Source: Candidatus Omnitrophota bacterium
GTDB lineage: Bacteria > Omnitrophota > Gorgyraeia > 2-01-FULL-45-10
Assembly: GCA_041650805.1 (NCBI GenBank)
Contig: JBAZKM010000012.1
Coordinates: 1 to 61,824 of the forward strand
DNA length: 61,824 nucleotides
Reading direction: 5' to 3'
The translations under genes were made by a program, and so were the position numbers. Below are positions 1 to 61,824 of the stretch, piece after piece. Under the pieces are notes generated by a model. That model was not told the origin of the DNA. It saw only the letters and a list, made by a program, of their open reading frames with translations, and did no database searches. How positions within the stretch are numbered: position 1 is the first letter of the stretch; each line of letters opens with the position of its first letter.

Positions 1-670
1 TACCGTCAATGTCGCCTGAGGCCATAGATTCGGGGGTGGCGGAGCTGAGTAATGCCCAGGTGCCAGTGCCGTACCTGGCCCATATACCGTAATCGGTGCC
101 GAAGTCGATAACTATATCTACGAGGTTATCGCCGTCGAGGTCTCCCGTTACGATAGACCCCGGGTCCACATCGCTCACCCTGGTCCATAGGCCGTTATCA
201 CCGAGTATCCATATGCCGTAATCAGGCCCGAAGTCGATCACTATATCGTCCTTGCCGTTACCGTCAATGTCGCCCGAGGCCATCGCCTCCGGGGTAGCGG
301 AGCTAAGTAGCGCCCATGTGCCTGTACCGTACCTGGCCCATATGCCGTAATCAGCGCCGAAGTCGATAACTATATCTCCGAGGTTATCGCCGTCCAGGTC
401 TCCCGTTACGATAGACCCGGGGTCCACATCGCTCACCCTGGTCCATAGGCCGCTATCGCCTAGTATCCATATGCCGTAATCAGACCCGAAATCGATCACT
501 ATATCGTCCTTACCGTTACCGTCAATGTCGCCTGAGGCCATCGCCTCCGGGGAGGCGGAGCTAAGTAGCGCCCATGTGCCTGTACCGTACCTGGCCCATA
601 TGCCGTAATCGGTGCCGAAATCTATTACTATATCGCCGAGGTTATCGCCGTCGAGGTTTGCGATAAGGAT
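1..670 (-). repeat. Tandem 129-bp (43-aa) repeat tail, alternating A/B units with 258-bp period, at least 5 units
   Basis: Recurring atcccatatgccgtaatc/gccgaagtcgat blocks. Translation alternates DFGxDYGIWARYGTGTWALLSSA and DFGxDYGIWILGDxGLWTRVSDVDP units. Confidence 0.9.
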
Positions 671-2038
671 AGGATAAGGGGTATAATCATCAATAGCGAA
701 TTCATACGCTCCGATATCGTATCTGCTCCCTTGCGGCCGGGAGGTGCCTTCAAAATCCGTTGAGATATCCACCGTTCTGCCGCTATCTATAGCGGGCGAG
801 GTAGAAAGCAGACGAAAGTCATTGTCTGCGGGATTCAGGAATTGAGGGTCGGTGTTCCATATGTCATGAGGTGCGCGATCCGGGAAATCGGAATATATAT
901 CATAAAATAAATTGTTATCCTCCTCCACCGTACAAGTGGCGTCGGTGCCGATTGCGGTAACAGTGGAATAAAAGATATTATTATATATTCTGCCGCTGCT
1001 TTCTTCCCTTATGCCGACACCGATACCTTCCGGGTGGCCGTTCACAACGGTCTCTATGTTGAAAAACACATTATTGGCGACAAGCACATCTTTTACGTTT
1101 TTCATCACGCATATTCCCCATGAAACACCGTCCTTGAATATATTGTTTTTGATGACGATGTTGTTTACATAGCCCGTACCTTCGCCCTCGTCCATGATCA
1201 TTGCCCCTTGATTGAAAAAACCCTCAATTATATTTCCTTCTATTGTTACATTGCTTGCGTACTCTCCGTTTCTCGTAAAGGTTTGAAACCCGTCTACATG
1301 GGAGGCGCCCACTTCAGATAGGACGGCACCGTGAAAGTGATTCGATGAAATGATTATATTATTTCCAAAAAACCTGGAATAATCGCAATCAAGAAAATGC
1401 CAGCCCCCCGCAGGATCCATAGTTGACCACTCATAGAGCCGTTCCACTTCGTTGTGTTCCACCACCCAATTATCGCCCTGCACATGGATCCCGGCCTGGC
1501 AGCGGTATATCTTATTGCCGGCTATATAGCAATTATTAAACCACGGCTTTCCCCAATATCCGCCGATCGCGGCATTACCTTTAATCTCGTAAATATAATT
1601 ATCCACAACTTCCACATTGTGGCTGCGTATAAGGATCCCGGGGCCTTCGATATTCCCCGGGTTTGAGTTGGTGATATTAAAACCCTCGATGCGCAGATAA
1701 TTACAAAAGAGGGTGTAAAAACCCTGGATGGTCACGCTTCTTCTCGGCTCGGCTCTAAAAATTATCTTATTTTCCGCGTTTCCTGAGTGGCCTTGTGTAA
1801 ATGATATCCTTTCGTTATAATCGCCGGGATTTACTATAACGATATCTCCTGCTACCACGGTATTGGCTGCTTTCTGGATGGTTAACCAGGGAAGGGCTGC
1901 TGTCCCCGGATTGCTGTCGCTCGCAGAAGGGTCGGTATTATTAACATGGTACGTCACAGCTTCCGCCCATCCGGCAAATAACGCCAGGGCGCATAATACT
2001 GCAAAACCGTTAACAAATTTTACAAGTGTACGTTTCAT
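1..2038 (-). CDS. Secreted right-handed beta-helix (pectin-lyase-fold) protein with C-terminal 43-aa FG-GAP/VCBS-like repeats; partial, 3' end runs off the window
   Basis: Not in the ORF track (no stop in window). Manual translation from ATG 2038 (GAGG upstream): MKRTLVKFVNGFAVLCALALFAGWAEA|VTYHVNNTDPSASDSNPGTAALPWLTIQKAAN (signal peptide plus DUF1565-like start), Asn/Ile-rich beta-helix repeats, DPQF...SPAID...RPQG..YDIGAYE (choice-of-anchor-Q-like), then ILIANLDGDNLGDIVIDFGTDYGIW repeats to the edge. Confidence 0.9.
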   Translation of the reverse strand, partial: MKRTLVKFVNGFAVLCALALFAGWAEAVTYHVNNTDPSASDSNPGTAALPWLTIQKAANTVVAGDIVIVNPGDYNERISFTQGHSGNAENKIIFRAEPRRSVTIQGFYTLFCNYLRIEGFNITNSNPGNIEGPGILIRSHNVEVVDNYIYEIKGNAAIGGYWGKPWFNNCYIAGNKIYRCQAGIHVQGDNWVVEHNEVERLYEWSTMDPAGGWHFLDCDYSRFFGNNIIISSNHFHGAVLSEVGASHVDGFQTFTRNGEYASNVTIEGNIIEGFFNQGAMIMDEGEGTGYVNNIVIKNNIFKDGVSWGICVMKNVKDVLVANNVFFNIETVVNGHPEGIGVGIREESSGRIYNNIFYSTVTAIGTDATCTVEEDNNLFYDIYSDFPDRAPHDIWNTDPQFLNPADNDFRLLSTSPAIDSGRTVDISTDFEGTSRPQGSRYDIGAYEFAIDDYTPYPILIANLDGDNLGDIVIDFGTDYGIWARYGTGTWALLSSASPEAMASGDIDGNGKDDIVIDFGSDYGIWILGDSGLWTRVSDVDPGSIVTGDLDGDNLGDIVIDFGADYGIWARYGTGTWALLSSATPEAMASGDIDGNGKDDIVIDFGPDYGIWILGDNGLWTRVSDVDPGSIVTGDLDGDNLVDIVIDFGTDYGIWARYGTGTWALLSSATPESMASGDIDG

Positions 2039-2046
2039 AAATTGCC

Positions 2047-2175
2047 TCAACCCTGTTGTGCGGCAAGGTCATGCGGATGGAACTCCAGTACCCCGTATCC
2101 CGCCGAAATTGATGATAAGCTTATCTCCGCCATCTCATCGAGGCCGTTTTCGTCTATATCTTGAGCGGCTATAGA
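2047..2175 (-). pseudogene. Decayed relic of one extra 43-aa tail repeat immediately after the stop codon of the large GH9 gene
   Basis: In frame after TAA: SIAAQDIDENGLDEM...GYGV...HDL, matching the repeat (SP-E-SIATGDIDGNGKDDM); LIINFG appears in a shifted frame. Confidence 0.6.
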
Positions 2176-5100
2176 TTAGGGACTTAAGTCATGGAGCCGC
2201 TCCCAATCACCATTACCGTACTTAAGCCAGATACCGTTCTCTGTGCCGAAGTCGATGACCAGGTCGTCTTTGCCGTCTCCGTCAAGGTCCCCGGCGGCCA
2301 TCAAGTCGGGGCTTACGCCGCTCACCAGGTCCCACGTGCCGTCATCGTGCCTGGCCCATATGCCGTGATTCGGGCCGAAGTCGATGATGATCTCGGCCTT
2401 CGAGTCGCCGTCTATGTCGCCCGAGGCCAGGCATTCCGGGTCTACGACGCTTATAAGGTCCCACGTGCCGTCATCATGCCTGACCCATATGCCGTAATTC
2501 GGGCCGAAGTCGATGATGATCTCGGCCTTCGAGTCGCCGTCTATGTCGCCCGAGGCCAGGCATTCCGGGTCTACGACGCTTATAAGGTCCCACGTGCCGT
2601 CATCATGCCTGACCCATATGCCGTGATTCGGGCCGAAGTCGATGATGACCTCTGCTTTCGAGTCGCCGTCTATGTCGCCCGAGGCCAGGCATTCCGGGTC
2701 TACGACGCTTATAAGGTCCCACGTGCCGTCATCATGCCGTACCCATATACCATATTCCTGGCCGAAGTCGATGACTATCTCATCCTTGCCGTTACCGTTC
2801 ACGTCCCCGGCGACCATCGATTCGGAGCTTATATCGCTTATCATCTCCCATGTGCCGTCCCCGTGCTTAACCCATATGCCGTGGTCCTGGCCGAAGTCGA
2901 TCGCTATGTCATCAAAGTCATCGTCATCGAACCTTCCCGTGGTGATAGCTTCTGAATCGAGGCTGTTGAGCTCCTCCCAGGAGGCATTATTCATGTAGAG
3001 CCATATGCCGCAGGAGGGGCCGAAGTCGATGACCAGGTCGTCTATGCCGTTTGCGTCCGTGTCGGCCCCGGTCATAATCTCGGGGCTCATTATACTGAGT
3101 CCGGCCCAGGTGCCGTCATCGTACCTTATCCATGTGCCGTACTCTGAGCCAAAGTCTATCGCCATGGAATTTTTGCCAGCGGCATTTAAGCGGCCGATGA
3201 AGAGAGGGAGGGGGTATGCGGAAGATACGGTGTCGACATATTCATATGCGCCTATATCGAACCCGGCACCATGCGGCCTTGTGTTACTATCCAGATCGTC
3301 CGTGATCTCGCTCAGCGCAATGCCGGCGTCGATGAGAGGCGAGGTGGATTGCAGGTGCAGGTCCCACGGATCCCTGTCGCCGGAGGGTATGAGAACGAAT
3401 TTCGGGTCCGTATTTTTATCGTTTACGGCAGATGCGCCTCTCGTGCCTTTTATCCGGAAATAGGCATTATATCCTACATCCATGACCGGCTGAGAGCCGT
3501 CCACCGTCAGATAATAATGGTTGGTCAGGTTCCAATTACCGTAGATGATATTATTCTTTACTTTTATCGTGCCGGAACAGCCGTTGATCTCTATTCCGTG
3601 AGGAGTGCGGGTATTATCCCAAACTACGGGCGATGTGCCGGGTATGAGCGTGTTATGCTCGATGGTCGCGTTCTTAACGGTTATCAGATTGATCGGCTGG
3701 ATGACCTGGATCACGTTATTCGTGATGGTCACATTCTGTACGGTGCCGGGCGCATCTATATATATCCCCTGTGTGCACATCTCTGTATTGCCGGATGGCC
3801 CCGGGTCCAGTAAAATTATGCGGTTTTTGTCAAATGTGAGATTGGATCCCGTCTCACAAAGCTGGATGCCGTCTATGTGCGGCGCGCCCGCGATATTGCT
3901 GTTCCCCGGGTCGCTGAACCTTATGTCGTGGATGTAATTATCTTTGAATATATGGCCGATGCCTTCCACCTTGATCCCGTCCGCATCCGACCCGTCCACT
4001 GTACTGATGATGGGCCATAGAGGGTTCTGCACGACCCCGCTTATATCGTTCTTCTCTACCCTGTTATTCCGTCCCTTTACCAGGATCCCGCAGTATGTTC
4101 CCGCGCGCACGATACGGTTATTCGTGATCTTATTGTTGCTGAGATTATTGGACGCGCTTCCGGACCAGGTGTCTAACTGGATGCCGGGCCACACGGTATC
4201 ATGGATATAGTTGTTAAGGGCCTCGCAGGATTGCGCGTCAAATAGCGTTATGCCGGAACCGTTGAGCTCATCATCCGCCGCCGGGTTGGTTATTTCGAAC
4301 CCGTCTATAACGATATATGAGATCACGCCGGAGGATCTCTTGACGGTAAAACCTCCGTTCACCACTGCGCCGGGACCCGCTGCCCTGAAGACGGTGGGGG
4401 AGGCCGCGGATAGGCCGGATTTATTTACAGCCACCCTTTCCGTGTAGGTGCCGGCAGAGACCAGACAGGTACTGCCCGCAGGCATGGCAGTGGCGGCCTT
4501 CTGTATCGTCTTCCACGGAGTCCCTTCCGAGAGGCCGTCGTTGGCATCGTTGCCTGAATTGGCGTCGACATAGTGGACCTTTTCGCCGATCACTGTGATC
4601 GAAACGGTAGCGGTGTTGGAATCGTCAAGGCCGTCATTTGCCTTAAAGGTGAACGAATCGGTGCCGCTATAGTCAACTGCCGGAGTATAGGTGATATCAG
4701 GAGGTGTGCCGGTCAATGACCCGTGCCCCGGGTCCGAGACTATCGTATAGACAAGCGGGTCGTTATCGTCATCGGCGGCCCCTAAAGCGACCGCCTTTGC
4801 CGTATTTCTAGCAGTCGAGACCGATCGGTCGGATGCAGAAGGGGCGCGGTTGATATTATTTACGGTGACTTCGATATCCTTGCTAACCGAACCTGTGCCG
4901 TCAGATACTTCTACGCGGATGATGTGAGTGCCGCTATCGGTGTATGTCGTAGTATAAGGTAGCATTGTCACCCAATCGCTATAGGTATAGGTCAGGGCAT
5001 CACCGTCTATATCGGTGGCTTTCTCGAGCTCTGCGCACGTGATCGTATCGGCCTCATTCTTCACAAGGGTCGACGGGATACCGCTTAGATCGGGGAGACC

Positions 5101-8100
5101 GTTCATTGCAGATATCGTGACCGATACAGTTGCTATATTCGAATCGTCCGCGCCGTCATTTGCCTTATAGGTAAAGGTATCGCTCCCTTCGTAGCCGGTG
5201 TCCGGTATATATGTAAGGTCAGGCGCCGTGCCTGATAACGACCCATGCCGGGGATCGGCAACTATGATATAGGAGAGAGTATCTCCATCGGCATCGGAGG
5301 CGGAGAGGATGAGCGGCCTCGGTTCGTTCCCGGTCATGGTGAGCGATAGGGAATAGGCGACCGGGGGCGCGTTCTCCATGCCTACCGCGAGCGATATCAC
5401 CGCGACGTTTGAATCAGTATATCCGTCATGCACCTTGAAAGAAAATGAGTCGGTGCCGGAGTAGTCGGTATCCGGGGTATAGATGAGTTCGGGCGCTATC
5501 CCGCTCAGCGTGCCGTGCGAAGGCCCTGACGTGATGGTATAGGTGAGCGGGGCGACCTCTTCATCGCTGGCGTTGAGCGTAACGGGAACGGCCGTATCCT
5601 TTGTCGTCTTTATAGTATCGGGCTGTGCTACGGGCGGTTCGTTCGGCGCCGTGTCGCCTCTCAGGATATTAAAGACCGCGGCGGTGGCCGTCTGGCTGCC
5701 GATGCCGAATTCATTGTATCCCACCTGCGTGTTCTCATCGGCCCAGCGTCTGAAGACCGGATACGGCTCACCGACCTGCTCGATCGACGGATAGTTGTTC
5801 CTGTCGCTCTGCGCCTCGGCATACCAGGCGTTTGAGAATGTTGCGTGGGCATAGGCGCCGAAGACGTGGATGCCCGGTATAGGATCATCGACGTTATCAA
5901 ATCTCGATTGATTATGCAGGGGGTCTTTCGGGTATACGGTGCCGACCCCGGAGATGAATGATGTTGATAAGGGATTTGCGCCGAGCACGATATCCGCATT
6001 GATGCAGGCCGCGTCGTAAAATCGTTGATCGCCCGAGACGAACCAACCGAGAAGGAGTATATATGACTCGCAGGTATTCTGGCCGAGCGTTCCCCACCCT
6101 ACCCATTCCGGGACGTCATGGCGGGCGCTTACGCGATAGACGCTCGCCTCCGTCTTCTTCCTCAGATCCTCAGAATTCTTTATGAACGTATTCCTGATAC
6201 TTGTGCGGGTCGACTCGTTGACATCCGGCCACGTAGAGCGCAGGTATGCCCATTGCCCTTCCTTTCCGGAATGCTGGAAATCGTTCCATCCCCATCCGCT
6301 GACGAGCGTACTGGTGTTGTAAAGGGTTTCGTAGTATTCGCGGTACTCCGTTTTTCCGGTGGTGCGGTAGAGTTCAGCCGCGAGCCACGCACGGTTATCG
6401 ATATCCTCGGGATCGGGATACGGTCCGGAATGGTGACCGGCCGGTACCTGGTATCCCCCGACCGGCACCTGGGTCGGATGCTGTTTCAGGAACTCCCAGG
6501 CAAGTTCGGCGCGGCGCAGATACTCCAGCGATAGCGCCTTGTCGAACCGTTTCCAGACACGTGCGGCATTGGCGTAGATCGCCCCGGCTAGTGCCGTATC
6601 TCCGGTCGTTTTCGCCATGATGTAGCGGACAGGGTATCCGCCGATGTCCGACGCCTCCGGCGTGCCTGCCTCCCAGGTTTGCGCAACGACTTTATTATAG
6701 ACGCCGCCGTCAGGTGCCTGCATTTTTACTAAGAAGTCGATCTCCCATTTTGCCTCATCGAGGATATCGGGGATGCCATTGCCGCTCTCCGGGATATTCC
6801 AGTCTTCCTTGAACTTATTCGGCGCGATCTCGTAAGCGGTTAGGAGCCGCCATACAGGAGCGCAGGCGGACGTCACGTACTTTCCGTAGTCGCCGGCATC
6901 GAACCAGCCGCCTGTCATATCTACCATGCTGGCTGCGGGCACGGCGGCGCGGTCTTTGATGATGAGCGGGCAGACGGTCTCGCCGTTATAGAGCGGCGAG
7001 TCGAGCAGGGATTCATGGAATGCGGCGTCGATCGAGGCATCGTGGTCCATCGTCCGGACGAATCTCGGATCCGAATATGGTGTCTCGAGCGGCTGACCGC
7101 TCCGGTCATAGTAAAATACGCGCGAAGTGTGGTATGCGGTCTTATTAAGCGCGGCGGGCCCTATCGTGAAGGGATAGCTGTAACCGTATCCCTTCAGGTA
7201 TGCCCTGTAGGTGCCGCTCGCGGTGATGTCGCTGAAGTCGAACGTATATACATCTTCTCCGGAGAGGAAGTAGTTGGCCGCCTGCAGCACAAGCGGGATG
7301 CGCCTGACCGTATGGCCCGTCCCGGCATCGCGGATCTCGATCTCCGGCGTGACCTTCGGCAGGCGCATCTCGCCGAATGGGACCGCCGTGACGGCGAGGA
7401 TCGTCGCGTCATCGAGTGACTGCGTACCTATGCCTTTATCGGTTACGGAGACCATCGCGCCGTTCGTGCCGGCCGCCCACCACTGCCGGTTCTCAAGGAA
7501 CGCGACAGAGTGGAGTGTTTCGGTTGTACCGCTCGATTCTACCTTATATGTCAGGCCGTCGCGGTTTATGGATAAGAGCGTTCCGTTATCCCCTGCGGCG
7601 TAGGTATTTGCAGGCGGACGGTTAGGGTTGATAGCCAAACCGCGGAGCGTCACATCTACCATGCCGGAAGATGCGGCGATCTTAAGCCCCCATTGATCTA
7701 CGATGATCGTCCCGCGGGCCCCGACGATCGTCTGTACGCCGAAACCCTTCCGGCCTGCGACCGCATAGAGATCTTCGGTAGTGATGGTCTTTGAACTTTT
7801 CCATGTCGTGCCGTCATACCTGATGATGGTGCCGCTGTTCCCGACGGCGACCCCGTCATTGTCACTCCCGAACCAGACGGAGCGCAGGGTGACGGAGACG
7901 GGGCTTGTTACGTTTTCCCATGCGCCATCGCGGTATCGTATTATCGTGCCGTTGGCACCGACCGCCCATCCGGAGTTCGTCATACTGAAAGATATGCCGT
8001 ACAGGTCCTGGCCTGTCGGAGAGGCTACCTGGCTCCAGGCCGTACCGTCATAGTGGACTATCGTCCCGCCGTCACCGACAGCCCAGATATCATCCTCGCG

Positions 8101-9783
8101 CGTAGCGGCGACTGCGCGAAGCGTCGTCGTGACAGGGCTTGCCATACGCTGCCACCCGAGCTCTTTGTCGTATGAGAAGATCAACCCTTCCTCTCCGACC
8201 GCCCAGGCGCCGCCCCCGAGGTCGCCAAAGTACCATCCGACGTATCCATGTTTCGGATGGCCGGGTATGTACCCCTCCTGGTTGATCTTGATGAACGGAA
8301 CAGTGCGGTCATCGGTGTAGGTGAAGTCGAACGACACCGGGACCAGGGCGTTGCCGGCAGTGTCATTTATGCCGTTCACGCTCAATGTGTAAAGGCCTCC
8401 CTCCTTTAGGGCATCGCGGAAGTATAGAAGGATATCGTACCTGTTCGTGGGATTGGTGATATCGGCGCCGGGCTCATGGCCGAGGTACCGGATATGCGCG
8501 CCTGTGTCGAGCGGAACGGCCCCGGCGGCGTACGCAGGGTCATCCGCGCTCGCGAGGAGATAATTCGACCTGATACGGGATGCAGAGAGATCATAGCGTC
8601 CGTCAGTGGTGATCCGGATGATATGCTCGGTCTCGACCGTAATACTTTCGATGTGCAGAGGCGTTGTGTCCCTTAACTGCATCTTATCGACATAGTAAGT
8701 CCTTTTTAACGGATCCAGATTAAAATATATCGTCTCGCCCCCGGCAAGGTCCCAGGTGTCCGTGACGAAGTCGGATAGAGGGATATGTACAAGCCGATAG
8801 GTGTTATCTATAACGCCGCCTTCTATATATTGTTTGATCGGAAGCGTGTTGCTATTCATGCCCGGCCATTTATTCAGACGAATGGTCGGGTCCCCGGGGT
8901 CTGCGGACGGCGACCTGAAGTAGAACTCCAGCGCATCATAAAGCATGAAATTAGAGCGGTATGCCGGGCTCTGCAGTTTGATCGCAGGGGAGTGCCAGTT
9001 GTCGGGCGTCAAGAGCAACCCGACGCTGCCGTCGAGCCCTTCCCCCGGGCTCTGTATGACGTATTGGCTGTTCGGCGTGGTATATGAGCCGGGTTCCCCG
9101 TCATATATGGGGAGGAAGCCCGGTTTCACCTTCAGCGCAACTCCCTCACGCCGGACCGTGACCGTCACCGTTCCCTCAATCGAATCCCCCTTACCGTCAT
9201 TCGCCGCATAGGTGAATGTATCCGTGCCGTTATAGTCAGCGGCAGGAGCGTATGTCAGACCCGGGGCGGACCCTGATACGGTACCATGCTGCGGACCGGA
9301 TGTGACCCGGTAGACGAGAGGGTCCCCGTCCGCATCGCTGCCGGTAAGAGTAACGGCCACAGCGATATCTTCATCCGTATAGACGGCAAGGTCCTGCACG
9401 ATCGGTACCCTGTTATTATCGGTTACCGTGATATTCACGCCTTTGGTATCGATCCCGCCGTTCCCATCATCCGCAGTGAGCGTTATCGTATATGTACCTG
9501 CCTGGGTATAGTCGGGAGTCCAGGTGAAGGTGTTGCCGCTGAACGTTGCCCCGGAAGGCAGGTCCGCTGCGCCATATGTGATGGTATCATTATCGGCATC
9601 AACGGCGCTTACATCAAAGGTAAGGGCGCTTCCTTCGGCGACGACCTTATCCGGGATCGGGTCGAATACGGGCGGGAGCGCGGACGCTGCCGGTATGGGG
9701 AAGAGGTACAGCGTTATGACGCATACGGCCGTCATTACGATATCGCGCAGGACCTTGTGTTGTATGGAACTATCGTTATTCAT
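2176..9783 (-). CDS. Giant secreted multidomain GH9 glycoside hydrolase: Ig/cadherin-like, Big_9, CBM-like, Ig, CelD_N-like Ig split by a beta-propeller, GH9 catalytic, Big_9 x3 plus cadherin-like, beta-helix, repeat tail
   Basis: GH9 motifs GGWFDAGDYGKY, PDILDEAKWEIDFL, LGANPLSTSFISGVG, PKDPLH, YNEF; INQEGY at the CelD_N start; signal peptide ending PAASA|LPP. Start moved from 9852 to ATG 9783 (AAGGA upstream; 9789 is an alternative) because the longer ORF overlaps the upstream gene. Confidence 0.9.
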   Translation of the reverse strand: MNNDSSIQHKVLRDIVMTAVCVITLYLFPIPAASALPPVFDPIPDKVVAEGSALTFDVSAVDADNDTITYGAADLPSGATFSGNTFTWTPDYTQAGTYTITLTADDGNGGIDTKGVNITVTDNNRVPIVQDLAVYTDEDIAVAVTLTGSDADGDPLVYRVTSGPQHGTVSGSAPGLTYAPAADYNGTDTFTYAANDGKGDSIEGTVTVTVRREGVALKVKPGFLPIYDGEPGSYTTPNSQYVIQSPGEGLDGSVGLLLTPDNWHSPAIKLQSPAYRSNFMLYDALEFYFRSPSADPGDPTIRLNKWPGMNSNTLPIKQYIEGGVIDNTYRLVHIPLSDFVTDTWDLAGGETIYFNLDPLKRTYYVDKMQLRDTTPLHIESITVETEHIIRITTDGRYDLSASRIRSNYLLASADDPAYAAGAVPLDTGAHIRYLGHEPGADITNPTNRYDILLYFRDALKEGGLYTLSVNGINDTAGNALVPVSFDFTYTDDRTVPFIKINQEGYIPGHPKHGYVGWYFGDLGGGAWAVGEEGLIFSYDKELGWQRMASPVTTTLRAVAATREDDIWAVGDGGTIVHYDGTAWSQVASPTGQDLYGISFSMTNSGWAVGANGTIIRYRDGAWENVTSPVSVTLRSVWFGSDNDGVAVGNSGTIIRYDGTTWKSSKTITTEDLYAVAGRKGFGVQTIVGARGTIIVDQWGLKIAASSGMVDVTLRGLAINPNRPPANTYAAGDNGTLLSINRDGLTYKVESSGTTETLHSVAFLENRQWWAAGTNGAMVSVTDKGIGTQSLDDATILAVTAVPFGEMRLPKVTPEIEIRDAGTGHTVRRIPLVLQAANYFLSGEDVYTFDFSDITASGTYRAYLKGYGYSYPFTIGPAALNKTAYHTSRVFYYDRSGQPLETPYSDPRFVRTMDHDASIDAAFHESLLDSPLYNGETVCPLIIKDRAAVPAASMVDMTGGWFDAGDYGKYVTSACAPVWRLLTAYEIAPNKFKEDWNIPESGNGIPDILDEAKWEIDFLVKMQAPDGGVYNKVVAQTWEAGTPEASDIGGYPVRYIMAKTTGDTALAGAIYANAARVWKRFDKALSLEYLRRAELAWEFLKQHPTQVPVGGYQVPAGHHSGPYPDPEDIDNRAWLAAELYRTTGKTEYREYYETLYNTSTLVSGWGWNDFQHSGKEGQWAYLRSTWPDVNESTRTSIRNTFIKNSEDLRKKTEASVYRVSARHDVPEWVGWGTLGQNTCESYILLLGWFVSGDQRFYDAACINADIVLGANPLSTSFISGVGTVYPKDPLHNQSRFDNVDDPIPGIHVFGAYAHATFSNAWYAEAQSDRNNYPSIEQVGEPYPVFRRWADENTQVGYNEFGIGSQTATAAVFNILRGDTAPNEPPVAQPDTIKTTKDTAVPVTLNASDEEVAPLTYTITSGPSHGTLSGIAPELIYTPDTDYSGTDSFSFKVHDGYTDSNVAVISLAVGMENAPPVAYSLSLTMTGNEPRPLILSASDADGDTLSYIIVADPRHGSLSGTAPDLTYIPDTGYEGSDTFTYKANDGADDSNIATVSVTISAMNGLPDLSGIPSTLVKNEADTITCAELEKATDIDGDALTYTYSDWVTMLPYTTTYTDSGTHIIRVEVSDGTGSVSKDIEVTVNNINRAPSASDRSVSTARNTAKAVALGAADDDNDPLVYTIVSDPGHGSLTGTPPDITYTPAVDYSGTDSFTFKANDGLDDSNTATVSITVIGEKVHYVDANSGNDANDGLSEGTPWKTIQKAATAMPAGSTCLVSAGTYTERVAVNKSGLSAASPTVFRAAGPGAVVNGGFTVKRSSGVISYIVIDGFEITNPAADDELNGSGITLFDAQSCEALNNYIHDTVWPGIQLDTWSGSASNNLSNNKITNNRIVRAGTYCGILVKGRNNRVEKNDISGVVQNPLWPIISTVDGSDADGIKVEGIGHIFKDNYIHDIRFSDPGNSNIAGAPHIDGIQLCETGSNLTFDKNRIILLDPGPSGNTEMCTQGIYIDAPGTVQNVTITNNVIQVIQPINLITVKNATIEHNTLIPGTSPVVWDNTRTPHGIEINGCSGTIKVKNNIIYGNWNLTNHYYLTVDGSQPVMDVGYNAYFRIKGTRGASAVNDKNTDPKFVLIPSGDRDPWDLHLQSTSPLIDAGIALSEITDDLDSNTRPHGAGFDIGAYEYVDTVSSAYPLPLFIGRLNAAGKNSMAIDFGSEYGTWIRYDDGTWAGLSIMSPEIMTGADTDANGIDDLVIDFGPSCGIWLYMNNASWEELNSLDSEAITTGRFDDDDFDDIAIDFGQDHGIWVKHGDGTWEMISDISSESMVAGDVNGNGKDEIVIDFGQEYGIWVRHDDGTWDLISVVDPECLASGDIDGDSKAEVIIDFGPNHGIWVRHDDGTWDLISVVDPECLASGDIDGDSKAEIIIDFGPNYGIWVRHDDGTWDLISVVDPECLASGDIDGDSKAEIIIDFGPNHGIWARHDDGTWDLVSGVSPDLMAAGDLDGDGKDDLVIDFGTENGIWLKYGNGDWERLHDLSP
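2179..3170 (-). repeat. Eight 43-aa (129-bp) DFG repeats, three of them near-identical tandem copies
   Basis: gccgaag block at 2374 and 2503 (period 129); the unit IIIDFGPNYGIWVRHDDGTWDLISVVDPECLASGDIDGDSKAE repeats. Confidence 0.92.
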
Positions 9784-9794
9784 CTTCATCCTTT

Positions 9795-12700
9795 TTAATT
9801 TGGGCTCAGGTCGTTTATCTTTGCCCAATTGCCGTTGCCGTATCTGACCCATGTGCCGTGCTGCGTGCCGAAGTCGATGACCAGGTCGTCTTTGCCGTCT
9901 CCGTCAAGGTCCCCGGCGGCCATCAAGTCGGGGCTTACGCCGCTCACCAGGTCCCACGTGCCGTCGTAGTGCCTGGCCCATATGCCGTAAGAGGCGCCGA
10001 AGTCGATCACCATATCATCCTTGCCGTTACCGTCAATGTCTCCCGTGGCAATAGATTCCGGGCTTGCATCGCTCACCAGGTCCCATGTCCCGTCGTAGTG
10101 CCTGGCCCATATGCCGTAAGAGGCGCCGAAGTCGATCACCACGTCGTCTATATAGTCACCGTCCATATCTGCCGCGACAATACATTCGGGGTTTACGTTG
10201 CTTATCATCTCCCATGTACCATCACCGTGTCTTATCCATATGCCGTAGGCATCGCCGAAGTCGATAGCTACATCGTCAAGGTCATCGGTATCGAACCCGC
10301 CTGTGATGATAATTTCGGAATTTACACCGGTGAGCTGTTCCCAGGAAGCATTGTTCCTGTATATCCATATACCGTACGGGGAGCCGAAGTCGATGATCAG
10401 GTCATCTATGCCGTTCCCGTCTGTGTCTGCCCCGGCCATCGTATTCGGACTTAACCCGGCGAGCTGTGTCCATGTACCGTCATTGTACCTTATCCATAAG
10501 CCGTATTGCGACCCGAAGTTTATTACTATGTCGTCCAGAGGATCGAGGACGGCGGTGATCATCCGCGGCCCGGCAGCGGAGGTGCCGGGATCCAGTAACA
10601 TCGCGAAGAGCGTGCTCTGTCCGGCCTGGACGCCTATGTCGAATTCATTGGTGTTGACAAAGCTGTGTATATCGGCATACCTTCGCATAAGCGGGTGGTC
10701 ACCGAATTGCGGGTAGAACATATACTCTCCGAAGTCATAATATGCGTTGCCGGGCAGATACCCCACCGGACCATATACGGGTATCCCCGGAAGAAGCCCC
10801 TGCCCGTCCATGAGCAATGCCAGGCTGTCAGAGTGTAAAGGCTCCCGCGGGTGACGCGTACCGAGTCCCGTGATCCAGGCCGTTCCGTACGGGTTTGCGC
10901 CAAGTACGTAGTCAGCCGATAAACTGATGGCATTGATATATCTCTGCCTCTCTTCGGCGCTGAGCGCCCGGCGTGGCTCGGCCATCAGCCGGGAATATAT
11001 TGAGCTCAGGTGAGCGCCGGCGCTTGTGCCGGCCCCCCAGTCAGGGTTTGCGGATGTGTAGCGGCCGTTCCTGTGGGCATGGTTGCTGTCTACCCTGAAC
11101 AATTCGGCAGCGGCGTGGCTATCGACCTGGTCAAGCACGTGCCCGGCGATGACGGAGTCAGCCCCGGGGGCCATAACGTAGCTCAGCATTTGATCAGCGG
11201 TAAATTGCTGGCCGGCCTCAGAGTAGGAACCGGGCCACGGGAAAAATTCGACCACCTCCACCCACCCTGTATGCCAGGTATCCCACGCGTCCCACACGGC
11301 CCTCACCATATCCCTATATCTTGTCTCACCGGTCAGGGCGAAGAGCTCCCCCGCCGCGAATATCAGAGGGTTCCCGCAACGGGGCTCCAGCGGCGCGCCA
11401 TAGAGCGAATTGGTCGTCTCGTCGTCCATGAGCGCGAAATCATAAGCGGCAATGGCGCGGGCCCTCAATTCAGCCGATCTCCCGGCATCGAAAGGAGCGA
11501 CGATCCGGGCCGCCAGGGCGAACATCCCCGCAACGCGCGCGGAATGTTTCCTGTCCTTGGAGTATGTCCAGTACGGGTCATTATTCTCGTCCGCATACTC
11601 GATCGGAGGATGTCTGTACGATTCCACACCCAAGCGTATGCCGCCGTCATTGCGTCGTTTTGCCTCCGGCTCAGGGTTGAAACCGTTATATTCGAAATCC
11701 TGCAACTCTTCCCATGCCTTCAGGCTGTAGAGCGCTTCATCCAGTATGTCAGGGATCCCGTTACCGCTCTCCGGTATATTCAATTGACTATCGGTAAATC
11801 TTTCCGGGGACAATTCATAGGTCCGTAAGAGGGGGAGAGGTATAAGCCAGTGGAATAATCTTATATCGAAATCTCCGGCATCATGGTGGCCGCCCCTCAG
11901 GGTCCTCGTTACGGTTGCAGGAGTGTCTTCGGCGAACATGCTCAACGGATCGCTCTGCTCGGCATCATAAACGACCGGATGGTCCTGCGGCCTGGGGCCG
12001 AAACCGGTGAACGGTTCTTTCATCTCCCTTCCCCAGCGGTTGTATGTCATGCCTCTTATGGTTGTGAGGAACGCCTTAAAGACAGCGGCTTCGCTCACTT
12101 TTGTGGGCCATGAGACGCCTACGCCCGGTATCCTTATACGGTAGACCGCGTCCTCATTATGCGGCAGTGAACTCAGGTCTATCTCTTTTACCTGTCCGCC
12201 CGAGTCCGTGTCCGATTCCTGCCTCAGGGCCAGCGCGGGATTGAGCCCCGGCAACGCCGCCCTGTTTGAGATGGGATCGGCCGGTTCAGTCAGTATCTCA
12301 ACGGTCGAAGGGAAGGAGTCCAGAGAGAGGGCTCCGCCGTCACCCAGCCACCACGAGACATAAGCGTACCTTTCCGTAGCGCGCGGAGAATAACCTACCT
12401 GGTTGATCTGTATTACCGGTGTCTCGAGATACCGGTCGCTGAACGGCAGATAAAAGCCCAGGTCCTTCGGGCCTGTAATGCGCAGGAGATCGCGGCTTCC
12501 CACTTCCTGGTCCAGGACGAGGTATATGATATGGTCCACATCAAGGTAACACTCATCGCGCCAGTTATCCAGATAAAGCTGGGCGACCGGTATGGAGTTC
12601 CTGTATATGGCGCTTACCCCTATCGATGTTCCGTTGGCTCGCGTCACCGTCCAGGGCCCGGCCTGCCACTCAGGGCCTTCATAACCTATGATCTCATCGA

Positions 12701-14264
12701 CTCCCTGGTCATACCAGTCATTATCCGGCGAGAATGAATGGACGTGTTTATTTTCCAGGGTGAGCATGATTATATTCGGCGCGGCGAGATGTACCTCCCT
12801 GAGCGGAGTGTCCAGTGAGGCGCGCGGGCCGCCGTCTGTGCGCACATGAAGGTTCTTTACGGCAACCACGCCGCTGTCCGATCTCTGTTCTATCCGTATG
12901 AATACGTCTGTGGCGGCCGATACGCCTGTTATGGTATAGGTGTCCGTTTCGGGGCTCAGCGAAGCCACTTCTATACTGCCCGGGAGGGGGCCGTCTTCGG
13001 TATCGCCCGGCTCCGGTCCTATGTATATGCTTGTGCCGGTTATCTCGGCGCCCAGGCCCCACGAAATAGCGATCTTGCTTGAGGAGCTGTTCACGCTGGC
13101 CGGCAATACGAATGTGGCCCCGTACGGCAGACCCTCTGCCTTCAGGGCCACCGTTTTCCTGGTAGCGTTTATATCGTCCGATGAAATGACGAGAATGCTA
13201 TCCGCCGTCCCTTCAGTTACCGGCGTGAAAGTTATAGGGATCTTACGGCTTTCGTTCGGCGGTATCGTCACGCTAGCGGGAGCGCTGAATACGCTGTATG
13301 CCGCGGAGAGGTCCAGGTGGAGGTCCTGGTTTCCGCCGTTAAAGGCCTCGATATTCCAGTGGATACTTTGTCCTATCGGGATCTTGCCGAAGCAGACTGA
13401 GTCGTCTGAAAGTTCGAAAATGGACCCCATGCTCTTTCCGTATAGAGGTATGTGCTTCTGGTAATCGCCGAATACGTTGGTGCCTTGAAGTACAAGCGCC
13501 GCCTCTTTTTCGCCCACAGTCGCGGGTAAGAATTTGACGCATATATCTGTGCTTCCTCCCGGGGCCACCGTGAAAGGCACCGATTGTGTCGTGGAGAAGG
13601 CGCCGCTGCCGGTGCCTTCAAATCCTACGGTATTGATGACCATCTCCGATTCTCTATAATTTCTGAGCGTATATGTATTTTCCAGGGCGTTATTTATCTG
13701 TACGGCGCCGAAATCGACGCCTTTTTGGACCGCCCATATCTTGTCTATAAATATTGTTATGCCGTCATTCGGTGATATAAAATGAAGTTGTTCGATATCG
13801 TCAAGGCGGTATTCCGATTTCTTCATAAGGTCTATGGGGATCCGTACGAGACGGTATGCGGTATCGAGCGGACCGCCCTCGATATACGGGTCTATGCTTA
13901 CCACATTGCTCATATTGGGCCAACCGTATACAGAAAGGCCGAATGTCTTACCCTCCTGGTCGCACTTTGCGTAAAAACATACTTCATCATACGCGGATAT
14001 GTTCGCTCCATTAGACGGAAGGCCGCTCAGTATCAGGGCGGGTACCTGGCCCCACTTCGCGTTGGGGCTTCCCACCAGGCAATTTTCTCCCTCATATGGA
14101 TCCATGGGGAGGATGTCTCCCCAATCGACCCTGGCGTCCGCCTCCCCGTCCCATATGACGTATGTCCACTCTTTGGTGCCCGCGACGTCGGCAGAAGCTG
14201 TTTGGCAATAGAAGATCAAGGCCAGAAGCAGTATTGCGTTTTTTTTGTATATCCTGTTATTCAT
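9795..14264 (-). CDS. Secreted multidomain GH9 glycoside hydrolase: CBM-like, two choice-of-anchor-D-like Ig domains, CelD_N-like Ig, GH9 catalytic, repeat tail
   Basis: INQVGY; GGHHDAGDFD; PDILDEALY; LGANPYGTAWITGLG; PREPLH; TNEF. Start at ATG 14264 (GGAGG 6 nt upstream); signal peptide ending TASA|DVAG. Confidence 0.9.
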   Translation of the reverse strand: MNNRIYKKNAILLLALIFYCQTASADVAGTKEWTYVIWDGEADARVDWGDILPMDPYEGENCLVGSPNAKWGQVPALILSGLPSNGANISAYDEVCFYAKCDQEGKTFGLSVYGWPNMSNVVSIDPYIEGGPLDTAYRLVRIPIDLMKKSEYRLDDIEQLHFISPNDGITIFIDKIWAVQKGVDFGAVQINNALENTYTLRNYRESEMVINTVGFEGTGSGAFSTTQSVPFTVAPGGSTDICVKFLPATVGEKEAALVLQGTNVFGDYQKHIPLYGKSMGSIFELSDDSVCFGKIPIGQSIHWNIEAFNGGNQDLHLDLSAAYSVFSAPASVTIPPNESRKIPITFTPVTEGTADSILVISSDDINATRKTVALKAEGLPYGATFVLPASVNSSSSKIAISWGLGAEITGTSIYIGPEPGDTEDGPLPGSIEVASLSPETDTYTITGVSAATDVFIRIEQRSDSGVVAVKNLHVRTDGGPRASLDTPLREVHLAAPNIIMLTLENKHVHSFSPDNDWYDQGVDEIIGYEGPEWQAGPWTVTRANGTSIGVSAIYRNSIPVAQLYLDNWRDECYLDVDHIIYLVLDQEVGSRDLLRITGPKDLGFYLPFSDRYLETPVIQINQVGYSPRATERYAYVSWWLGDGGALSLDSFPSTVEILTEPADPISNRAALPGLNPALALRQESDTDSGGQVKEIDLSSLPHNEDAVYRIRIPGVGVSWPTKVSEAAVFKAFLTTIRGMTYNRWGREMKEPFTGFGPRPQDHPVVYDAEQSDPLSMFAEDTPATVTRTLRGGHHDAGDFDIRLFHWLIPLPLLRTYELSPERFTDSQLNIPESGNGIPDILDEALYSLKAWEELQDFEYNGFNPEPEAKRRNDGGIRLGVESYRHPPIEYADENNDPYWTYSKDRKHSARVAGMFALAARIVAPFDAGRSAELRARAIAAYDFALMDDETTNSLYGAPLEPRCGNPLIFAAGELFALTGETRYRDMVRAVWDAWDTWHTGWVEVVEFFPWPGSYSEAGQQFTADQMLSYVMAPGADSVIAGHVLDQVDSHAAAELFRVDSNHAHRNGRYTSANPDWGAGTSAGAHLSSIYSRLMAEPRRALSAEERQRYINAISLSADYVLGANPYGTAWITGLGTRHPREPLHSDSLALLMDGQGLLPGIPVYGPVGYLPGNAYYDFGEYMFYPQFGDHPLMRRYADIHSFVNTNEFDIGVQAGQSTLFAMLLDPGTSAAGPRMITAVLDPLDDIVINFGSQYGLWIRYNDGTWTQLAGLSPNTMAGADTDGNGIDDLIIDFGSPYGIWIYRNNASWEQLTGVNSEIIITGGFDTDDLDDVAIDFGDAYGIWIRHGDGTWEMISNVNPECIVAADMDGDYIDDVVIDFGASYGIWARHYDGTWDLVSDASPESIATGDIDGNGKDDMVIDFGASYGIWARHYDGTWDLVSGVSPDLMAAGDLDGDGKDDLVIDFGTQHGTWVRYGNGNWAKINDLSPN
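9798..10535 (-). repeat. Six 43-aa DFG repeats (C-terminal tail)
   Basis: VINFGSQYGLW, LIIDFGSPYGIW, VAIDFGDAYGIW, VVIDFGASYGIW, MVIDFGASYGIW, LVIDFGTQHGTW units. Confidence 0.9.
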
Positions 14265-14298
14265 TTGGCGCCTCCGTAATGTCATGTTCCATTTTCCG

Positions 14299-17200
14299 TT
14301 ACGTGCTCAGGTCGTGTATCTTCTCCCACGTGCCGTCCTGATGCTTCGCCCATATACCGTACTCCGATCCGAAGTCGATGACTATATCTCCGAGGTTATC
14401 GCCGTCCAGGTCTCCCGTCACGATAGACCCCGGGTCCACATCGCTCACACTGGTCCATAGGCCGTTATCACCGAGTATCCATATGCCGTAATCAGGCCCG
14501 AAATCGATCACTATATCGTCCTTGCCGTTACCGTCAATGTCGCCTAAGGCCATAGATTCGGGGGTGGCGGAGCTGAGTAATGCCCAGGTGCCAGTGCCGT
14601 ACCTGGCCCATATACCGTACTCGGTGCCGAAGTCGATAACTATATCTACGAGGTTATCGCCGTCGAGGTCTCCCGTCACGATAGACCCGGGGTCTACATC
14701 GCTCACCCTGGTCCATACCCCGCTGTCGCCGAGTATCCATATGCCGTAATCAGGCCCGAAATCGATCACTATATCGTCCTTGCCGTTACCGTCAATGTCG
14801 CCTGAGGCCATAGATTCGGGGGTGGCGGAGCTGAGTAATGCCCAGGTGCCAGTGCCGTACCTGGCCCATATACCGTACTCGGTGCCGAAATCTATCACTA
14901 TATCGCCGAGGTTATCGCCATCCAGGTCTCCCGTCACGATAGACCCGGGGTCTACATCGCTCACCCTGGTCCATAGGCCGCTATCGCCGAGTATCCATAT
15001 GCCGTAATCAGGCCCGAAGTCGATCACTATATCGTCCTTGCCGTTACCGTCAATGTCGCCTGAGGCCATAGATTCGGGGGTGGCGGAGCTGAGTAATGCC
15101 CAGGTGCCAGTGCCGTACCTGGCCCATATACCGTAATCGGTGCCGAAATCTATCACTATATCGCCGAGGTTGTCGCCGTCGAGGTTCGCGATTAGGATGG
15201 AGGGGAAGGCACTTTTAATATATGCGTATTCATAGGCGCCTATGTCCCAGATGGCTTCACCGTCTCCGTCCCCGTCTGCAGGTCTTACAGTCCCTTCGAT
15301 GTCAAGCGACTCTATCATCGGGGATAGGTCGATACCGTTGTCGATGGCAGGGGAACCGGCAAGCGGCCTGAATTCCCCATCGAGAAGAGGGTCCCCGTTG
15401 ATGCCGTTAACATCCGCCCCTCGGGATTGCCACTCCGCGAACGAAGGACAATAGTTACCGGCATCCTTAACCGGCATATCAAGGGTCGAACTATATATAT
15501 TGTTGTCTATACTGGAATAATCGAGCACGCCGTCCCCGAACCACGCCGCCGCATATCCGGCGGTGTTGATGAAGATATTGTTCTTTACCACTACATCCGG
15601 CGTATCGGGATGGAAGAGATGCTGTGATTTGCTCTTGACCACGTTATTGAATGCTATAAGCTTAAGGTCGTTCTCGCCTTCGGGTATGCTGTCACCGCTT
15701 CCGCGATATATGCCCATTACGGTGGAAGTCGAATTCGGAAGGTATATTATATTGTTGTGGATGTTATAGGTGCCGTGGCAAGAGGTGCAGTATAATCCCT
15801 GGGAGTTATACTCCTTAGGGGTGTCCTGGTGCAGGCGGTTATATCGCACCGTGGTGTTTGTCTCGTTCGTCATCTGTATACAGTCGCAGTGTTCCAGCGG
15901 GTCAAGGTTATTGATGTCGATAAGGTTATATTCGTATATATTGCCGGTGTTAGAGTTCGTCTGGATGCCGTCGGTCTGGTCAGGGATATGGTCGCGGGGC
16001 GTGGTTATCGTATTGCGGCTGACGGTGACATTCCCGCTGTTCGCCACGACTATGCCCATGCCTCCGCGTCCTTTCGTCTCGATGGTCATATTGATTATCA
16101 TTGAGTTGAAAGAATGGTCGATTCTTATGCCGTACCTGCAGTCACTATTCTCTATCCCTATGTCCCTTATGATGATGTAGTCGTTATTCGTTAACTCATC
16201 CCCGCTGCCCGGTTCCCGCCACGACTGTATTACCGAGTAGTCGCAGAGATCTATCGAACTATATGCGATCTGCGGATCTGACGGTGCATATAAGTATATG
16301 GTGTCGTTATGCCAATCCCAGTACCAGTCATACTCCTGTATAAGGGCGGCTATCGAGAACTTCCTGGCGCCTCTGGTGCCGTCTATGATCAATTTATAAG
16401 GATCTTTAATGCCCTGATTAGCCGTATACCAGATAGTCGCGTTATAGTTCGTCCAGCCGCCTGCAAGAACGGCCGCCTTACTTTGGAAGAGCGGTTTTTC
16501 GCCGCTGCCGTAAGCGCCGAAGGTGACATACGCGGTTTCGTCGCCCCCGCTGGTTATGTCTAACGATTCCCGCCACACCTCTCCCCGTTTGAACAATATG
16601 CTGTCCCCCGGCACGAAGGAAGCAGAATTAACTTTAGCGATCGTCTTCCATGGCGTCTCTTCCGAGAGGCCGTCGTTGGCATCGTCGCCGGAAGTCGCGT
16701 CGACATAATAAGTCCTGGCCGGTGCCGTGATTACGTCGATCGATACTGTAACAGGGGCGGAGTCGGCCAGGCCGTCATTTGTCTTGAAGGTGAACGAGTC
16801 GTCCCCCGTATAACCGGTATCAGGCGTATATGTTACATTCATCCCGGTCCCGGACAATGTCCCGTGGAGGGGACCGCTTATGATCGTGTAGGTTAAGTTA
16901 TCTCCGTCAGCATCGGTCGCGCCTAAAGTTATTGCCGTAGGCGTATTCTTAAAAACCGAAATGGTCTGGGGGTAGGCAACAGGAGAGCGGTTGACAGGTA
17001 TCACCTTTATCGCTACGGTGGCATTATTCGAATTCGCCGTCCCGTCGTTGACGCGGAAGGTGAACGAGTCGTCGCCCGCGTATCCGGCATCCGATGTATA
17101 TGACATATCGGGCGCGGTCCCGGCGAGGGCGCCGTGCGACGGCTGTGACAACACCGCGTACGTGACAGGATTACCGTCCGGGTCGAATCCGACGAGCCTG

Positions 17201-20200
17201 ATCGCTGTAGCGCATCCGGACTCTGCCGTAAGGGTCTGGTTGTTCGCTATGGGCGCTGTCTGTACGGCCGTTACTGTGATAGAGACGGTCGCTAAATTGG
17301 AGTCGGCTTCGAGGTCGTTCACCTTGAATGTGAACGAATCCGGACCGTTGTAATTGGTGAACGGCGTATAGGTCACGTTAGGCGCGGTCCCGGTGATCCA
17401 TCCGCGAAGCGGTTTTGTTACTATGATATAGTCGAACCTATCGCCGTCAGCGTCGGTAGCGTTGAGCGTGATCGATTTTGCCGTATTCTCCGCGGTAGTG
17501 ACCGACTGGGCGTTCGCCCCCGGCGCCGTATTTACGGCCGACGGGGCGACCTTTATCGTCACCGTTGCGTTATTGCTGGTAACGGACCCGTTGGATACTT
17601 TGAACTGGAAAGAGTCGCGTCCGGTATATCCGGCAGCGGGGATATATTTAAGAACGATAGGGGGAGTCGACGATATCCACTCGATAGTGCCGTTCGTCGC
17701 ATAGGGATATATTGAACAATAGAGGGCCGATTCGCCGTCGTTATCGGTTATGTTGAGCGGGATCGTGGCCGAACCGTTCCTGATCACCCGCACAAACTGG
17801 CTATAGACCACAGGTGCATCGTTGACCGAGGTCACATTGATAGTCACCATGGCTATATTAGATTCGAGCTTGCCGTCCGTCGCCTTAAACGTGAAGTTGT
17901 CGGCCCCCGTATAGTTGGAGGCCGGTGTATATGTGATCTTCGATGATGGCAGGCCGGTCACCGTGCCGTGTACGGGGGTCGAAGCCAGCATGAACGATAA
18001 CGTTTCGTTATCGGCATCCGCGGCGCCGAGCGTGATCGCCTTTGCCGTATCTTCGGTTACGGATACGGTCTGGTTCGTTGCCGCCGGGGCGTGGTTGGCC
18101 GTCACATTGATATATCCTGTCCTGGTATCGGTGGCCTGGCCGTAGCTATTGGATGCGGTCAGCGCGACTGTATAGTTGCCGACCGCCGTGTACGTGTGAG
18201 ACGGGTCGCGTATCGTCTCATTAATGCCGTCCCCGAATGTCCAGGACCACGCCGTCGGTGTATTGGCGGACCGGTCGGTGAATTGCACTGTGAGAGGCGC
18301 GGTGCCCCTGGTCACATTGGCGGCGAAGTCGGCGACCGGCGGTGCATCGCATCCTTCTACCGTGATAGTTTTTGTCAGGGAACCGGTATCCCCAAATTCA
18401 TCCATGACGGTCAACGTCGCGTTGTAACTGCCGGAAATGGTCGGGTAGTTGTGATACGAGACCATGCCCTCACCGGCCGTATCGTCCCCGTAGACCCAGT
18501 TATACTTAATCATCTTCCGTTCTGTCGTCGCCTCCGTGGCCGATGCGTCAAATGATACGGTGAGCGGCTGTTCCCCGGATCCCGGCACCGCCGAAAATGC
18601 CGCCTGCGGCAGCCGGTCCGCGAAAAGCTGCGCTATCTCTTCAAGCGAAAGCACTCTGCTCCACGCCTTGATATCGTCGATAGATCCTATGTACGGCGCC
18701 GTGTCCGTGTAGACATTCTTTCCGAGCGTCCATTTGACGGTACCTCCGATGCCGGTCGATATGGCAGCGCTGCCGCGTTCTATCCCGTCTACATAGAGCC
18801 GAACCGCCTTGCCGTCATAGGTAAAGGCGATGTGATGCCAGGTGTCATCGGCGACCGTCGTTAATGTCTGGGCAATGAATGTAGGAGTCCCTGAATATGC
18901 GGAGCGATATAAGAGGAGTAATTTGTTTTCGTTGAACGCTAAGCCGTTTCCGATGACGAGCGCGCACCCCACGGTACTGCTCGATCCGCCGGTTATGTTG
19001 TCGGTCGAAAATATGGTGCTGGGCGCGTCGGACGGAGGCGCCTTTATCCAGGCGGCAAACGTAAAGGAGCTGCTCCTCATATCGTTGATCATTGCGCCAA
19101 GGTCTATGGTCTGGCTGCCGTCGAATGTATAGGTCCCCCCAGCGTTCTCCCGCCGGTCGGTATCACGGACAAGCGTTCCGGAAGCGGTCCCATGGTTTGT
19201 ATATAAAGAATCGTCCTGTGTGCCGTCAGACGGATCATCATCGCATTTCATATTCAATATCTGATCAGGATTGGCGACCTCCTTATAGATCTTCATTACC
19301 TCATCGTCTGCGAGCGCGATATTGAACATCTTGAAGTTGTCCACGGTGATGTTGGTGCCCCACCCGTTCGTGAAGCCGACGACATACCATATGTCTGCGG
19401 GATCAAATTGATAATCGACCGTATGGGACCCCTTGAGCCGGCCGTCAACGAAGAGCCGGCCGACTACGCCGTCCGAAACATAAGCCACATGGTGCCATGT
19501 ATTATCACATATTACCGTATTGGTGTAAGCCTCATATCGTTGGTCTCCGCCGTCGTAGGCGACGAGACGGCTCGAGTTCGGGGTGGTCCGGTCGCTGTCA
19601 TAGAGCGCGAACTTCGTGGCGCCATCCGCACCGAGGACCCTTATGATGGCCCCGGACGAGTCGCCGCTTAATGCCGGCTTCCTCATCCAGCACGACACCG
19701 TAAATACCTGTCCTATATCATCGCGTATGGCGTCAAGCTTTATTCCCTGCGAACCGGCGAAGTTGTATGCCTTACCGTCCACTCCGGTGTAGTCGATGAC
19801 AGGATTATTCGACTGCATGCCGTGGTTGAGATACGGCGAACTGTCGGTGACGCCGTTCGTCATGGGTATACTATCCTTGTAATCATCCTCAAATCGCAGA
19901 TCAAGGATGAGCGATCCGGCCGTATCTATGTCGCAGGCCGCCGTGTCGGTATTGCCGCCGGAGTCCGTGACAGATAGGGTTACGTGATAAGTGCCCTTAT
20001 TCGTAAAGGTATGGACATTCCTTGGGCCGGCCCCCGTAGTCCCATCGCCGAAATCCCAGGCATATGATATTATGTTCCCGGACCCCGGGGTCGATCCCGA
20101 CCCGTCAAAGAGTATCGTAAGCGGCGCCTCACCGCCGGGAGCGCTCGTCTCTATCACGGCAAAGGGGAGGACGGCCGACTTTACCGTTATCGAAACGGTC

Positions 20201-23166
20201 GCCGTATTCGAATCGAACGTGCCGTCAAGGGCCTTGAATACAAAAGAGTCGGATCCGGCGTACCCGGCCTCAGGCGTATAAACGAGTGAACCGTCCGTTA
20301 TTGCCGACAGGGTGCCGTGGACCGGCCCCTGTACTATCGAATATATGAGGAAGTCATTATCGCCATCCGTTGCCGATAATGATACGGGCAGGGGGATCTC
20401 CGCCCGCGTATTGTGCTGCCCGTTAAGCGCTACAGGCGGGTGGTCATTTACGGGATCTACGGTGACCGTCACGGTGGCAGGAGAAGATGTGGAGATGCCG
20501 TCATTTGCGGTATAGGTGAACGTGTCTATACCGGAGAAATCCTTGCACGGTATATATCTCACCGTCTCTCCCGTTACTTCCAGGGCGCCGTGGGAAGGAT
20601 ATTTTGTTATGGCAAATGTGACCGGGTCATCCTCGGCGTCATCGGCATCGAGGGTCATGTCTATCGGGGTATCTTCATCGGTTGAGACGTTAATATCCTG
20701 CACTGCAGGCGCCACGTTCTTGGAACTGACGCGCTTTACGTTTATGCTGACGTTAGCGACATTTGAATCGGCCGTGCCGTTATTGACGACGAAGGTTATG
20801 GTGTCAGGTCCGAAATAACCGGTGTCGGGCAGGTAAGTGACCGCCGGCGCCGTTCCGGAGAGTGACCCATGCGATGGAGATGATATCACCCGGTATGTGA
20901 GCGGCGCTGCGGGGGTTAATATATCCTCGCCTTTTAAGGCGATGGCCAGGGACGTCTCCTGATTGGTCGAGACGACCTGATCGTATGCAACCGGGTTCGA
21001 ACATGCCACGGTGACCTTTGTGATGACGCGTGTAACCGTGTTCTTGAAAGAGAAGTAATCTGCGCCCGCATATCCCGCCTTAGGCGTATATGTGTATGCG
21101 CCGGTCGAAGCGGTGAAGGCCAGCGTGCCGTTCACCGGATACTCAAGGATGGCGTATCCCGCGCCGACGGGTGTCCCTGTAACCGGTGTGTCCTGTGCGC
21201 CCGCCAGCGTCAGATAATTGTATGTCCATATGGTAGCGGATTCTATGACCTCGACCTTATTGTCGGAGTTTGTATCATTATATGTGACCTCTGCCGCTGT
21301 CAGAGCCCTCCCGCCCGGGTCAGAGGTCTTCACCAGGTGGCCTTCCGCGGTATAGTCAGTGTTCACGGCGCCGGCGGTCCTTCTCCAGCCGGCAAGCTGT
21401 CCCGTCAGAGCGTACTTAAAGAGGTCCCTCGTCCATATCTTTTTCTTCGAAACGAAAGAGTAAACGGTGTTCGTATTATAATCTATCTGCAGAATGCGTC
21501 CCGCCTGATCATATGTCCGCACCTCGTGATCGAGAGTGAACGATGTAACGAAACCGGGGGCGGAATAATAGATGCCGTTATTGGCAAATACGCCTATCGA
21601 TACAAGATTAGAATTTGTGTAGAAAGACGCGATCTCCGGATTGGGGTTGTAGAAGAGAAATTTGGTCTTTGGATGGTAGTCGATCTCTATCTCGGCGATC
21701 GAATGCGCTTCATTGAGGTAATTTATCCTCACATGCGCAGGGTCTCCGCGTATCACCGCCCAGTGATATGTGAGCGGCTTATTATTGATATCGTAGCTCT
21801 CCTCGGCGCTTACCACCATGCGCTTGGTATACGCGCGGTCGCGCCACACGCGGCATATCGACGCCGGCGTATCGAAATATTTCTCCGTGGTCCTCTTGTC
21901 TATATCTTCAAATATGGCGTCGCCGGGGAGATATGCCTTATAGGTCTCGTCTATGACCTTAAGCTGGACCATAGGAGGTATGTCGGATAGGTTTATGCCG
22001 TTAGCCATCGTCACCATATCGAGCGAATTGGCGACATCATGGAATTCGTTTACATGGGCCTTGTAGCTGAGATACTCCCCGTCATCCTTGACGCGCGTCC
22101 GCCTGTATATCATCTGTACCGTGGGCATGAGGAGCGACTCAAGGCGTTCTGCGTGGTAAGGGTTGGCCCTTCGCTCGATCAACTTTGCCTTGACCTCCGG
22201 CTTGAACGCCGCGAAGGTATATATGAACTTCTGGAGCTCATCCGTTTCGGAACCGGACGCGCCTTTAGAGCCGCTTGCGTAGGCGGACATGGCATAAGAG
22301 AGGTCCGTTCCCTCGCCGCCGCCGCCCTGCCCCACCATCGGATGCCAGTAGTGGTTATTCGATATGTAGGCTCTATACGCGTCCTCCGGTCCGGTATTCC
22401 CGCTCCAGTAGTCAGACCTTGTGGGGTTCATATATTTATAATGGACTACGTTCAAATTGCCGTCAGGAGTGACATAGACATGCGACGCGTTCCCGACGAG
22501 CGTCTTGGTTTCCACTACAACTCCATCGCTGCCGGTCATGAGGTCCGCCTGCGGATAGTATCCCATGCTTAGGCCCGCATGGAAGCCGTCGCAGTTATCG
22601 TACCAGTCGCCTATATTGCCGGCGACCTCGCCAAGGGTCCATTTCGTCTTGAGGAAGGTTGCCGATGCGTCCGTGAGCGTGGCTATGGCAGGCTTCACTA
22701 TGGTCAGCTTCATCGTTGTAGACGTCGATAGGTTCGAGGTGTTCTTGACCGTAAATGTTATTTCGTGCAGGCCGTACGTAAATACCTGCGATGACCCGAC
22801 GGTCATCGTGAGGGCAGGGGTCACTCCCCACGAAAATTTGCCGGTAACGGTATCGAGCGAAGCCCCGGAGGGGAGGGAGCTTGAGACGTTGACCGTGACG
22901 CCGTCTTTCTTCCAGCCGGTGATCGAATAGGTGAGCGTCTGAGCAGGTGTATTCGGGTCGGTGGCGGCGACGGTGACCGAGAACGTATATGCGCTATTAT
23001 TGTAAGGTTTTGGTGTATGTGTCTTATCCGGTATAGCCGTTACATTAGGAGGCAGTGCAGCTTCGACATTAAGAGGGAAGACCATCAGGATAAAAGCGAA
23101 TACAGCCGTCGTTAGGGCGGCGCGCACGGTCATCCGGGGCTTTAGGATTAAAGGTAGCTTTTTCAT
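14299..23166 (-). CDS. Giant secreted adhesin-like protein: Ig, ~480-aa uncharacterised domain, about 9 Big_9/tandem-95 repeats, 3 PKD, 2 LamG-like domains, beta-helix, repeat tail
   Basis: YTP...Y.G.DSFTF repeats; PKD motifs (YAWDFGDG, WSWTFGDG); LamG-like WHHVAY...LFVDG and WHHIAFTYDG..VRLYVDG; YYVDATSGDDANDG..PWKTI beta-helix start. The ORF-track TTG 23265 lies inside the predicted -35 box, so ATG 23166 (MKKLP...NVEAA|LPP) is preferred. Confidence 0.88.
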   Translation of the reverse strand: MKKLPLILKPRMTVRAALTTAVFAFILMVFPLNVEAALPPNVTAIPDKTHTPKPYNNSAYTFSVTVAATDPNTPAQTLTYSITGWKKDGVTVNVSSSLPSGASLDTVTGKFSWGVTPALTMTVGSSQVFTYGLHEITFTVKNTSNLSTSTTMKLTIVKPAIATLTDASATFLKTKWTLGEVAGNIGDWYDNCDGFHAGLSMGYYPQADLMTGSDGVVVETKTLVGNASHVYVTPDGNLNVVHYKYMNPTRSDYWSGNTGPEDAYRAYISNNHYWHPMVGQGGGGEGTDLSYAMSAYASGSKGASGSETDELQKFIYTFAAFKPEVKAKLIERRANPYHAERLESLLMPTVQMIYRRTRVKDDGEYLSYKAHVNEFHDVANSLDMVTMANGINLSDIPPMVQLKVIDETYKAYLPGDAIFEDIDKRTTEKYFDTPASICRVWRDRAYTKRMVVSAEESYDINNKPLTYHWAVIRGDPAHVRINYLNEAHSIAEIEIDYHPKTKFLFYNPNPEIASFYTNSNLVSIGVFANNGIYYSAPGFVTSFTLDHEVRTYDQAGRILQIDYNTNTVYSFVSKKKIWTRDLFKYALTGQLAGWRRTAGAVNTDYTAEGHLVKTSDPGGRALTAAEVTYNDTNSDNKVEVIESATIWTYNYLTLAGAQDTPVTGTPVGAGYAILEYPVNGTLAFTASTGAYTYTPKAGYAGADYFSFKNTVTRVITKVTVACSNPVAYDQVVSTNQETSLAIALKGEDILTPAAPLTYRVISSPSHGSLSGTAPAVTYLPDTGYFGPDTITFVVNNGTADSNVANVSINVKRVSSKNVAPAVQDINVSTDEDTPIDMTLDADDAEDDPVTFAITKYPSHGALEVTGETVRYIPCKDFSGIDTFTYTANDGISTSSPATVTVTVDPVNDHPPVALNGQHNTRAEIPLPVSLSATDGDNDFLIYSIVQGPVHGTLSAITDGSLVYTPEAGYAGSDSFVFKALDGTFDSNTATVSITVKSAVLPFAVIETSAPGGEAPLTILFDGSGSTPGSGNIISYAWDFGDGTTGAGPRNVHTFTNKGTYHVTLSVTDSGGNTDTAACDIDTAGSLILDLRFEDDYKDSIPMTNGVTDSSPYLNHGMQSNNPVIDYTGVDGKAYNFAGSQGIKLDAIRDDIGQVFTVSCWMRKPALSGDSSGAIIRVLGADGATKFALYDSDRTTPNSSRLVAYDGGDQRYEAYTNTVICDNTWHHVAYVSDGVVGRLFVDGRLKGSHTVDYQFDPADIWYVVGFTNGWGTNITVDNFKMFNIALADDEVMKIYKEVANPDQILNMKCDDDPSDGTQDDSLYTNHGTASGTLVRDTDRRENAGGTYTFDGSQTIDLGAMINDMRSSSFTFAAWIKAPPSDAPSTIFSTDNITGGSSSTVGCALVIGNGLAFNENKLLLLYRSAYSGTPTFIAQTLTTVADDTWHHIAFTYDGKAVRLYVDGIERGSAAISTGIGGTVKWTLGKNVYTDTAPYIGSIDDIKAWSRVLSLEEIAQLFADRLPQAAFSAVPGSGEQPLTVSFDASATEATTERKMIKYNWVYGDDTAGEGMVSYHNYPTISGSYNATLTVMDEFGDTGSLTKTITVEGCDAPPVADFAANVTRGTAPLTVQFTDRSANTPTAWSWTFGDGINETIRDPSHTYTAVGNYTVALTASNSYGQATDTRTGYINVTANHAPAATNQTVSVTEDTAKAITLGAADADNETLSFMLASTPVHGTVTGLPSSKITYTPASNYTGADNFTFKATDGKLESNIAMVTINVTSVNDAPVVYSQFVRVIRNGSATIPLNITDNDGESALYCSIYPYATNGTIEWISSTPPIVLKYIPAAGYTGRDSFQFKVSNGSVTSNNATVTIKVAPSAVNTAPGANAQSVTTAENTAKSITLNATDADGDRFDYIIVTKPLRGWITGTAPNVTYTPFTNYNGPDSFTFKVNDLEADSNLATVSITVTAVQTAPIANNQTLTAESGCATAIRLVGFDPDGNPVTYAVLSQPSHGALAGTAPDMSYTSDAGYAGDDSFTFRVNDGTANSNNATVAIKVIPVNRSPVAYPQTISVFKNTPTAITLGATDADGDNLTYTIISGPLHGTLSGTGMNVTYTPDTGYTGDDSFTFKTNDGLADSAPVTVSIDVITAPARTYYVDATSGDDANDGLSEETPWKTIAKVNSASFVPGDSILFKRGEVWRESLDITSGGDETAYVTFGAYGSGEKPLFQSKAAVLAGGWTNYNATIWYTANQGIKDPYKLIIDGTRGARKFSIAALIQEYDWYWDWHNDTIYLYAPSDPQIAYSSIDLCDYSVIQSWREPGSGDELTNNDYIIIRDIGIENSDCRYGIRIDHSFNSMIINMTIETKGRGGMGIVVANSGNVTVSRNTITTPRDHIPDQTDGIQTNSNTGNIYEYNLIDINNLDPLEHCDCIQMTNETNTTVRYNRLHQDTPKEYNSQGLYCTSCHGTYNIHNNIIYLPNSTSTVMGIYRGSGDSIPEGENDLKLIAFNNVVKSKSQHLFHPDTPDVVVKNNIFINTAGYAAAWFGDGVLDYSSIDNNIYSSTLDMPVKDAGNYCPSFAEWQSRGADVNGINGDPLLDGEFRPLAGSPAIDNGIDLSPMIESLDIEGTVRPADGDGDGEAIWDIGAYEYAYIKSAFPSILIANLDGDNLGDIVIDFGTDYGIWARYGTGTWALLSSATPESMASGDIDGNGKDDIVIDFGPDYGIWILGDSGLWTRVSDVDPGSIVTGDLDGDNLGDIVIDFGTEYGIWARYGTGTWALLSSATPESMASGDIDGNGKDDIVIDFGPDYGIWILGDSGVWTRVSDVDPGSIVTGDLDGDNLVDIVIDFGTEYGIWARYGTGTWALLSSATPESMALGDIDGNGKDDIVIDFGPDYGIWILGDNGLWTSVSDVDPGSIVTGDLDGDNLGDIVIDFGSEYGIWAKHQDGTWEKIHDLST
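14302..15197 (-). repeat. Seven 43-aa DFG repeats, alternating A/B with 258-bp period
   Basis: Shadow ORFs 14522 and 14780 are offset by 258 nt; the units are near-identical to those at 1-670. Confidence 0.92.
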
Positions 23167-23236
23167 ATTAGGAACTAACTTTTTAAACCTGTTTAAAAAG
23201 ATCATAAAAAAACAGTGCCCCATATAGGCACCATAA

Positions 23237-23265
23237 AGTATATAACATAATATAATAAAAAGCAA
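23237..23265 (-). promoter_or_regulatory. Sigma70-type promoter for the giant-gene cluster
   Basis: Minus strand TTGCTT-17 nt-TATACT in an AT-rich intergenic region, about 65 nt upstream of ATG 23166. Confidence 0.6.
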
Positions 23266-23391
23266 GAACTAATAACACACTTTTTTATGGTCTAACAATT
23301 TCATAACTTATTAACCCCCCAAAAGTTGCGCGGCTGAAAAAATGAGATGGGTCGTTAGAAAAATATTTAAAACCTCCGGCCGAAATATAGG

Positions 23392-23420
23392 TTGTAGCAG
23401 ATTATCTTTTTTGTTATAAT
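23392..23420 (+). promoter_or_regulatory. Sigma70-type promoter with extended -10 for the RluA-purF-hexokinase run
   Basis: TTGTAG-17 nt-TATAAT with TGn immediately before the -10; ATG is only 9 nt downstream. Confidence 0.65.
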
Positions 23421-23429
23421 CTAATCACT

Positions 23430-24086
23430 ATGGAGAAAAAAAGATATGAGATAATATACGAGGACCAATATCTGATCGTCGTAAATAAACCGTCAGGCCT
23501 CCTCGTCATACCTACGCCGAATAAAGAACCGGTCACTTTAACGTCCCTCCTTAACGAAGATCTCGACAGGCGAGGCATAGAGGCCAACGCGTATCCGTGC
23601 CACCGTATCGACCGGGGGACCTCCGGGCTCGTCATCTACGCAAAGGGAAAGAAGGCGCAACAGCTCATGATGGAAGAATTCAGGAGCCATTCTGTTAGGA
23701 AGAGATACATAGCGTTCGTGCAAGGGGTCCTCAGAAAAAACTTAGACACCATAAAGAGTTTCATATATAATAGGAACAAGAGAAGGGTAGAGCCGGCGGT
23801 GACAGCATACCGGGTCATCGAGCGCCGTAAGGCCTTTACCGTTGTGGAGGTCGAGCCCGTTACCGGCAGGACGAACCAGATAAGGATACATTTCAAAGGG
23901 CTCGGCCATCCGCTGGTCGGCGAGGATGTATATGCGTTCAGGCGGGACTTTAAGTTGCGGTTTAAACGCCTCGCGCTTCATGCCGCGTCTCTGGAATTCA
24001 CCCATCCGGTCACTAAAGAGAATTTGAGCCTCTCGGCGCCGCTCTGGGAAGAGATGAACGATTTTTTGGAGAAAAATAAGGAGTAA
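23430..24086 (+). CDS. RluA/RluD-family RNA pseudouridine synthase
   Basis: VVNKPSGLLV, CHRIDRGTSG (catalytic Asp), TGRTNQIRIH, HPLVGE..Y, LALHAASLEF.HP motifs. Confidence 0.95.
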   Translation: MEKKRYEIIYEDQYLIVVNKPSGLLVIPTPNKEPVTLTSLLNEDLDRRGIEANAYPCHRIDRGTSGLVIYAKGKKAQQLMMEEFRSHSVRKRYIAFVQGVLRKNLDTIKSFIYNRNKRRVEPAVTAYRVIERRKAFTVVEVEPVTGRTNQIRIHFKGLGHPLVGEDVYAFRRDFKLRFKRLALHAASLEFTHPVTKENLSLSAPLWEEMNDFLEKNKE

Positions 24087-24089
24087 CAG

Positions 24090-25550
24090 ATGAGCGGGAT
24101 CTTCGGAGTGACCTCAAAGAAAGATTGTGTAGAGACCCTTTTTTACAGCACCGACTACCATTCCCACCTGGGGACGGAATACGGCGGCATGGCGGTGCTG
24201 GGCGACGAATTCGTACGGCAGATACACAATATAAGCCACACCCAGTTCAAGTCCAAATTCTTCGAGGATTCCAGGCAGATGAAGGGCACGAAAGGCATAG
24301 GCGTCATCAGTGCGTCCGACGAACAGCCTGTCTATCTCAATTCGCGCCTGGGCCCGTTCTGCATAGTGACCAACGGTTTTGTCGAGAATAAGGAGGAGCT
24401 GAGCGCGCGGCTTCTGTCGACAGGCACATCGTTCAGCGAGGTCACCCGGGGCGCCGTCAACGAGACCGAGCTTATAGCGAAATTGATAGTCGAAGGGCGC
24501 GATTTCATAGACGGAATAGAGAAGGTGTTCGATGCGGTCGAAGGGTCGTCTTCTCTCCTCCTCCTTACCAGGGACGGCATATATGCCGCAAGGGACAAGT
24601 TCGGTTATAACCCTCTCGTGATAGGAAAGCGCGATGACGCATGGGCGGTAACGTCCGAGACGAGCGCCTTTCCCAATAACGGTTTTAAGACGGTGAAATA
24701 TCTTTCCCCGGGGGAGATAGTGCTGATCAACGAGGATGGCGTCGTCCAGAAGAGGGCAGGTGACGGTGTAAGCCAGATATGCACATTCCTGTGGATATAT
24801 ACCGGTTTCCCCGCCTCCAGCTACGAAGACGTGAACGTAGAGATCGTCAGGGAGAGGAGCGGCCGCCTCCTGGCGAAGCATGATAAGGACATAAATGTCG
24901 ATGTCGTTTCGGGCGTTCCCGATTCGGGTGTGGGCCACGCCCTCGGTTACGCGATGGAGTCGAAGAAACCGTACCGCAGGCCCCTTGTCAAATATACCCC
25001 CGGTTACGGCAGGAGTTACACGCCCCCTTCACAGGAGAAACGCGACCTGATAGCCAGGATGAAGCTCATCCCCATAAAGGAGATAATAGAGGGACAGAGC
25101 GTAGTCGTATGCGAGGATTCTATCGTCAGGGGGACTCAGCTCAAGAATTTTGCCATCAAGAAACTGTGGGATGCGGGCGCGCGCGAAGTACACGTCCGTC
25201 CGGCATGCCCGCCGCTCATGTTCCCGTGCAGGTTCAACCTCTCGACCAGGAGCATAAAAGAGCTCGCCGCCCGCCGGGCCATCCGCAGCATCGAGGGGCA
25301 TGACCTCGAAGATGTCTCGGAATACGTAAATAACGCTTCCGGGAAATATAAAGATATGGTCGAGTGGATAAGAAAAGATATAGGCGTTACGACATTGAGG
25401 TACCAGACGGTCGAGGACATGGTGAAGGCGGTCGGTTTGCCGAAAGAGCGGTTATGCCTTTACTGCTGGACCGGAAAGTGCCCCGGACCTAAAAGTTGCT
25501 GTGACACACAAAAAGACGGGTGTTCTCTTGCCTGCGGGAAATCCCGGTAA
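24090..25550 (+). CDS. purF: Amidophosphoribosyltransferase, atypical subfamily (Ser in place of catalytic Cys1)
   Basis: Ntn domain plus PRTase domain: VPDSG, EDSIVRGTQL, CPPLMFPC, CLYCW. N-terminus is MSGIFG and YHSHLG replaces the canonical QHRG. Confidence 0.88.
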   Translation: MSGIFGVTSKKDCVETLFYSTDYHSHLGTEYGGMAVLGDEFVRQIHNISHTQFKSKFFEDSRQMKGTKGIGVISASDEQPVYLNSRLGPFCIVTNGFVENKEELSARLLSTGTSFSEVTRGAVNETELIAKLIVEGRDFIDGIEKVFDAVEGSSSLLLLTRDGIYAARDKFGYNPLVIGKRDDAWAVTSETSAFPNNGFKTVKYLSPGEIVLINEDGVVQKRAGDGVSQICTFLWIYTGFPASSYEDVNVEIVRERSGRLLAKHDKDINVDVVSGVPDSGVGHALGYAMESKKPYRRPLVKYTPGYGRSYTPPSQEKRDLIARMKLIPIKEIIEGQSVVVCEDSIVRGTQLKNFAIKKLWDAGAREVHVRPACPPLMFPCRFNLSTRSIKELAARRAIRSIEGHDLEDVSEYVNNASGKYKDMVEWIRKDIGVTTLRYQTVEDMVKAVGLPKERLCLYCWTGKCPGPKSCCDTQKDGCSLACGKSR

Positions 25551-26877
25551 TATAAATAGCGTATTGCCTGCGCGCCTTGCCGCGTCCTTTTCCGTCTCCA
25601 AAAACGACATGAAAAGTTTCATCAGGGATTTTCATTCGGAGATGGCCAGGGGCCTCGCCGGCAGATCCTCTTCATTAAAGATGATCCCCACCTATGTGGA
25701 CCGCCCCACCGGGAAAGAGAAAGGCACGTTCCTCGCCCTCGACCTGGGCGGCACGAACTTCAGGATATTGATGCTGAAACTGGACGGACGCGGCGGGGCG
25801 AAGGTCATCAAGGCGGAGAAGTTCGTCCTGGATAAGAAGGTCATCACCGGTCCCGGTAAGGCATTCTTCGATTTCATAGCCTCCTGTATCGGGTCTTTCC
25901 TCGGGAGCAATACCGGCGGACATCTGGATATGGGATTCACCTTCTCTTTCGCGGTGGAACAGACGGGCGTCGCGTCGGGGACGCTGTCGCACTGGACGAA
26001 AGGTTTCAGCGCCGCAGGCGTTTTGGGCAAAGATGTTGTAATGCTTTTATACGAAGCCATGCTCAGGAAAGGGATCAGGAACGTTTCCATAAAGGCGCTG
26101 GCCAACGATACGGTCGGCACACTCGTTTCCAGGGCGTACGCCGATCCGGCATGCGATATGGGCGTGATACTCGGCACCGGGACGAATGCATGCTATTCTG
26201 AATATCTCTCGAATGTACCTAAATGGCGCGGGACCGATACGCCGGGCGGACGCATGATAATAAATACGGAATGGGGTAATTTCAATAAGGTGAAACGCAC
26301 ATATTATGATAAGGCCGTAGACAGGATATCGGACAACCGGGGCCAGCAGATAATGGAGAAGATGGTATCCGGTATGTACCTGGGCGAGATAGTGCGCCTG
26401 GTCTGCGGGGCCCTGATATCCGATAATAGGCTTTTCGGAGGCCGCAGGACGCCCGTCTTCTTCGAGGCCCAAGGGTTCAGATCGGAATATGTGTCAAGGA
26501 TAGAGCGTGACAGGACACGGGACCTGTCGGACGTCGGTTCGATGTTGAAGGAGCTGGGGGTGACCGGATCGACCGTCCCGGATAGGATACTGGTTCTGGA
26601 GGTATGCCGTCTTGTCTCTCTGCGTGCCTCCCGTATAAGCGCCGCGGCCATAGCCGCTGTCATAACAAGGATGGACGGCGCGCTTTCGCGAAGACATACC
26701 GTCGCAATGGACGGTTCCGTATACGAAAAACACCCCAATTTTGCCGGCCATATAAGGACCGCCCTTAATGAACTCTTCGGGATCAAGGCGCGCCGGATAA
26801 AGATATCGCTTACAAAGGACGGTTCCGGGAAAGGCGCCGCTATAATCGCCTCCGTGGCCGCGTCTTCCAATATATAA
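25501..26877 (+). CDS. Hexokinase (eukaryote-type Hexokinase_1/Hexokinase_2 family); start uncertain (25501, 25564 or 25609)
   Basis: LKMIPTYV, FLALDLGGTNFR, GFTFSF..Q..G.L.HWTKGF, NDTVGTL, GVILGTGTNACY, INTEWGNF, EKMVSGMYLGE, DGSVY, DGSGKGAA. Confidence 0.95.
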   Translation: MTHKKTGVLLPAGNPGNINSVLPARLAASFSVSKNDMKSFIRDFHSEMARGLAGRSSSLKMIPTYVDRPTGKEKGTFLALDLGGTNFRILMLKLDGRGGAKVIKAEKFVLDKKVITGPGKAFFDFIASCIGSFLGSNTGGHLDMGFTFSFAVEQTGVASGTLSHWTKGFSAAGVLGKDVVMLLYEAMLRKGIRNVSIKALANDTVGTLVSRAYADPACDMGVILGTGTNACYSEYLSNVPKWRGTDTPGGRMIINTEWGNFNKVKRTYYDKAVDRISDNRGQQIMEKMVSGMYLGEIVRLVCGALISDNRLFGGRRTPVFFEAQGFRSEYVSRIERDRTRDLSDVGSMLKELGVTGSTVPDRILVLEVCRLVSLRASRISAAAIAAVITRMDGALSRRHTVAMDGSVYEKHPNFAGHIRTALNELFGIKARRIKISLTKDGSGKGAAIIASVAASSNI

Positions 26878-26879
26878 AG

Positions 26880-28055
26880 ATGAAGAATAGAAGATCGATC
26901 GCGCACGTCGATATGGACGCGTTCTTTGCCGCCATAGAGCAACGCGATGACCCGCGTTTACGCGGTAAGCCGGTAGTCGTCGGGTCGGACCCTAAAGGCG
27001 GCAGGGGCCGGGGGGTGGTCTCCACATGCTCTTACGAGGCGCGCCAGTTCGGCATACATTCGGCAATGCCCATCTCGACCGCCTATAAGATGTGCCCGGA
27101 TGCCGTCTTCCTGCCGGTCGATATGAAGAAATACGCGCGTGTCTCCGGCGAGATATACCGCATATTATATGATTTCACCCCTGACATAGAGCCGGTGAGC
27201 ATCGACGAAGCGTTCCTGGATATAACCGGGAGTTATCATCTCTTCGGTACGCCGTTCGAGACCTGCCTCCTTGTAAAATCGAGCATAAAAGATAAGACGG
27301 GGTTAACCGCATCCATAGGGCTTGCGCCGACAAAGATGGCGGCGAAGATCGCATCCGACCTGAAGAAACCCGACGGCGCCGTCGAAGTGACCGCCGGGGG
27401 GCTCCTCGATTTTCTACGGCCGCTCGATGTGCGGAAGATATGGGGGCTGGGCGAAAAGACCGAAAAGGCGCTGAACGAAATGGGCATAAGGACGATAGGC
27501 GACCTGGCCTGCCGTGACAGGGACGAGGTCGTATCTCTCTTCGGGCAGAACGGCGCCCATTTCTGGACGCTGGCAAACGGCATAGACGACCGTGAAGTCA
27601 CCTCGGATGCCGAAGCGAAGTCGATAAGCAATGAGACGACCTTCGAGGCCGATCTCTCGGACGACGATGTTATAGACGGTGCCCTTATGTGGCTTTCGGA
27701 GAGGGTCTCCGACCGTCTCCGGCGGGAAGGGCTGAAAGGGAGGACGATAACCCTTAAGATACGGCTTACCGGTTTCCAGACGTATACGAGGGCGTCGACC
27801 CTTTCCGAGTCGACGAACTTCTTCGATGTGATCTACGGGAAGATCAGTGAGATCTATCGCGGATTCGACAGGAAAGGGAAGAGGGTGCGTCTTGTGGGCG
27901 TGAAGGTCTCTAACCTTTCCGGATCAGGGTTCAGGGAGAGCCTCTTTGCCGATGCGTCAGACGGCAGGAAAGAAGAGATCCATAAGGCGCTCGATAAGAT
28001 AAAAGGGAAGTTCGGGGACGGGGCTATTTATAGGGCGGGGAGCAGGGCGTCATGA
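26880..28055 (+). CDS. dinB: DNA polymerase IV (Y family)
   Basis: HVDMDAFFAAIEQ, SYEAR.FGIHSAMP, SIDEAFLD, AKIASDLKKPDG, VRLVGV. Confidence 0.97.
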   Translation: MKNRRSIAHVDMDAFFAAIEQRDDPRLRGKPVVVGSDPKGGRGRGVVSTCSYEARQFGIHSAMPISTAYKMCPDAVFLPVDMKKYARVSGEIYRILYDFTPDIEPVSIDEAFLDITGSYHLFGTPFETCLLVKSSIKDKTGLTASIGLAPTKMAAKIASDLKKPDGAVEVTAGGLLDFLRPLDVRKIWGLGEKTEKALNEMGIRTIGDLACRDRDEVVSLFGQNGAHFWTLANGIDDREVTSDAEAKSISNETTFEADLSDDDVIDGALMWLSERVSDRLRREGLKGRTITLKIRLTGFQTYTRASTLSESTNFFDVIYGKISEIYRGFDRKGKRVRLVGVKVSNLSGSGFRESLFADASDGRKEEIHKALDKIKGKFGDGAIYRAGSRAS

Positions 28056-29251
28056 GCATGGCCACGAAGCACTACGACGTTGCGATAGTAGGCGGGGGTG
28101 CTGCGGGAATTACCGCAGCAATAAGCGCTGCCAGAAAAGGCAACTCTGTCGTAATATGCGAAAAGATGCCGGGTATCGGCAAGAAGCTCCTTATCTCCGG
28201 TTCCGGCAGGTGTAATCTCTATAATGAAAAATTGGGCGAATCGTATTATAACCCGGCAGCCAGGCCGCTCGTCAGGTCTGTCCTCTCCAGGTTCGGTAAA
28301 GAGGAGATAGAGGATTTCTTCGGGGACCTCGGGTTGAAGATATATTACGAAGACGGGAGGGCCTTCCCGTTCACCAACCAGTCCTCATCCGTATTGAAGG
28401 TCCTGGAGATGGAACTGAAGAACCTGGGCACAGTGACAGAACTGAATTTTGATGCTAAAGGCATCGCGGACTCCGGCGCGGATCTTATCATCACTTCAAA
28501 AGACGGCAAGGGTGTTTCATGCCGCTCGCTCGTGATCGCCGGCGGCGGAAAGACGTATCCGGCGCTCGGCTCGGACGGAGGGTCTTACCGGCTGGCAGAG
28601 CGGTTCGGCCATACCGTTCTGGACCCGGTGCCGTCCGCAGTGCCGCTGGTGGCGAAAGATAAGATCATACATCTCCTGCAGGGGCAGAAGGTCAGTGCTC
28701 TCGCCCGTGGGGTCATAGGCGGTTCCGCGGTAGTCGAAGCGGACGGAGAAGTGCTCTTCACAAGATACGGCCTGTCCGGAACGGCCATCCTGGACATAAG
28801 CAGGAATATCTCGATAGCGATGAACAGGGAACGCAAAAGGGAGGTGTCTGTATCGCTCGACCTGGTGCCTTTCATGAGTAAAGAGGATCTTGAGAAGGAA
28901 TTGGACAAGCGCAGGCGCAGGGATGTGGTCGACGAAGAGCTGCTGGCCGGGTTGTTGCCGAATAAATTCGGAAGGGCCCTCAAGGATATCATTTCCGGGG
29001 AAGAGACAGGCCGCGCGGCAGGCACGCTTAAGGACCTGCGTTTCAGGATACTCGGGACGCGGGGATGGAATGAGGCGGAGTTTACCGCAGGCGGCATCGA
29101 TACGCGGGAAGTGATAGGGTCGACCCTGGGATCCATGATGAAGAAAGGGCTTTACTTTGCGGGTGAGGTCCTGGATGTAGACGGCGTGAGGGGCGGTTAT
29201 AACCTGGCGTGGGCATGGGCGTCGGGGTTCGTGGCGGGGCTTACGGAGTGA
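28052..29251 (+). CDS. HI0933/YhiN (BaiN-like) family FAD-dependent oxidoreductase
   Basis: GGGAAG, GKKLLISGSGRCN, GEVLFTRYGLSG, TAGGI, GLYFAGEVLDVDG..GGYNL. Confidence 0.93.
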   Translation: MSMATKHYDVAIVGGGAAGITAAISAARKGNSVVICEKMPGIGKKLLISGSGRCNLYNEKLGESYYNPAARPLVRSVLSRFGKEEIEDFFGDLGLKIYYEDGRAFPFTNQSSSVLKVLEMELKNLGTVTELNFDAKGIADSGADLIITSKDGKGVSCRSLVIAGGGKTYPALGSDGGSYRLAERFGHTVLDPVPSAVPLVAKDKIIHLLQGQKVSALARGVIGGSAVVEADGEVLFTRYGLSGTAILDISRNISIAMNRERKREVSVSLDLVPFMSKEDLEKELDKRRRRDVVDEELLAGLLPNKFGRALKDIISGEETGRAAGTLKDLRFRILGTRGWNEAEFTAGGIDTREVIGSTLGSMMKKGLYFAGEVLDVDGVRGGYNLAWAWASGFVAGLTE

Positions 29252-29261
29252 TGATGATGCT

Positions 29262-30500
29262 ATGAAGTGTTATGACGTTGCGGTGATCGGAGGGGGCGCG
29301 GCGGGCACTATGGCAGCGATACGCGCCTCGCAGCTCAAAAAGAGCGTCCTCCTTGTCGAGCGCAATGATGCCATCGGCAGGAAGATCCTCCTTACCGGTA
29401 AGGGAAGGTGCAATGTCACCAACGCCGCCCCCATCGATACCTTTATAGAGAAGTTCGGGAGGCACGGGAGATTTCTGAGGACGGCATTTACCGCCTTCTC
29501 GAACGACGACCTGATAGACCTCTTCAGATCGACAGGGCTCGAGATGAAGATCGAGAGGCAGGGGCGCGTCTTCCCCGTGACCGACAGGTCCCGCTCCGTG
29601 ATAGAGGCATTGAAAAAACGCCTTGAAGAGAACGGGGTAGAGGTGCTTTGCAATGCGCGGGCCGGGAATATAAGCGCCGGGGATGGCCTCTTTCGGATCG
29701 ATCTGGGGGAGGCCGGAAAGGCAACGGCAAAAAAGGTCATACTGGCGACGGGCGGTGCTTCATATAAAGAGACGGGATCTACAGGGGACGGTTTCTCCAT
29801 CGCCGGCAGGTTTGGGCACAGGATAGAGCCGCTTAAGCCGGCGCTGGTGCCTCTCGTTACAAAAGAAAGATGGGTCAAGGAGCTTCAGGGGCTCTCGCTC
29901 GAGAATATACGGCTCACGTTCCGGTTCGGCAATAATAAGATAGTATCGGATATCGGAGAATTCATATTCACGCACTTCGGCGTATCCGGCCCCCTGGTCC
30001 TCGACCTGAGCGGCGATATCGTAACGGTCCTGGACGGGCATAAAGAGATAATGCTCTTCATAGACCTGAAGCCCGGGCTCACCGCAGAGCAGCTCGAGAA
30101 ACGGTTGTTGAACGAATTTAAGGCGGGCGGCAGCGCCCGCTTAAAGAGCATAATGAAGGGCCTTATGCCGCAACGGCTGATAACGGTCTTCCTCGATCTG
30201 TCCGGCGCCGACCCGGACAGGAAAGGAAGCCGGGTGACCCAGGACGAACGGCGTGCCATGATAAGGACGTTCAAGGCCTTTCCCCTCACCGTAACCGGCT
30301 CTCTGCCGATAGAGGAAGCGATGGTCACCGGGGGCGGTATTTCAACGAAAGAGATAGACCCGCGGACGATGGGGTCCAGGATCGTGCCCGGATTGTATTT
30401 TGCCGGAGAGATCATAGAAGGCGCGGCCTCAAGCGGCGGATACAATCTGCAGCAGGCCTTTTCAACCGGGTACCTTGCCGGAGAGAGCGCGGCCAGATGA
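29262..30500 (+). CDS. HI0933/YhiN (BaiN-like) family FAD-dependent oxidoreductase, second paralogue
   Basis: GGGAAG, GRKILLTGKGRCN, GEFIFTHFGVSGP, VTGGGI, GLYFAGE..GGYNLQ. Confidence 0.94.
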   Translation: MKCYDVAVIGGGAAGTMAAIRASQLKKSVLLVERNDAIGRKILLTGKGRCNVTNAAPIDTFIEKFGRHGRFLRTAFTAFSNDDLIDLFRSTGLEMKIERQGRVFPVTDRSRSVIEALKKRLEENGVEVLCNARAGNISAGDGLFRIDLGEAGKATAKKVILATGGASYKETGSTGDGFSIAGRFGHRIEPLKPALVPLVTKERWVKELQGLSLENIRLTFRFGNNKIVSDIGEFIFTHFGVSGPLVLDLSGDIVTVLDGHKEIMLFIDLKPGLTAEQLEKRLLNEFKAGGSARLKSIMKGLMPQRLITVFLDLSGADPDRKGSRVTQDERRAMIRTFKAFPLTVTGSLPIEEAMVTGGGISTKEIDPRTMGSRIVPGLYFAGEIIEGAASSGGYNLQQAFSTGYLAGESAAR

Positions 30501-32191
30501 ATAATGCCATACAGGCCCCGCGGACAAAAAAGTATCTCTTTTTGATCTCGGCGCTTATCCTCTTCCACGCGCTGAGCAATTATTTCTGGATACGATTTGA
30601 TCATGAAGGCCTGGGAGAGGATGTCGCTCCTCAAATCGCCGTAGTCGTCGATATGCATGGAAAGCTCAGTGAGATATTATCATCCGGGAGAAGCATCCCC
30701 GGTAAGATCTTCCTGACACAGCGCCTCGCCTCTTCCTATTTCTCTTTCGCCTCGCCGTTTTTATATAACCCCCACTGGCCGCTCTTTGTACATTTTGTCA
30801 CCGCGTTCATATCCATACCTTTCGATGGCGAAACGCTGTTCTTCTTTATCAGGTTTTCGAATATTTTTTACATGGCCGTCATTATAGTAAGCATATATCT
30901 GCTCGGGAAGGCGCTCCATAGCCGGGAAGCGGGTATGGCAGCCGCTTATCTTGTATCCCTCTATCCGGCGGTCTTCAATCTCTCTCGTAAGTTCGGCACG
31001 GACCTTCCGCTGGTGTCTATAGTATGCGCGGGGGTCTATTTTCTTTTAAAGACGGACAGGTTCCGCAGTAAGGGATATAGCGCGATATTCGGGATATGTT
31101 TCGGTATCGGGCTGCTTATAAAAGCAACCTGCCTATTTTTTATAATAGGGCCGCTCCTATATATTCTCGTTACAGGATCAAAAGAAGGTGCCTGGAGGTC
31201 TCGGACGATCAAAAATGTCGTCTTTTCGATGTTGATAGCGTTCTTCATATCATGGACGTGGTGGTCAAGATTGGTCCTGGCCCCATATCGCCCGGACCCG
31301 AGATATATAGGCATGTTCTTATTCGAGGGTATGAACACCGTGTTGAAGTATAGTGACCTGCCATTTTGGGACCAGGTCTTCTATTATGCAAAAGCTATGG
31401 TGCTGAACATCTCTCCCGTATTTTTTATTATTTTTTTGACAGGGCTATTTTTTTATATAAGAAAGATGAACAGAAAAAATTGGCCCATCCCGCTTTACTG
31501 GCTCTTCGTCTCGCATATACTGCTCTCTCTGATATTCGCGCGTAGGGAGAGATACCTGTTCCCGGTCTTTGGCGCCGTTGTTTTGATATCTTCTATAGGA
31601 TTGATGGAGTCACCTTTCAAAAAAACGGCAAGATACATTTTAGCGCTGGCCGTGATATTCGGATTTTTGCAATATTTCGTCCTGAGTTATTTTATAACGC
31701 CGCCGCCTAATTATATTTCTCCAGAGTATTATTACATGCCCGAGATCAACAACCACTATGCCGTTATAAAGAGTTTCGATTCGATCATCCGGGGATACGG
31801 ACCGGTAGATAAGACCATCGGTATTATGGAAGAATTTTATATGTCCGGAGACAGGTGCATCCGGTTAAGCAATTTTTTGAGAGTTGCCTGCGGCGATAAC
31901 TATTCGGTCTTCTTGAGTAACGGCGGCTCCGACCCTCCGCAGATGAGCGATAAATTTTTGTCGGATGTAGACAGGTTCGACTTTTTAATAGCATTTGCAA
32001 GACGCTCGAAAGATCCGGATTTTTCCGGCCTGGTAAAATCGATGAATAAGTCCGGTAATGCGACGGCGGAAGGTAAGATAGCGCGGCTCAAGCAATTCAA
32101 GATATTAAAGAGGGAGACGCTGATGCCGGAGAGGGTCGGCATATTTCTTTTGCAGAACAATGCGAGTGCTGAACAGGATAAGGGGGAATAA
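30497..32191 (+). CDS. GT-C membrane glycosyltransferase (ArnT/PMT-like)
   Basis: Multi-TM protein; acidic pair ED in the first loop; R..N, YP..F..SR...D, G.GLL.K and ERYLFP patterns typical of PMT_2/ArnT-like proteins. Confidence 0.75.
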   Translation: MNNAIQAPRTKKYLFLISALILFHALSNYFWIRFDHEGLGEDVAPQIAVVVDMHGKLSEILSSGRSIPGKIFLTQRLASSYFSFASPFLYNPHWPLFVHFVTAFISIPFDGETLFFFIRFSNIFYMAVIIVSIYLLGKALHSREAGMAAAYLVSLYPAVFNLSRKFGTDLPLVSIVCAGVYFLLKTDRFRSKGYSAIFGICFGIGLLIKATCLFFIIGPLLYILVTGSKEGAWRSRTIKNVVFSMLIAFFISWTWWSRLVLAPYRPDPRYIGMFLFEGMNTVLKYSDLPFWDQVFYYAKAMVLNISPVFFIIFLTGLFFYIRKMNRKNWPIPLYWLFVSHILLSLIFARRERYLFPVFGAVVLISSIGLMESPFKKTARYILALAVIFGFLQYFVLSYFITPPPNYISPEYYYMPEINNHYAVIKSFDSIIRGYGPVDKTIGIMEEFYMSGDRCIRLSNFLRVACGDNYSVFLSNGGSDPPQMSDKFLSDVDRFDFLIAFARRSKDPDFSGLVKSMNKSGNATAEGKIARLKQFKILKRETLMPERVGIFLLQNNASAEQDKGE

Positions 32192-32195
32192 GGAT

Positions 32196-32771
32196 ATGCG
32201 CAGGATAATCTTGGCGTCAAGGTCGAAGGCGAGGAGGGAGTTACTTAAGCGGATAGGGCTGAAGTTCATAACGGCCGGATCGGATGCAGTGGAACGGCGT
32301 AAATTGATAGGCAGTTGCAGCAGCCTTGTCACAGGTAATGCCCTTGCGAAGGCGCGTGATGTGTCAAAGAGGTTCAGGTCGGGTGTCGTGATCGCCGCCG
32401 ATACCGTGGTGCTGGTAGGGAAGAAGATCGTAGGGAAGCCGAAGGACCTGAAAGACGCTTTCAATACGCTGAAACTGCTTTCGCGAAGGCCGCAGTGGGT
32501 CTATACCGGGATCGCCGTTATAGATATAGATAAGGATAGGGTCTTCACCGGATACGAGAAGACGAAGGTATATGTATACCGCCTGACCGGTCGGCAGATA
32601 ATGAGTTATTTCCGGAAGGTCTCGCCCCTGGATAAGGCCGGCAGTTTCGATATCCAGGGCCTGGGAGGGGTATTCATAGACAGGATAGAGGGTTGTTTCT
32701 ATAACGTAGTGGGCCTGCCGCTGGCAAAACTGGCGAAGATGCTGGAGAAGACGGGTGTTTCCATCTTCTGA
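32196..32771 (+). CDS. maf: Maf-family nucleoside triphosphate pyrophosphatase
   Basis: IILASRS..RRELL, IAADTVV, GKPKD, DKAGSFDIQG, NVVGLP; start moved to ATG 32196. Confidence 0.93.
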   Translation: MRRIILASRSKARRELLKRIGLKFITAGSDAVERRKLIGSCSSLVTGNALAKARDVSKRFRSGVVIAADTVVLVGKKIVGKPKDLKDAFNTLKLLSRRPQWVYTGIAVIDIDKDRVFTGYEKTKVYVYRLTGRQIMSYFRKVSPLDKAGSFDIQGLGGVFIDRIEGCFYNVVGLPLAKLAKMLEKTGVSIF

Positions 32772-32787
32772 TATGGCTACAAATCAT

Positions 32788-32816
32788 TTTACAGATGGTG
32801 ATTTATGTATTATCAT
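32788..32816 (+). promoter_or_regulatory. Putative sigma70 promoter for the CHASE kinase
   Basis: TTTACA-17 nt-TATCAT in the 75-nt gap after maf. Confidence 0.5.
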
Positions 32817-32845
32817 GCTAAGTGGCTAAGCGAAAAGGCGGGATC

Positions 32846-35005
32846 ATGGCAGTGAATAAGAACCATCGACAGGGCGTCTCTAGGGTAGCGATATCCGCGC
32901 TCGTAGCCGGCCTGGCGCTCTCTTTTGCCCTCTTCAGGGTTACATCCGAATGGGAAAGAGAAAAGATCGCGGCAGAATTCCATCTGCATGCGGAAGACCG
33001 CACCGACCTGTTAAAGGATAAGAGCGAAGACCTGGTAGAGGCATTGCATGTCATCTCCGCGTTATACGAAAGCAGCGAAGAGATAGAGCGCGATGAGTTC
33101 CATATCTTTGTGCAGGGACTGCTTTCGAAAAACCCGTACATCTTCGAGATAGAGTGGCTGCCGCGTGTCCGGGATACGGAGCGGCTCCTCTATGAAGAGG
33201 CAGCGCAAAGAGACGGCCTCTCCGGCTTTTTCATAAGTGAACCGGATGAAGACGGCCGTTTCATAAGGTCGGGGAAGCGCGAGGAGTATTTTCCCGTTTA
33301 CTATTCGGAATCTTCAAATGATGCGGCTGGCACGATATCGGGGTTTGACGTTTCCACGAACCCGGCGCGCCGGGCCGCGATCGAGAAGGCGCGCGATACA
33401 GGATCTCCGGTCGCTACCGGCCGCCTACGCCTTATAAGAAGACCCGGAGAAGGGTTTGCCCTCCGCGTCTTTCTGCCAATATACCGCAACGGAAGACCGC
33501 ATGAGAGCGTCGAAGAGAGACGCGCAAACCTTGCAGGTTTCGTCTCGGCGCTTATATATATACCCGATTTCGTCGAGATCGCCCTGAATAAGGTGAGGTC
33601 TGAAGGCGTCAATATCTATATATATGACAGGTCTTCCGGCAGGGGAGAACAATTTATATATTTTCACAGGTCGCGTATCACGAAAGATAATATACCTCCT
33701 CCGCCCGGTGATCCGGAAGAACTCAAGAGGCGGTCAGGTTTTGCGAAAGAGCTGATAATATATCTCGCGGACAGGGAATGGTCGGTCAGCTGCCTGCCTA
33801 CGTCAGAATTTATAAGCGCGCACAGGAGATGGGCATCGTGGCTTGTGCTGTTCGTGGGCGTCCTGCTCTCTCTGTTATTGGCCGTCTACCTGTCCGGCGT
33901 CCTGACACGGACCGCCAAGGTCGAGACGCTGATCAAAGAGAGGACCTCCGAGTTACAGCGATCCGAAGAGAAGTACAGGGCCCTATTCGATTTCAACAGC
34001 TCCATACTTAAGATCATACCGTTCGGCATGGATATCGTCGACGAGGACTGCAATATACTCTATATCAATGATAAGTTCGAATCGATGTTCGGCAAGGAGG
34101 CCATAGGGAAGAAGTGCTGGTCCCTTTACAAGGATAACTGGGTCCAGTGCGAAGAGTGCCCTCTCAAGGGCGGTATTGAAGTCGGGGAGATGAGGAACGC
34201 GGAAGCGGATGGAGTGCTGGGCGGGAAGACGTTCCAGATAATACATACGGGAGTCATCTTCAACGGCAAGAAATCCGTTATGGAGATATTCATAGATATC
34301 ACCGAGAGAAAAGAGGTGGAGCGGCTCAAAGACGAATTCGTCTCTACCGTTTCCCATGAGCTCCGCACACCGCTCTCCATCACAAAAGAGGGTATAAGCC
34401 TCGTACTGGACGGCATACCGGGTGAGATAAATGAAAAGCAGAGTAATATACTGACGGTGGCGAAGAGCAATATAGACCGTCTGGCGAGGATCATAGACAG
34501 TCTCCTCGATATTTCGAAGATCGAATCCGGTAAAGTAGGGCTGAGGAAGAGCCTGACCGATATAGGCGCCCTGATAAAGCAGGTCGTCGCCTCATTTGAG
34601 CCGGCAGTTAAGAAAAAAGGCCTGGATATCAGGACGGATCTGCCGGAGGGCGCGATGCGGTCAAACGTGGATACCGACAGCATAGTGCAGGTACTGACAA
34701 ATCTCCTCAGTAACGCGGTCAAGTTCACCGAAAAAGGGCATATAGTGATAGCCGCCGGTATATCGGATAATGAAGTGCGATGCTCTGTAGCGGACACAGG
34801 CATAGGTATCGCCGGCGAAAATATGCCGAAACTGTTCAATAAATTTCAGCAGTTCGGGCGTACTGCCGGGAGAGGGGAGAAGGGTACGGGGCTGGGACTT
34901 TCGATAGCCAAAAGGATAATCGAGATGCACAACGGTAAGATGTGGGCGGAGAGCGAGCCCGGTAAAGGTACAAAATTCACGTTTACATTGCCCCTGGGGC
35001 AGTGA
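32846..35005 (+). CDS. Sensor histidine kinase (TM-CHASE-TM-PAS-HisKA-HATPase)
   Basis: CHASE-like EWLPRV...EYFPVYY..GFDV..ARRAAIEKARDTG; VSHELRTPL; NLLSNAVKFT, DTGIGI, GTGLGL. Start ATG 32846 (GTG 32822 alternative). Confidence 0.92.
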   Translation: MAVNKNHRQGVSRVAISALVAGLALSFALFRVTSEWEREKIAAEFHLHAEDRTDLLKDKSEDLVEALHVISALYESSEEIERDEFHIFVQGLLSKNPYIFEIEWLPRVRDTERLLYEEAAQRDGLSGFFISEPDEDGRFIRSGKREEYFPVYYSESSNDAAGTISGFDVSTNPARRAAIEKARDTGSPVATGRLRLIRRPGEGFALRVFLPIYRNGRPHESVEERRANLAGFVSALIYIPDFVEIALNKVRSEGVNIYIYDRSSGRGEQFIYFHRSRITKDNIPPPPGDPEELKRRSGFAKELIIYLADREWSVSCLPTSEFISAHRRWASWLVLFVGVLLSLLLAVYLSGVLTRTAKVETLIKERTSELQRSEEKYRALFDFNSSILKIIPFGMDIVDEDCNILYINDKFESMFGKEAIGKKCWSLYKDNWVQCEECPLKGGIEVGEMRNAEADGVLGGKTFQIIHTGVIFNGKKSVMEIFIDITERKEVERLKDEFVSTVSHELRTPLSITKEGISLVLDGIPGEINEKQSNILTVAKSNIDRLARIIDSLLDISKIESGKVGLRKSLTDIGALIKQVVASFEPAVKKKGLDIRTDLPEGAMRSNVDTDSIVQVLTNLLSNAVKFTEKGHIVIAAGISDNEVRCSVADTGIGIAGENMPKLFNKFQQFGRTAGRGEKGTGLGLSIAKRIIEMHNGKMWAESEPGKGTKFTFTLPLGQ

Positions 35006-35025
35006 GCGGCAAAACGGAGGCCTTT

Positions 35026-35412
35026 ATGGCAAAGAAGAAGATACTGGTGGTAGATGATGAGCTCGATTTTTTGAAGATAATGAGTATACGGTTAGAGGCA
35101 AGCGGCTACGAAGTAGTTACGGCCTCAAACGGCAAAGAGGCATTGGCGATCATAAGATCCGGCAGGCCGGACGCGGTGCTCCTCGATATATTGATGCCCG
35201 ACCTGAGCGGGCTCGAGGTCCTCAAAAAGATAAGGAAGACGGACAAGAAGCTGCCGGTATTCATGATCACGGCATTTTCCAGCGACGAACGCTTTAAGGT
35301 GGCAAATAAGTTGAGCGCCTCCGGTTTTATCGTAAAGACGGGAGACCTCAAGGACGAAGTCGACAGCATAACCAGCGCCCTGGACCTGGCCGGCAAATAT
35401 AAGGCGAGATAG
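35026..35412 (+). CDS. Single-domain response regulator (receiver)
   Basis: ILVVDDE, PDAVLLDILMP, MITA, F.VK; GGAGG before ATG 35026. Confidence 0.93.
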   Translation: MAKKKILVVDDELDFLKIMSIRLEASGYEVVTASNGKEALAIIRSGRPDAVLLDILMPDLSGLEVLKKIRKTDKKLPVFMITAFSSDERFKVANKLSASGFIVKTGDLKDEVDSITSALDLAGKYKAR

Positions 35413-35430
35413 GCAGGTCTGTAACATATA

Positions 35431-37161
35431 ATGGGTATCATCAGAAAAGAGAGATCATTTAAGTCGGGATTTTTTTATCTCCTCGTAGTCCTGGTATTGA
35501 CGGCCGCCGCCTTCCTGCCATCGTTGTCGAACGGATTCGTAGATTTCGACGACCCGTCTTACGTAATCAATAACACTCTTATCAGAAGTTTCTCCCCGGC
35601 GAACCTCGACAGGATATTCAGGAGCGCTTTTGTGGGGTGCTATTGCCCGCTGGCGGTCATATCTTATTCTGCCGAATATCGCCTTTTCGGGCTGAACGCC
35701 TTTTTTTACCATCTCACCAATTATCTGCTCCATCTGTCCGTGACGGCAGCGGTCTTCTTTTTCATATATAAGCTCTCCGCCAGCCGGCGCGCGGCTTTCA
35801 TCGTATCCGTATTATTCGGCATACACCCTATGCATGTAGAGTCCGTCGCCTGGATATCGGAGAGGAAAGACCTGCTCTGCGCGCTTTTCTATATCCTTGC
35901 CCTGATAAGCTATCTCCGCTATCTTGACATAAAAAGACGGCGCCATTATATCCTCTCCATTTTATATTTTGTGCTTGCTCTCTTTTCGAAACCTATGGCA
36001 GTGACCGTTCCGCTGGTGCTCATACTGCTTGACCATTTTTGCGGCCGGGATCTCCTGAGTATACGCAGCCTGTTGGAAAAGGCGCCGTTCTTTATCGCCT
36101 CAGCCGTATTTACCGTTATCAACATATCTTTTCAGTCGGCCTCCGGCGCGACCGGCCTGGTAGCAACGCCCGGGGTAAAGATATATTTTCTTTTGAAAGC
36201 GATCCCGTTCTATCTGGCAAAGATCTTCGCTCCTGTAAACCTGTCGGCCATGTACCTGTATCATAATATAAACGCCGCCCATTCGGCGGAAGTGAAATAT
36301 TACTTGGCGGTCCTGGCCCTTCTCCTCCTTGCGGTGATATTTTTCGGCAGGCGCTCAAAAGAGGCGATATTCGGCACCCTCTTTTTTTTAATGACCGTAT
36401 TGCCGGTCCTGAAGATAGTGCCGGCCGGCGACTGTTTTGCGGCAGACAGGTATATGTATATCCCGTCCATCGGGGTATTCTATCTCGCGGCGGTATTTTT
36501 CGGGCGCCTGCTGGAAAGTAAATTCGGCATAGCAAGATGGGGTGCCGTCTTTCTGCTGAGCGCCGTTATTATCATACTGGCCTCTTTGACGTGGCAGAGA
36601 TGCGGAGTATGGAAAGATACAGAGACCTTATATATGGATGTGCTGAAGAGATATCCTGACCGCGCCCCGTTATATAATGACCTGGGGGCCCATTTCGCCG
36701 AGAGGGGCGACCTCGATAAGGCGATAAGGTGTTTCGGTATAGCGCTCGCATTTTACCCTGACTATAAGGCCGCCAAAGAGAACCTCGCAAGCACTATGGA
36801 AGATAAGCGTCTTAGGGCGGTCAGGGAAGAGGGAGAGCCCGCTTTCAAGGCCCGGCTTGAGGGCGCAAAAGATGCCGGCGAAAAGGTTAAGTTGTTGAAT
36901 GAGATGGGCCTGGCGGAAGGGCAGTCCAACGATATCGATAAGGCTATAGCGTTATTCAGGGAGGCCGCGGAGCTCGACCCGTCATACGCCGAATCCTATA
37001 ACAACCTGGGGTTCTCCTATTACCTGAAAGGCGATGTGGCCGGGGCCGAAGGATATTTCAGGAAGGCGCTCGAACTCGACCCGGGTCATAAAAATGCGAA
37101 GAGGAACCTCGATTTTATACTGTCCCATAAAGAAGACGCAGAGCGAGTCGTCAAAAAATGA
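35431..37161 (+). CDS. TMTC-like GT-C membrane protein with C-terminal TPR repeats
   Basis: FVDFDDPSYV, YHLTNYLLH, HPMHVESVAWISERKDLL, SKPMA, ADRYMY, W..T..L, followed by TPR motifs. Confidence 0.85.
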   Translation: MGIIRKERSFKSGFFYLLVVLVLTAAAFLPSLSNGFVDFDDPSYVINNTLIRSFSPANLDRIFRSAFVGCYCPLAVISYSAEYRLFGLNAFFYHLTNYLLHLSVTAAVFFFIYKLSASRRAAFIVSVLFGIHPMHVESVAWISERKDLLCALFYILALISYLRYLDIKRRRHYILSILYFVLALFSKPMAVTVPLVLILLDHFCGRDLLSIRSLLEKAPFFIASAVFTVINISFQSASGATGLVATPGVKIYFLLKAIPFYLAKIFAPVNLSAMYLYHNINAAHSAEVKYYLAVLALLLLAVIFFGRRSKEAIFGTLFFLMTVLPVLKIVPAGDCFAADRYMYIPSIGVFYLAAVFFGRLLESKFGIARWGAVFLLSAVIIILASLTWQRCGVWKDTETLYMDVLKRYPDRAPLYNDLGAHFAERGDLDKAIRCFGIALAFYPDYKAAKENLASTMEDKRLRAVREEGEPAFKARLEGAKDAGEKVKLLNEMGLAEGQSNDIDKAIALFREAAELDPSYAESYNNLGFSYYLKGDVAGAEGYFRKALELDPGHKNAKRNLDFILSHKEDAERVVKK

Positions 37162-37190
37162 TTGTCTCTTTCTATCATGGGGTATATAAT
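37162..37190 (+). promoter_or_regulatory. Putative sigma70 promoter
   Basis: TTGTCT-17 nt-TATAAT upstream of ATG 37214. Confidence 0.55.
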
Positions 37191-37213
37191 GACTATAACG
37201 CATTGAAATATTT

Positions 37214-37969
37214 ATGGTTACAGCTATGAATTTCCTGAGATGGCCGGTCGTTTGCTGCCTTTACGTCATAAAGGTGATCGACAAGATCTCCGGTGAGATA
37301 AAAAGATGTAACGGTGTCATATCGGCAAAGTTACTGGAGATTCTCCTAGTCTCTCAGAGAAGGCGGCTTGAAGAGGCCGATAAGCTGAATATCGGATGCG
37401 GCGACCGGCCTGTGGAGGGCTGGCTGAATATAGGTCTCTTTTCATGGAGGCAATACCCGGCCGGCATGGTCAGAAAGGACGATAAAGGTTCTCTCGTCCT
37501 GAACGTCGATATCAATAAAGTGAGTATGTCATATTTCGGAGATATAAAGTACATATATGCCAGCCACCTGATCGAACATCTGACGCATGAGGAAGCGACG
37601 GCATTGTTAGAGAAGGCCTATAGGGCGATGGCCAAAGGCGGGGTCATCCGTCTGGCGTGCCCAGACCTGGAGCTCTGGGTAAAGAAGTATTACGAAAACG
37701 ATAAGGATTTTTTCAATACGTACAGGTCCATCTACCTGCAGGATAGCCCCGCAAGGACCAAAGGCGATATCTTCATGGGGCAATGCCACGGCTTCAGCCA
37801 TAAGTGGAATTATGACTTTGAGTCGCTTAAGGATATGATGGAGAGGGCGGGTTTCGTCAGGGTCTCGAAGAAGATACAGTCTAGCAGCAGTATCCCCGAT
37901 ATCGGGTTACTGGAACCGTCCGACCCCGGGAGGGGGCTTGAGACGTTGTATGCCGAGGGAGAGAAATAG
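37214..37969 (+). CDS. Class I SAM-dependent methyltransferase-like protein
   Basis: KLNIGCG motif I, IYASHLIEHL, LLEKAYRAMAKGGVIRLACPD, HKWNYD. Confidence 0.75.
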   Translation: MVTAMNFLRWPVVCCLYVIKVIDKISGEIKRCNGVISAKLLEILLVSQRRRLEEADKLNIGCGDRPVEGWLNIGLFSWRQYPAGMVRKDDKGSLVLNVDINKVSMSYFGDIKYIYASHLIEHLTHEEATALLEKAYRAMAKGGVIRLACPDLELWVKKYYENDKDFFNTYRSIYLQDSPARTKGDIFMGQCHGFSHKWNYDFESLKDMMERAGFVRVSKKIQSSSSIPDIGLLEPSDPGRGLETLYAEGEK

Positions 37970-38011
37970 CGATGATACGGGCCAAAGACCATCCGGTCAC
38001 GGAGGGATGCT

Positions 38012-40504
38012 GTGAAACTGGCAAATAAGATAGGCCTTTCATTCTTAGCCGTTGCCCTGATCATTGCCACCGTCGCCGTGTCTATTTTTTATATTATAGC
38101 GAAAGAGAGCCTCCGGAGATCTATCTATAACAATCTGGGCACAGCGGTCGTAGACCGGACCAACCATATAGAGACCTACCTCAGGATGCTGGAGACCTCT
38201 GTGGGGCAGTTATCGAAAAGCGTCGTCCTGGAGAACCTGCTGAAGGCAGGCGGTAAAGAAGAACCCCAGCGGGACGACGCCTTCCGCCAGGCGATGAAGA
38301 GGCTCAAGAGGACAAAAGATGCCAACCCTTCGATATTCCAGTTTTTGCTGCTTGATGCGGCCGGCAAGGTGGTGGCTTCAAGCGACGAGGGCATGCTCGG
38401 AGTCGATAAATCAGAGGATATTTACCTCCTCGGCGCGAGGGAAGGGGTATACATCAAGGACGCTTATTTTTCCGGGCTGGCGAAGATGCCTTTGATGGCT
38501 GTGGCGGCGCCGCTTCTGGACAGCCAGACCGGTAAAATTTTGGGCGCGCTTGAGGCGAGCGTTAAGCTGGATGAGTTGAACGCTATCGTTATGGAGAGGG
38601 CCGGCATGGGCGATACGGGCGAGATCTATATAATCAACAAGGACGGTTATATGATCACCCCTTCCAGGTTTATAGTGAACACATTCTTAAAGCAGAAGGT
38701 GGATACCGAGAACGCGAAGATGGCGCTTTCGCATAAGACCAAAGAACATGTGATGTCCGGGGACAGGATGTTCAGGGTATTCCCCGATTACCGAGGAGTG
38801 CCCGTCCTGGGGACACACGAATACATACCCAGGATGCGATGGGGGGTCCTGGCTGAGATAGACGAAGAAGAGGCGCTCCGCCCGCTCGTTTTCCTGCGCC
38901 TCGTTTTTATCCTGATCTTACTTATAGTGCCTCTCTCCGCATGGCTCCTGGGGATATCCATAGCCAGGTTGATCACCGGACCGCTCCACAGGCTGCACAG
39001 GGGGACCGAAATAATCGGCGAAGGGAACCTGGACTACAAGGTAGGCACTGACGCCAGGGATGAGGTGGGACAGCTCTCGCGCGCATTTGATGCAATGACT
39101 GAAAACATAAAGCGCACCACCGCTTCTATCGACGACCTGAACAGAGAGATCACCGAGCGCAGGATAGCGGAAGAGGAACGCGAGAAGACGCTCCTGTGGC
39201 AGGATGGCGTAAACCTGCTCCAGCGAGCCCTGCTTGCGCCGGCCCGGATCGAGGCCAAGCTCAAGACCATAACAGACAGCGTCGTTCGTCTCTTCAGCGC
39301 CGATTTCTGCCGTATCTGGCTGATCCGCCCGGGAGACCTGTGCGAGAAGGGATGTGTCCATGCCGAAGTGACGGAAGGGCCTCATGTCTGCCGTTTCAGG
39401 GACAGGTGCCTGCATCTCCTGGCAAGCTCGGGGAGGTATACCCACCTGGACGGAAAAGGCCATGCCCGGGTCCCGTTCGGCTGTTACAAGATCGGCCTTG
39501 TCGCGTCCGGCGAAGCGCATAAATTCCTGACAAACGACGTGCAGAACGATCCGCGTGTCCATAACCATGACTGGGCGCGCCAATTGGGGCTTGTGTCGTT
39601 CGCAGGTTACCAGCTCAAGGTCCCCGGCGGGAAGACGATCGGGGTCATGGCCCTCTTTGCGAAGCATCCGATATCCCCTACCGAAGACACGATACTTGAC
39701 GGTCTCAGCAATGCCGTCTCTTTCGTAGTGCAGCAGACCGTCGCAGAAGAGGAGCTGAAGAGCGCTTACGAGAGGCTCAAAGAGGCCCAGGCCCAGGTCG
39801 TCCAGGCGGCCAAGATGGCATCTGTCGGTGTCCTGGCCGGGGGCGTCGCCCACGAGATAAATAATCCGCTCACCAGTATCCTGAATAACGTCCAGCTGAT
39901 AAAGATGACGGCCGAGCAGAAAAAGGAATTCAAAATGGAGGAGTTCAGGAAACTTATCGATATCATAGAGGAGTCATCCCTACGCTGTAAGAATATAACG
40001 AAATTGCTCCTGGAATCTTCGCGTATCTCGGCAGAGACGTTTTCCGGGGTCTCTCTGAACGAGGTCGTGGAAAAGTCGGTGGCGCTTATCGGGCAGGAGA
40101 TGAAGCGGCGGAATATCGATATCCGTCTTGAACTTGCGCCAGAACCGCCGAGGACCAGGGGTAGTTTTCAACTCCTCCAGCATGCATTGCTGGATATCGT
40201 TTCCAACGCAATGTGGGCAATAGAGAAAAAGGCACAGGGCGCGGGCACGATAACCGTCAAGACCTGTGTCGAGCCCGGCTCAAAGAAGGCATGCCTCGTC
40301 GTTTCGGATGACGGGGTAGGCATCCCAAAAGATAACCTGCAAAAGATATTTGAGCCGTTCTTTACCACAAAGAGAGTGGGTGAAGGCACCGGCCTCGGTT
40401 TATCCGTTGTCTATAATATAATACGTCATCACGAAGGCACTATTGAGGCGGAAAGCGAAGTCAATAAGGGCGCAACGTTCACCATAATGCTGCCTTTATT
40501 ATAG
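38012..40504 (+). CDS. Sensor histidine kinase (TM-dCache-TM-HAMP-GAF-HisKA-HATPase), no adjacent response regulator
   Basis: DYRGVPVLG Cache motif, HAMP DEVGQLSRAFDAM, GAF SFAGYQL, VAHEINNPL, DDGVGI, FFTTK..GEGTGLGL; GGAGG before GTG. Confidence 0.9.
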   Translation: MKLANKIGLSFLAVALIIATVAVSIFYIIAKESLRRSIYNNLGTAVVDRTNHIETYLRMLETSVGQLSKSVVLENLLKAGGKEEPQRDDAFRQAMKRLKRTKDANPSIFQFLLLDAAGKVVASSDEGMLGVDKSEDIYLLGAREGVYIKDAYFSGLAKMPLMAVAAPLLDSQTGKILGALEASVKLDELNAIVMERAGMGDTGEIYIINKDGYMITPSRFIVNTFLKQKVDTENAKMALSHKTKEHVMSGDRMFRVFPDYRGVPVLGTHEYIPRMRWGVLAEIDEEEALRPLVFLRLVFILILLIVPLSAWLLGISIARLITGPLHRLHRGTEIIGEGNLDYKVGTDARDEVGQLSRAFDAMTENIKRTTASIDDLNREITERRIAEEEREKTLLWQDGVNLLQRALLAPARIEAKLKTITDSVVRLFSADFCRIWLIRPGDLCEKGCVHAEVTEGPHVCRFRDRCLHLLASSGRYTHLDGKGHARVPFGCYKIGLVASGEAHKFLTNDVQNDPRVHNHDWARQLGLVSFAGYQLKVPGGKTIGVMALFAKHPISPTEDTILDGLSNAVSFVVQQTVAEEELKSAYERLKEAQAQVVQAAKMASVGVLAGGVAHEINNPLTSILNNVQLIKMTAEQKKEFKMEEFRKLIDIIEESSLRCKNITKLLLESSRISAETFSGVSLNEVVEKSVALIGQEMKRRNIDIRLELAPEPPRTRGSFQLLQHALLDIVSNAMWAIEKKAQGAGTITVKTCVEPGSKKACLVVSDDGVGIPKDNLQKIFEPFFTTKRVGEGTGLGLSVVYNIIRHHEGTIEAESEVNKGATFTIMLPLL

Positions 40505-40536
40505 AAATAGAGAAAGGTCGGAGCGGGCGCTCAATT

Positions 40537-40770
40537 ATGAAAAAGATCTCTCTGGCACAGGTTAAAGCGGATCAGAAGTGCAGGATAGCCGAGATACAGG
40601 GCGGCTCAAATCTGCATAATAAGCTTATGCATATGGGTGTCTTTAAGGGCAAGGATGTCACCAAGCTCAGCCATATCGGTTTGAGGGGGCCGGTCGTCAT
40701 CAGGGCCGGGAGGAGCATCCTGGCACTGGGGCACGGCATAGCGGTAAAGGTGATGGTCGAGGTCGAATGA
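40537..40770 (+). CDS. feoA: Ferrous iron transport protein A
   Basis: 77 aa SH3-like, KLMHMGV..G, LALG..IA..VMV; directly upstream of feoB. Confidence 0.88.
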   Translation: MKKISLAQVKADQKCRIAEIQGGSNLHNKLMHMGVFKGKDVTKLSHIGLRGPVVIRAGRSILALGHGIAVKVMVEVE

Positions 40771-42497
40771 TAAAGAAGATATACCTGATAGGGAACCCCA
40801 ATGTGGGTAAGAGCGTGGTCTTCTCGCGGCTCACCGGCGTCAATGTCATTTCGTCTAATTATCCGGGCACGACCGTAGAGATATACAAAGGGTATGTCGA
40901 TCTCGGGGATGAGAAGATCGAGGTCGTTGACCTGCCCGGAACTTACTCGCTGGAGCCGACTTCGCACGCGGAAGGTGTAGCCGTCTCGTTATTAAAAGAG
41001 AATTCCAAAAGCGAGATAGCGGTGATCAATATTCTCGATGCGACCAACCTGGAGCGCAACCTGCTCCTGACCCTGCAATTGATAGAAGAAGGGTTCCCTG
41101 TGATCGCCTGTCTTAATATGTGCGATGAGGCCGGCCACAGGGGCGTCCATATAGACACCGAAGCCCTGGAAAGGCTGCTGGAGATCCCGGTGGTCTCCAC
41201 CTGCGCCGTAACCGGCGTGGGGATAAAGTCGCTGATAGAGAGGATACAGAGTGCAGCCCCGGTTTCAAGGGACAGGATCGCCAGCAGGGAGAGGTGGGCC
41301 GAGGTCGGCAGGAGAGTTGAACAGGGCCAGCTCCTCGAACACAGGCATCATACTTTAAGGGAGATGATAGAGGATGCATCGGTCCGGCCTTTTACCGGGC
41401 TGGTGATGGCCGCGGCGGTCATCTATGCTTCGTTCAAGATCGTACGTTTTGTCGGCGAATTCATCATCGGCAGGATAACGGACCCTATATTCATAGATCT
41501 TTACCGGCCGGTATTGGAAAGGTTGACGCGATATTGGAAGGAAGACGGGTTTTGGTTCCATCTCTTAATAGGCGACCTGATCGACGGTAAGATAGATTTC
41601 AAGCAGTCGCTGGGTGTATTGACCACGGCCCCTTACATAGAATTCGGTATGGTCCTCCCGTATGTCATATCGTTCTATTTTATACTCAGCGTCTTAGAAG
41701 ATATAGGGTATCTGCCGCGTCTTGCGATATTGCTGGATAACCTGATGCACCGCCTGGGACTGCACGGTTTCGCGGTCATACCGGTGCTCTTGGGTTTCGG
41801 GTGTAACGTGCCGGGCATACTGGCGACGCGCGCCCTGGAATCGAAACGGGAAAGGTTTATCGCAGCTACCATAATATCGATAGGCGTGCCGTGCGTGCCG
41901 CTGCAGGCGATGATATTCGGGCTATTGGGCAAATTCGGCGGATTTTACGTATGTGGTGTATATCTAGTCTTGTTCTCACTGATAATAATACTGGGGGTCA
42001 TCCTGAACCGTCTCCTGACCGGGTACAGCCCGGAGTTCCTTCTGGAGATACCCCCGTATAGGTTTCCGCCGCTTGCCACGCTCCTCGCCAAACTCTACCT
42101 GCGCGTCAAAGGTTTTCTGGTAGAGGCGGTGCCGGTCGTCATGCTGGGTGTCCTATTCGTTAACCTGCTCATCTATTTCAAACTATTCGATTTCATAACC
42201 GGGATATCGGCGCCGGTGATCCACGGCCTCTTCGGGTTGCCCAAAGAGTCGGTGGTCGCCCTGGTCATCGGGTTCATAAGAAAAGACGTCGCGGTCGGCA
42301 TGCTCATGCCGCTGGGACTTTCGGCCAAACAGCTCTTCATAGGGGCAACGTTACTGGCTATCTCTTTCCCGTGCATAGCGACATTCGTAGTGATATGGAA
42401 AGAGCTGGGTTTTAAAGATCTGATGAAAGCTACGACGATCATGGTGGCTATCAGTATCATTGTAGGGACGCTGCTCAATTTCACGATAGTGCCGTGA
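40767..42497 (+). CDS. feoB: Ferrous iron transporter B (compact form)
   Basis: GNPNVGKS, NYPGTTVE, DLPGTYSL, NMCD G-domain motifs; LGFGCNVP gate; EIPPYR.P. Confidence 0.95.
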   Translation: MIKKIYLIGNPNVGKSVVFSRLTGVNVISSNYPGTTVEIYKGYVDLGDEKIEVVDLPGTYSLEPTSHAEGVAVSLLKENSKSEIAVINILDATNLERNLLLTLQLIEEGFPVIACLNMCDEAGHRGVHIDTEALERLLEIPVVSTCAVTGVGIKSLIERIQSAAPVSRDRIASRERWAEVGRRVEQGQLLEHRHHTLREMIEDASVRPFTGLVMAAAVIYASFKIVRFVGEFIIGRITDPIFIDLYRPVLERLTRYWKEDGFWFHLLIGDLIDGKIDFKQSLGVLTTAPYIEFGMVLPYVISFYFILSVLEDIGYLPRLAILLDNLMHRLGLHGFAVIPVLLGFGCNVPGILATRALESKRERFIAATIISIGVPCVPLQAMIFGLLGKFGGFYVCGVYLVLFSLIIILGVILNRLLTGYSPEFLLEIPPYRFPPLATLLAKLYLRVKGFLVEAVPVVMLGVLFVNLLIYFKLFDFITGISAPVIHGLFGLPKESVVALVIGFIRKDVAVGMLMPLGLSAKQLFIGATLLAISFPCIATFVVIWKELGFKDLMKATTIMVAISIIVGTLLNFTIVP

Positions 42498-42526
42498 TCC
42501 GGCGAAATTAAAATTATAAAACGCTA

Positions 42527-44239
42527 ATGTATGCCATTCCCCGCGTTCGTCTATACACGGTCATATTTCTCATAATTGCCGCCGCTTCCGTATTCAGGTT
42601 CTATCATTTAGGTGCAGTGGAGATGATAGCGGATGAATATCGCGATATACCCGCGGCCAGGGCCTACGCGGCGGATCCCAATCCGTTCATACCGGGCGTC
42701 CAGAAGAACGACGACATATCGCAGGCAAGGATGCCTTATTATATAACAGCATTGAGCCTCCGCTTATCGGGCGACCCGTTATCCAGGGCAAGGCTTCCGT
42801 CGGCCATATTCGGCGTCCTCGCAGTATTGATCACGTATCTTATCGGGAGAGAGCTTTATGATGTGAAGACGGGTATATTGAGCGCTCTCCTTCTGGCCAT
42901 ATCCACTTATCATATAGGTTTCTCGAGATTTTCCGCAACGACAGGCGAAAGTCATGACCTCTTCTTCTTTCTCCTGAGCCTCTTGCTTTTTTTTAAAGGT
43001 ATTACCGGGAGAGAGACAAGGCCGATCCTATTCTCGGGGATAACGACGGGCCTTGCCATTGCTTCAAAATTCAGCATGGCACTCCTCATCCCTGTATTTT
43101 TTTTATACATGTTATCTCTTTTCAGAGGCAACTGTTTCAAGATAAGCCGTATAAACAAAATACTGCTTCGAATAACATATCTCAATCTTGCCGTTATCAT
43201 CTCTTTTGCATTCATCTCTTTTAATCTGTATGGTCACGCGCCGGGCGGCTTATCTGCGGACAGGATCTTCATCCTGTTCCTATCCGCGGTTCTCTTTTAT
43301 CTGCCCCTTCTTTTCATAGCCATATTCAGGACGGGCCGCCTTTTCGATGAGAACGACGCGTTGCCCATCTTTTTTAATATGGTCTTAACATGCGCGGCCT
43401 TTACCTTTATAGGATCACCGGTACATCTCGACCCCGCCAATCTGACCGGTGCTTTAAGATGGTTCGGTGAATTTGGGTATAACAATTCTCTGGAGACAGG
43501 GCCCTTATATTTTTTAAATCCGATAGCAACCATTTTCCTCAGGATGGCGCCGCCGTTCAACCTTATATTCATACCGGCCTTTCTCTATACTGTAAGCCGT
43601 TCCAGGAACGGCTCCGATCTGTTGATCTCAATGGTCTTCATTCTGTATCTGGCGTTCCTATCGAGCCTTAAATGGTTTATGAGCTGGTATGTGATGCCCC
43701 TTATGCCGCTCGCGCTTATCATGAGTTCGCATTTTACCGTTCTATGGATTGAAAAATTACGGAGAAAGACTGCTTATCCGGTCGCTCTCTTTCTGATATC
43801 CGTCTCTATCGCCCTCCAGCTGCCGAACCTTTTAAGGATATCGCCGTATTATCAGATAGACGGCTACAGGTTCGGGAGCAGGTTTATAGGGCTGAATAAG
43901 CCGTCGTTCCTGACGACGGAGGGCGTAAAAGACGCCATCGCCTGGCTTGAAAAAAATATACCGGACCGTTCAAGGGTGGGATTCTTCATTAATCTCAGGC
44001 CGATCAACGACCATCTTGCCGGCTATCTTTTCCGGTGGGTTGCCGGGATCCATGCCAGGAATAGGACGATAGAGTATGATTACGCCTTTGATACGAAAAA
44101 GATAGACGCATATGATTATCTGGCCGTTTCGCCGTTGTTGAAGAGGCGCCCGACGGATAAGAACGGGACACTCAGGCGGATCCATACGGTCAGCGTGGCG
44201 GGGTTAGACGTATTATATATCTACGAGATAGTCATATGA
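42527..44239 (+). CDS. GT-C membrane glycosyltransferase (ArnT/PMT-like)
   Basis: ADE in first loop, ARLPSAIFG, SRFS, GLAIASKFS, YVMPLMP; about 12 TM segments. Confidence 0.78.
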   Translation: MYAIPRVRLYTVIFLIIAAASVFRFYHLGAVEMIADEYRDIPAARAYAADPNPFIPGVQKNDDISQARMPYYITALSLRLSGDPLSRARLPSAIFGVLAVLITYLIGRELYDVKTGILSALLLAISTYHIGFSRFSATTGESHDLFFFLLSLLLFFKGITGRETRPILFSGITTGLAIASKFSMALLIPVFFLYMLSLFRGNCFKISRINKILLRITYLNLAVIISFAFISFNLYGHAPGGLSADRIFILFLSAVLFYLPLLFIAIFRTGRLFDENDALPIFFNMVLTCAAFTFIGSPVHLDPANLTGALRWFGEFGYNNSLETGPLYFLNPIATIFLRMAPPFNLIFIPAFLYTVSRSRNGSDLLISMVFILYLAFLSSLKWFMSWYVMPLMPLALIMSSHFTVLWIEKLRRKTAYPVALFLISVSIALQLPNLLRISPYYQIDGYRFGSRFIGLNKPSFLTTEGVKDAIAWLEKNIPDRSRVGFFINLRPINDHLAGYLFRWVAGIHARNRTIEYDYAFDTKKIDAYDYLAVSPLLKRRPTDKNGTLRRIHTVSVAGLDVLYIYEIVI

Positions 44240-44970
44240 TAAAGTTCTCGGTCGTTATACCCATATATGATGAAGAGGGCTCGGTCGAGCCGTTATACCT
44301 TTCTTTGAAAAGCGTCATGGACAGGATGAAAGAGCCTTATGAGATAATTTTCGTTAATGACTGCTCGAGGGACGGGAGCCTGCAGGCCCTGAAAAATATT
44401 GACGCCGCGCCGGCTCATTTAACCATCGTAAGTTTACGAAGACACAGCGGCCAGTCGGCGGCCCTCCAGGCAGGGTTTGATGCAGCACGAGGGGAGACGA
44501 TCATTACCATTGACGGAGATCTTCAGAATGATCCCGGAGATATACCATGCTTATTGGATAAGATTAAGTCGGGATATGATGTCGTTTGCGGATGGAGATA
44601 TGACAGGAAAGACCCATGGCATAAGATAGCGGCGTCAAGGATCGCTAATCTTGTGTGCCGTATCGCCGCGAGAGAGAAGATCCATGACACCGGATGCACC
44701 CTCAGGGTCTTTAAAAGATCCGTTCTGAAAGATGTCCGCCTGTCTGAAAACATGCACAGGTTCTTTACATTGATAATGGCCAGGCGCGGTTACAGTATAG
44801 GGGAAGTGAAGGTCAGCCACTCCCGGAGGAAGTCCGGGAAGTCAAAGTACGGCATACTGAACAGGCTCGGATGGGTGACGGATCTTATAAGGATAGCCGG
44901 ATCGGATATGGATGACCTGATGCGGCAGGGAAATGGTTATGAGATAGAAGAGATAATAAGGAGACGATGA
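44236..44970 (+). CDS. GT2 polyprenol-phosphate glycosyltransferase (ArnC/DPM-like)
   Basis: SVVIPIYDEE, VNDCSRDGS, GQSAALQAGF, IDGDLQNDP, HDTGCTLR, HRF. Confidence 0.9.
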   Translation: MIKFSVVIPIYDEEGSVEPLYLSLKSVMDRMKEPYEIIFVNDCSRDGSLQALKNIDAAPAHLTIVSLRRHSGQSAALQAGFDAARGETIITIDGDLQNDPGDIPCLLDKIKSGYDVVCGWRYDRKDPWHKIAASRIANLVCRIAAREKIHDTGCTLRVFKRSVLKDVRLSENMHRFFTLIMARRGYSIGEVKVSHSRRKSGKSKYGILNRLGWVTDLIRIAGSDMDDLMRQGNGYEIEEIIRRR

Positions 44971-46397
44971 AATTTTTTAAATATGCCGGCCTATGTTCCA
45001 TAGTAGCCCTCGGGTTCCTCCTGAGGGTCTACCATCTGGGCAATTCCAGTTTATGGTGGGATGAACTCATGACCGTAAGCCGTATCGACTATCCGCTCGT
45101 CCAGGTGGTCAGGAACCTCTTCATATCTCCTTTTCCGCCGCTCTATTATATCCTGATGAACCTCTGGGTAAAGGCCTTCGGGAACAGCGAATTCTTTTTG
45201 CGTCTCCCGTCCCTGATGTTTTCCGTAGGATCGGTCATAGCCGTATTTTACCTGGCAAGGGAACTCTTCGATGAGGATGCGGGGTTCTTTTCCGCGTTAT
45301 TCCTGAGCGTTTCACCATATAGCATCTGGTTTGCCCAGACGGCAAAGATGTACTCCATGTCATGGTTCTTCGCGATACTCTCATTCCTCTTTTTTCACAG
45401 GTTCACGAGAGATAAAAGAAGAGTCAGCCTGTTATTGTACGTTATCTTTACCACATTATCGATCTATACCACATATATAGGGTTCATCCTCATACTGACC
45501 CAGAATATACTCTTCTTCTGCTTTAACAGGGAGAGGCAGGTCAGGAGATGGTTATTGGGCCAGGCGTTGATATTTTTATTCTTCCTGCCATGGCTGGGGA
45601 TATTCCAATATAACGCGATAAACAGGACAGGGTTGGATTGGATCCCCGCCGTGGATAATTATATAAGACTTATCGGCTCTGTCTTCCCGAGAATGCTGAC
45701 GGGTTATTTCGGGAACCCGGGCTATGCGGAGTTGGTCATATGCTCCCTTCTGATAATATCCGCGGTCGTAAAGTTGGCAGGCGATAGGCAAAAAAGATAT
45801 TCTATCAGTTTTAGCCTGCTCTTCGCATGGATAGCAGTGCCCGTTTTTGTATATTACCTGACCTATATCTCGGCATATCCTATTCTCAGCGAGTTCTCGG
45901 ACAGATATATCGGCGTTATACATATCCCCTTGATCATACTGATGAGCAGGGGGATATCTAAATACAAAGCCGGATATATATCCGTCATATTGGTCCTTCT
46001 GCTTGGCATGACCCTCCTTTACCATTTGCGCCCTTTTTATAAAGCCGATTGTAAGATGACCTTCACTTTTCGCGGCGTGGTCTTCGATGATAACTGGAGG
46101 AACCTATCGAATGAGATACGTCAGAGGGCCGGCAGCGATCCATTGATAGTTACGGACCTTCCCCCGGTCTTCAGGTACTACATTAAGGGTTATAGGATAG
46201 AACCGTTGGAATATATCAGGGATATGGAAAACAGCGTTTCCGCCGGTAACTTTACGTCAATTTTTATGGTCTATAAAATAAGCGGAGGGCGCGTAAAAGG
46301 CAGACCCCTGCAGAGGACGATCAAGGGATATAAGCTGGAAGAGGACTATTACAGGCATCCGAACGGTTTCTTCTGGTTCAGGAAGATCGATGACTAA
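44967..46397 (+). CDS. GT-C membrane glycosyltransferase (family 39-like)
   Basis: SLWWDE, PPLYY, LRLPS, A+MYS, YTTY patterns. Confidence 0.8.
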   Translation: MKFFKYAGLCSIVALGFLLRVYHLGNSSLWWDELMTVSRIDYPLVQVVRNLFISPFPPLYYILMNLWVKAFGNSEFFLRLPSLMFSVGSVIAVFYLARELFDEDAGFFSALFLSVSPYSIWFAQTAKMYSMSWFFAILSFLFFHRFTRDKRRVSLLLYVIFTTLSIYTTYIGFILILTQNILFFCFNRERQVRRWLLGQALIFLFFLPWLGIFQYNAINRTGLDWIPAVDNYIRLIGSVFPRMLTGYFGNPGYAELVICSLLIISAVVKLAGDRQKRYSISFSLLFAWIAVPVFVYYLTYISAYPILSEFSDRYIGVIHIPLIILMSRGISKYKAGYISVILVLLLGMTLLYHLRPFYKADCKMTFTFRGVVFDDNWRNLSNEIRQRAGSDPLIVTDLPPVFRYYIKGYRIEPLEYIRDMENSVSAGNFTSIFMVYKISGGRVKGRPLQRTIKGYKLEEDYYRHPNGFFWFRKIDD

Positions 46398-47757
46398 GAC
46401 TTTAAAAAGATATATAAATCCTTTATTTTTTTTAGTTCTTTTTTCAGCGTTTGTTATATTTGTTGTTATTGCCAGGAATAATGTTCCCCGGGGAGAGCGG
46501 CCGAATATAGTATGGATCGTCATAGACGCGCTGCGGGCCGACCACCTGGGGTGTTACGGTTACGGAAGGGATACGAGCTCGTTCATCGATGGATTTGCCG
46601 GTAAAGGCATCCTCTTCGAGCATGCCTTCAGCCAGGAGTCATATACACAGGCGTCCGTGGCGTCGTTCTTTACATCCACATATCCATGGGTCAATAAAGT
46701 CCTTTACGATAAACCTATGATAGATGTATTGGACCCGGCCTTTGTAACTATCGCGGAGATATTAAAAGAGGCCGGTTACGATACCGCGGCCTTCGTCTTT
46801 AACCCGCACCTCAAGGCGATATTCAATTTCGGCCAGGGGTTCGATCTCTACAGCGACGGCGGGAAAGGCCTGAAGGTCGTGCTCCGGGATCCGGGTTCAC
46901 ATGAGACCGCGAAGAAGATCTCAGCCAAGGTGAAAAGATATCTTGAGCGGACCGGCGGCAAAAGGCCCGTCTTCTTATATCTCCATTACAGGGATGTGCA
47001 CGGCCCGTATATGCCCCCTCCGCCTTATGACAGTGTATTCCCAGGGCCGGATTCCGCATATGACGGAGAGATACGGTACGCGGATAATAGTATCAGGGCG
47101 CTATTTACCTTGCTGAAAGGATACGGGATCGACAACAGGAATTCTGTTATCATAGTCACGGCAGACCACGGCGAGGAATTTTATGATGATCCTCCGCCGG
47201 ATAAACGCTCCCCGGGGGGCCACGGCAGGACTTTATACAATGAGCTGATACATGTCCCGCTCATAATGTCCATACCCGGACTTCCTGCCGGGAAGAGGAT
47301 AGGCGCGTATGTCGGGCTTATCGATATCGCCCCGACCCTTTGCGATATCCTGAAGATCGATCGGAAGAGATACGGCCGATTCCAGGGCATGACCCTTCTG
47401 CCCGTTATAAACGGAGAGGATGACGGCCATCGTCCTGTATATGGCGGCGGTAAGTACGGCAGGGGCTTTGTGATCAGGGGCGGATACAAGTATTATATCG
47501 ACTTGAAGAATAAGACCGCCAGTTGCATGCGTCCCGCGGACAATGACAATGTGATGCGTGAAGAGCTCTATGATATGAATGCGGATTTTAATGAGGTGAT
47601 GGATCTCTCAGGCGCCAGACCGGATATCGTTTCGGAGCTGAGGAAGGAGTTGGAGGCATTCATCAAAGGGTCCCCGGTGTACGGGGGGCTTGCCGCGTCT
47701 GTGTGGCCGGACGCCCGGACCGAAGAAGAGTTGAGATCATTAGGTTATCTGCAATAG
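46390..47757 (+). CDS. Membrane-anchored sulfatase-like / alkaline-phosphatase-superfamily protein
   Basis: N-terminal TM; PNIVWIVIDALRADH, HYRDVHGPY, YDGEIRYAD, TADHGEEF, GHG..LY.E.IHVPLI; no CxPxR. Confidence 0.85.
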   Translation: MTKTLKRYINPLFFLVLFSAFVIFVVIARNNVPRGERPNIVWIVIDALRADHLGCYGYGRDTSSFIDGFAGKGILFEHAFSQESYTQASVASFFTSTYPWVNKVLYDKPMIDVLDPAFVTIAEILKEAGYDTAAFVFNPHLKAIFNFGQGFDLYSDGGKGLKVVLRDPGSHETAKKISAKVKRYLERTGGKRPVFLYLHYRDVHGPYMPPPPYDSVFPGPDSAYDGEIRYADNSIRALFTLLKGYGIDNRNSVIIVTADHGEEFYDDPPPDKRSPGGHGRTLYNELIHVPLIMSIPGLPAGKRIGAYVGLIDIAPTLCDILKIDRKRYGRFQGMTLLPVINGEDDGHRPVYGGGKYGRGFVIRGGYKYYIDLKNKTASCMRPADNDNVMREELYDMNADFNEVMDLSGARPDIVSELRKELEAFIKGSPVYGGLAASVWPDARTEEELRSLGYLQ

Positions 47758-47769
47758 GCGGGGTATTCA

Positions 47770-48513
47770 ATGGATCCCGGAGATATCGCCATGTCCGAAC
47801 GCGTAAAGAGCCCGACCTCCGTCATAATCCCTGCCTATAATGAAGAGCCGACGATCAGGCAGGTCATCAGCGGCTTATTGGATGAGCGGCGGTATCCAGA
47901 GATCATAGTGGTCGATGACAGCTCTTCCGATAAGACCGGCTTTCTGGCAGAGGAGCTCCGGGTCAAGGTCATCAGGCATGAGACGAGGAGAGGATATGGC
48001 GCGGCGCTTAAGACGGGTATAAAATATGCGCGCGGCGATATCATCATAATTCTTGATGCCGATGATACATACTCCCCCGGTGACATCAAACGGTTGCTGA
48101 AATCCTTTGAGGCCGGAGGGTATGATATGGTGGTGGGGGTGCGCGACCTCGGTCATTTTCCTTTTTATCAAAAGTTCGCCAAAGGGTTCGTCACCTCGGT
48201 AATGGCGGCTATATTCAGGCAGAAGGTCCCCGATATCAATTCCGGGCTGAGAGTTATGAAGCGGGAGGTCGTGGAGAAGTACCTATCTGTGCTATCCGAC
48301 GGTTTCTCGTTCACGGCGAGCAGTACGTTGGCAATGCTCCTGGGCCGGCATAAGATAGGATATGTCGAGGTCGGCTATTCGGGAAGGGCCGGGAGATCCA
48401 ACGTGGAGATAGCCGCTTACACCATAAACTTTATCAGGAGTTACTGGCGGGTCATCTATCGTCTCAAGATCGCCGCTAAGCTATCCCGGGGGAGGGGAGG
48501 GATGCGTGTTTAA
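47770..48513 (+). CDS. GT2 glycosyltransferase (DPM-like)
   Basis: SVIIPAYNEE, VVDDSSSDKT, RGYGAALKTG, LDADDTY, DINSGLR. Confidence 0.9.
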   Translation: MDPGDIAMSERVKSPTSVIIPAYNEEPTIRQVISGLLDERRYPEIIVVDDSSSDKTGFLAEELRVKVIRHETRRGYGAALKTGIKYARGDIIIILDADDTYSPGDIKRLLKSFEAGGYDMVVGVRDLGHFPFYQKFAKGFVTSVMAAIFRQKVPDINSGLRVMKREVVEKYLSVLSDGFSFTASSTLAMLLGRHKIGYVEVGYSGRAGRSNVEIAAYTINFIRSYWRVIYRLKIAAKLSRGRGGMRV

Positions 48514-49423
48514 CAGGGTCTCTCTGGCTACTCTTAAGAGAAAGAGGATGCGCCGTTCCATGAGGAGATTCCTCAGGGCAAGGTATGAGTCGGTGGATAT
48601 GAGGCACCTTGATGCCGGGATGATCTTTGCCCACCGGGTGCTAAAAGGTTTGTATAGAAGTTTTGACCCCGGGAATAAGTGCTTCGATGTCGTCTCCATC
48701 CAGACGAAGACAGGTTGTAATTATAGCTGCCCATTCTGCCCGGGCAATAAACCGGGCCGGGGCCTATACGGCGGGGCGCCGCCGGGAGCAGAGATGGATC
48801 CCGCAATCCTTAAGGATATCGCCGGGCAGTTGTCAAGATCGGGATTCAGGGGGAGGATCTCGCCCGATCTCTTGAACGAACCCCTGATGGATGAAAGGCT
48901 GGTCGAGTTCGTCTCTATACTGAAGAGAGGATGTCCCCGCGCATTCTTGTTCATTCAAACGAACGGTTCATTGCTGGACAGGAGCCTGATCATGGAGCTC
49001 ATCGACGCGGGGATGGATGAGATATACGTCAATGATTATACGGAAGGGCATGTAGTATTGGACCGTCTGGCGAGTATGCCTCTGGGTAAGGGTTATCGGG
49101 CGCATATCACCCCGGAGGGCCGTTCTTTCAAAGAGCGGTTGTCGAACCGGGCCGGCAATGTCGGCATATATCCCGTCCCCGGCGAACCGCTCAGGATCCC
49201 GTGTATTAAACCGTTCAGGCAGATCTCCATAGCTTATGACGGTAAAGCGATACTATGCTGCCAGGATTGGCAATTTTCTCAGGTAATGGGGGACCTCTCC
49301 GGTGAGACGCTTCTGGGTATATGGGCCGGCGAGAAGTATGTAAGGGTCAGGAACGGTCTATTGAACTCTGACCGGGCGAATAACGCTCTTTGCGCCCGGT
49401 GCGATTTCAGCGGGTTATGGTGA
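48506..49423 (+). CDS. Radical SAM protein with SPASM/twitch-like C-terminal domain
   Basis: CNYSCPFC (CxxxCxxC), NEPL, TNGSLL, NRAGN, CIKPF...DG..ILCCQD, CARC. Confidence 0.92.
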   Translation: MFNRVSLATLKRKRMRRSMRRFLRARYESVDMRHLDAGMIFAHRVLKGLYRSFDPGNKCFDVVSIQTKTGCNYSCPFCPGNKPGRGLYGGAPPGAEMDPAILKDIAGQLSRSGFRGRISPDLLNEPLMDERLVEFVSILKRGCPRAFLFIQTNGSLLDRSLIMELIDAGMDEIYVNDYTEGHVVLDRLASMPLGKGYRAHITPEGRSFKERLSNRAGNVGIYPVPGEPLRIPCIKPFRQISIAYDGKAILCCQDWQFSQVMGDLSGETLLGIWAGEKYVRVRNGLLNSDRANNALCARCDFSGLW

Positions 49424-50973
49424 TGGCAAAAAAAGACGGTGTCGATAATGTCCGGTTGATGCTGGGCCTGTGCCTTGTGCTCGGTTTAGCGCTCTCTCTA
49501 TTTCTCTTCAGGCGCGATGCTTTCGTCTCAACGGATGGTTGTGCGTATGTTTTACTCGGAAAGAACCTCGCAAGCGGCCTCGGGTATACTTCATGGGGAG
49601 GCCCGCACCTGTGGTTCCCGCCGGGCTACCCTTTGGCGATAGGTGCTTTTTATCTCATCACGGGCGACCCGGAATTGGCCGCTCACGCGGTCTCCATTGT
49701 ATCTTTCCTGATCTCCACGCTCTTACTCTTCAGGCTGTCCAGTATGGTGTATGGCCGGTCCGCGGCCCTGCTTGCGGTCATCCTTTTCATGGTGAATAGG
49801 TCCGTACTGGAAAATTCGCACGCGACCATGGCTCATTCCCTGGATATGGCCCTCGTGACCGCAGCCGCCTGTCTTGCCGCTACCATCATAAATAAGAATG
49901 GGCCGGCTTTCAGGTATTTTGTCCTGCTGGGCATCGTCCTGGCGGGGGCCAGCCTGAACCGTCCTGAAAACATAATTTTATCCGTAGCCGTTGTATCTTG
50001 CCTTCTTTTTCAGACAGGCGGCCGTCTCCTCAGGAGGCTGGCCGCCTTTTCCTGCCTGATATTGGCCTTCGGCATCACCGTATTTCCTTATGTCAATTTT
50101 ATCCATAGGCATACCGGCGAATGGACCCTTACCGCTAAGGTCACAAATTTGCAGCATTATGAGTACCTCTATTCCAATGATCCCCTGGGCAGGGAGAAGA
50201 TGACCAAAGCCCGCGTTTCCGACTTTGACCTTTTGAGATACATAAAGAAAGAGAAGGAGGCGCTCGCGGCGAGATATCTTCAGGGCGCGAAGCAGCTGCC
50301 CGGTGTCCTGAGCGGTATTCTGTTCGGAGCGCCCGGGTTTCTTTTAATATGCCTGGGATTGTTCTGGCAGAAGCTGGACAAGGACAAACTTAAGGTCCAG
50401 GTGCTGCTATTATCCTGCCTCTCTCCCCTGGTGATCGTACCTTTCGGCAATATGAGGGTGAGATATTTTTTGAGCGTCGTGCCGGTATTCATGGTATGGA
50501 TGGGCAGGGGCCTGGAGAACGTTTATCTGCTTATGAAGGGGCGCCTCAAATGTCCCGTCAGGCAATCTGCGGCGGTCGTTTGCTGCGTTGTGGTACTGCT
50601 CGCCCTGCCTACGGCCAGGTTCTTATTTTTCGGCAAAAATACCGGCCTCGCGTATGAACATAAAGAGATGGGGTTATGGATGAAAGATAATATCGAGGGG
50701 ATTGAGAGCAGGAAGATAGCTTCCAGGAAGCCCTGGGTCCCGTTCTATTCGGGCGGGGCGCGCGAGGGCATACCATTCAGCAAGGACGATAAGAGCCTGC
50801 CGTCATATTTAAGGAGCAGAGGCATCGATTACCTGATAATCGATGAAAGGTTCACCTCGGGTGTCCGTCCGCTTCTGCGTCCGCTTCTCGACGATGCCGG
50901 GAGACACGACGGGTTGAGCAGGGTGCACGTGATCAGGGAACCAAAGAAAATAGTCCTATATAAGGTAGAATGA
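49423..50973 (+). CDS. GT-C membrane glycosyltransferase (family 39-like)
   Basis: DGCAY...NL..G.G, FPPGYP, LNRPE, RYFLS; ATG 49423 overlaps the upstream TGA. Confidence 0.78.
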   Translation: MAKKDGVDNVRLMLGLCLVLGLALSLFLFRRDAFVSTDGCAYVLLGKNLASGLGYTSWGGPHLWFPPGYPLAIGAFYLITGDPELAAHAVSIVSFLISTLLLFRLSSMVYGRSAALLAVILFMVNRSVLENSHATMAHSLDMALVTAAACLAATIINKNGPAFRYFVLLGIVLAGASLNRPENIILSVAVVSCLLFQTGGRLLRRLAAFSCLILAFGITVFPYVNFIHRHTGEWTLTAKVTNLQHYEYLYSNDPLGREKMTKARVSDFDLLRYIKKEKEALAARYLQGAKQLPGVLSGILFGAPGFLLICLGLFWQKLDKDKLKVQVLLLSCLSPLVIVPFGNMRVRYFLSVVPVFMVWMGRGLENVYLLMKGRLKCPVRQSAAVVCCVVVLLALPTARFLFFGKNTGLAYEHKEMGLWMKDNIEGIESRKIASRKPWVPFYSGGAREGIPFSKDDKSLPSYLRSRGIDYLIIDERFTSGVRPLLRPLLDDAGRHDGLSRVHVIREPKKIVLYKVE

Positions 50974-51013
50974 GGTAAAATAATGGATAAAAGAAAGGTA
51001 AAGGAGATGATAG

Positions 51014-51370
51014 ATGCATAAATTGGTAATTACGACATTGATGCTCGCAGGAAGCAATGTATTCATGACGTTCGCGTGGTATGGTCACCTGAAGAATTAT
51101 AACCACAAACCCTGGATCGTAGCGGCCATCATAAGCTGGGGCATTGCGTTATTTGAGTACCTGATACAGGTCCCGGCCAACAGGATAGGCCATCAGGTTT
51201 TGAACCTGGGACAGCTTAAGATCCTCCAGGAGGTCATAACGCTCTCCATCTTTGTGCCTTTTTCGCTATTTTACATGAAGGAAGGCCTGAAACAGGATTA
51301 TCTGTGGGCGGCGGTCTTCATAATGCTGGCGGCCTTCTTCATGTTCCGCGGATTATTCGTTAGTAATTAG
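51014..51370 (+). CDS. DMT-family small membrane protein (DUF486-like)
   Basis: SNVFMTFAWYGHLK, SWGIALFEY..QVPANRIG, QLKILQEVITL. Confidence 0.85.
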   Translation: MHKLVITTLMLAGSNVFMTFAWYGHLKNYNHKPWIVAAIISWGIALFEYLIQVPANRIGHQVLNLGQLKILQEVITLSIFVPFSLFYMKEGLKQDYLWAAVFIMLAAFFMFRGLFVSN

Positions 51371-51418
51371 CAGGGATAGCGCCCGGGAGAGACGATGCAA
51401 CGCTGAAAGGCGGTTTAA

Positions 51419-51892
51419 ATGGGCTGGAAAGAGCGCGTCAGGAAAGACCTGTACTGGCTGGGCGGTATTACGCTCGCCGCCATATGGTATATCTTCGCAG
51501 AAGGATGGCTGATCCTGATGGTCAGGATATTCGGCTTTTCGCTTTCGACGGTGATAGTCACGCTCATATTGATAATACTATCGTGGTTTGTGATCTACGT
51601 CGCATCGGGCGCCGGGAATATCGGCCGTTTCCGGGAATGGCTTAAGGAGAAAGAGGATAGCATTTCGCCCGGGGCTAAGACGGCTGTGGGCGGCGGCAAG
51701 GTATTGGCGGTGCTCAACACCGCTGTGTTCCTGGGGCCGATGGTCTCCGCGGTCCTCATGCTCATGCTGGGCACAGGGAGAAATAAGGCCTATCTCTATT
51801 CCGTCTTCTGCGCTTTTCTATGCGCGGTCGTATGGTGCGGATTTTACTCCGGGATATTCTGGGAGATACAGAGGATCTTCGCCGGGTCATAG
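51419..51892 (+). CDS. Hypothetical membrane protein
   Basis: 157 aa with about 4 hydrophobic segments; fits the operon; no family recognised. Confidence 0.65.
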   Translation: MGWKERVRKDLYWLGGITLAAIWYIFAEGWLILMVRIFGFSLSTVIVTLILIILSWFVIYVASGAGNIGRFREWLKEKEDSISPGAKTAVGGGKVLAVLNTAVFLGPMVSAVLMLMLGTGRNKAYLYSVFCAFLCAVVWCGFYSGIFWEIQRIFAGS

Positions 51893-51900
51893 GCGTATAT

Positions 51901-52197
51901 ATGAAAGCCAAATTCAAGCGTTCGGGCAGGTTCTATGTATATATCGTGGAATGCCGGGACGGGACGTATTATACGGGATATACCCCGGATATTGAAAATA
52001 GGATAAAGCTCCATAACGCGGGCAGGGGAGCCAAGTATACGCGGGACAGGCGGCCCGTGGAGCTGATATGGAAGAAAGAGTATAAACACTTTAAGAGGGC
52101 TTTCCTGGAAGAGAAAAGGATAAAAGGCCTGACTAGAGCGCAGAAAGAGGAACTGATGGGAAAACGTCTTAAGCGACGAAGGGGTCCCTCATTGTGA
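51901..52197 (+). CDS. Small GIY-YIG nuclease (UPF0213/YazA-like)
   Basis: FYVYIVECRDGTYYTGYT, R...HN.G.GAKYTR.RRPV, E..IK.L; start moved to ATG 51901. Confidence 0.9.
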   Translation: MKAKFKRSGRFYVYIVECRDGTYYTGYTPDIENRIKLHNAGRGAKYTRDRRPVELIWKKEYKHFKRAFLEEKRIKGLTRAQKEELMGKRLKRRRGPSL

Positions 52198-53669
52198 TAC
52201 CGATCGACACAGTCTTATTATGGGTTGCGGTATTGATCTTCGTGAGCGTCGTATCGAGTAAGCTCTCGGATCGATTCGCCATACCTGTACTATTGTTATT
52301 CTTAGGGATAGGGATGCTTGCCGGCTCGGAAGGGATAGGCAGGATCTATTTTGACAACGCGCAGCTGGCGAAATCCATCGGCGTCGTCGCCCTTATCTTT
52401 ATCATCTTTTCCGGAGGTTTTGATACTAATTGGAAAGATACCAAATCGGTTGTTTGGCCAGGTGTCATACTTTCAACGCTCGGAGTTTTGCTGACCGCTG
52501 TTATAACCGGATGTTTTGCCATATATATACTGAAGTTCTCTTTTCTTCAAGGGATGCTTCTGGGATCCATCGTTTCTTCGACAGATGCCGCCGCAGTATT
52601 CAGCATTTTAAGGTCAAAACGAATAAGCCTGAAGAGCCCTTTAAAGGCGTTGCTTGAATTCGAATCGGGAAGTAACGATCCGATGGCTGTTTTTTTGACA
52701 GTCGGCTTTATCAGCATGCTGACAGTGAAAGGCATGGGCATTGCCGCATTGATCCCCAGATTCGTGATGGATATGGGGATAGGTGCTCTTGCAGGTTACT
52801 TAATGGCAAGATTTATTGTATTGCTCATTAACCGTCTGAAGCTGGAATATGAAGGGCTTTATCCGGTTATAATGATTTCGCTTGTTCTGCTTACGTATGC
52901 GATCGCCGTTTTTCTGAAGGGCAACGGGTTCCTCGCGGTCTATATCGCAGGTTTGATGCTGGGTCAGGCGGAGTTTCCAAATAAAAGAATGATCATGAAA
53001 TTCCATGATGGGTTAGCGTGGCTTATGCAAATCGTTATGTTCGTGACGTTGGGCTTACTCGTTTTCCCTTCGCACATCGTCCCGTTAATGGGGGCAGGAT
53101 CATTGCTTACGCTCCTTCTCATGGTGGTTGCTCGCCCTGTTAGTGTGTTACTATGCCTGTTGCCGTTTAAGATGAATATATGGAAAAAGGCACTGATATC
53201 CTGGGTTGGATTGAGGGGATCGGTGCCTATCATCCTGGCAACATTCCCTTTTATGGCAGGCATCCCGCAGGCAGACACCATTTTTAATGTCGTATTTTTT
53301 GTCGTATTTGCGTCTGTTCTGATCCAGGGGACATCCATACCGGTCGTTTCAAGGATATTAAGGCTGGATGTGCCGTTGGCCTACAGGAGACAATATCCGA
53401 TCGAATTTGAAAAGACGGCGGCTATTGATGCGGAATTGACGGAAGCCATCGTCCCATACGATTCAGAAGCGGCAGGTAAGAGGATCGGCGAGTTAAACGT
53501 ACCCGAAAAGTGCCTTATAATGCTTATTTCCCGGGAAGAAAAATTTATAATACCGTCCGGATCCGTGGTTATAGAGGGTGGCGATGTCCTGCTGGTGCTT
53601 GCAAATGCCGCGGATTTTTCTGCTTTTCAAAAAATACTGGCACGGCTTAAGAAAGCAGCTGACGTTTAA
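52194..53669 (+). CDS. cvrA: Potassium/proton antiporter (CPA1, NhaP2/CvrA) with C-terminal RCK_C domain
   Basis: GMLAGSEG.G.I.FDN, SSTDAAAVFS, LEFESGSNDP, WVGLRGSVPI. Confidence 0.92.
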   Translation: MIPIDTVLLWVAVLIFVSVVSSKLSDRFAIPVLLLFLGIGMLAGSEGIGRIYFDNAQLAKSIGVVALIFIIFSGGFDTNWKDTKSVVWPGVILSTLGVLLTAVITGCFAIYILKFSFLQGMLLGSIVSSTDAAAVFSILRSKRISLKSPLKALLEFESGSNDPMAVFLTVGFISMLTVKGMGIAALIPRFVMDMGIGALAGYLMARFIVLLINRLKLEYEGLYPVIMISLVLLTYAIAVFLKGNGFLAVYIAGLMLGQAEFPNKRMIMKFHDGLAWLMQIVMFVTLGLLVFPSHIVPLMGAGSLLTLLLMVVARPVSVLLCLLPFKMNIWKKALISWVGLRGSVPIILATFPFMAGIPQADTIFNVVFFVVFASVLIQGTSIPVVSRILRLDVPLAYRRQYPIEFEKTAAIDAELTEAIVPYDSEAAGKRIGELNVPEKCLIMLISREEKFIIPSGSVVIEGGDVLLVLANAADFSAFQKILARLKKAADV

Positions 53670-53680
53670 ACGTCAGCTGC
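53655..53680. repeat. Perfect 26-bp palindrome with no loop, spanning the cvrA stop codon
   Basis: gcagctgacgttt|aaacgtcagctgc is its own reverse complement. Confidence 0.95.
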
Positions 53681-53737
53681 ATTGTGGATAACTTCTATGA
53701 TCCGGGTGATCGGAGAGAAATAAACGGGAGGATAGCA

Positions 53738-54499
53738 ATGAAGCAATGGTATGAATCATTATTTGAAAATTACGCACAAAAATATGATAAAGAATGTTAC
53801 GTTCAAGGGACACTCGGGGAATGCGATTTTATCGAACAGGAGTTAGGGCATAACAAAAATGTAAGAATACTTGATGTCGGATGCGGAACAGGCAGGCATT
53901 CGATCGAACTTACGAAAAGGGGATACAACGTTACCGGCGTTGACCTTTCCGGGAATCAGATAAAAAGGGCAAGGGAAAAGGCGCGGGAAGCAGGGGTGGC
54001 CATCGATTTCCAAATACAGGATGCGCGCGATCTTTCGTTCGACGGTGAATTCGATCTGGCGATCATGTTATGTGAAGGCGGATTCTCTCTTATGGAAACA
54101 GATGAGATGAATTTTGAGATACTAAGGAACGCCACAAAATCGCTGAAAGATAAAGGTATGTTCATTTTCACCACATTAAACGGGTTGTTCCCGCTGTTCC
54201 ATTCGGTCAGTGAATTCTATAAGTCGGCGCAGAAAGAAAGCCAATCCCAGTGCAAGGAGTGCTCCTTTGATCTGATGACTTTCCGAGACCATAATACAAC
54301 AGTTATTGAAGATGACTCCGGCAATAAAATAGAACTCAAAAGCAATGAGCGCTATTATGTGCCCAGTGAGATAAGGTGGCTTTTAAAGACGCTGGGATAT
54401 AAAAGAATAGACATCTTTGGCGCAAAGCTTGGGGCGTATTCAAGAAACGACAAACTGGCCACTGACGATTTCGAAATGCTCGTTGTCGCGAAGAAGTAG
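53738..54499 (+). CDS. Class I SAM-dependent methyltransferase
   Basis: ILDVGCGTGRH, VTGVDLS, QDARDL; GGAGG before ATG 53738. Confidence 0.92.
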   Translation: MKQWYESLFENYAQKYDKECYVQGTLGECDFIEQELGHNKNVRILDVGCGTGRHSIELTKRGYNVTGVDLSGNQIKRAREKAREAGVAIDFQIQDARDLSFDGEFDLAIMLCEGGFSLMETDEMNFEILRNATKSLKDKGMFIFTTLNGLFPLFHSVSEFYKSAQKESQSQCKECSFDLMTFRDHNTTVIEDDSGNKIELKSNERYYVPSEIRWLLKTLGYKRIDIFGAKLGAYSRNDKLATDDFEMLVVAKK

Positions 54500-54510
54500 C
54501 GGAACGTAAG

Positions 54511-54530
54511 ATCAAAACTTTCGGATGGCC
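54511..54530 (+). pseudogene. Possible degenerate relic of the miaB 5' end (IKTFGW)
   Basis: atcaaaactttcggatgg = IKTFGW versus miaB IRTFGC and relic IKTFGC; short, so chance is not excluded. Confidence 0.4.
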
Positions 54531-54655
54531 GTTGGTTACAGTATTACATACTGATCGTACATTTTCTGGACGACGTATATAATAGTGTTTAGTGCTTCAG
54601 ATATAACGAGTTACGAGAATTGAAGGTAGGGGAACCGTACGTAAGTGAAAAATGT

Positions 54656-54757
54656 AGTTACTATACAACATTGGTAATTCACATGTTTGTATAGTAACTT
54701 TTTATTTGACAGAAGTTACCATACAATATACAATACTCTATAGTTTGTATGATAACT
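54656..54757. promoter_or_regulatory. Two tandem inverted-repeat operators (13-18-13 bp)
   Basis: AGTTACTATACAA 54656-68 / TTGTATAGTAACT 54687-99 (perfect); AGTTACCATACAA 54714-26 / TTGTATGATAACT 54745-57 (1 mismatch); period 58 bp. Confidence 0.85.
54706..54734 (+). promoter_or_regulatory. Near-consensus sigma70 promoter of the two-gene cassette
   Basis: TTGACA-17 nt-TACAAT. Confidence 0.8.
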
Positions 54758-54788
54758 ATTTATATGTAAATCCAACGAAGAGGGCGAT

Positions 54789-55106
54789 ATGGCGGCGATA
54801 AAAGGCGTGATGAGGGAAGAGCTTGCAAACTCTCTCCAGATGAAAAAAGACTACGAGAGAGAATTGGCAAAATTGCCCAAGGGGAGCCTTATAAAAAAGA
54901 AAATCAAGGGGCATGAATATTATTACCTCTTAGTGCGTGAAGCCGGCAAGGTAAAGATGAAATATAAAGGCAAGGTATCTGATGATGTCATACAGAAATA
55001 CAAGGAGGTTAAGGAGTACAGGGCAAAATATAGAAAGTTATTATCTCAAGTAAAGAAGCAGATCAGATTCTTAAAAGGAGCTTTACGTGGAAAAGAAGCA
55101 GTATGA
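54789..55106 (+). CDS. Small basic protein, candidate DNA-binding antitoxin/autorepressor
   Basis: 105 aa, Lys/Arg-rich, helix-LPKGSLIKKKIKGHEYYYL..R..GKV..KYKG-helix; overlaps the next gene by 20 nt. Confidence 0.75.
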   Translation: MAAIKGVMREELANSLQMKKDYERELAKLPKGSLIKKKIKGHEYYYLLVREAGKVKMKYKGKVSDDVIQKYKEVKEYRAKYRKLLSQVKKQIRFLKGALRGKEAV

Positions 55107-55770
55107 ATTATGCCTTGCAGTTTTGCGTCGCTTGCGTGATGCCAGCGTGCTGGATGGCATGATAATGATTGGCAGCTGGTGTATCCCTTTCTATGAGGGG
55201 TATTTTGCAGAAGTTAAATATCGTAAAACAATCAGAACAAGGGATGTGGATTTTTTAATCCCGTCTCCCAGTAGTTTCAAAAAAGATGTTAATTTGCCGG
55301 AATTGCTTAAAGATCTCGGCTTTGTAACCGGATATAAAGGATCTAAGGGTTACATAAAGTTAGAGCATCCGGAACTGATGGTGGAGTTTTTAGTGCCGGA
55401 AAGAGGTAAGGGAACGGATGCTCCAATTCAAATACCGCGTTTGGGTATAAATGCAACTGCCTTACGGTATCTTCATTTCTTGTCTGATAATACTATAAAG
55501 GTTAAGGTTGACGATTTCTATCTTACCTTGCCGCATCCCGCCAATTTTGCACTTCATAAGTTGATTATTTTTCAACGCAGACTCAAAGAAGAGAAAGCAG
55601 ATAAAGATAGAAGCGCCGCTATAGAGATATTAAACGCTTTGGCTTCTAAAGGAGATGCTGATTTAGTCAAAGAGGTTTTTGATTCAATGCCGCATAAATG
55701 GCAGATGAAAATTATGAATGCCTTGGCGGAAGCCATGGCAATAGATATACAGAAGATGCTGCAAGTATAA
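55087..55770 (+). CDS. Nucleotidyltransferase-fold protein (GSU2403/NTP_transf_8-like), candidate toxin
   Basis: IGSWC..FY, RTRDVDF (acidic DxD), VEFL.P, P.P..FALHKL..RR..K..KD; AAAGGAG before GTG. Confidence 0.75.
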   Translation: MEKKQYELCLAVLRRLRDASVLDGMIMIGSWCIPFYEGYFAEVKYRKTIRTRDVDFLIPSPSSFKKDVNLPELLKDLGFVTGYKGSKGYIKLEHPELMVEFLVPERGKGTDAPIQIPRLGINATALRYLHFLSDNTIKVKVDDFYLTLPHPANFALHKLIIFQRRLKEEKADKDRSAAIEILNALASKGDADLVKEVFDSMPHKWQMKIMNALAEAMAIDIQKMLQV

Positions 55771-55865
55771 ACATACCATCAGGCTATTCCCAATTAAGAT
55801 GGCGTCTAGGATTAAGAAGGAGTCGGACGTAATTGAAAAGTAGCTTATGTTAGTTGATAAATATT

Positions 55866-56873
55866 ATGCCTAAAAAAAATAGAATTTCAAAAACCTTGAA
55901 TCGCAAATTAAAAGATTTAGAAGCGCATCTGCATTTTTTAAAAGAATCTTTAGCAAAGTTAGCGACTGGCGATAATGCCTATATTAAATCTTTGGCAGCG
56001 GAATTAAGGGTTTTGGTTTGCGAGTCAAGCAGAACAGAAGGATTATTATGGAGATTGATAGATGAAATGCATTTATCCGATGATGTACATGTTCATCTTG
56101 CTGGCAATGTAGATCATAATCACTCTCTTAGCAAAGGGCTGGATTTTTTATTCATTCCTATATTTCGTGCTGGGTATGGTGACCCAAAGCTTCCTTCAGC
56201 ACAATATTCTTTAAAAATGATTATTAAAGAATGCGAAGCTATTGTGGTTGCCGGAGAGGGACATAGTCACGAAAAGCTGATTCGTAATGTAGCTGAACAA
56301 ATGGGATCTGCCCATGAAGATGATGGTGTAGAGCCACATTTAGTCGAACTCGAAGGGACTGTTATATCTAATCAAGTGGCTCTCGATATGGTTTTAATGT
56401 CCGAAGCCGATCTCGTATTAGAAATAGGTGAGAGAGTGCTTGCTATGGCAAAGCAAAATATCGGATTCGAAAGAACAAGCCGTCCAAGGGTAGTAATGCC
56501 GGATCTTAAAATTAAATATGATTCAGATGCGAAACATATGGATTTTGAGGGCAATGATAACGCTTTACCTTCAGAGGGATCAATAGTTTTTCAAATCAAT
56601 CACCCTCATCCAGATTGGTGCACCAACAAAGATGTTTACGACTTTGGATTATTGAAAAAAGGACCTTTGTCTATTCATTTAATTAAACATTCAGATAAAT
56701 CTATGGAAATATCAATAGATGGTCTTGCAGGGGCTGTTATTACAACTAGAAAATTAATACCGACAGGTACGAGACCAGGAGTAATGGTTGCTTTTACATG
56801 GAAAACAGGTGAGATTGTGTTTTATTTAAATGGTGAGTATGTAGATACTATTCAATATCAAAAACATGATTAA
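55866..56873 (+). CDS. Hypothetical AT-rich accessory protein (helical N-terminal domain, possible concanavalin/LamG-like C-terminal domain)
   Basis: Long ORF in an AT-rich patch; motifs LAAELRVLV and IRNVAEQMGSAHEDD; C-terminal VAFTWKTGEIVFYLNG. ATG 55866 preferred over TTG 55854. Confidence 0.7.
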   Translation: MPKKNRISKTLNRKLKDLEAHLHFLKESLAKLATGDNAYIKSLAAELRVLVCESSRTEGLLWRLIDEMHLSDDVHVHLAGNVDHNHSLSKGLDFLFIPIFRAGYGDPKLPSAQYSLKMIIKECEAIVVAGEGHSHEKLIRNVAEQMGSAHEDDGVEPHLVELEGTVISNQVALDMVLMSEADLVLEIGERVLAMAKQNIGFERTSRPRVVMPDLKIKYDSDAKHMDFEGNDNALPSEGSIVFQINHPHPDWCTNKDVYDFGLLKKGPLSIHLIKHSDKSMEISIDGLAGAVITTRKLIPTGTRPGVMVAFTWKTGEIVFYLNGEYVDTIQYQKHD

Positions 56874-56929
56874 TAATATGAGTTATATTCCTCAAGCATG
56901 GTCTAATTCATATAACTTATTGAAACCAT

Positions 56930-56977
56930 ATGACTAAGCCTAGTGTGTACATAAAAACCTTCGGTTGTCAGATATGA
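56930..56977 (+). pseudogene. Relic 5' fragment of a miaB-like gene (MTKPSVYIKTFGCQI*)
   Basis: 15 codons matching the MiaB N-terminal YIRTFGCQM motif but with different synonymous codons from the intact copy. Confidence 0.8.
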
Positions 56978-57004
56978 AAAATATGGTGAAGGTAACGCAG
57001 ACGT

Positions 57005-57255
57005 CTAAACGGCCCAAAATTCTCTCGCCACTGACAACCAAAAGTTCAAGACATGAAAAGAATAGTAAAGTCAGTGCCGGCTTCTAAGCGGCGGTCCAAT
57101 TTCTCGTCGGTGTCAACTCCGAATCCTAAACGGCCCAAAATTCTCTCGCCACTAACGGAGCCGAATTTTAAAACGTGTCCAAAAAATCTGTCGCTCCTTC
57201 GGGAGCTCCACATTTTTTGGACTAAAATTCGGCATGACAACCAAAAGTTCAGGCC

Positions 57256-57267
<12 letters not shown>
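57005..57267 (+). repeat. Interrupted direct duplication that includes the miaB start codon
   Basis: 28-bp block ctaaacggcccaaaattctctcgccact at 57005 and 57126; 32-bp block gacaaccaaaagttca(a/g)g(a/c)catgaaaagaata at 57033 and 57236; an 82-bp insert separates the blocks in the second copy. Confidence 0.9.
57160..57233. repeat. Nested palindromic element (REP/MITE-like)
   Basis: gccgaatttta/taaaattcggc, gtccaaaaaat/attttttggac and gctcc-TTCG-ggagc form three stacked perfect stems. Confidence 0.85.
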
Positions 57268-58583
<1,316 letters not shown>

Positions 58584-58587
<4 letters not shown>

Positions 58588-59333
58588 AAAAGGATCAAGG
58601 ACGTTTTATCTTTTATGCCATCCTTCTTGCGTTTGTGACGGGTTTCGCGATCCGAGCATATGCAAGCGAGCCGAGCATCACAAGGGCAGAGAAGTTCTTT
58701 CTCGAGGGGAGATACGACAGGACGATCTCCGAGCTCGATATGCTGATAGATTCGAGGTCATCCTCGAGGAGCGAGGCCTACTACCTTAAAGGGTTGGCCC
58801 TTCTAAAGCTGAAGAGGTTCGGCGAAGCGAGGGAAAATTTTTTCAAGGTCACATCGCGGTTCATGAGCTCGCGGAATGTCTTCGATGCCTATCTAGGCAT
58901 AGGAGATTCTTATTTCCTCGAGGGTAATACCGAAGCGGCCGTGCAGGCCTATAAAGATATACTTAAGAAGTACCCGGGAGATAAGAATATATCGATCGTC
59001 AAAGGCCGCCTGGAAGATTGTTACAGGGCCGCCCCGCAGATCGCGGGTAATACCCCTCCGGCCGTTAAGGCGGTCTCATCCTCCGGTGTGGAGAACCGTT
59101 TTTCTGTACAGGTCGGATCTTTTAAAAAGAGGACGAACGCCGTACGGCTGGCGGATAAGCTTAAGGCAAAAGGGTATGACAGTTATGTGGAGACCTCTGC
59201 CGACCCGTCATCCACCTTCTACAGGGTCAAGGTCGGGAGGTACGTATCCGGCGGCGAAGCGAAGTCGGCCGCATCCAGGCTGAAAGGCCTCGGTTACCCC
59301 ACGAAGATCTGCACAGATGAATTGTGCCGGTAA
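58584..59333 (+). CDS. Exported TPR plus SPOR-domain protein
   Basis: Signal/TM segment, TPR motifs (AYYLKG, AYLGIGDSY), C-terminal FSVQVGSFKK..NA..L..KL..KGY...YRVKVG. Confidence 0.88.
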
Positions 59334-60285
59334 GAAACCCACCGTAATTTTTATCGTAGGCCCCACCGCCTCAGGCAAGACCGTCCTCTCAATAAAGCTG
59401 GCAGCGCATATTCGCGGTGAGATCATATCCTGTGACTCCATGCAGGTCTACCGCGGCATGGAGATATTGAGCCAGGCGCCGGCCGTTCCCGAGAGGCGGC
59501 GAGTGGCTCATCATCTGGTCGGGTTCCTCTCTCCGGAGAAGGAATGGAGTGCCGCGCTCTTCAGGACTAAGGCGCGCCGCCTCATAGCATCCGCTGTACG
59601 GCGCCGCAGGGTCCCCATAGTAGCGGGAGGCAGCGGCCTCTACGTAAAGGCGCTCATAGACGGCCTCTTCCCGTCCCCGGAAGCGGACCCCGCTTTCAGG
59701 AAAAGGATGAATGCGGCCGTCCTGAAATACGGGAGCGGAAAATTACACGCCGAGCTCTCCGGTATAGATCCGGACGCCGCCGCGCGGATACACCCGAATG
59801 ACGCAAGGCGCATAATAAGGGCCCTGGAGGTTTACCGATCCACCGGGAAGACGATGACCGAGATGAAGGCGCGTACGATGGGGTTGGGCGATAAATATCG
59901 TATAAAGATATTCGGCCTGACGATGCCGCGGGCGAAGCTGTACGCGCGCATAAATGCGCGCGTCGAAAAGATCCTTGCAGACGGGGCGGTATGGGAGGTC
60001 GAGAGGCTCCGGGATAAGGACCTGAGCAAAACGGCTAAGGCGATCCTCGGCCTGAAAGAGATAACGGCCTTCATAGACGGCGAATATGATCTCGACACGG
60101 CCGGGGAGCTCCTCGGCAGGAATACGCGCCATTTCGCCAAACGTCAACTCTCCTGGTTCAGGGCCGACCGGCGGATCAGGTGGTTCGATGTGAGCCGGAC
60201 GCCCGAACGTGTAATTGTGAGGAAGATAATAAAAGAGATAAAGTCACCCGTAAAAGCTTCTACCGGTGACCTGGTGACTTTGTGA
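59317..60285 (+). CDS. miaA: tRNA dimethylallyltransferase
   Basis: GPTASGKT, DSMQVYRGM, GGSGLY, HPND.RRIIRALEV, FAKRQLSWF. Confidence 0.97.
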   Translation: MNCAGKKPTVIFIVGPTASGKTVLSIKLAAHIRGEIISCDSMQVYRGMEILSQAPAVPERRRVAHHLVGFLSPEKEWSAALFRTKARRLIASAVRRRRVPIVAGGSGLYVKALIDGLFPSPEADPAFRKRMNAAVLKYGSGKLHAELSGIDPDAAARIHPNDARRIIRALEVYRSTGKTMTEMKARTMGLGDKYRIKIFGLTMPRAKLYARINARVEKILADGAVWEVERLRDKDLSKTAKAILGLKEITAFIDGEYDLDTAGELLGRNTRHFAKRQLSWFRADRRIRWFDVSRTPERVIVRKIIKEIKSPVKASTGDLVTL

Positions 60286-60294
60286 CCTGGTGAC
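60263..60294 (+). repeat. Four degenerate octamers (NNNGTGAC) at the miaA/hflX junction
   Basis: ccggtgac ctggtgac tttgtgac ctggtgac; an inverted gtcac lies at 60243. Confidence 0.75.
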
Positions 60295-60301
60295 ATGATT
60301 T

Positions 60302-61540
60302 ATGGAACGCGCGATAACGATAACCGTTGATCTTGGAGGGCGTGACGGATGGACCGCGGAAGAGCGCTCCGCCGAACTGAAGGAGCTTGCCTCGTCCGCC
60401 GGGGCCAGGGTCATAAGGGAAGAGATAGTCCGCCGGCACGAGCCGTCGCCCTCGCATTTCATAGGCACCGGCAAGGCGGAGGAGATCGCGGACAGGTGCG
60501 CGGATGAAGGCATAGATCTGGTGATCTTCAATAATGACCTTACGGGAAGCCAGCAGAAGAACCTTGAAGAGGCCATCGGGGTAAAGACGATAGACCGTAC
60601 ACAGCTCATCCTGGACATATTCGCCCGGCGCGCCCATTCTAACGAAGGGAAGATCCAGGTCGAGCTGGCCCAGCTTCTATACCTGCTCCCGCGGCTTACA
60701 GGGAAGGGCATATACCTGTCGCGCCTGGGAGGCGGGATAGGGACGAGAGGTCCCGGCGAACAGAAGCTCGAGATCGACAGGCGGAGGATATGGACGAGGA
60801 TAACTAAACTTAAGAAGGACCTCGAGGACCTGAGCAGGCGGCGCGCCATGATGCGTAAGAATAGGGGCCGTTTTTCGATCCTGACCATCGCTATAATAGG
60901 ATATACCAATGTCGGCAAGTCGACGCTCCTCAATGCCCTCACCGATTCGGATGTCATCGTGCAGGACAAGCTCTTCTCTACGCTCGACCCTACGGTGCGC
61001 AAGTTCGTCCTGCCTAACAGACAGAGGGTCCTCTTTGTAGACACGGTAGGTTTTCTCGACCGCCTTCCTCATCACCTCATAGAGGCATTCAAGGCGACGC
61101 TGGAGGAGGTCATAGAGGCGGACATACTTCTCCATATCATAGATATAAGCCACCCGAAGGCCGCCGAACAGGCCAGCGCCGTATATAAGGTGCTGGAAGA
61201 GATCGGCGCCCACGATAAGCCGGTCATGACGGTCCTCAACAAGATCGACAAGGTAGAGAACGAAGTCGTCATAGAGAAGGCGCGTTCTTATTTTAACGAT
61301 CCTGTCGTCGCCTCGGCACTGCAGAGGAAAGGGTTCGATGAGCTTGTGGGGCGGATAATGGTCCATGCGCGCGCATTGACGGCCCCCGTCAAAGTGACAA
61401 TACCCGCCTCCGACGCCAGAAGATTGAACCTAATCTACGAGAACGGCCTCGTCACCCGCAAGGAGTATAAGGGCGACAGTGTCTACATCGAGGCCGAACT
61501 CCCTCTCCGTGTCAAAGAGATGCTCGAAAGGAAGGATTAA
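60302..61540 (+). CDS. hflX: Ribosome-splitting GTPase HflX
   Basis: IGTGKAEE, DRTQLILDIFA.RA, GIGTRGPGE.KLE.DRR, GYTNVGKSTL, DTVGF, AFKATLEE, NKID. Confidence 0.97.
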   Translation: MERAITITVDLGGRDGWTAEERSAELKELASSAGARVIREEIVRRHEPSPSHFIGTGKAEEIADRCADEGIDLVIFNNDLTGSQQKNLEEAIGVKTIDRTQLILDIFARRAHSNEGKIQVELAQLLYLLPRLTGKGIYLSRLGGGIGTRGPGEQKLEIDRRRIWTRITKLKKDLEDLSRRRAMMRKNRGRFSILTIAIIGYTNVGKSTLLNALTDSDVIVQDKLFSTLDPTVRKFVLPNRQRVLFVDTVGFLDRLPHHLIEAFKATLEEVIEADILLHIIDISHPKAAEQASAVYKVLEEIGAHDKPVMTVLNKIDKVENEVVIEKARSYFNDPVVASALQRKGFDELVGRIMVHARALTAPVKVTIPASDARRLNLIYENGLVTRKEYKGDSVYIEAELPLRVKEMLERKD

Positions 61541-61559
61541 ATTTTTCGTCTCCACCCCT

Positions 61560-61820
61560 CAGGCGTTTACTTTTGTGCCCGCCTTCCGCTTGTCGCAAAT
61601 TTGGATTAGGCATCCAAATTTGCTGTCCCAAAATTTTGATGGCCGATGAACCTGGTTACAAGGAAAGCGATTGTCCAGTTTCATCGTCCGTTCTGTATCG
61701 CCCCAAGGTACCCCGAACAATCTGAAAGATTGTTCGGGACCAGTCCTGCTAAATTCTTTGAATTTAGCAGGGTCAAAATTTTGAAGAGTCGCTCCAGGCG
61801 GGCACGAAAAGTTCCGCCTG
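61560..61820. other. ~260-bp closed multi-branched palindromic element (candidate structured RNA or MITE/REP-like element)
   Basis: Outer stem 61560-61584 with 61796-61820; perfect 12-bp hairpins at 61595-61623, 61712-61738 and 61745-61771; imperfect hairpin 61644-61686; inner stem from two caaaattttga copies. Confidence 0.7.
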
Positions 61821-61824
61821 CGCC

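Follow-up and report, generated by a model that had tools for sequence, protein, structure and literature searches.

The window analysed here is a complete contig of 61,824 bp that begins with four co-oriented minus-strand genes, named A to D in order of transcription (A, then B, C and D), whose products carry a tail of 43-aa repeat units (Table 1). The intergenic gaps A-B, B-C and C-D measure 13, 11 and 137 nt, with C taken from its likely start at 9783, and the layout is compatible with a single operon that diverges from an rluA-like gene at 23430. Gene A is likely to start at 23166 (MKKLPL...), the end coordinate used in the initial annotation, or at the GTG of database entry P0365 (2942 aa). 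Sec-type signals were recognized by eye in all four products: a hydrophobic h-region lies behind a basic n-region, and the cleavage sites are of the AxA type (VEA↓A, ASA↓D, ASA↓L and AEA↓V in A to D). The MiaB encoded on the contig is 58-68% identical to proteins that, where their source is named, all come from Candidatus Omnitrophota, and on this basis the DNA was assigned to that phylum. Rfam and tRNA scans of the 61,824-nt window gave no matches. A promoter and terminator scan around D returned promoter-like matches every 129 nt inside the repeats, which are artefacts.

Table 1 Genes, cargo domains and repeat tails at the start of the contig
Feature	Coordinates	Strand	Remarks
Gene A	14299..23265	-	Longest ORF 2988 aa
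N-terminal cargo domain of A (aa 190-700)	21166..22698	-	Unmatched
Beta-helix of A, right-handed	15214..16719	-	Choice-of-anchor Q end (aa 2632-2680, ...DIGAYEY) directly before tail
Tail of A (aa 2685-2988)	14302..15213	-	7 x 43-aa units, two blade types alternating
Gene B	9795..14285	-	1496 aa
Predicted GH9 catalytic domain of B	10620..11951	-	PF00759, 72.6 bits; HDAGD and NE motifs
Tail of B (aa 1242-1496)	9798..10562	-	6 x 43-aa units
Gene C	2176..9852	-	Longest ORF 2558 aa; likely start 9783 (MNNDSS..., 2535 aa = P0276)
Predicted GH9 catalytic domain of C	5704..7125	-	PF00759, 181.1 bits
Beta-helix of C (DUF1565/Beta_helix)	3238..4557	-	Choice-of-anchor Q end, aa 2164-2205
Tail of C (aa 2213-2558)	2179..3216	-	8 x 43-aa units
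Gene D	2..2038	-	Partial, 679 aa present; cut by contig end inside tail
Tail of D (aa 455-679, truncated)	2..676	-	At least 5 units

Cargo domains were assigned with Pfam and NCBIfam models and differ from gene to gene. The product of A consists of a signal peptide, a He_PIG-like Ig domain, a ~500-aa unmatched domain, eight Big_9/cadherin-like domains, three PKD domains, two Laminin_G_3 domains, a beta-helix and the seven-unit tail. Its unmatched domain (aa 190-700) has no confident Pfam match and no match among PDB sequences, and its beta-helix is recognized only by a choice-of-anchor Q match and by being 38% and 30% identical to those of C and D. The product of B has a signal peptide, a CBM-like N-terminal domain that is also present in C, two HYDIN/ASH-type Ig domains (choice-of-anchor D), a CelD_N-like Ig domain, GH9 and the six-unit tail. 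That of C is built from a signal peptide, He_PIG/PKD, a Big_9 domain, the CBM-like domain, a Ycf48/BNR-like propeller, CelD_N and GH9, four further Big_9 domains (five Big_9/'tandem-95' domains in all), a beta-helix and the eight-unit tail. The shortest architecture is that of the partial gene D, where a signal peptide is followed by a beta-helix (DUF1565/Beta_helix/Pel9A-like) with choice-of-anchor Q (aa 405-447) and at least five tail units. As judged by model match and catalytic motifs, B and C carry predicted glycoside hydrolase family 9 domains; the catalytic DAGD (HDAGD/FDAGD) and NE (NEF) motifs, read from the translations, are kept in both, and the nearest PDB relatives of the C domain are the endoglucanase 3X17 and the xyloglucanase BoGH9A (6DHT). 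No T9SS CTD, SLH, dockerin, LPXTG/PEP-CTERM, GlyGly-CTERM or autotransporter model among those of Pfam and NCBIfam matched A to D.

The tail repeat has a period of exactly 43 aa with zero indels, and the 26 units share the consensus gd.Dgd..ddivIDFG..YGIW.r...GtW.l.S.v.Pe. The repeat is far beyond chance, with all 26 units in register and DNA copies up to 94-95% identical. Complete tails span 255-346 aa. A strict calcium motif, Dx[DN]x[DN]GxxD/E, is found in 3/7 blades of A, 3/6 of B and 3/8 of C, and a relaxed calcium-loop motif in 6, 4 and 6 blades, respectively. The Pfam FG-GAP model (PF01839) scores above its gathering cut-off of 22.1 bits on every protein (39.2 in A, 26.5 in B, 29.3 in C and 33.8 in D; whole-protein scores), with alignments that cover only profile positions ~2-20, that is, the calcium loop; the FG-GAP_3/VCBS model scores below its cut-off on A to D. 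Much of the initial annotation is borne out by these data: four consecutive, co-oriented genes with Sec-type signals; 5, 8, 6 and 7 units in plus-strand order (at least 5 in D, 8 in C, 6 in B and 7 in A); cargo comprising, in the same order, a beta-helix, GH9 with a beta-helix, GH9, and an unmatched domain with LamG, PKD and a beta-helix, the last of which was placed through its similarity to those of C and D; the absence of a visible classical anchor; and calcium-loop motifs (Dx[DN]x[DN]G) like those of FG-GAP/VCBS proteins.

Structure prediction resolves the tail as a beta-propeller. AlphaFold2, run with a 24-sequence alignment for the A tail, returns a closed seven-bladed propeller of 28 strands (7 x 4; pLDDT 94.6, pTM 0.90), and the B tail is predicted as a closed six-bladed propeller of 24 strands (pLDDT 92.3, pTM 0.88). 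In the predicted models the ring is closed by a 3+1 velcro arrangement, in which the N-terminus of the tail (ILIANLDGD in A, MITAVLDPLDD in B) contributes the fourth strand of the last blade. Foldseek matches in the PDB include ITFG2, PVL/PAL/AAL2, CV39L, UmbA4 (a Streptomyces protein bound to teichuronic acid), AUDH, CRTAC1, PL11, TcB, integrin alpha and Bap1. Probability is 1.00 and the query-normalized TM-score (TMq) 0.6-0.7 for ITFG2, PVL, integrin alpha, aldos-2-ulose dehydratase (AUDH, 4A7K) and TcB, with 14-19% identity in the best matches. Among PDB sequences, the best match to the tail profile was 4A7K, at E 0.005. The 43-aa units are the four-stranded blades of a compact calcium-loop beta-propeller of FG-GAP/VCBS type, with 6, 7 and 8 predicted blades in B, A and C.

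Because of the FG-GAP score, the predicted fold, the Foldseek neighbours and the calcium motifs, the tail is placed as a compact member of the known FG-GAP/VCBS superfamily and not as a new kind of tag; this placement of a seemingly novel 'tag' among the well-known propellers is the main outcome. VCBS propellers typically have signal sequences, carbohydrate binding, a terminal position and a varying blade number (PMC8023676, PMC9218822). The tail shares with the VCBS/FG-GAP supercluster (PF13517, PF01839; Pereira & Lupas 2021, 2022) signal peptides, a DxDxDG loop between the first two strands of the blade, a prevalence of seven blades, repetitive terminal copies, a blade number that varies among close relatives and an association with Ig-like and lectin domains. 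It differs in that its blades are unusually compact, at strictly 43 aa, and that Pfam models match only their calcium-loop part; moreover, the tail subfamily (~900-6000 clusters) is without a dedicated family model and has no solved structure that is detectable by sequence. The best-scoring structural neighbours with a defined ligand are the PVL-type lectins (TMq ~0.7), which are seven-bladed, integrin-like, calcium-binding propellers (PVL 2BWM, PAL 5MB4, AAL2 4TQM and CV39L 6GXS), as is predicted for the tail. These lectins, however, are only 17-19% identical to the tail, have blades of ~57 aa instead of 43 and are stand-alone proteins rather than modules on enzymes. With only 14-19% identity to lectins whose specificity is known, that specificity cannot be transferred to the tail. 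RTX repeats of type 1 secretion are a GGxGxD nonapeptide beta-roll in proteins without an N-terminal signal, whereas A to D have a 43-aa period, a predicted propeller and Sec-type signals.

Within the locus the tails resemble one another much more closely than the cargo does. The tails of A and D share 95.5% aa and ~92% nt identity against only 30% for their beta-helices, and those of B and C are 66% identical against 33% for their GH9 domains, a contrast that indicates probable gene conversion between genes of the locus or an exchange of their tails. Three consecutive units in the tail of C are near-identical (up to 95% nt), pointing to recent blade amplification. Highly repetitive VCBS copies are known from protein extremities, and amplification of internal blades leaves close relatives with different blade numbers (PMC8023676, PMC9218822); tails of 6, 7 and 8 blades side by side, together with the three near-identical blades of C, are a textbook case of this published process. 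The locus offers a clean natural example of blade amplification, and it also illustrates how a domain common to several genes evolves in concert while their cargo diverges. The likeness of the tails could also be a by-product of repeat-driven recombination instead of selection.

The same module is found far beyond this locus. A profile of the seven-blade module, searched against cluster representatives (50% identity), matched 25,168 of them at E ≤ 1e-3, 6,039 at E ≤ 1e-10 and 910 at E ≤ 1e-30. The best 135 representatives mostly have exactly 7 units (some have 6, 8 or 12-14), and most have a signal-peptide-like N-terminus. The module is C-terminal in 99 of these 135 (73%), N-terminal right after the signal peptide in 12 (9%) and internal in 24 (18%), so that a strictly C-terminal placement among relatives, on which the initial annotation had proposed to judge the tag, does not hold in the profile scan. 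Among the retrieved loci, the N-terminal arrangement is found in L007, L008 and L009, the last of which encodes a 2,204-aa Omnitrophota protein with 1763 aa after the propeller. Because the module is also N-terminal or internal across the family, it is not an obligate C-terminal sorting signal. Cargo in the family includes subtilases, astacin/M10/M4 proteases, CAP domains, LRR arrays, CarboxypepD_reg/SdrD_B arrays and Ig-like arrays, as well as a GH2/GH72-like barrel, Golvesin_C with a beta-helix, purple acid phosphatase, glucose/sorbosone dehydrogenase and other propellers. A scan of GTDB representatives with the tail gave best matches of 44-46% identity, in Omnitrophota, Thiomargarita nelsonii, Desulfosarcina, Thiotrichaceae, Nitrospirota and Scalinduaceae. 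These data show that the propeller is a mobile extracellular domain with a wide distribution among environmental diderm bacteria, and that it is usually terminal and sits on signal-peptide proteins with diverse cargo. Short C-terminal extensions after the propeller were considered as sorting signals; they are acidic and Pro-rich, have no TM helix and are not recognizable as such. Por_Secre_tail matched in 2/68 propeller representatives, and those two were not located among 10 candidates that were re-scanned.

The choice-of-anchor Q domain of NCBIfam stands immediately before the tail in A, C and D. NCBI uses the name 'choice-of-anchor' where a domain is followed by C-terminal anchors that vary from lineage to lineage. 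Among homologues of the D beta-helix, the closest (43-49% identity) end in a T9SS CTD (PF18962), SLH (P0488), a dockerin (P0440), PKD, a Fn3-like extension or nothing, and the 43-aa unit is in none of these closest homologues. T9SS CTD, SLH and dockerin modules in homologues of the D cargo therefore share the position of the tail, after the choice-of-anchor Q end of the beta-helix, but the tail is non-homologous to them, much larger and not confined to the C-terminus.

Genomic neighbours of the propeller genes were compared across the retrieved loci. Adjacent pairs of tail-bearing genes are also found in L001, L004 and L007. In both other Omnitrophota loci with flanks (L001 and L009), propeller genes abut polysaccharide-synthesis clusters: the neighbours in L001 are a Wzx flippase, a methyltransferase, GT2, an acetyltransferase, GT4 and GT2, and L009 has an initiating sugar transferase, Wzx, two methyltransferases, a radical SAM gene and two GT2 genes, then the propeller protein and then a subtilase. 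The non-Omnitrophota loci L005 and L010 have no polysaccharide-cluster neighbours, so that adjacency, looked at in four loci, is present in two and absent from two; as support for a shared address it is a hint. In the window itself, four PMT_2 genes, two GT2 genes, a sulfatase and an rSAM-SPASM gene lie at 30-51 kb, 7-28 kb from the tail cluster and with housekeeping genes between. No cohesin-like gene and no secretion or assembly machinery gene was found among the ORFs of the 61.8-kb contig.

We infer that the propeller, rather than being a secretion or sorting signal, is a lectin-like module with multivalent binding and so provides the four proteins with a common polysaccharide address. A shared-address role is argued for by the likeness of the tails, the choice-of-anchor slot, the polysaccharide-gene neighbours in two loci and the precedent of Bap1 and RbmC. 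In these Vibrio cholerae proteins, a common velcro-closed propeller binds the cell's own exopolysaccharide, and the other domains differ and face the environment (PMC10102183). The two systems are alike in having secreted proteins with one common velcro-closed propeller, calcium-binding in Vibrio and predicted to be so here, and otherwise different domains, but the Vibrio propeller (PDB 6MLT) is eight-bladed and has an inserted beta-prism. The tail has no sequence match to Bap1/RbmC at E ≤ 1 and a weak Foldseek match (E 6e-5, TMq 0.42); it is an analogue of their propeller, not a member of the same group. By this analogy, the address that we tentatively favour is the producer's own surface or capsular polysaccharide. 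The proteins would be exported by the N-terminal Sec signal and then by some outer-membrane route, and their retention would be non-covalent and probably calcium-dependent, with the propeller acting as a 'double-sided tape' like that of Bap1/RbmC on VPS and the GH9, beta-helix and adhesin cargo facing outward to substrate or to host or prey cells.

A possible reading close behind the own-surface address is that the propeller is a CBM-like lectin that binds substrate or a host or prey glycan and so concentrates the cargo on the target, not on the producer. The closest neighbours with known ligands, PVL/PAL/AAL2 (GlcNAc), CV39L and UmbA4 (teichuronic acid), bind foreign glycans, which favours target binding over an own-surface address. 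CAZymes, too, normally combine a catalytic domain with a binding module, and blades that are nearly identical imply that a repetitive polymer is bound multivalently. Omnitrophota, moreover, are ultra-small cells that have been proposed to live as predators or parasites and to use their large proteins for adhesion and for degrading polysaccharides on target surfaces (PMC10066038; bioRxiv 10.1101/2023.11.21.568195). Against target binding, the propeller also occurs on proteases, LRR and CAP proteins and phosphatases in many phyla, which is unexpected for a substrate-specific CBM; the same slot in cargo homologues holds anchors, not CBMs; and propeller genes adjoin polysaccharide-synthesis clusters in the two other Omnitrophota loci. 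The propeller could instead be a structural or stabilizing module without a specific ligand, a cap or spacer that folds only in the calcium-rich exterior (an RTX-like logic), with the likeness of the tails produced by neutral repeat recombination. Calcium-loop motifs in most blades fit this idea, as does a blade number that drifts from 6 to 7 and 8 in one locus through recent unit amplification, which is common in repetitive VCBS propellers (PMC9218822); it is nevertheless improbable, given that thousands of secreted proteins have retained the domain, that its seven-blade architecture is strongly conserved and that its characterized relatives are binding domains.

The initial annotation had read the tail as a common anchoring, export or assembly tag that builds a surface complex, and had set against this an ordinary lectin-type propeller without a role in localization. 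The tail does fold as an ordinary lectin-type propeller; a localization role is still mildly favoured, with one shared module on four adjacent secreted proteins, and the part of the claim that does not stand is a short tag or export signal, because the tail is a known propeller of 255-346 aa with flexible position. An export or sorting signal, or a dockerin-like tag by which the proteins dock on a dedicated scaffold or secretion machine and assemble a cellulosome-like complex, would also account for the shared module, for its C-terminal position in 73% of the best 135 family members and for its occurrence in the slot of a T9SS CTD or dockerin in cargo homologues. We regard such a tag as decidedly improbable: in 27% of the same 135 the module is N-terminal or internal, including Omnitrophota L009; a domain of ~300 aa is far above the size of known sorting signals; no sorting-signal or dockerin model matches A to D, which already have Sec signals; and with no cohesin-like or machinery gene within the 61.8-kb contig and no sign of tail-tail association, the cellulosome-like complex suggested earlier is not borne out. 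Hardly credible, finally, is a catalytic propeller, a PL11-type lyase or AUDH-like enzyme that would add a fifth enzymatic activity. PL11 rhamnogalacturonan lyase (4CAG) and aldos-2-ulose dehydratase (4A7K) are among the structural matches, but their TM-scores are lower (about 0.52-0.58) and reflect the propeller scaffold only, the minimal, near-identical 43-aa blades leave no differentiated active site, and the best sequence E-value to 4A7K is just 0.005.

If the propeller is a shared polysaccharide anchor, as the own-surface reading has it, this would explain how large attack and adhesion enzymes are held on a very small Omnitrophota cell without a recognized anchoring system, and the large unannotated subfamily (~900-6000 clusters at 50% identity) would be a portable extracellular binding module. 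A more speculative and, in our judgement, unlikely extension is that in Omnitrophota, and perhaps in other sediment and groundwater diderms, the compact propeller is a general non-covalent display module that recognizes the capsular or LPS-type polysaccharide specific to the cell's own lineage. Such a module would be a functional equivalent of SLH-SCWP or T9SS-CTD/A-LPS anchoring that arms ultra-small predatory or parasitic cells with exchangeable hydrolases and adhesins, and the tails would co-evolve with neighbouring polysaccharide genes. The interest of the locus lies in its Omnitrophota context and in the shared-anchor idea, not in a new class of system. FG-GAP/VCBS tails are not mentioned in PMC10066038, in bioRxiv 10.1101/2023.11.21.568195 or in a 2026 preprint on long Omnitrophota proteins. 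The large adhesin-like Omnitrophota proteins described previously (Seymour et al. 2023; West-Roberts et al. 2023) resemble A to D in that they come from the same phylum and are large, secreted and multi-domain, with Laminin_G_3 and other adhesion domains; they differ in being encoded by ORFs of >20 kb, whereas the proteins here are 1.5-3 kaa.

Upstream of their common tail, a C-terminal beta-propeller of 43-aa FG-GAP/VCBS-type units, the secreted proteins A, B and C carry N-terminal domains of little or no recognizable affiliation. Residues 190-700 of A have no confident Pfam match and no PDB sequence match, their sole trace being a sub-threshold match to Sde0182_C (cellulose-binding protein C-terminal domain). 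The N-terminal domains of B and C are weakly similar to each other (29% identity over about 190 aa) and without a Pfam match, and may represent a CBM-like beta-sandwich placed ahead of the glycoside hydrolase family 9 modules.

The tails of A (14302-15213) and D (1-676), the latter secreted protein being cut within its tail by the contig end, share about 92% nucleotide identity 12 kb apart. This repeat is probably where the assembly broke, so further tail-bearing genes may lie outside the window, past the contig end. Among database homologues carrying the propeller, an acidic, proline-containing extension of 35-55 aa (for example, ...ELENTxxLPK or ...LPEPELGIQLP) recurs C-terminal to it (P0011, P0261, P0270, P0272, P0275, P0280, P0284, P0317 and P0380); this extension contains no transmembrane helix, and the window proteins lack it.

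A loose set of envelope-glycosylation genes, interspersed with sensor kinases and FeoB, occupies 30497-50973 (+) and might make the glycan to which the propeller would bind. At loci from two other Omnitrophota genomes, Wzx/glycosyltransferase/methyltransferase polysaccharide clusters directly adjoin propeller-bearing genes (L001, 11784-18915; L009, 2308-9498), and in L009 the propeller protein is followed by a 1016-aa subtilase.

Domains and genes of the window
Feature	Position	Strand	Remark
A, cargo domain	21166-22698	-	aa 190-700, about 500 aa
B, N-terminal domain	~13731-14168		aa ~40-185, similar to C
C, matching domain	~8668-9105		aa ~250-395, similar to B
Two-domain hexokinase	25501-26877	+	PF00349 + PF03727, E 1e-62 to 1e-76
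PMT_2/GT-C paralogues (4)	30497-32191, 42527-44239, 44967-46397, 49390-50973	+	
GT2 (2)	44236-44970, 47770-48513	+	
Sulfatase	46390-47757	+	
Radical-SAM/SPASM enzyme	48506-49423	+	
ORFs without annotation	54789-55106, 55854-56873		low-GC patch
NTP_transf_8 nucleotidyltransferase	55087-55770		low-GC patch

Elsewhere, this Omnitrophota contig encodes a eukaryote-type two-domain hexokinase, a family uncommon in bacteria. Positions 54000-56900, with a GC content of 0.39 compared with about 0.53 elsewhere, may be a small acquired island.

Follow-up and report, generated by a model that had tools for sequence, protein, structure and literature searches.

The window, a 61,824-nt stretch of DNA that its HflX relatives place in Candidatus Omnitrophota (best HflX identity 73%), ends in one copy of a repeat family that is real, conserved, multi-copy, non-coding and constrained by its structure, and that is new to the databases searched; this conclusion is well supported. 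The copy is a hairpin-rich stretch 3' of hflX (60302-61540), and its nested structure fills the last 287 bases of the window. The architecture common to the family is a three-way junction, made up of a long closing stem (P1), a hairpin with the loop ATTAGGCAT (P2) and a CAAAATTTTG stem around a further hairpin (P3). The core of the unit measures ~205 nt, and units with expansions reach 260-290 nt. Omnitrophota are an uncultivated phylum, for which we found no described repeat family or non-coding RNA in Rfam, the full-text literature, or plasmid and phage collections.

Architecture, extent and folding of the element

The initial annotation of the window had described an outer stem enclosing a 12-bp hairpin and an inner stem, the latter with three more hairpins inside it, and all of these are present (Table 1). 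In P1, CAGGCG at 61560-61565 pairs with CGCCTG at 61815-61820, and ACTTTTGTGCCCGCCT at 61569-61584 pairs with AGGCGGGCACGAAAAGT at 61796-61812, leaving one bulged G. The two perfect 12-bp hairpins with 3-nt loops are unique within the window, which holds a single copy of the element in 62 kb; the first of them is also found in a twin copy at another locus (L138).

The same annotation had taken the element for a closed unit of ~260 bp. The unit is larger: it starts at 61538, and the expected partner of its first bases lies past the window end. Nor is it closed, since an outer A/T-rich stem (P0) brackets the family and the window has only the 5' arm of this stem. The left boundary is fixed at 61538 by comparison with the twin copy; the repeat therefore supplies the stop codon of hflX, the TAA inside TAAATTTTTCG. 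The P0 5' arm pairs with a downstream CGAAAAATTT(A) in four copies (L100, L109, L125 and L127) and covaries in L127. No match beyond chance to the internal loop between P0 and P1 (61549-61559) was found in flanking DNA. The window copy is predicted to continue with a ~12-nt loop, CGAAAAATTTA, possibly a second repeat module (module B, described below), and then the CIRCE operator and hrcA. A search for this right flank through HrcA homologues reached other Omnitrophota of the same samples but not the organism of the window.

Table 1. Parts of the element in the window (coordinates of the 61,824-nt stretch), followed by related features on other contigs
Feature	Position	Strand	Remarks
P0 5' arm TAAATTTTTCG, left boundary	61538..61548	+	Twin (L138/L120) identical from this T on; flank upstream differs
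Internal loop between P0 and P1, 5' strand	61549..61559	+	Variable among family members, identical in the twin
P1 5' strand: CAGGCG, TTT bulge, ACTTTTGTGCCCGCCT	61560..61584	+	RNA and DNA folds
Junction strand J12 TCCGCTTGTC	61585..61594	+	Conserved, mostly unpaired; mean pairwise identity 91%
P2 hairpin: perfect 12-bp stem, loop TAGGC within conserved ATTAGGCAT	61595..61623	+	7/12 pairs changed on both sides
CTGT linker and inner stem 5' arm CAAAATTTTGA	61624..61639	+	Fold; invariance partly imposed by the search pattern
P3 hairpin: imperfect stem, conserved C/T mismatch, variable apex	61640..61689	+	12/20 pairs changed on both sides
Conserved single-stranded segment GTTCTGTATCGCC..AAGGTA	61690..61711	+	Segment identities 0.69 and 0.85
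Two lineage-specific perfect 12-bp hairpins, 3-nt loops	61712..61771 (61712-61738, 61745-61771)	+	Expansion, absent from 15/18 aligned copies
Inner stem 3' arm TCAAAATTTTG	61773..61783	+	Fold
Junction strand J31 AAGAGTCGCTCC	61784..61795	+	Conserved; mean pairwise identity 85%
P1 3' strand	61796..61820	+	Window ends 4 nt later; 3' loop and P0 3' arm missing
74-nt insertion in the twin	L138 160-235 = L120 10848-10925	minus (L138)	
Module B loci	L021 11736-11885; L111 3760-3876; L119 749-855; L109 3698-3801; L100 2560-2666; L127; L128		

The plus strand folds as RNA with a minimum free energy of -121.8 kcal/mol, against -73.1 ± 4.4 for dinucleotide shuffles (z = -11.0, 0/200). The minus-strand RNA fold gives z = -9.5, and a fold with DNA parameters gives z = -11.7. 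Comparison with shuffled controls had been proposed as a check on the element, and at z of about -11 under RNA or DNA parameters the folding energy is far beyond chance. The remark that the element does not resemble tRNA, tmRNA, RNase P, SRP or 6S RNA was likewise borne out: no Rfam 15 model, these families as well as HEARO and ribozymes included, matched the window at the gathering score, and ARAGORN found no tRNA or tmRNA in the element. Lowering the Rfam threshold to E = 10 over 61400-61824 yielded three noise matches only, and Rfam searches over 14 loci of the family recovered only two ordinary tRNAs, located elsewhere.

The element had no match in plasmid and phage collections or in IMG/VR. 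A scan of viral contigs with six patterns returned chance matches only, mostly AT-rich and with one recurrent phage coding sequence among them, and nothing relevant to the repeat family was found in the full-text literature. Exact look-ups of two open reading frames over the element returned nothing, and a protein search with the translated core recovered only an open reading frame of one family contig (L113). A small protein or type I toxin was rejected as an explanation, since neither frame nor start codon is conserved across copies, and no reading frame is open across them. A scan of the unit saw no sigma-70 promoter consensus and no intrinsic terminator consensus.

The initial annotation had also related the element to an insert upstream of miaB, on the strength of A/T-run stems and an 8-mer, GTCGCTCC, shared with position 57190. 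The 8-mer is indeed shared, yet chance alone would yield about two matches of this kind over both strands of 62 kb. The family HMM and covariance model give no match at the miaB insert, and its kinship with the element was rejected.

The miaB spacer (56930-57290) has features of its own. It contains a second, partial miaB 5' end (VYIKTFGCQM, ~56944-56975), a 42-nt direct repeat (56994/57115) and a long three-segment hairpin (57160-57235), and one arm, GACAACCAAAAGTTC, is complementary to the miaB codons for TFGCQ. A shorter homologous miaB insert occurs in another Omnitrophota genome (L021 6690-6900), where this arm and the coding arm differ compensatorily (GACATCCAAATGTC / GACATTTGGATGTC). 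The spacer resembles a conserved leader in which pairing extends across the start codon, and it is unrelated to the hflX element. Upstream of the miaB region, Pfam identifies an overlapping gene pair at 54789-55770 (on L001, the hflX contig), coding for a DUF6788 protein and an NTP_transf_8 nucleotidyltransferase, which may be a toxin-antitoxin-like module. The window further carries, at 1-15344 and 4500-21100, arrays of a 129-nt (43-codon) repeat in four blocks (~55-700, 2200-3100, 9800-10500 and 14300-15300) and other repeats with a period of ~270 nt; both presumably encode repeat domains of giant surface proteins.

Copies of the family and compensatory change in their helices

A copy at the same hflX-hrcA position was found in an Omnitrophota MAG (L021, JAGOLR010000004.1) whose HflX is 66% identical to that of the window. 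Its hflX-hrcA spacer is 700 nt long, and the first part of it is homologous to the window element. The hairpins of the L021 and window copies differ compensatorily (for example, GCAAATTTGGAT/ATCCAAATTTGC versus GTAAATTTCCAT/ATGGAAATTTAC). The L021 copy has none of the two perfect 12-bp hairpins, and its core is intact while P0 and P1 are degraded. Two blocks that are invariant between these two copies were used as a pattern for a metagenome scan (ATTAGGCAT, 14-18 nt, CAAAATTTTGA), which recovered 30 loci, 17 with the full architecture and the others chance matches. All metagenome copies come from this one pattern, which fixes the P2 loop and one inner-stem arm, and they under-sample the diversity of the family. 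The search for homologues suggested in the initial annotation thus yielded about 17 further copies, with compensatory changes among them. Several samples hold 3-5 copies on separate contigs, and 18 copies were aligned.

The consensus begins with the P0 arm AAATTTTTCG, followed by a variable loop of 11-14 nt, the P1 5' strand (AGGCG-nTTAC-TTTT and a variable 8-9 nt) and the junction TCCGCTTGYC. Its middle consists of P2 with the loop ATTAGGCAT, CTGT, CAAAATTTTGAT, the P3 hairpin and GTTCTATATCGCC-ATAAGGWA, and its 3' part of ATCAAAATTTTG, TAACAGTCGCTYC, the P1 3' strand, a loop and the P0 3' arm CGAAAAATTT. The two perfect hairpins of the window copy are an expansion in the single-stranded segment after P3, and L108 and L111 are expanded differently at the same place. 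The expansion in L138 and L120 lies within the P2 loop. In L125, L126 and L127 the P3 hairpin is replaced, its apex having been swapped outright. A search for 'empty' hairpins consisting of P1 only found none.

Some short contigs may be chimeras of different copies, the candidates being L113 versus L112 and the P1 of L021. In L112/L121 versus L113, and at L021 11337-11544, the cores are identical and the P1 5' strand belongs to another subfamily than the 3' strand. Such a P1 of mixed subfamilies no longer pairs, which may reflect recombination between copies or chimeric metagenome joins.

Covariation across homologues had been suggested as a further check, and compensatory changes are present under two structures. 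The RNAalifold consensus comprises 41 pairs, 24 of which are changed on both sides, with the pair kept, in at least one sequence. A structure of 73 pairs was also taken from the best-paired copy and scored over 1212 cells. Standard pairs occupy 84.9% of these cells, and 37 of the 73 pairs are changed on both sides (14 of 21 in P1; see Table 1 for P2 and P3). The observed values were reached by 0/500 shuffles, and sliding the 3' partners by 1-3 columns left 35-50% of cells paired. A 2-bp GC/GC contact between J12 and J31 is preserved by a double change in L021.

The degree of identity between copies differs among the parts of the unit: it is 85-91% in the junction strands, 73-75% in P3 and 53-63% in P1 and P2. 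The junction strands J12 and J31 lie outside the search pattern; the invariance of the P2 loop and of the CAAAATTTTG arms is partly an ascertainment artefact and was discounted as evidence. Because the junctions are conserved while P1, P2 and P3 vary and yet stay paired, the fold is maintained in its own right, beyond the sequence alone. The element works as a folded single strand, of either DNA or RNA.

A structured RNA would be expected to tolerate G·U pairs on the transcribed strand only, and this asymmetry is absent from the family. Folded one by one, the copies yield minimum free energy structures of near-equal energy for the two strands, and their G·U pairs total 43 on the plus strand against 41 on the minus strand. 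The earlier observation that the stems are mostly pure Watson-Crick and fold on either strand therefore holds family-wide. In the aligned stems, G·U occupies 19 and A·C 36 of the 1212 cells, so that G·U does not exceed A·C or the other mismatches in frequency. Neither G·U nor A·C occurs in P2, where 195 cells are Watson-Crick.

The conserved internal loop of P1 sets a 5' YTT against a 3' TC. In two subfamilies it has been zipped to perfect pairing, with opposite strands rewritten: the 3' strand, giving GTAACCGCC, in L119b and L112, and the 5' strand, giving GGCGGAA, in L101, L116, L117 and L128. Intrastrand template switching in quasi-palindromes closes such loops to perfect pairing, and would account for perfect, strand-symmetric helices without wobble intermediates. 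The insertion of 74 nt in the P2 loop of L138 and L120 is assembled from rearranged fragments of the element, with a direct duplication of ~13 nt, AAATTTGGATTAG, on its flanks. This make-up supports the template-switching account and suggests that the insertion arose by the same replication error, template switching in hairpin-rich DNA.

Loci, neighbours and phyletic range

Two contigs, L120 (JGI) and L138 (ENA ERZ27247363), carry a copy identical to that of the window from TAAATTTTTCG on, save for one substitution and the 74-nt insertion. Their upstream flank differs and holds a divergent MFS/spermidine-synthase gene. L138 belongs to the same assembly as L001, the contig with hflX, which places the element at two or more loci of one population. 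The same element at two or more loci of one assembly is what the initial annotation had predicted for a family. L138 and L001 break off at one and the same base within the first 12-bp hairpin, having ~134 bases in common in an assembly made with k = 141; the L138 contig thus also terminates inside the element. The near-identical twin at another locus explains why three assemblies break within the element (at 61567, 61737 and 61824).

Such breaks also raise the question of an assembly artefact, that is, a fold-back or a chimeric contig end, given that the window stops 4 nt past the closing stem, as do two other assemblies within the element itself. However, three independent assemblies agree exactly in sequence over whatever part each of them covers, contigs from many samples carry homologues away from their ends, and the element is no simple inverted duplication of the preceding sequence. 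We consider an artefact barely conceivable.

One 6.8-kb contig (L119) carries two copies in inverted orientation, at 346-608 (+) and 5342-5607 (-), which flank ~4.7 kb of lipid A/Kdo genes. The genes in this interval are a lipid A acyltransferase-ELM1 fusion, an lpxK-like gene and waaA. At the second copy, the element runs over the stop codon of a gene for a XerC/D-type recombinase.

The neighbours of the copies are unrelated housekeeping genes on either strand, namely ispE, transketolase, fmt, endonuclease III, cinA, dnaX, lipid A acyltransferase and waaA; genes for a XerC/D-type recombinase, OmpA-LysM, archease, CODH and a radical SAM protein occur as well. Beside the 15 copies with sequenced flanks there is no transposase, reverse transcriptase (RT), TnpB/IscB, nuclease or integrase with cassettes, and no RAYT (Y1 HUH) was seen among the neighbours examined. 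These flanks bear on the idea that the element is the RNA of a known system (retron msr/msd, IS110 bridge RNA, TnpB/IscB omega-RNA or DRT ncRNA) whose protein gene lies just past the window. The closing stem around hairpins does recall the retron a1/a2 architecture, and P1 and the loops, being variable, might in principle serve as guides. Yet no RT, recombinase, TnpB or IscB is adjacent to any of the 15 copies, and at the same spot in L021 the element is followed by CIRCE and hrcA. The variable segments are complementary to the flanks no more than expected by chance, and neither HEARO nor other Rfam models match. We regard this origin as very improbable; the flanks of the other copies effectively exclude the retron, bridge-RNA and omega-RNA readings along with the artefact. 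A guide function of the variable P1 and loops was itself rejected, the flanks being without a match: no counterpart of these segments beyond chance was found in flanking DNA.

P0 inverted repeats flank the element (module A) in about half of the copies. Both arms are seen in L100, L109, L125 and L127 and the 5' arm in the window, and P0 is absent or degraded in L116, L119a, L119b and L123. At seven or more loci, module A is followed after ~40-140 nt by a second structured repeat, module B (Table 1). It is composed of an outer stem, GTATTGA-CGGGGGTCTTAAA, a hairpin, TTACGAA, a hairpin and GTCCCCCG-GAGATAC, is bracketed by an A/T-rich inverted repeat of the same type (AAATTTTTYG ... CRAAAAATTT), and has no Rfam match. 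The window contains no other P0-bracketed module, its sole other AATTTTTYG lying inside a coding region.

If the P0 arms AAATTTTTCG / CGAAAAATTT, perhaps together with outer P1, were the terminal inverted repeats (TIRs) of a double-stranded MITE moved by a DDE transposase, the internal fold would be incidental. The bracketing of module A in about half of the copies would agree with this, as would the twin copies, the small size and the intergenic placement, and P0 around the unrelated module B is expected if several non-autonomous families share one transposase. However, the internal core is better conserved than the presumed TIRs, and its helices covary rather than decay. The four copies with absent or degraded P0 also speak against a MITE, as does the lack of a visible direct repeat outside P0 in the four complete copies, and searches of ~1.5 Mb with the family HMM and covariance model yielded no cognate IS. 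A MITE is therefore an unlikely explanation.

Nearly all relatives have a CIRCE operator and hrcA within ~100-250 nt after hflX; L021 is the exception. In L019-L030 and most others, hflX is directly followed by hrcA-grpE-dnaK-dnaJ, headed by this operator (TTAGCACTC-N9-GAGTGCTAA) and a TTGACA-type promoter, and the hflX-CIRCE-hrcA synteny is conserved across Omnitrophota. Another Omnitrophota lineage (L152/L153, 983-2317) has a gene for a 444-aa AAA_14/DUF4143 ATPase between hflX and hrcA, so that this spacer takes different insertions in different lineages. The element is absent from 79/80 other Omnitrophota hflX loci, including that of the closest relative by HflX identity, and no copy was found in L019, whose HflX is closer to the window's than that of L021. 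Searches with the family HMM and a calibrated covariance model detected no further copy, either in ~1.3 Mb taken from 80-plus hflX regions of other Omnitrophota or in the remainder of the window. As far as sampled, the family is confined to one lineage of Candidatus Omnitrophota.

A folded single strand of DNA or RNA

Between co-directional genes, the element is co-oriented with its neighbours in seven cases and opposed to them in two. In 6/9 co-oriented copies P1 starts 17-31 nt past the upstream stop codon, with P0 abutting or overlapping the stop. The upstream gene is divergent in 6/15 copies.

The 7:2 excess and the position against upstream stop codons are among the observations that a multi-copy structured ncRNA would explain. 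Most plausibly it would be a module of the 3' UTR or the intergenic region that acts in cis and is transcribed together with the upstream gene; alternatively, it would be a family of trans-acting RNA genes copied around the genome. A cis module could, for example, protect mRNA ends or be excised at the long P1 duplex by RNase III. Strong covariation, a conserved loop and conserved junctions fit such an RNA, and so do the variable or expanded hairpins at fixed positions, as in RNA expansion segments, and a core conserved across two genomes with HflX only 66% identical. On the other hand, the use of G·U is very low overall and without strand asymmetry, stable bacterial RNAs seldom contain perfect duplexes of 12-24 bp, and the P1 internal loop is dispensable, being zipped shut in two subfamilies. 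The divergent upstream genes, the lack of a promoter or terminator consensus inside the unit and the lack of an Rfam match also count against it. An ncRNA is the main rival of the reading that follows, and we consider it possible but somewhat doubtful.

The reading we prefer, and to which we would give about an even chance, is that of a dispersed non-coding, non-autonomous mobile repeat acting as folded single-stranded DNA. The unit would spread as DNA, and its folded single-stranded state would be recognised by an enzyme encoded elsewhere in the genome, much as HUH or tyrosine enzymes handle REP/REPIN elements, palindromic elements derived from IS200/IS605 and the attC sites of integrons. Intrastrand template switching in quasi-palindromes would keep the helices Watson-Crick on both strands, and the same process may have spawned the extra perfect hairpins of the window copy. 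Copies would survive where they are harmless, typically flush against the stop codon of the upstream gene. We prefer DNA because the Watson-Crick pairing is strand-symmetric, palindromes are perfected by rewriting of either strand, and twins occupy different loci. The occurrence of both orientations to neighbouring genes, the lack of transcription signals and the patchy phyletic distribution point the same way. The initial annotation had named a DNA-level mobile palindromic family and a new structured ncRNA as alternatives; its predictions for a family hold, and the balance leans to DNA.

Several observations nevertheless weigh against DNA. Conserved unpaired junctions with covarying helices are also a classic signature of functional RNA, and a 3'-UTR element transcribed with the upstream gene would likewise account for the co-orientation and the post-stop position. 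The copy flanks examined contain no transposase, HUH enzyme or recombinase with matching ends, and neither a target-site duplication nor a conserved flanking tetranucleotide was seen in the four copies with both P0 arms. The core of L021, being intact, hints that selection acts on the element where it lies and not on its mobility; this would not hold if the L021 contig were a chimera joining two copies.

Among known repeats, REP/BIME and REPIN-RAYT elements resemble the family in being non-coding, intergenic, multi-copy and palindromic and in often lying just after stop codons. Most copies of REP/REPIN-RAYT elements also have no adjacent enzyme gene, and they are thought to act as folded single-stranded DNA. 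However, REPs are single imperfect hairpins of 20-40 nt with a GTAG-type head and REPINs are simple doublets, whereas the Omnitrophota unit is a branched three-way junction of at least 205 nt (205-290) with conserved junction strands. No conserved tetranucleotide head was found at the unit boundaries. The copy density is low here (one in 62 kb), and a RAYT was not found among the neighbours examined.

The BOX repeats of Streptococcus pneumoniae and the RIME, ERIC, Correia and RUP families are alike in being modular, with pairing outer arms and a variable number of internal hairpin modules. They too are dispersed in intergenic regions with no known enzyme of their own; in the present family module A is often followed by B, and mosaics occur. 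They differ in host phylum and share no sequence similarity with the Omnitrophota unit, and to our knowledge covariation with conserved junctions has not been described for them.

The palindromic elements derived from IS200/IS605 (PATEs) and attC sites share with the family a structure conserved above sequence and a folded single strand as the working form. PATEs, however, have separate subterminal hairpins and insert next to a fixed tetra- or pentanucleotide, whereas the ends of the present element pair with each other (P0, P1) and the bases before its left boundary vary (T, T, T, A, G, G ...). The attC sites are distinguished by RYYYAAC/GTTRRRY boxes and by cassette arrays beside intI; P0 and P1 contain no such boxes, and the flanks are housekeeping genes rather than cassettes. 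HEARO and IscB omega-RNA are likewise structured units of ~200-300 nt with several copies per genome, and some HEARO copies stand alone without an ORF. They differ from the family in that the Rfam HEARO model does not match it, no IscB or TnpB lies beside the copies, and its G·U pairs have no strand bias.

More tentatively, the family may represent a new kind of mobile structured nucleic acid. This could be a three-way-junction RNA of ~210 nt that is copied around the genome, one possibility being a ribozyme-like or protein-recruiting scaffold. It could also be a single-stranded DNA substrate of an Omnitrophota-specific recombinase or HUH enzyme; modules A and B, each enclosed by AAATTTTTYG inverted repeats, would then represent two kinds of cargo carried by a single system.

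The family unites traits that are usually found apart: the dispersal of a selfish repeat, the covariation of a functional fold, and strict strand-symmetric Watson-Crick pairing. The element breaks metagenome assemblies of its lineage at predictable places and can create chimeric joins, so that a model of it helps the curation of MAGs. If it is RNA, it constitutes a new family of ~210 nt with unusually strong covariation. If it is folded DNA, it points to an unrecognised system of single-strand transposition or recombination, and offers a natural example of quasi-palindrome correction keeping helices perfect.
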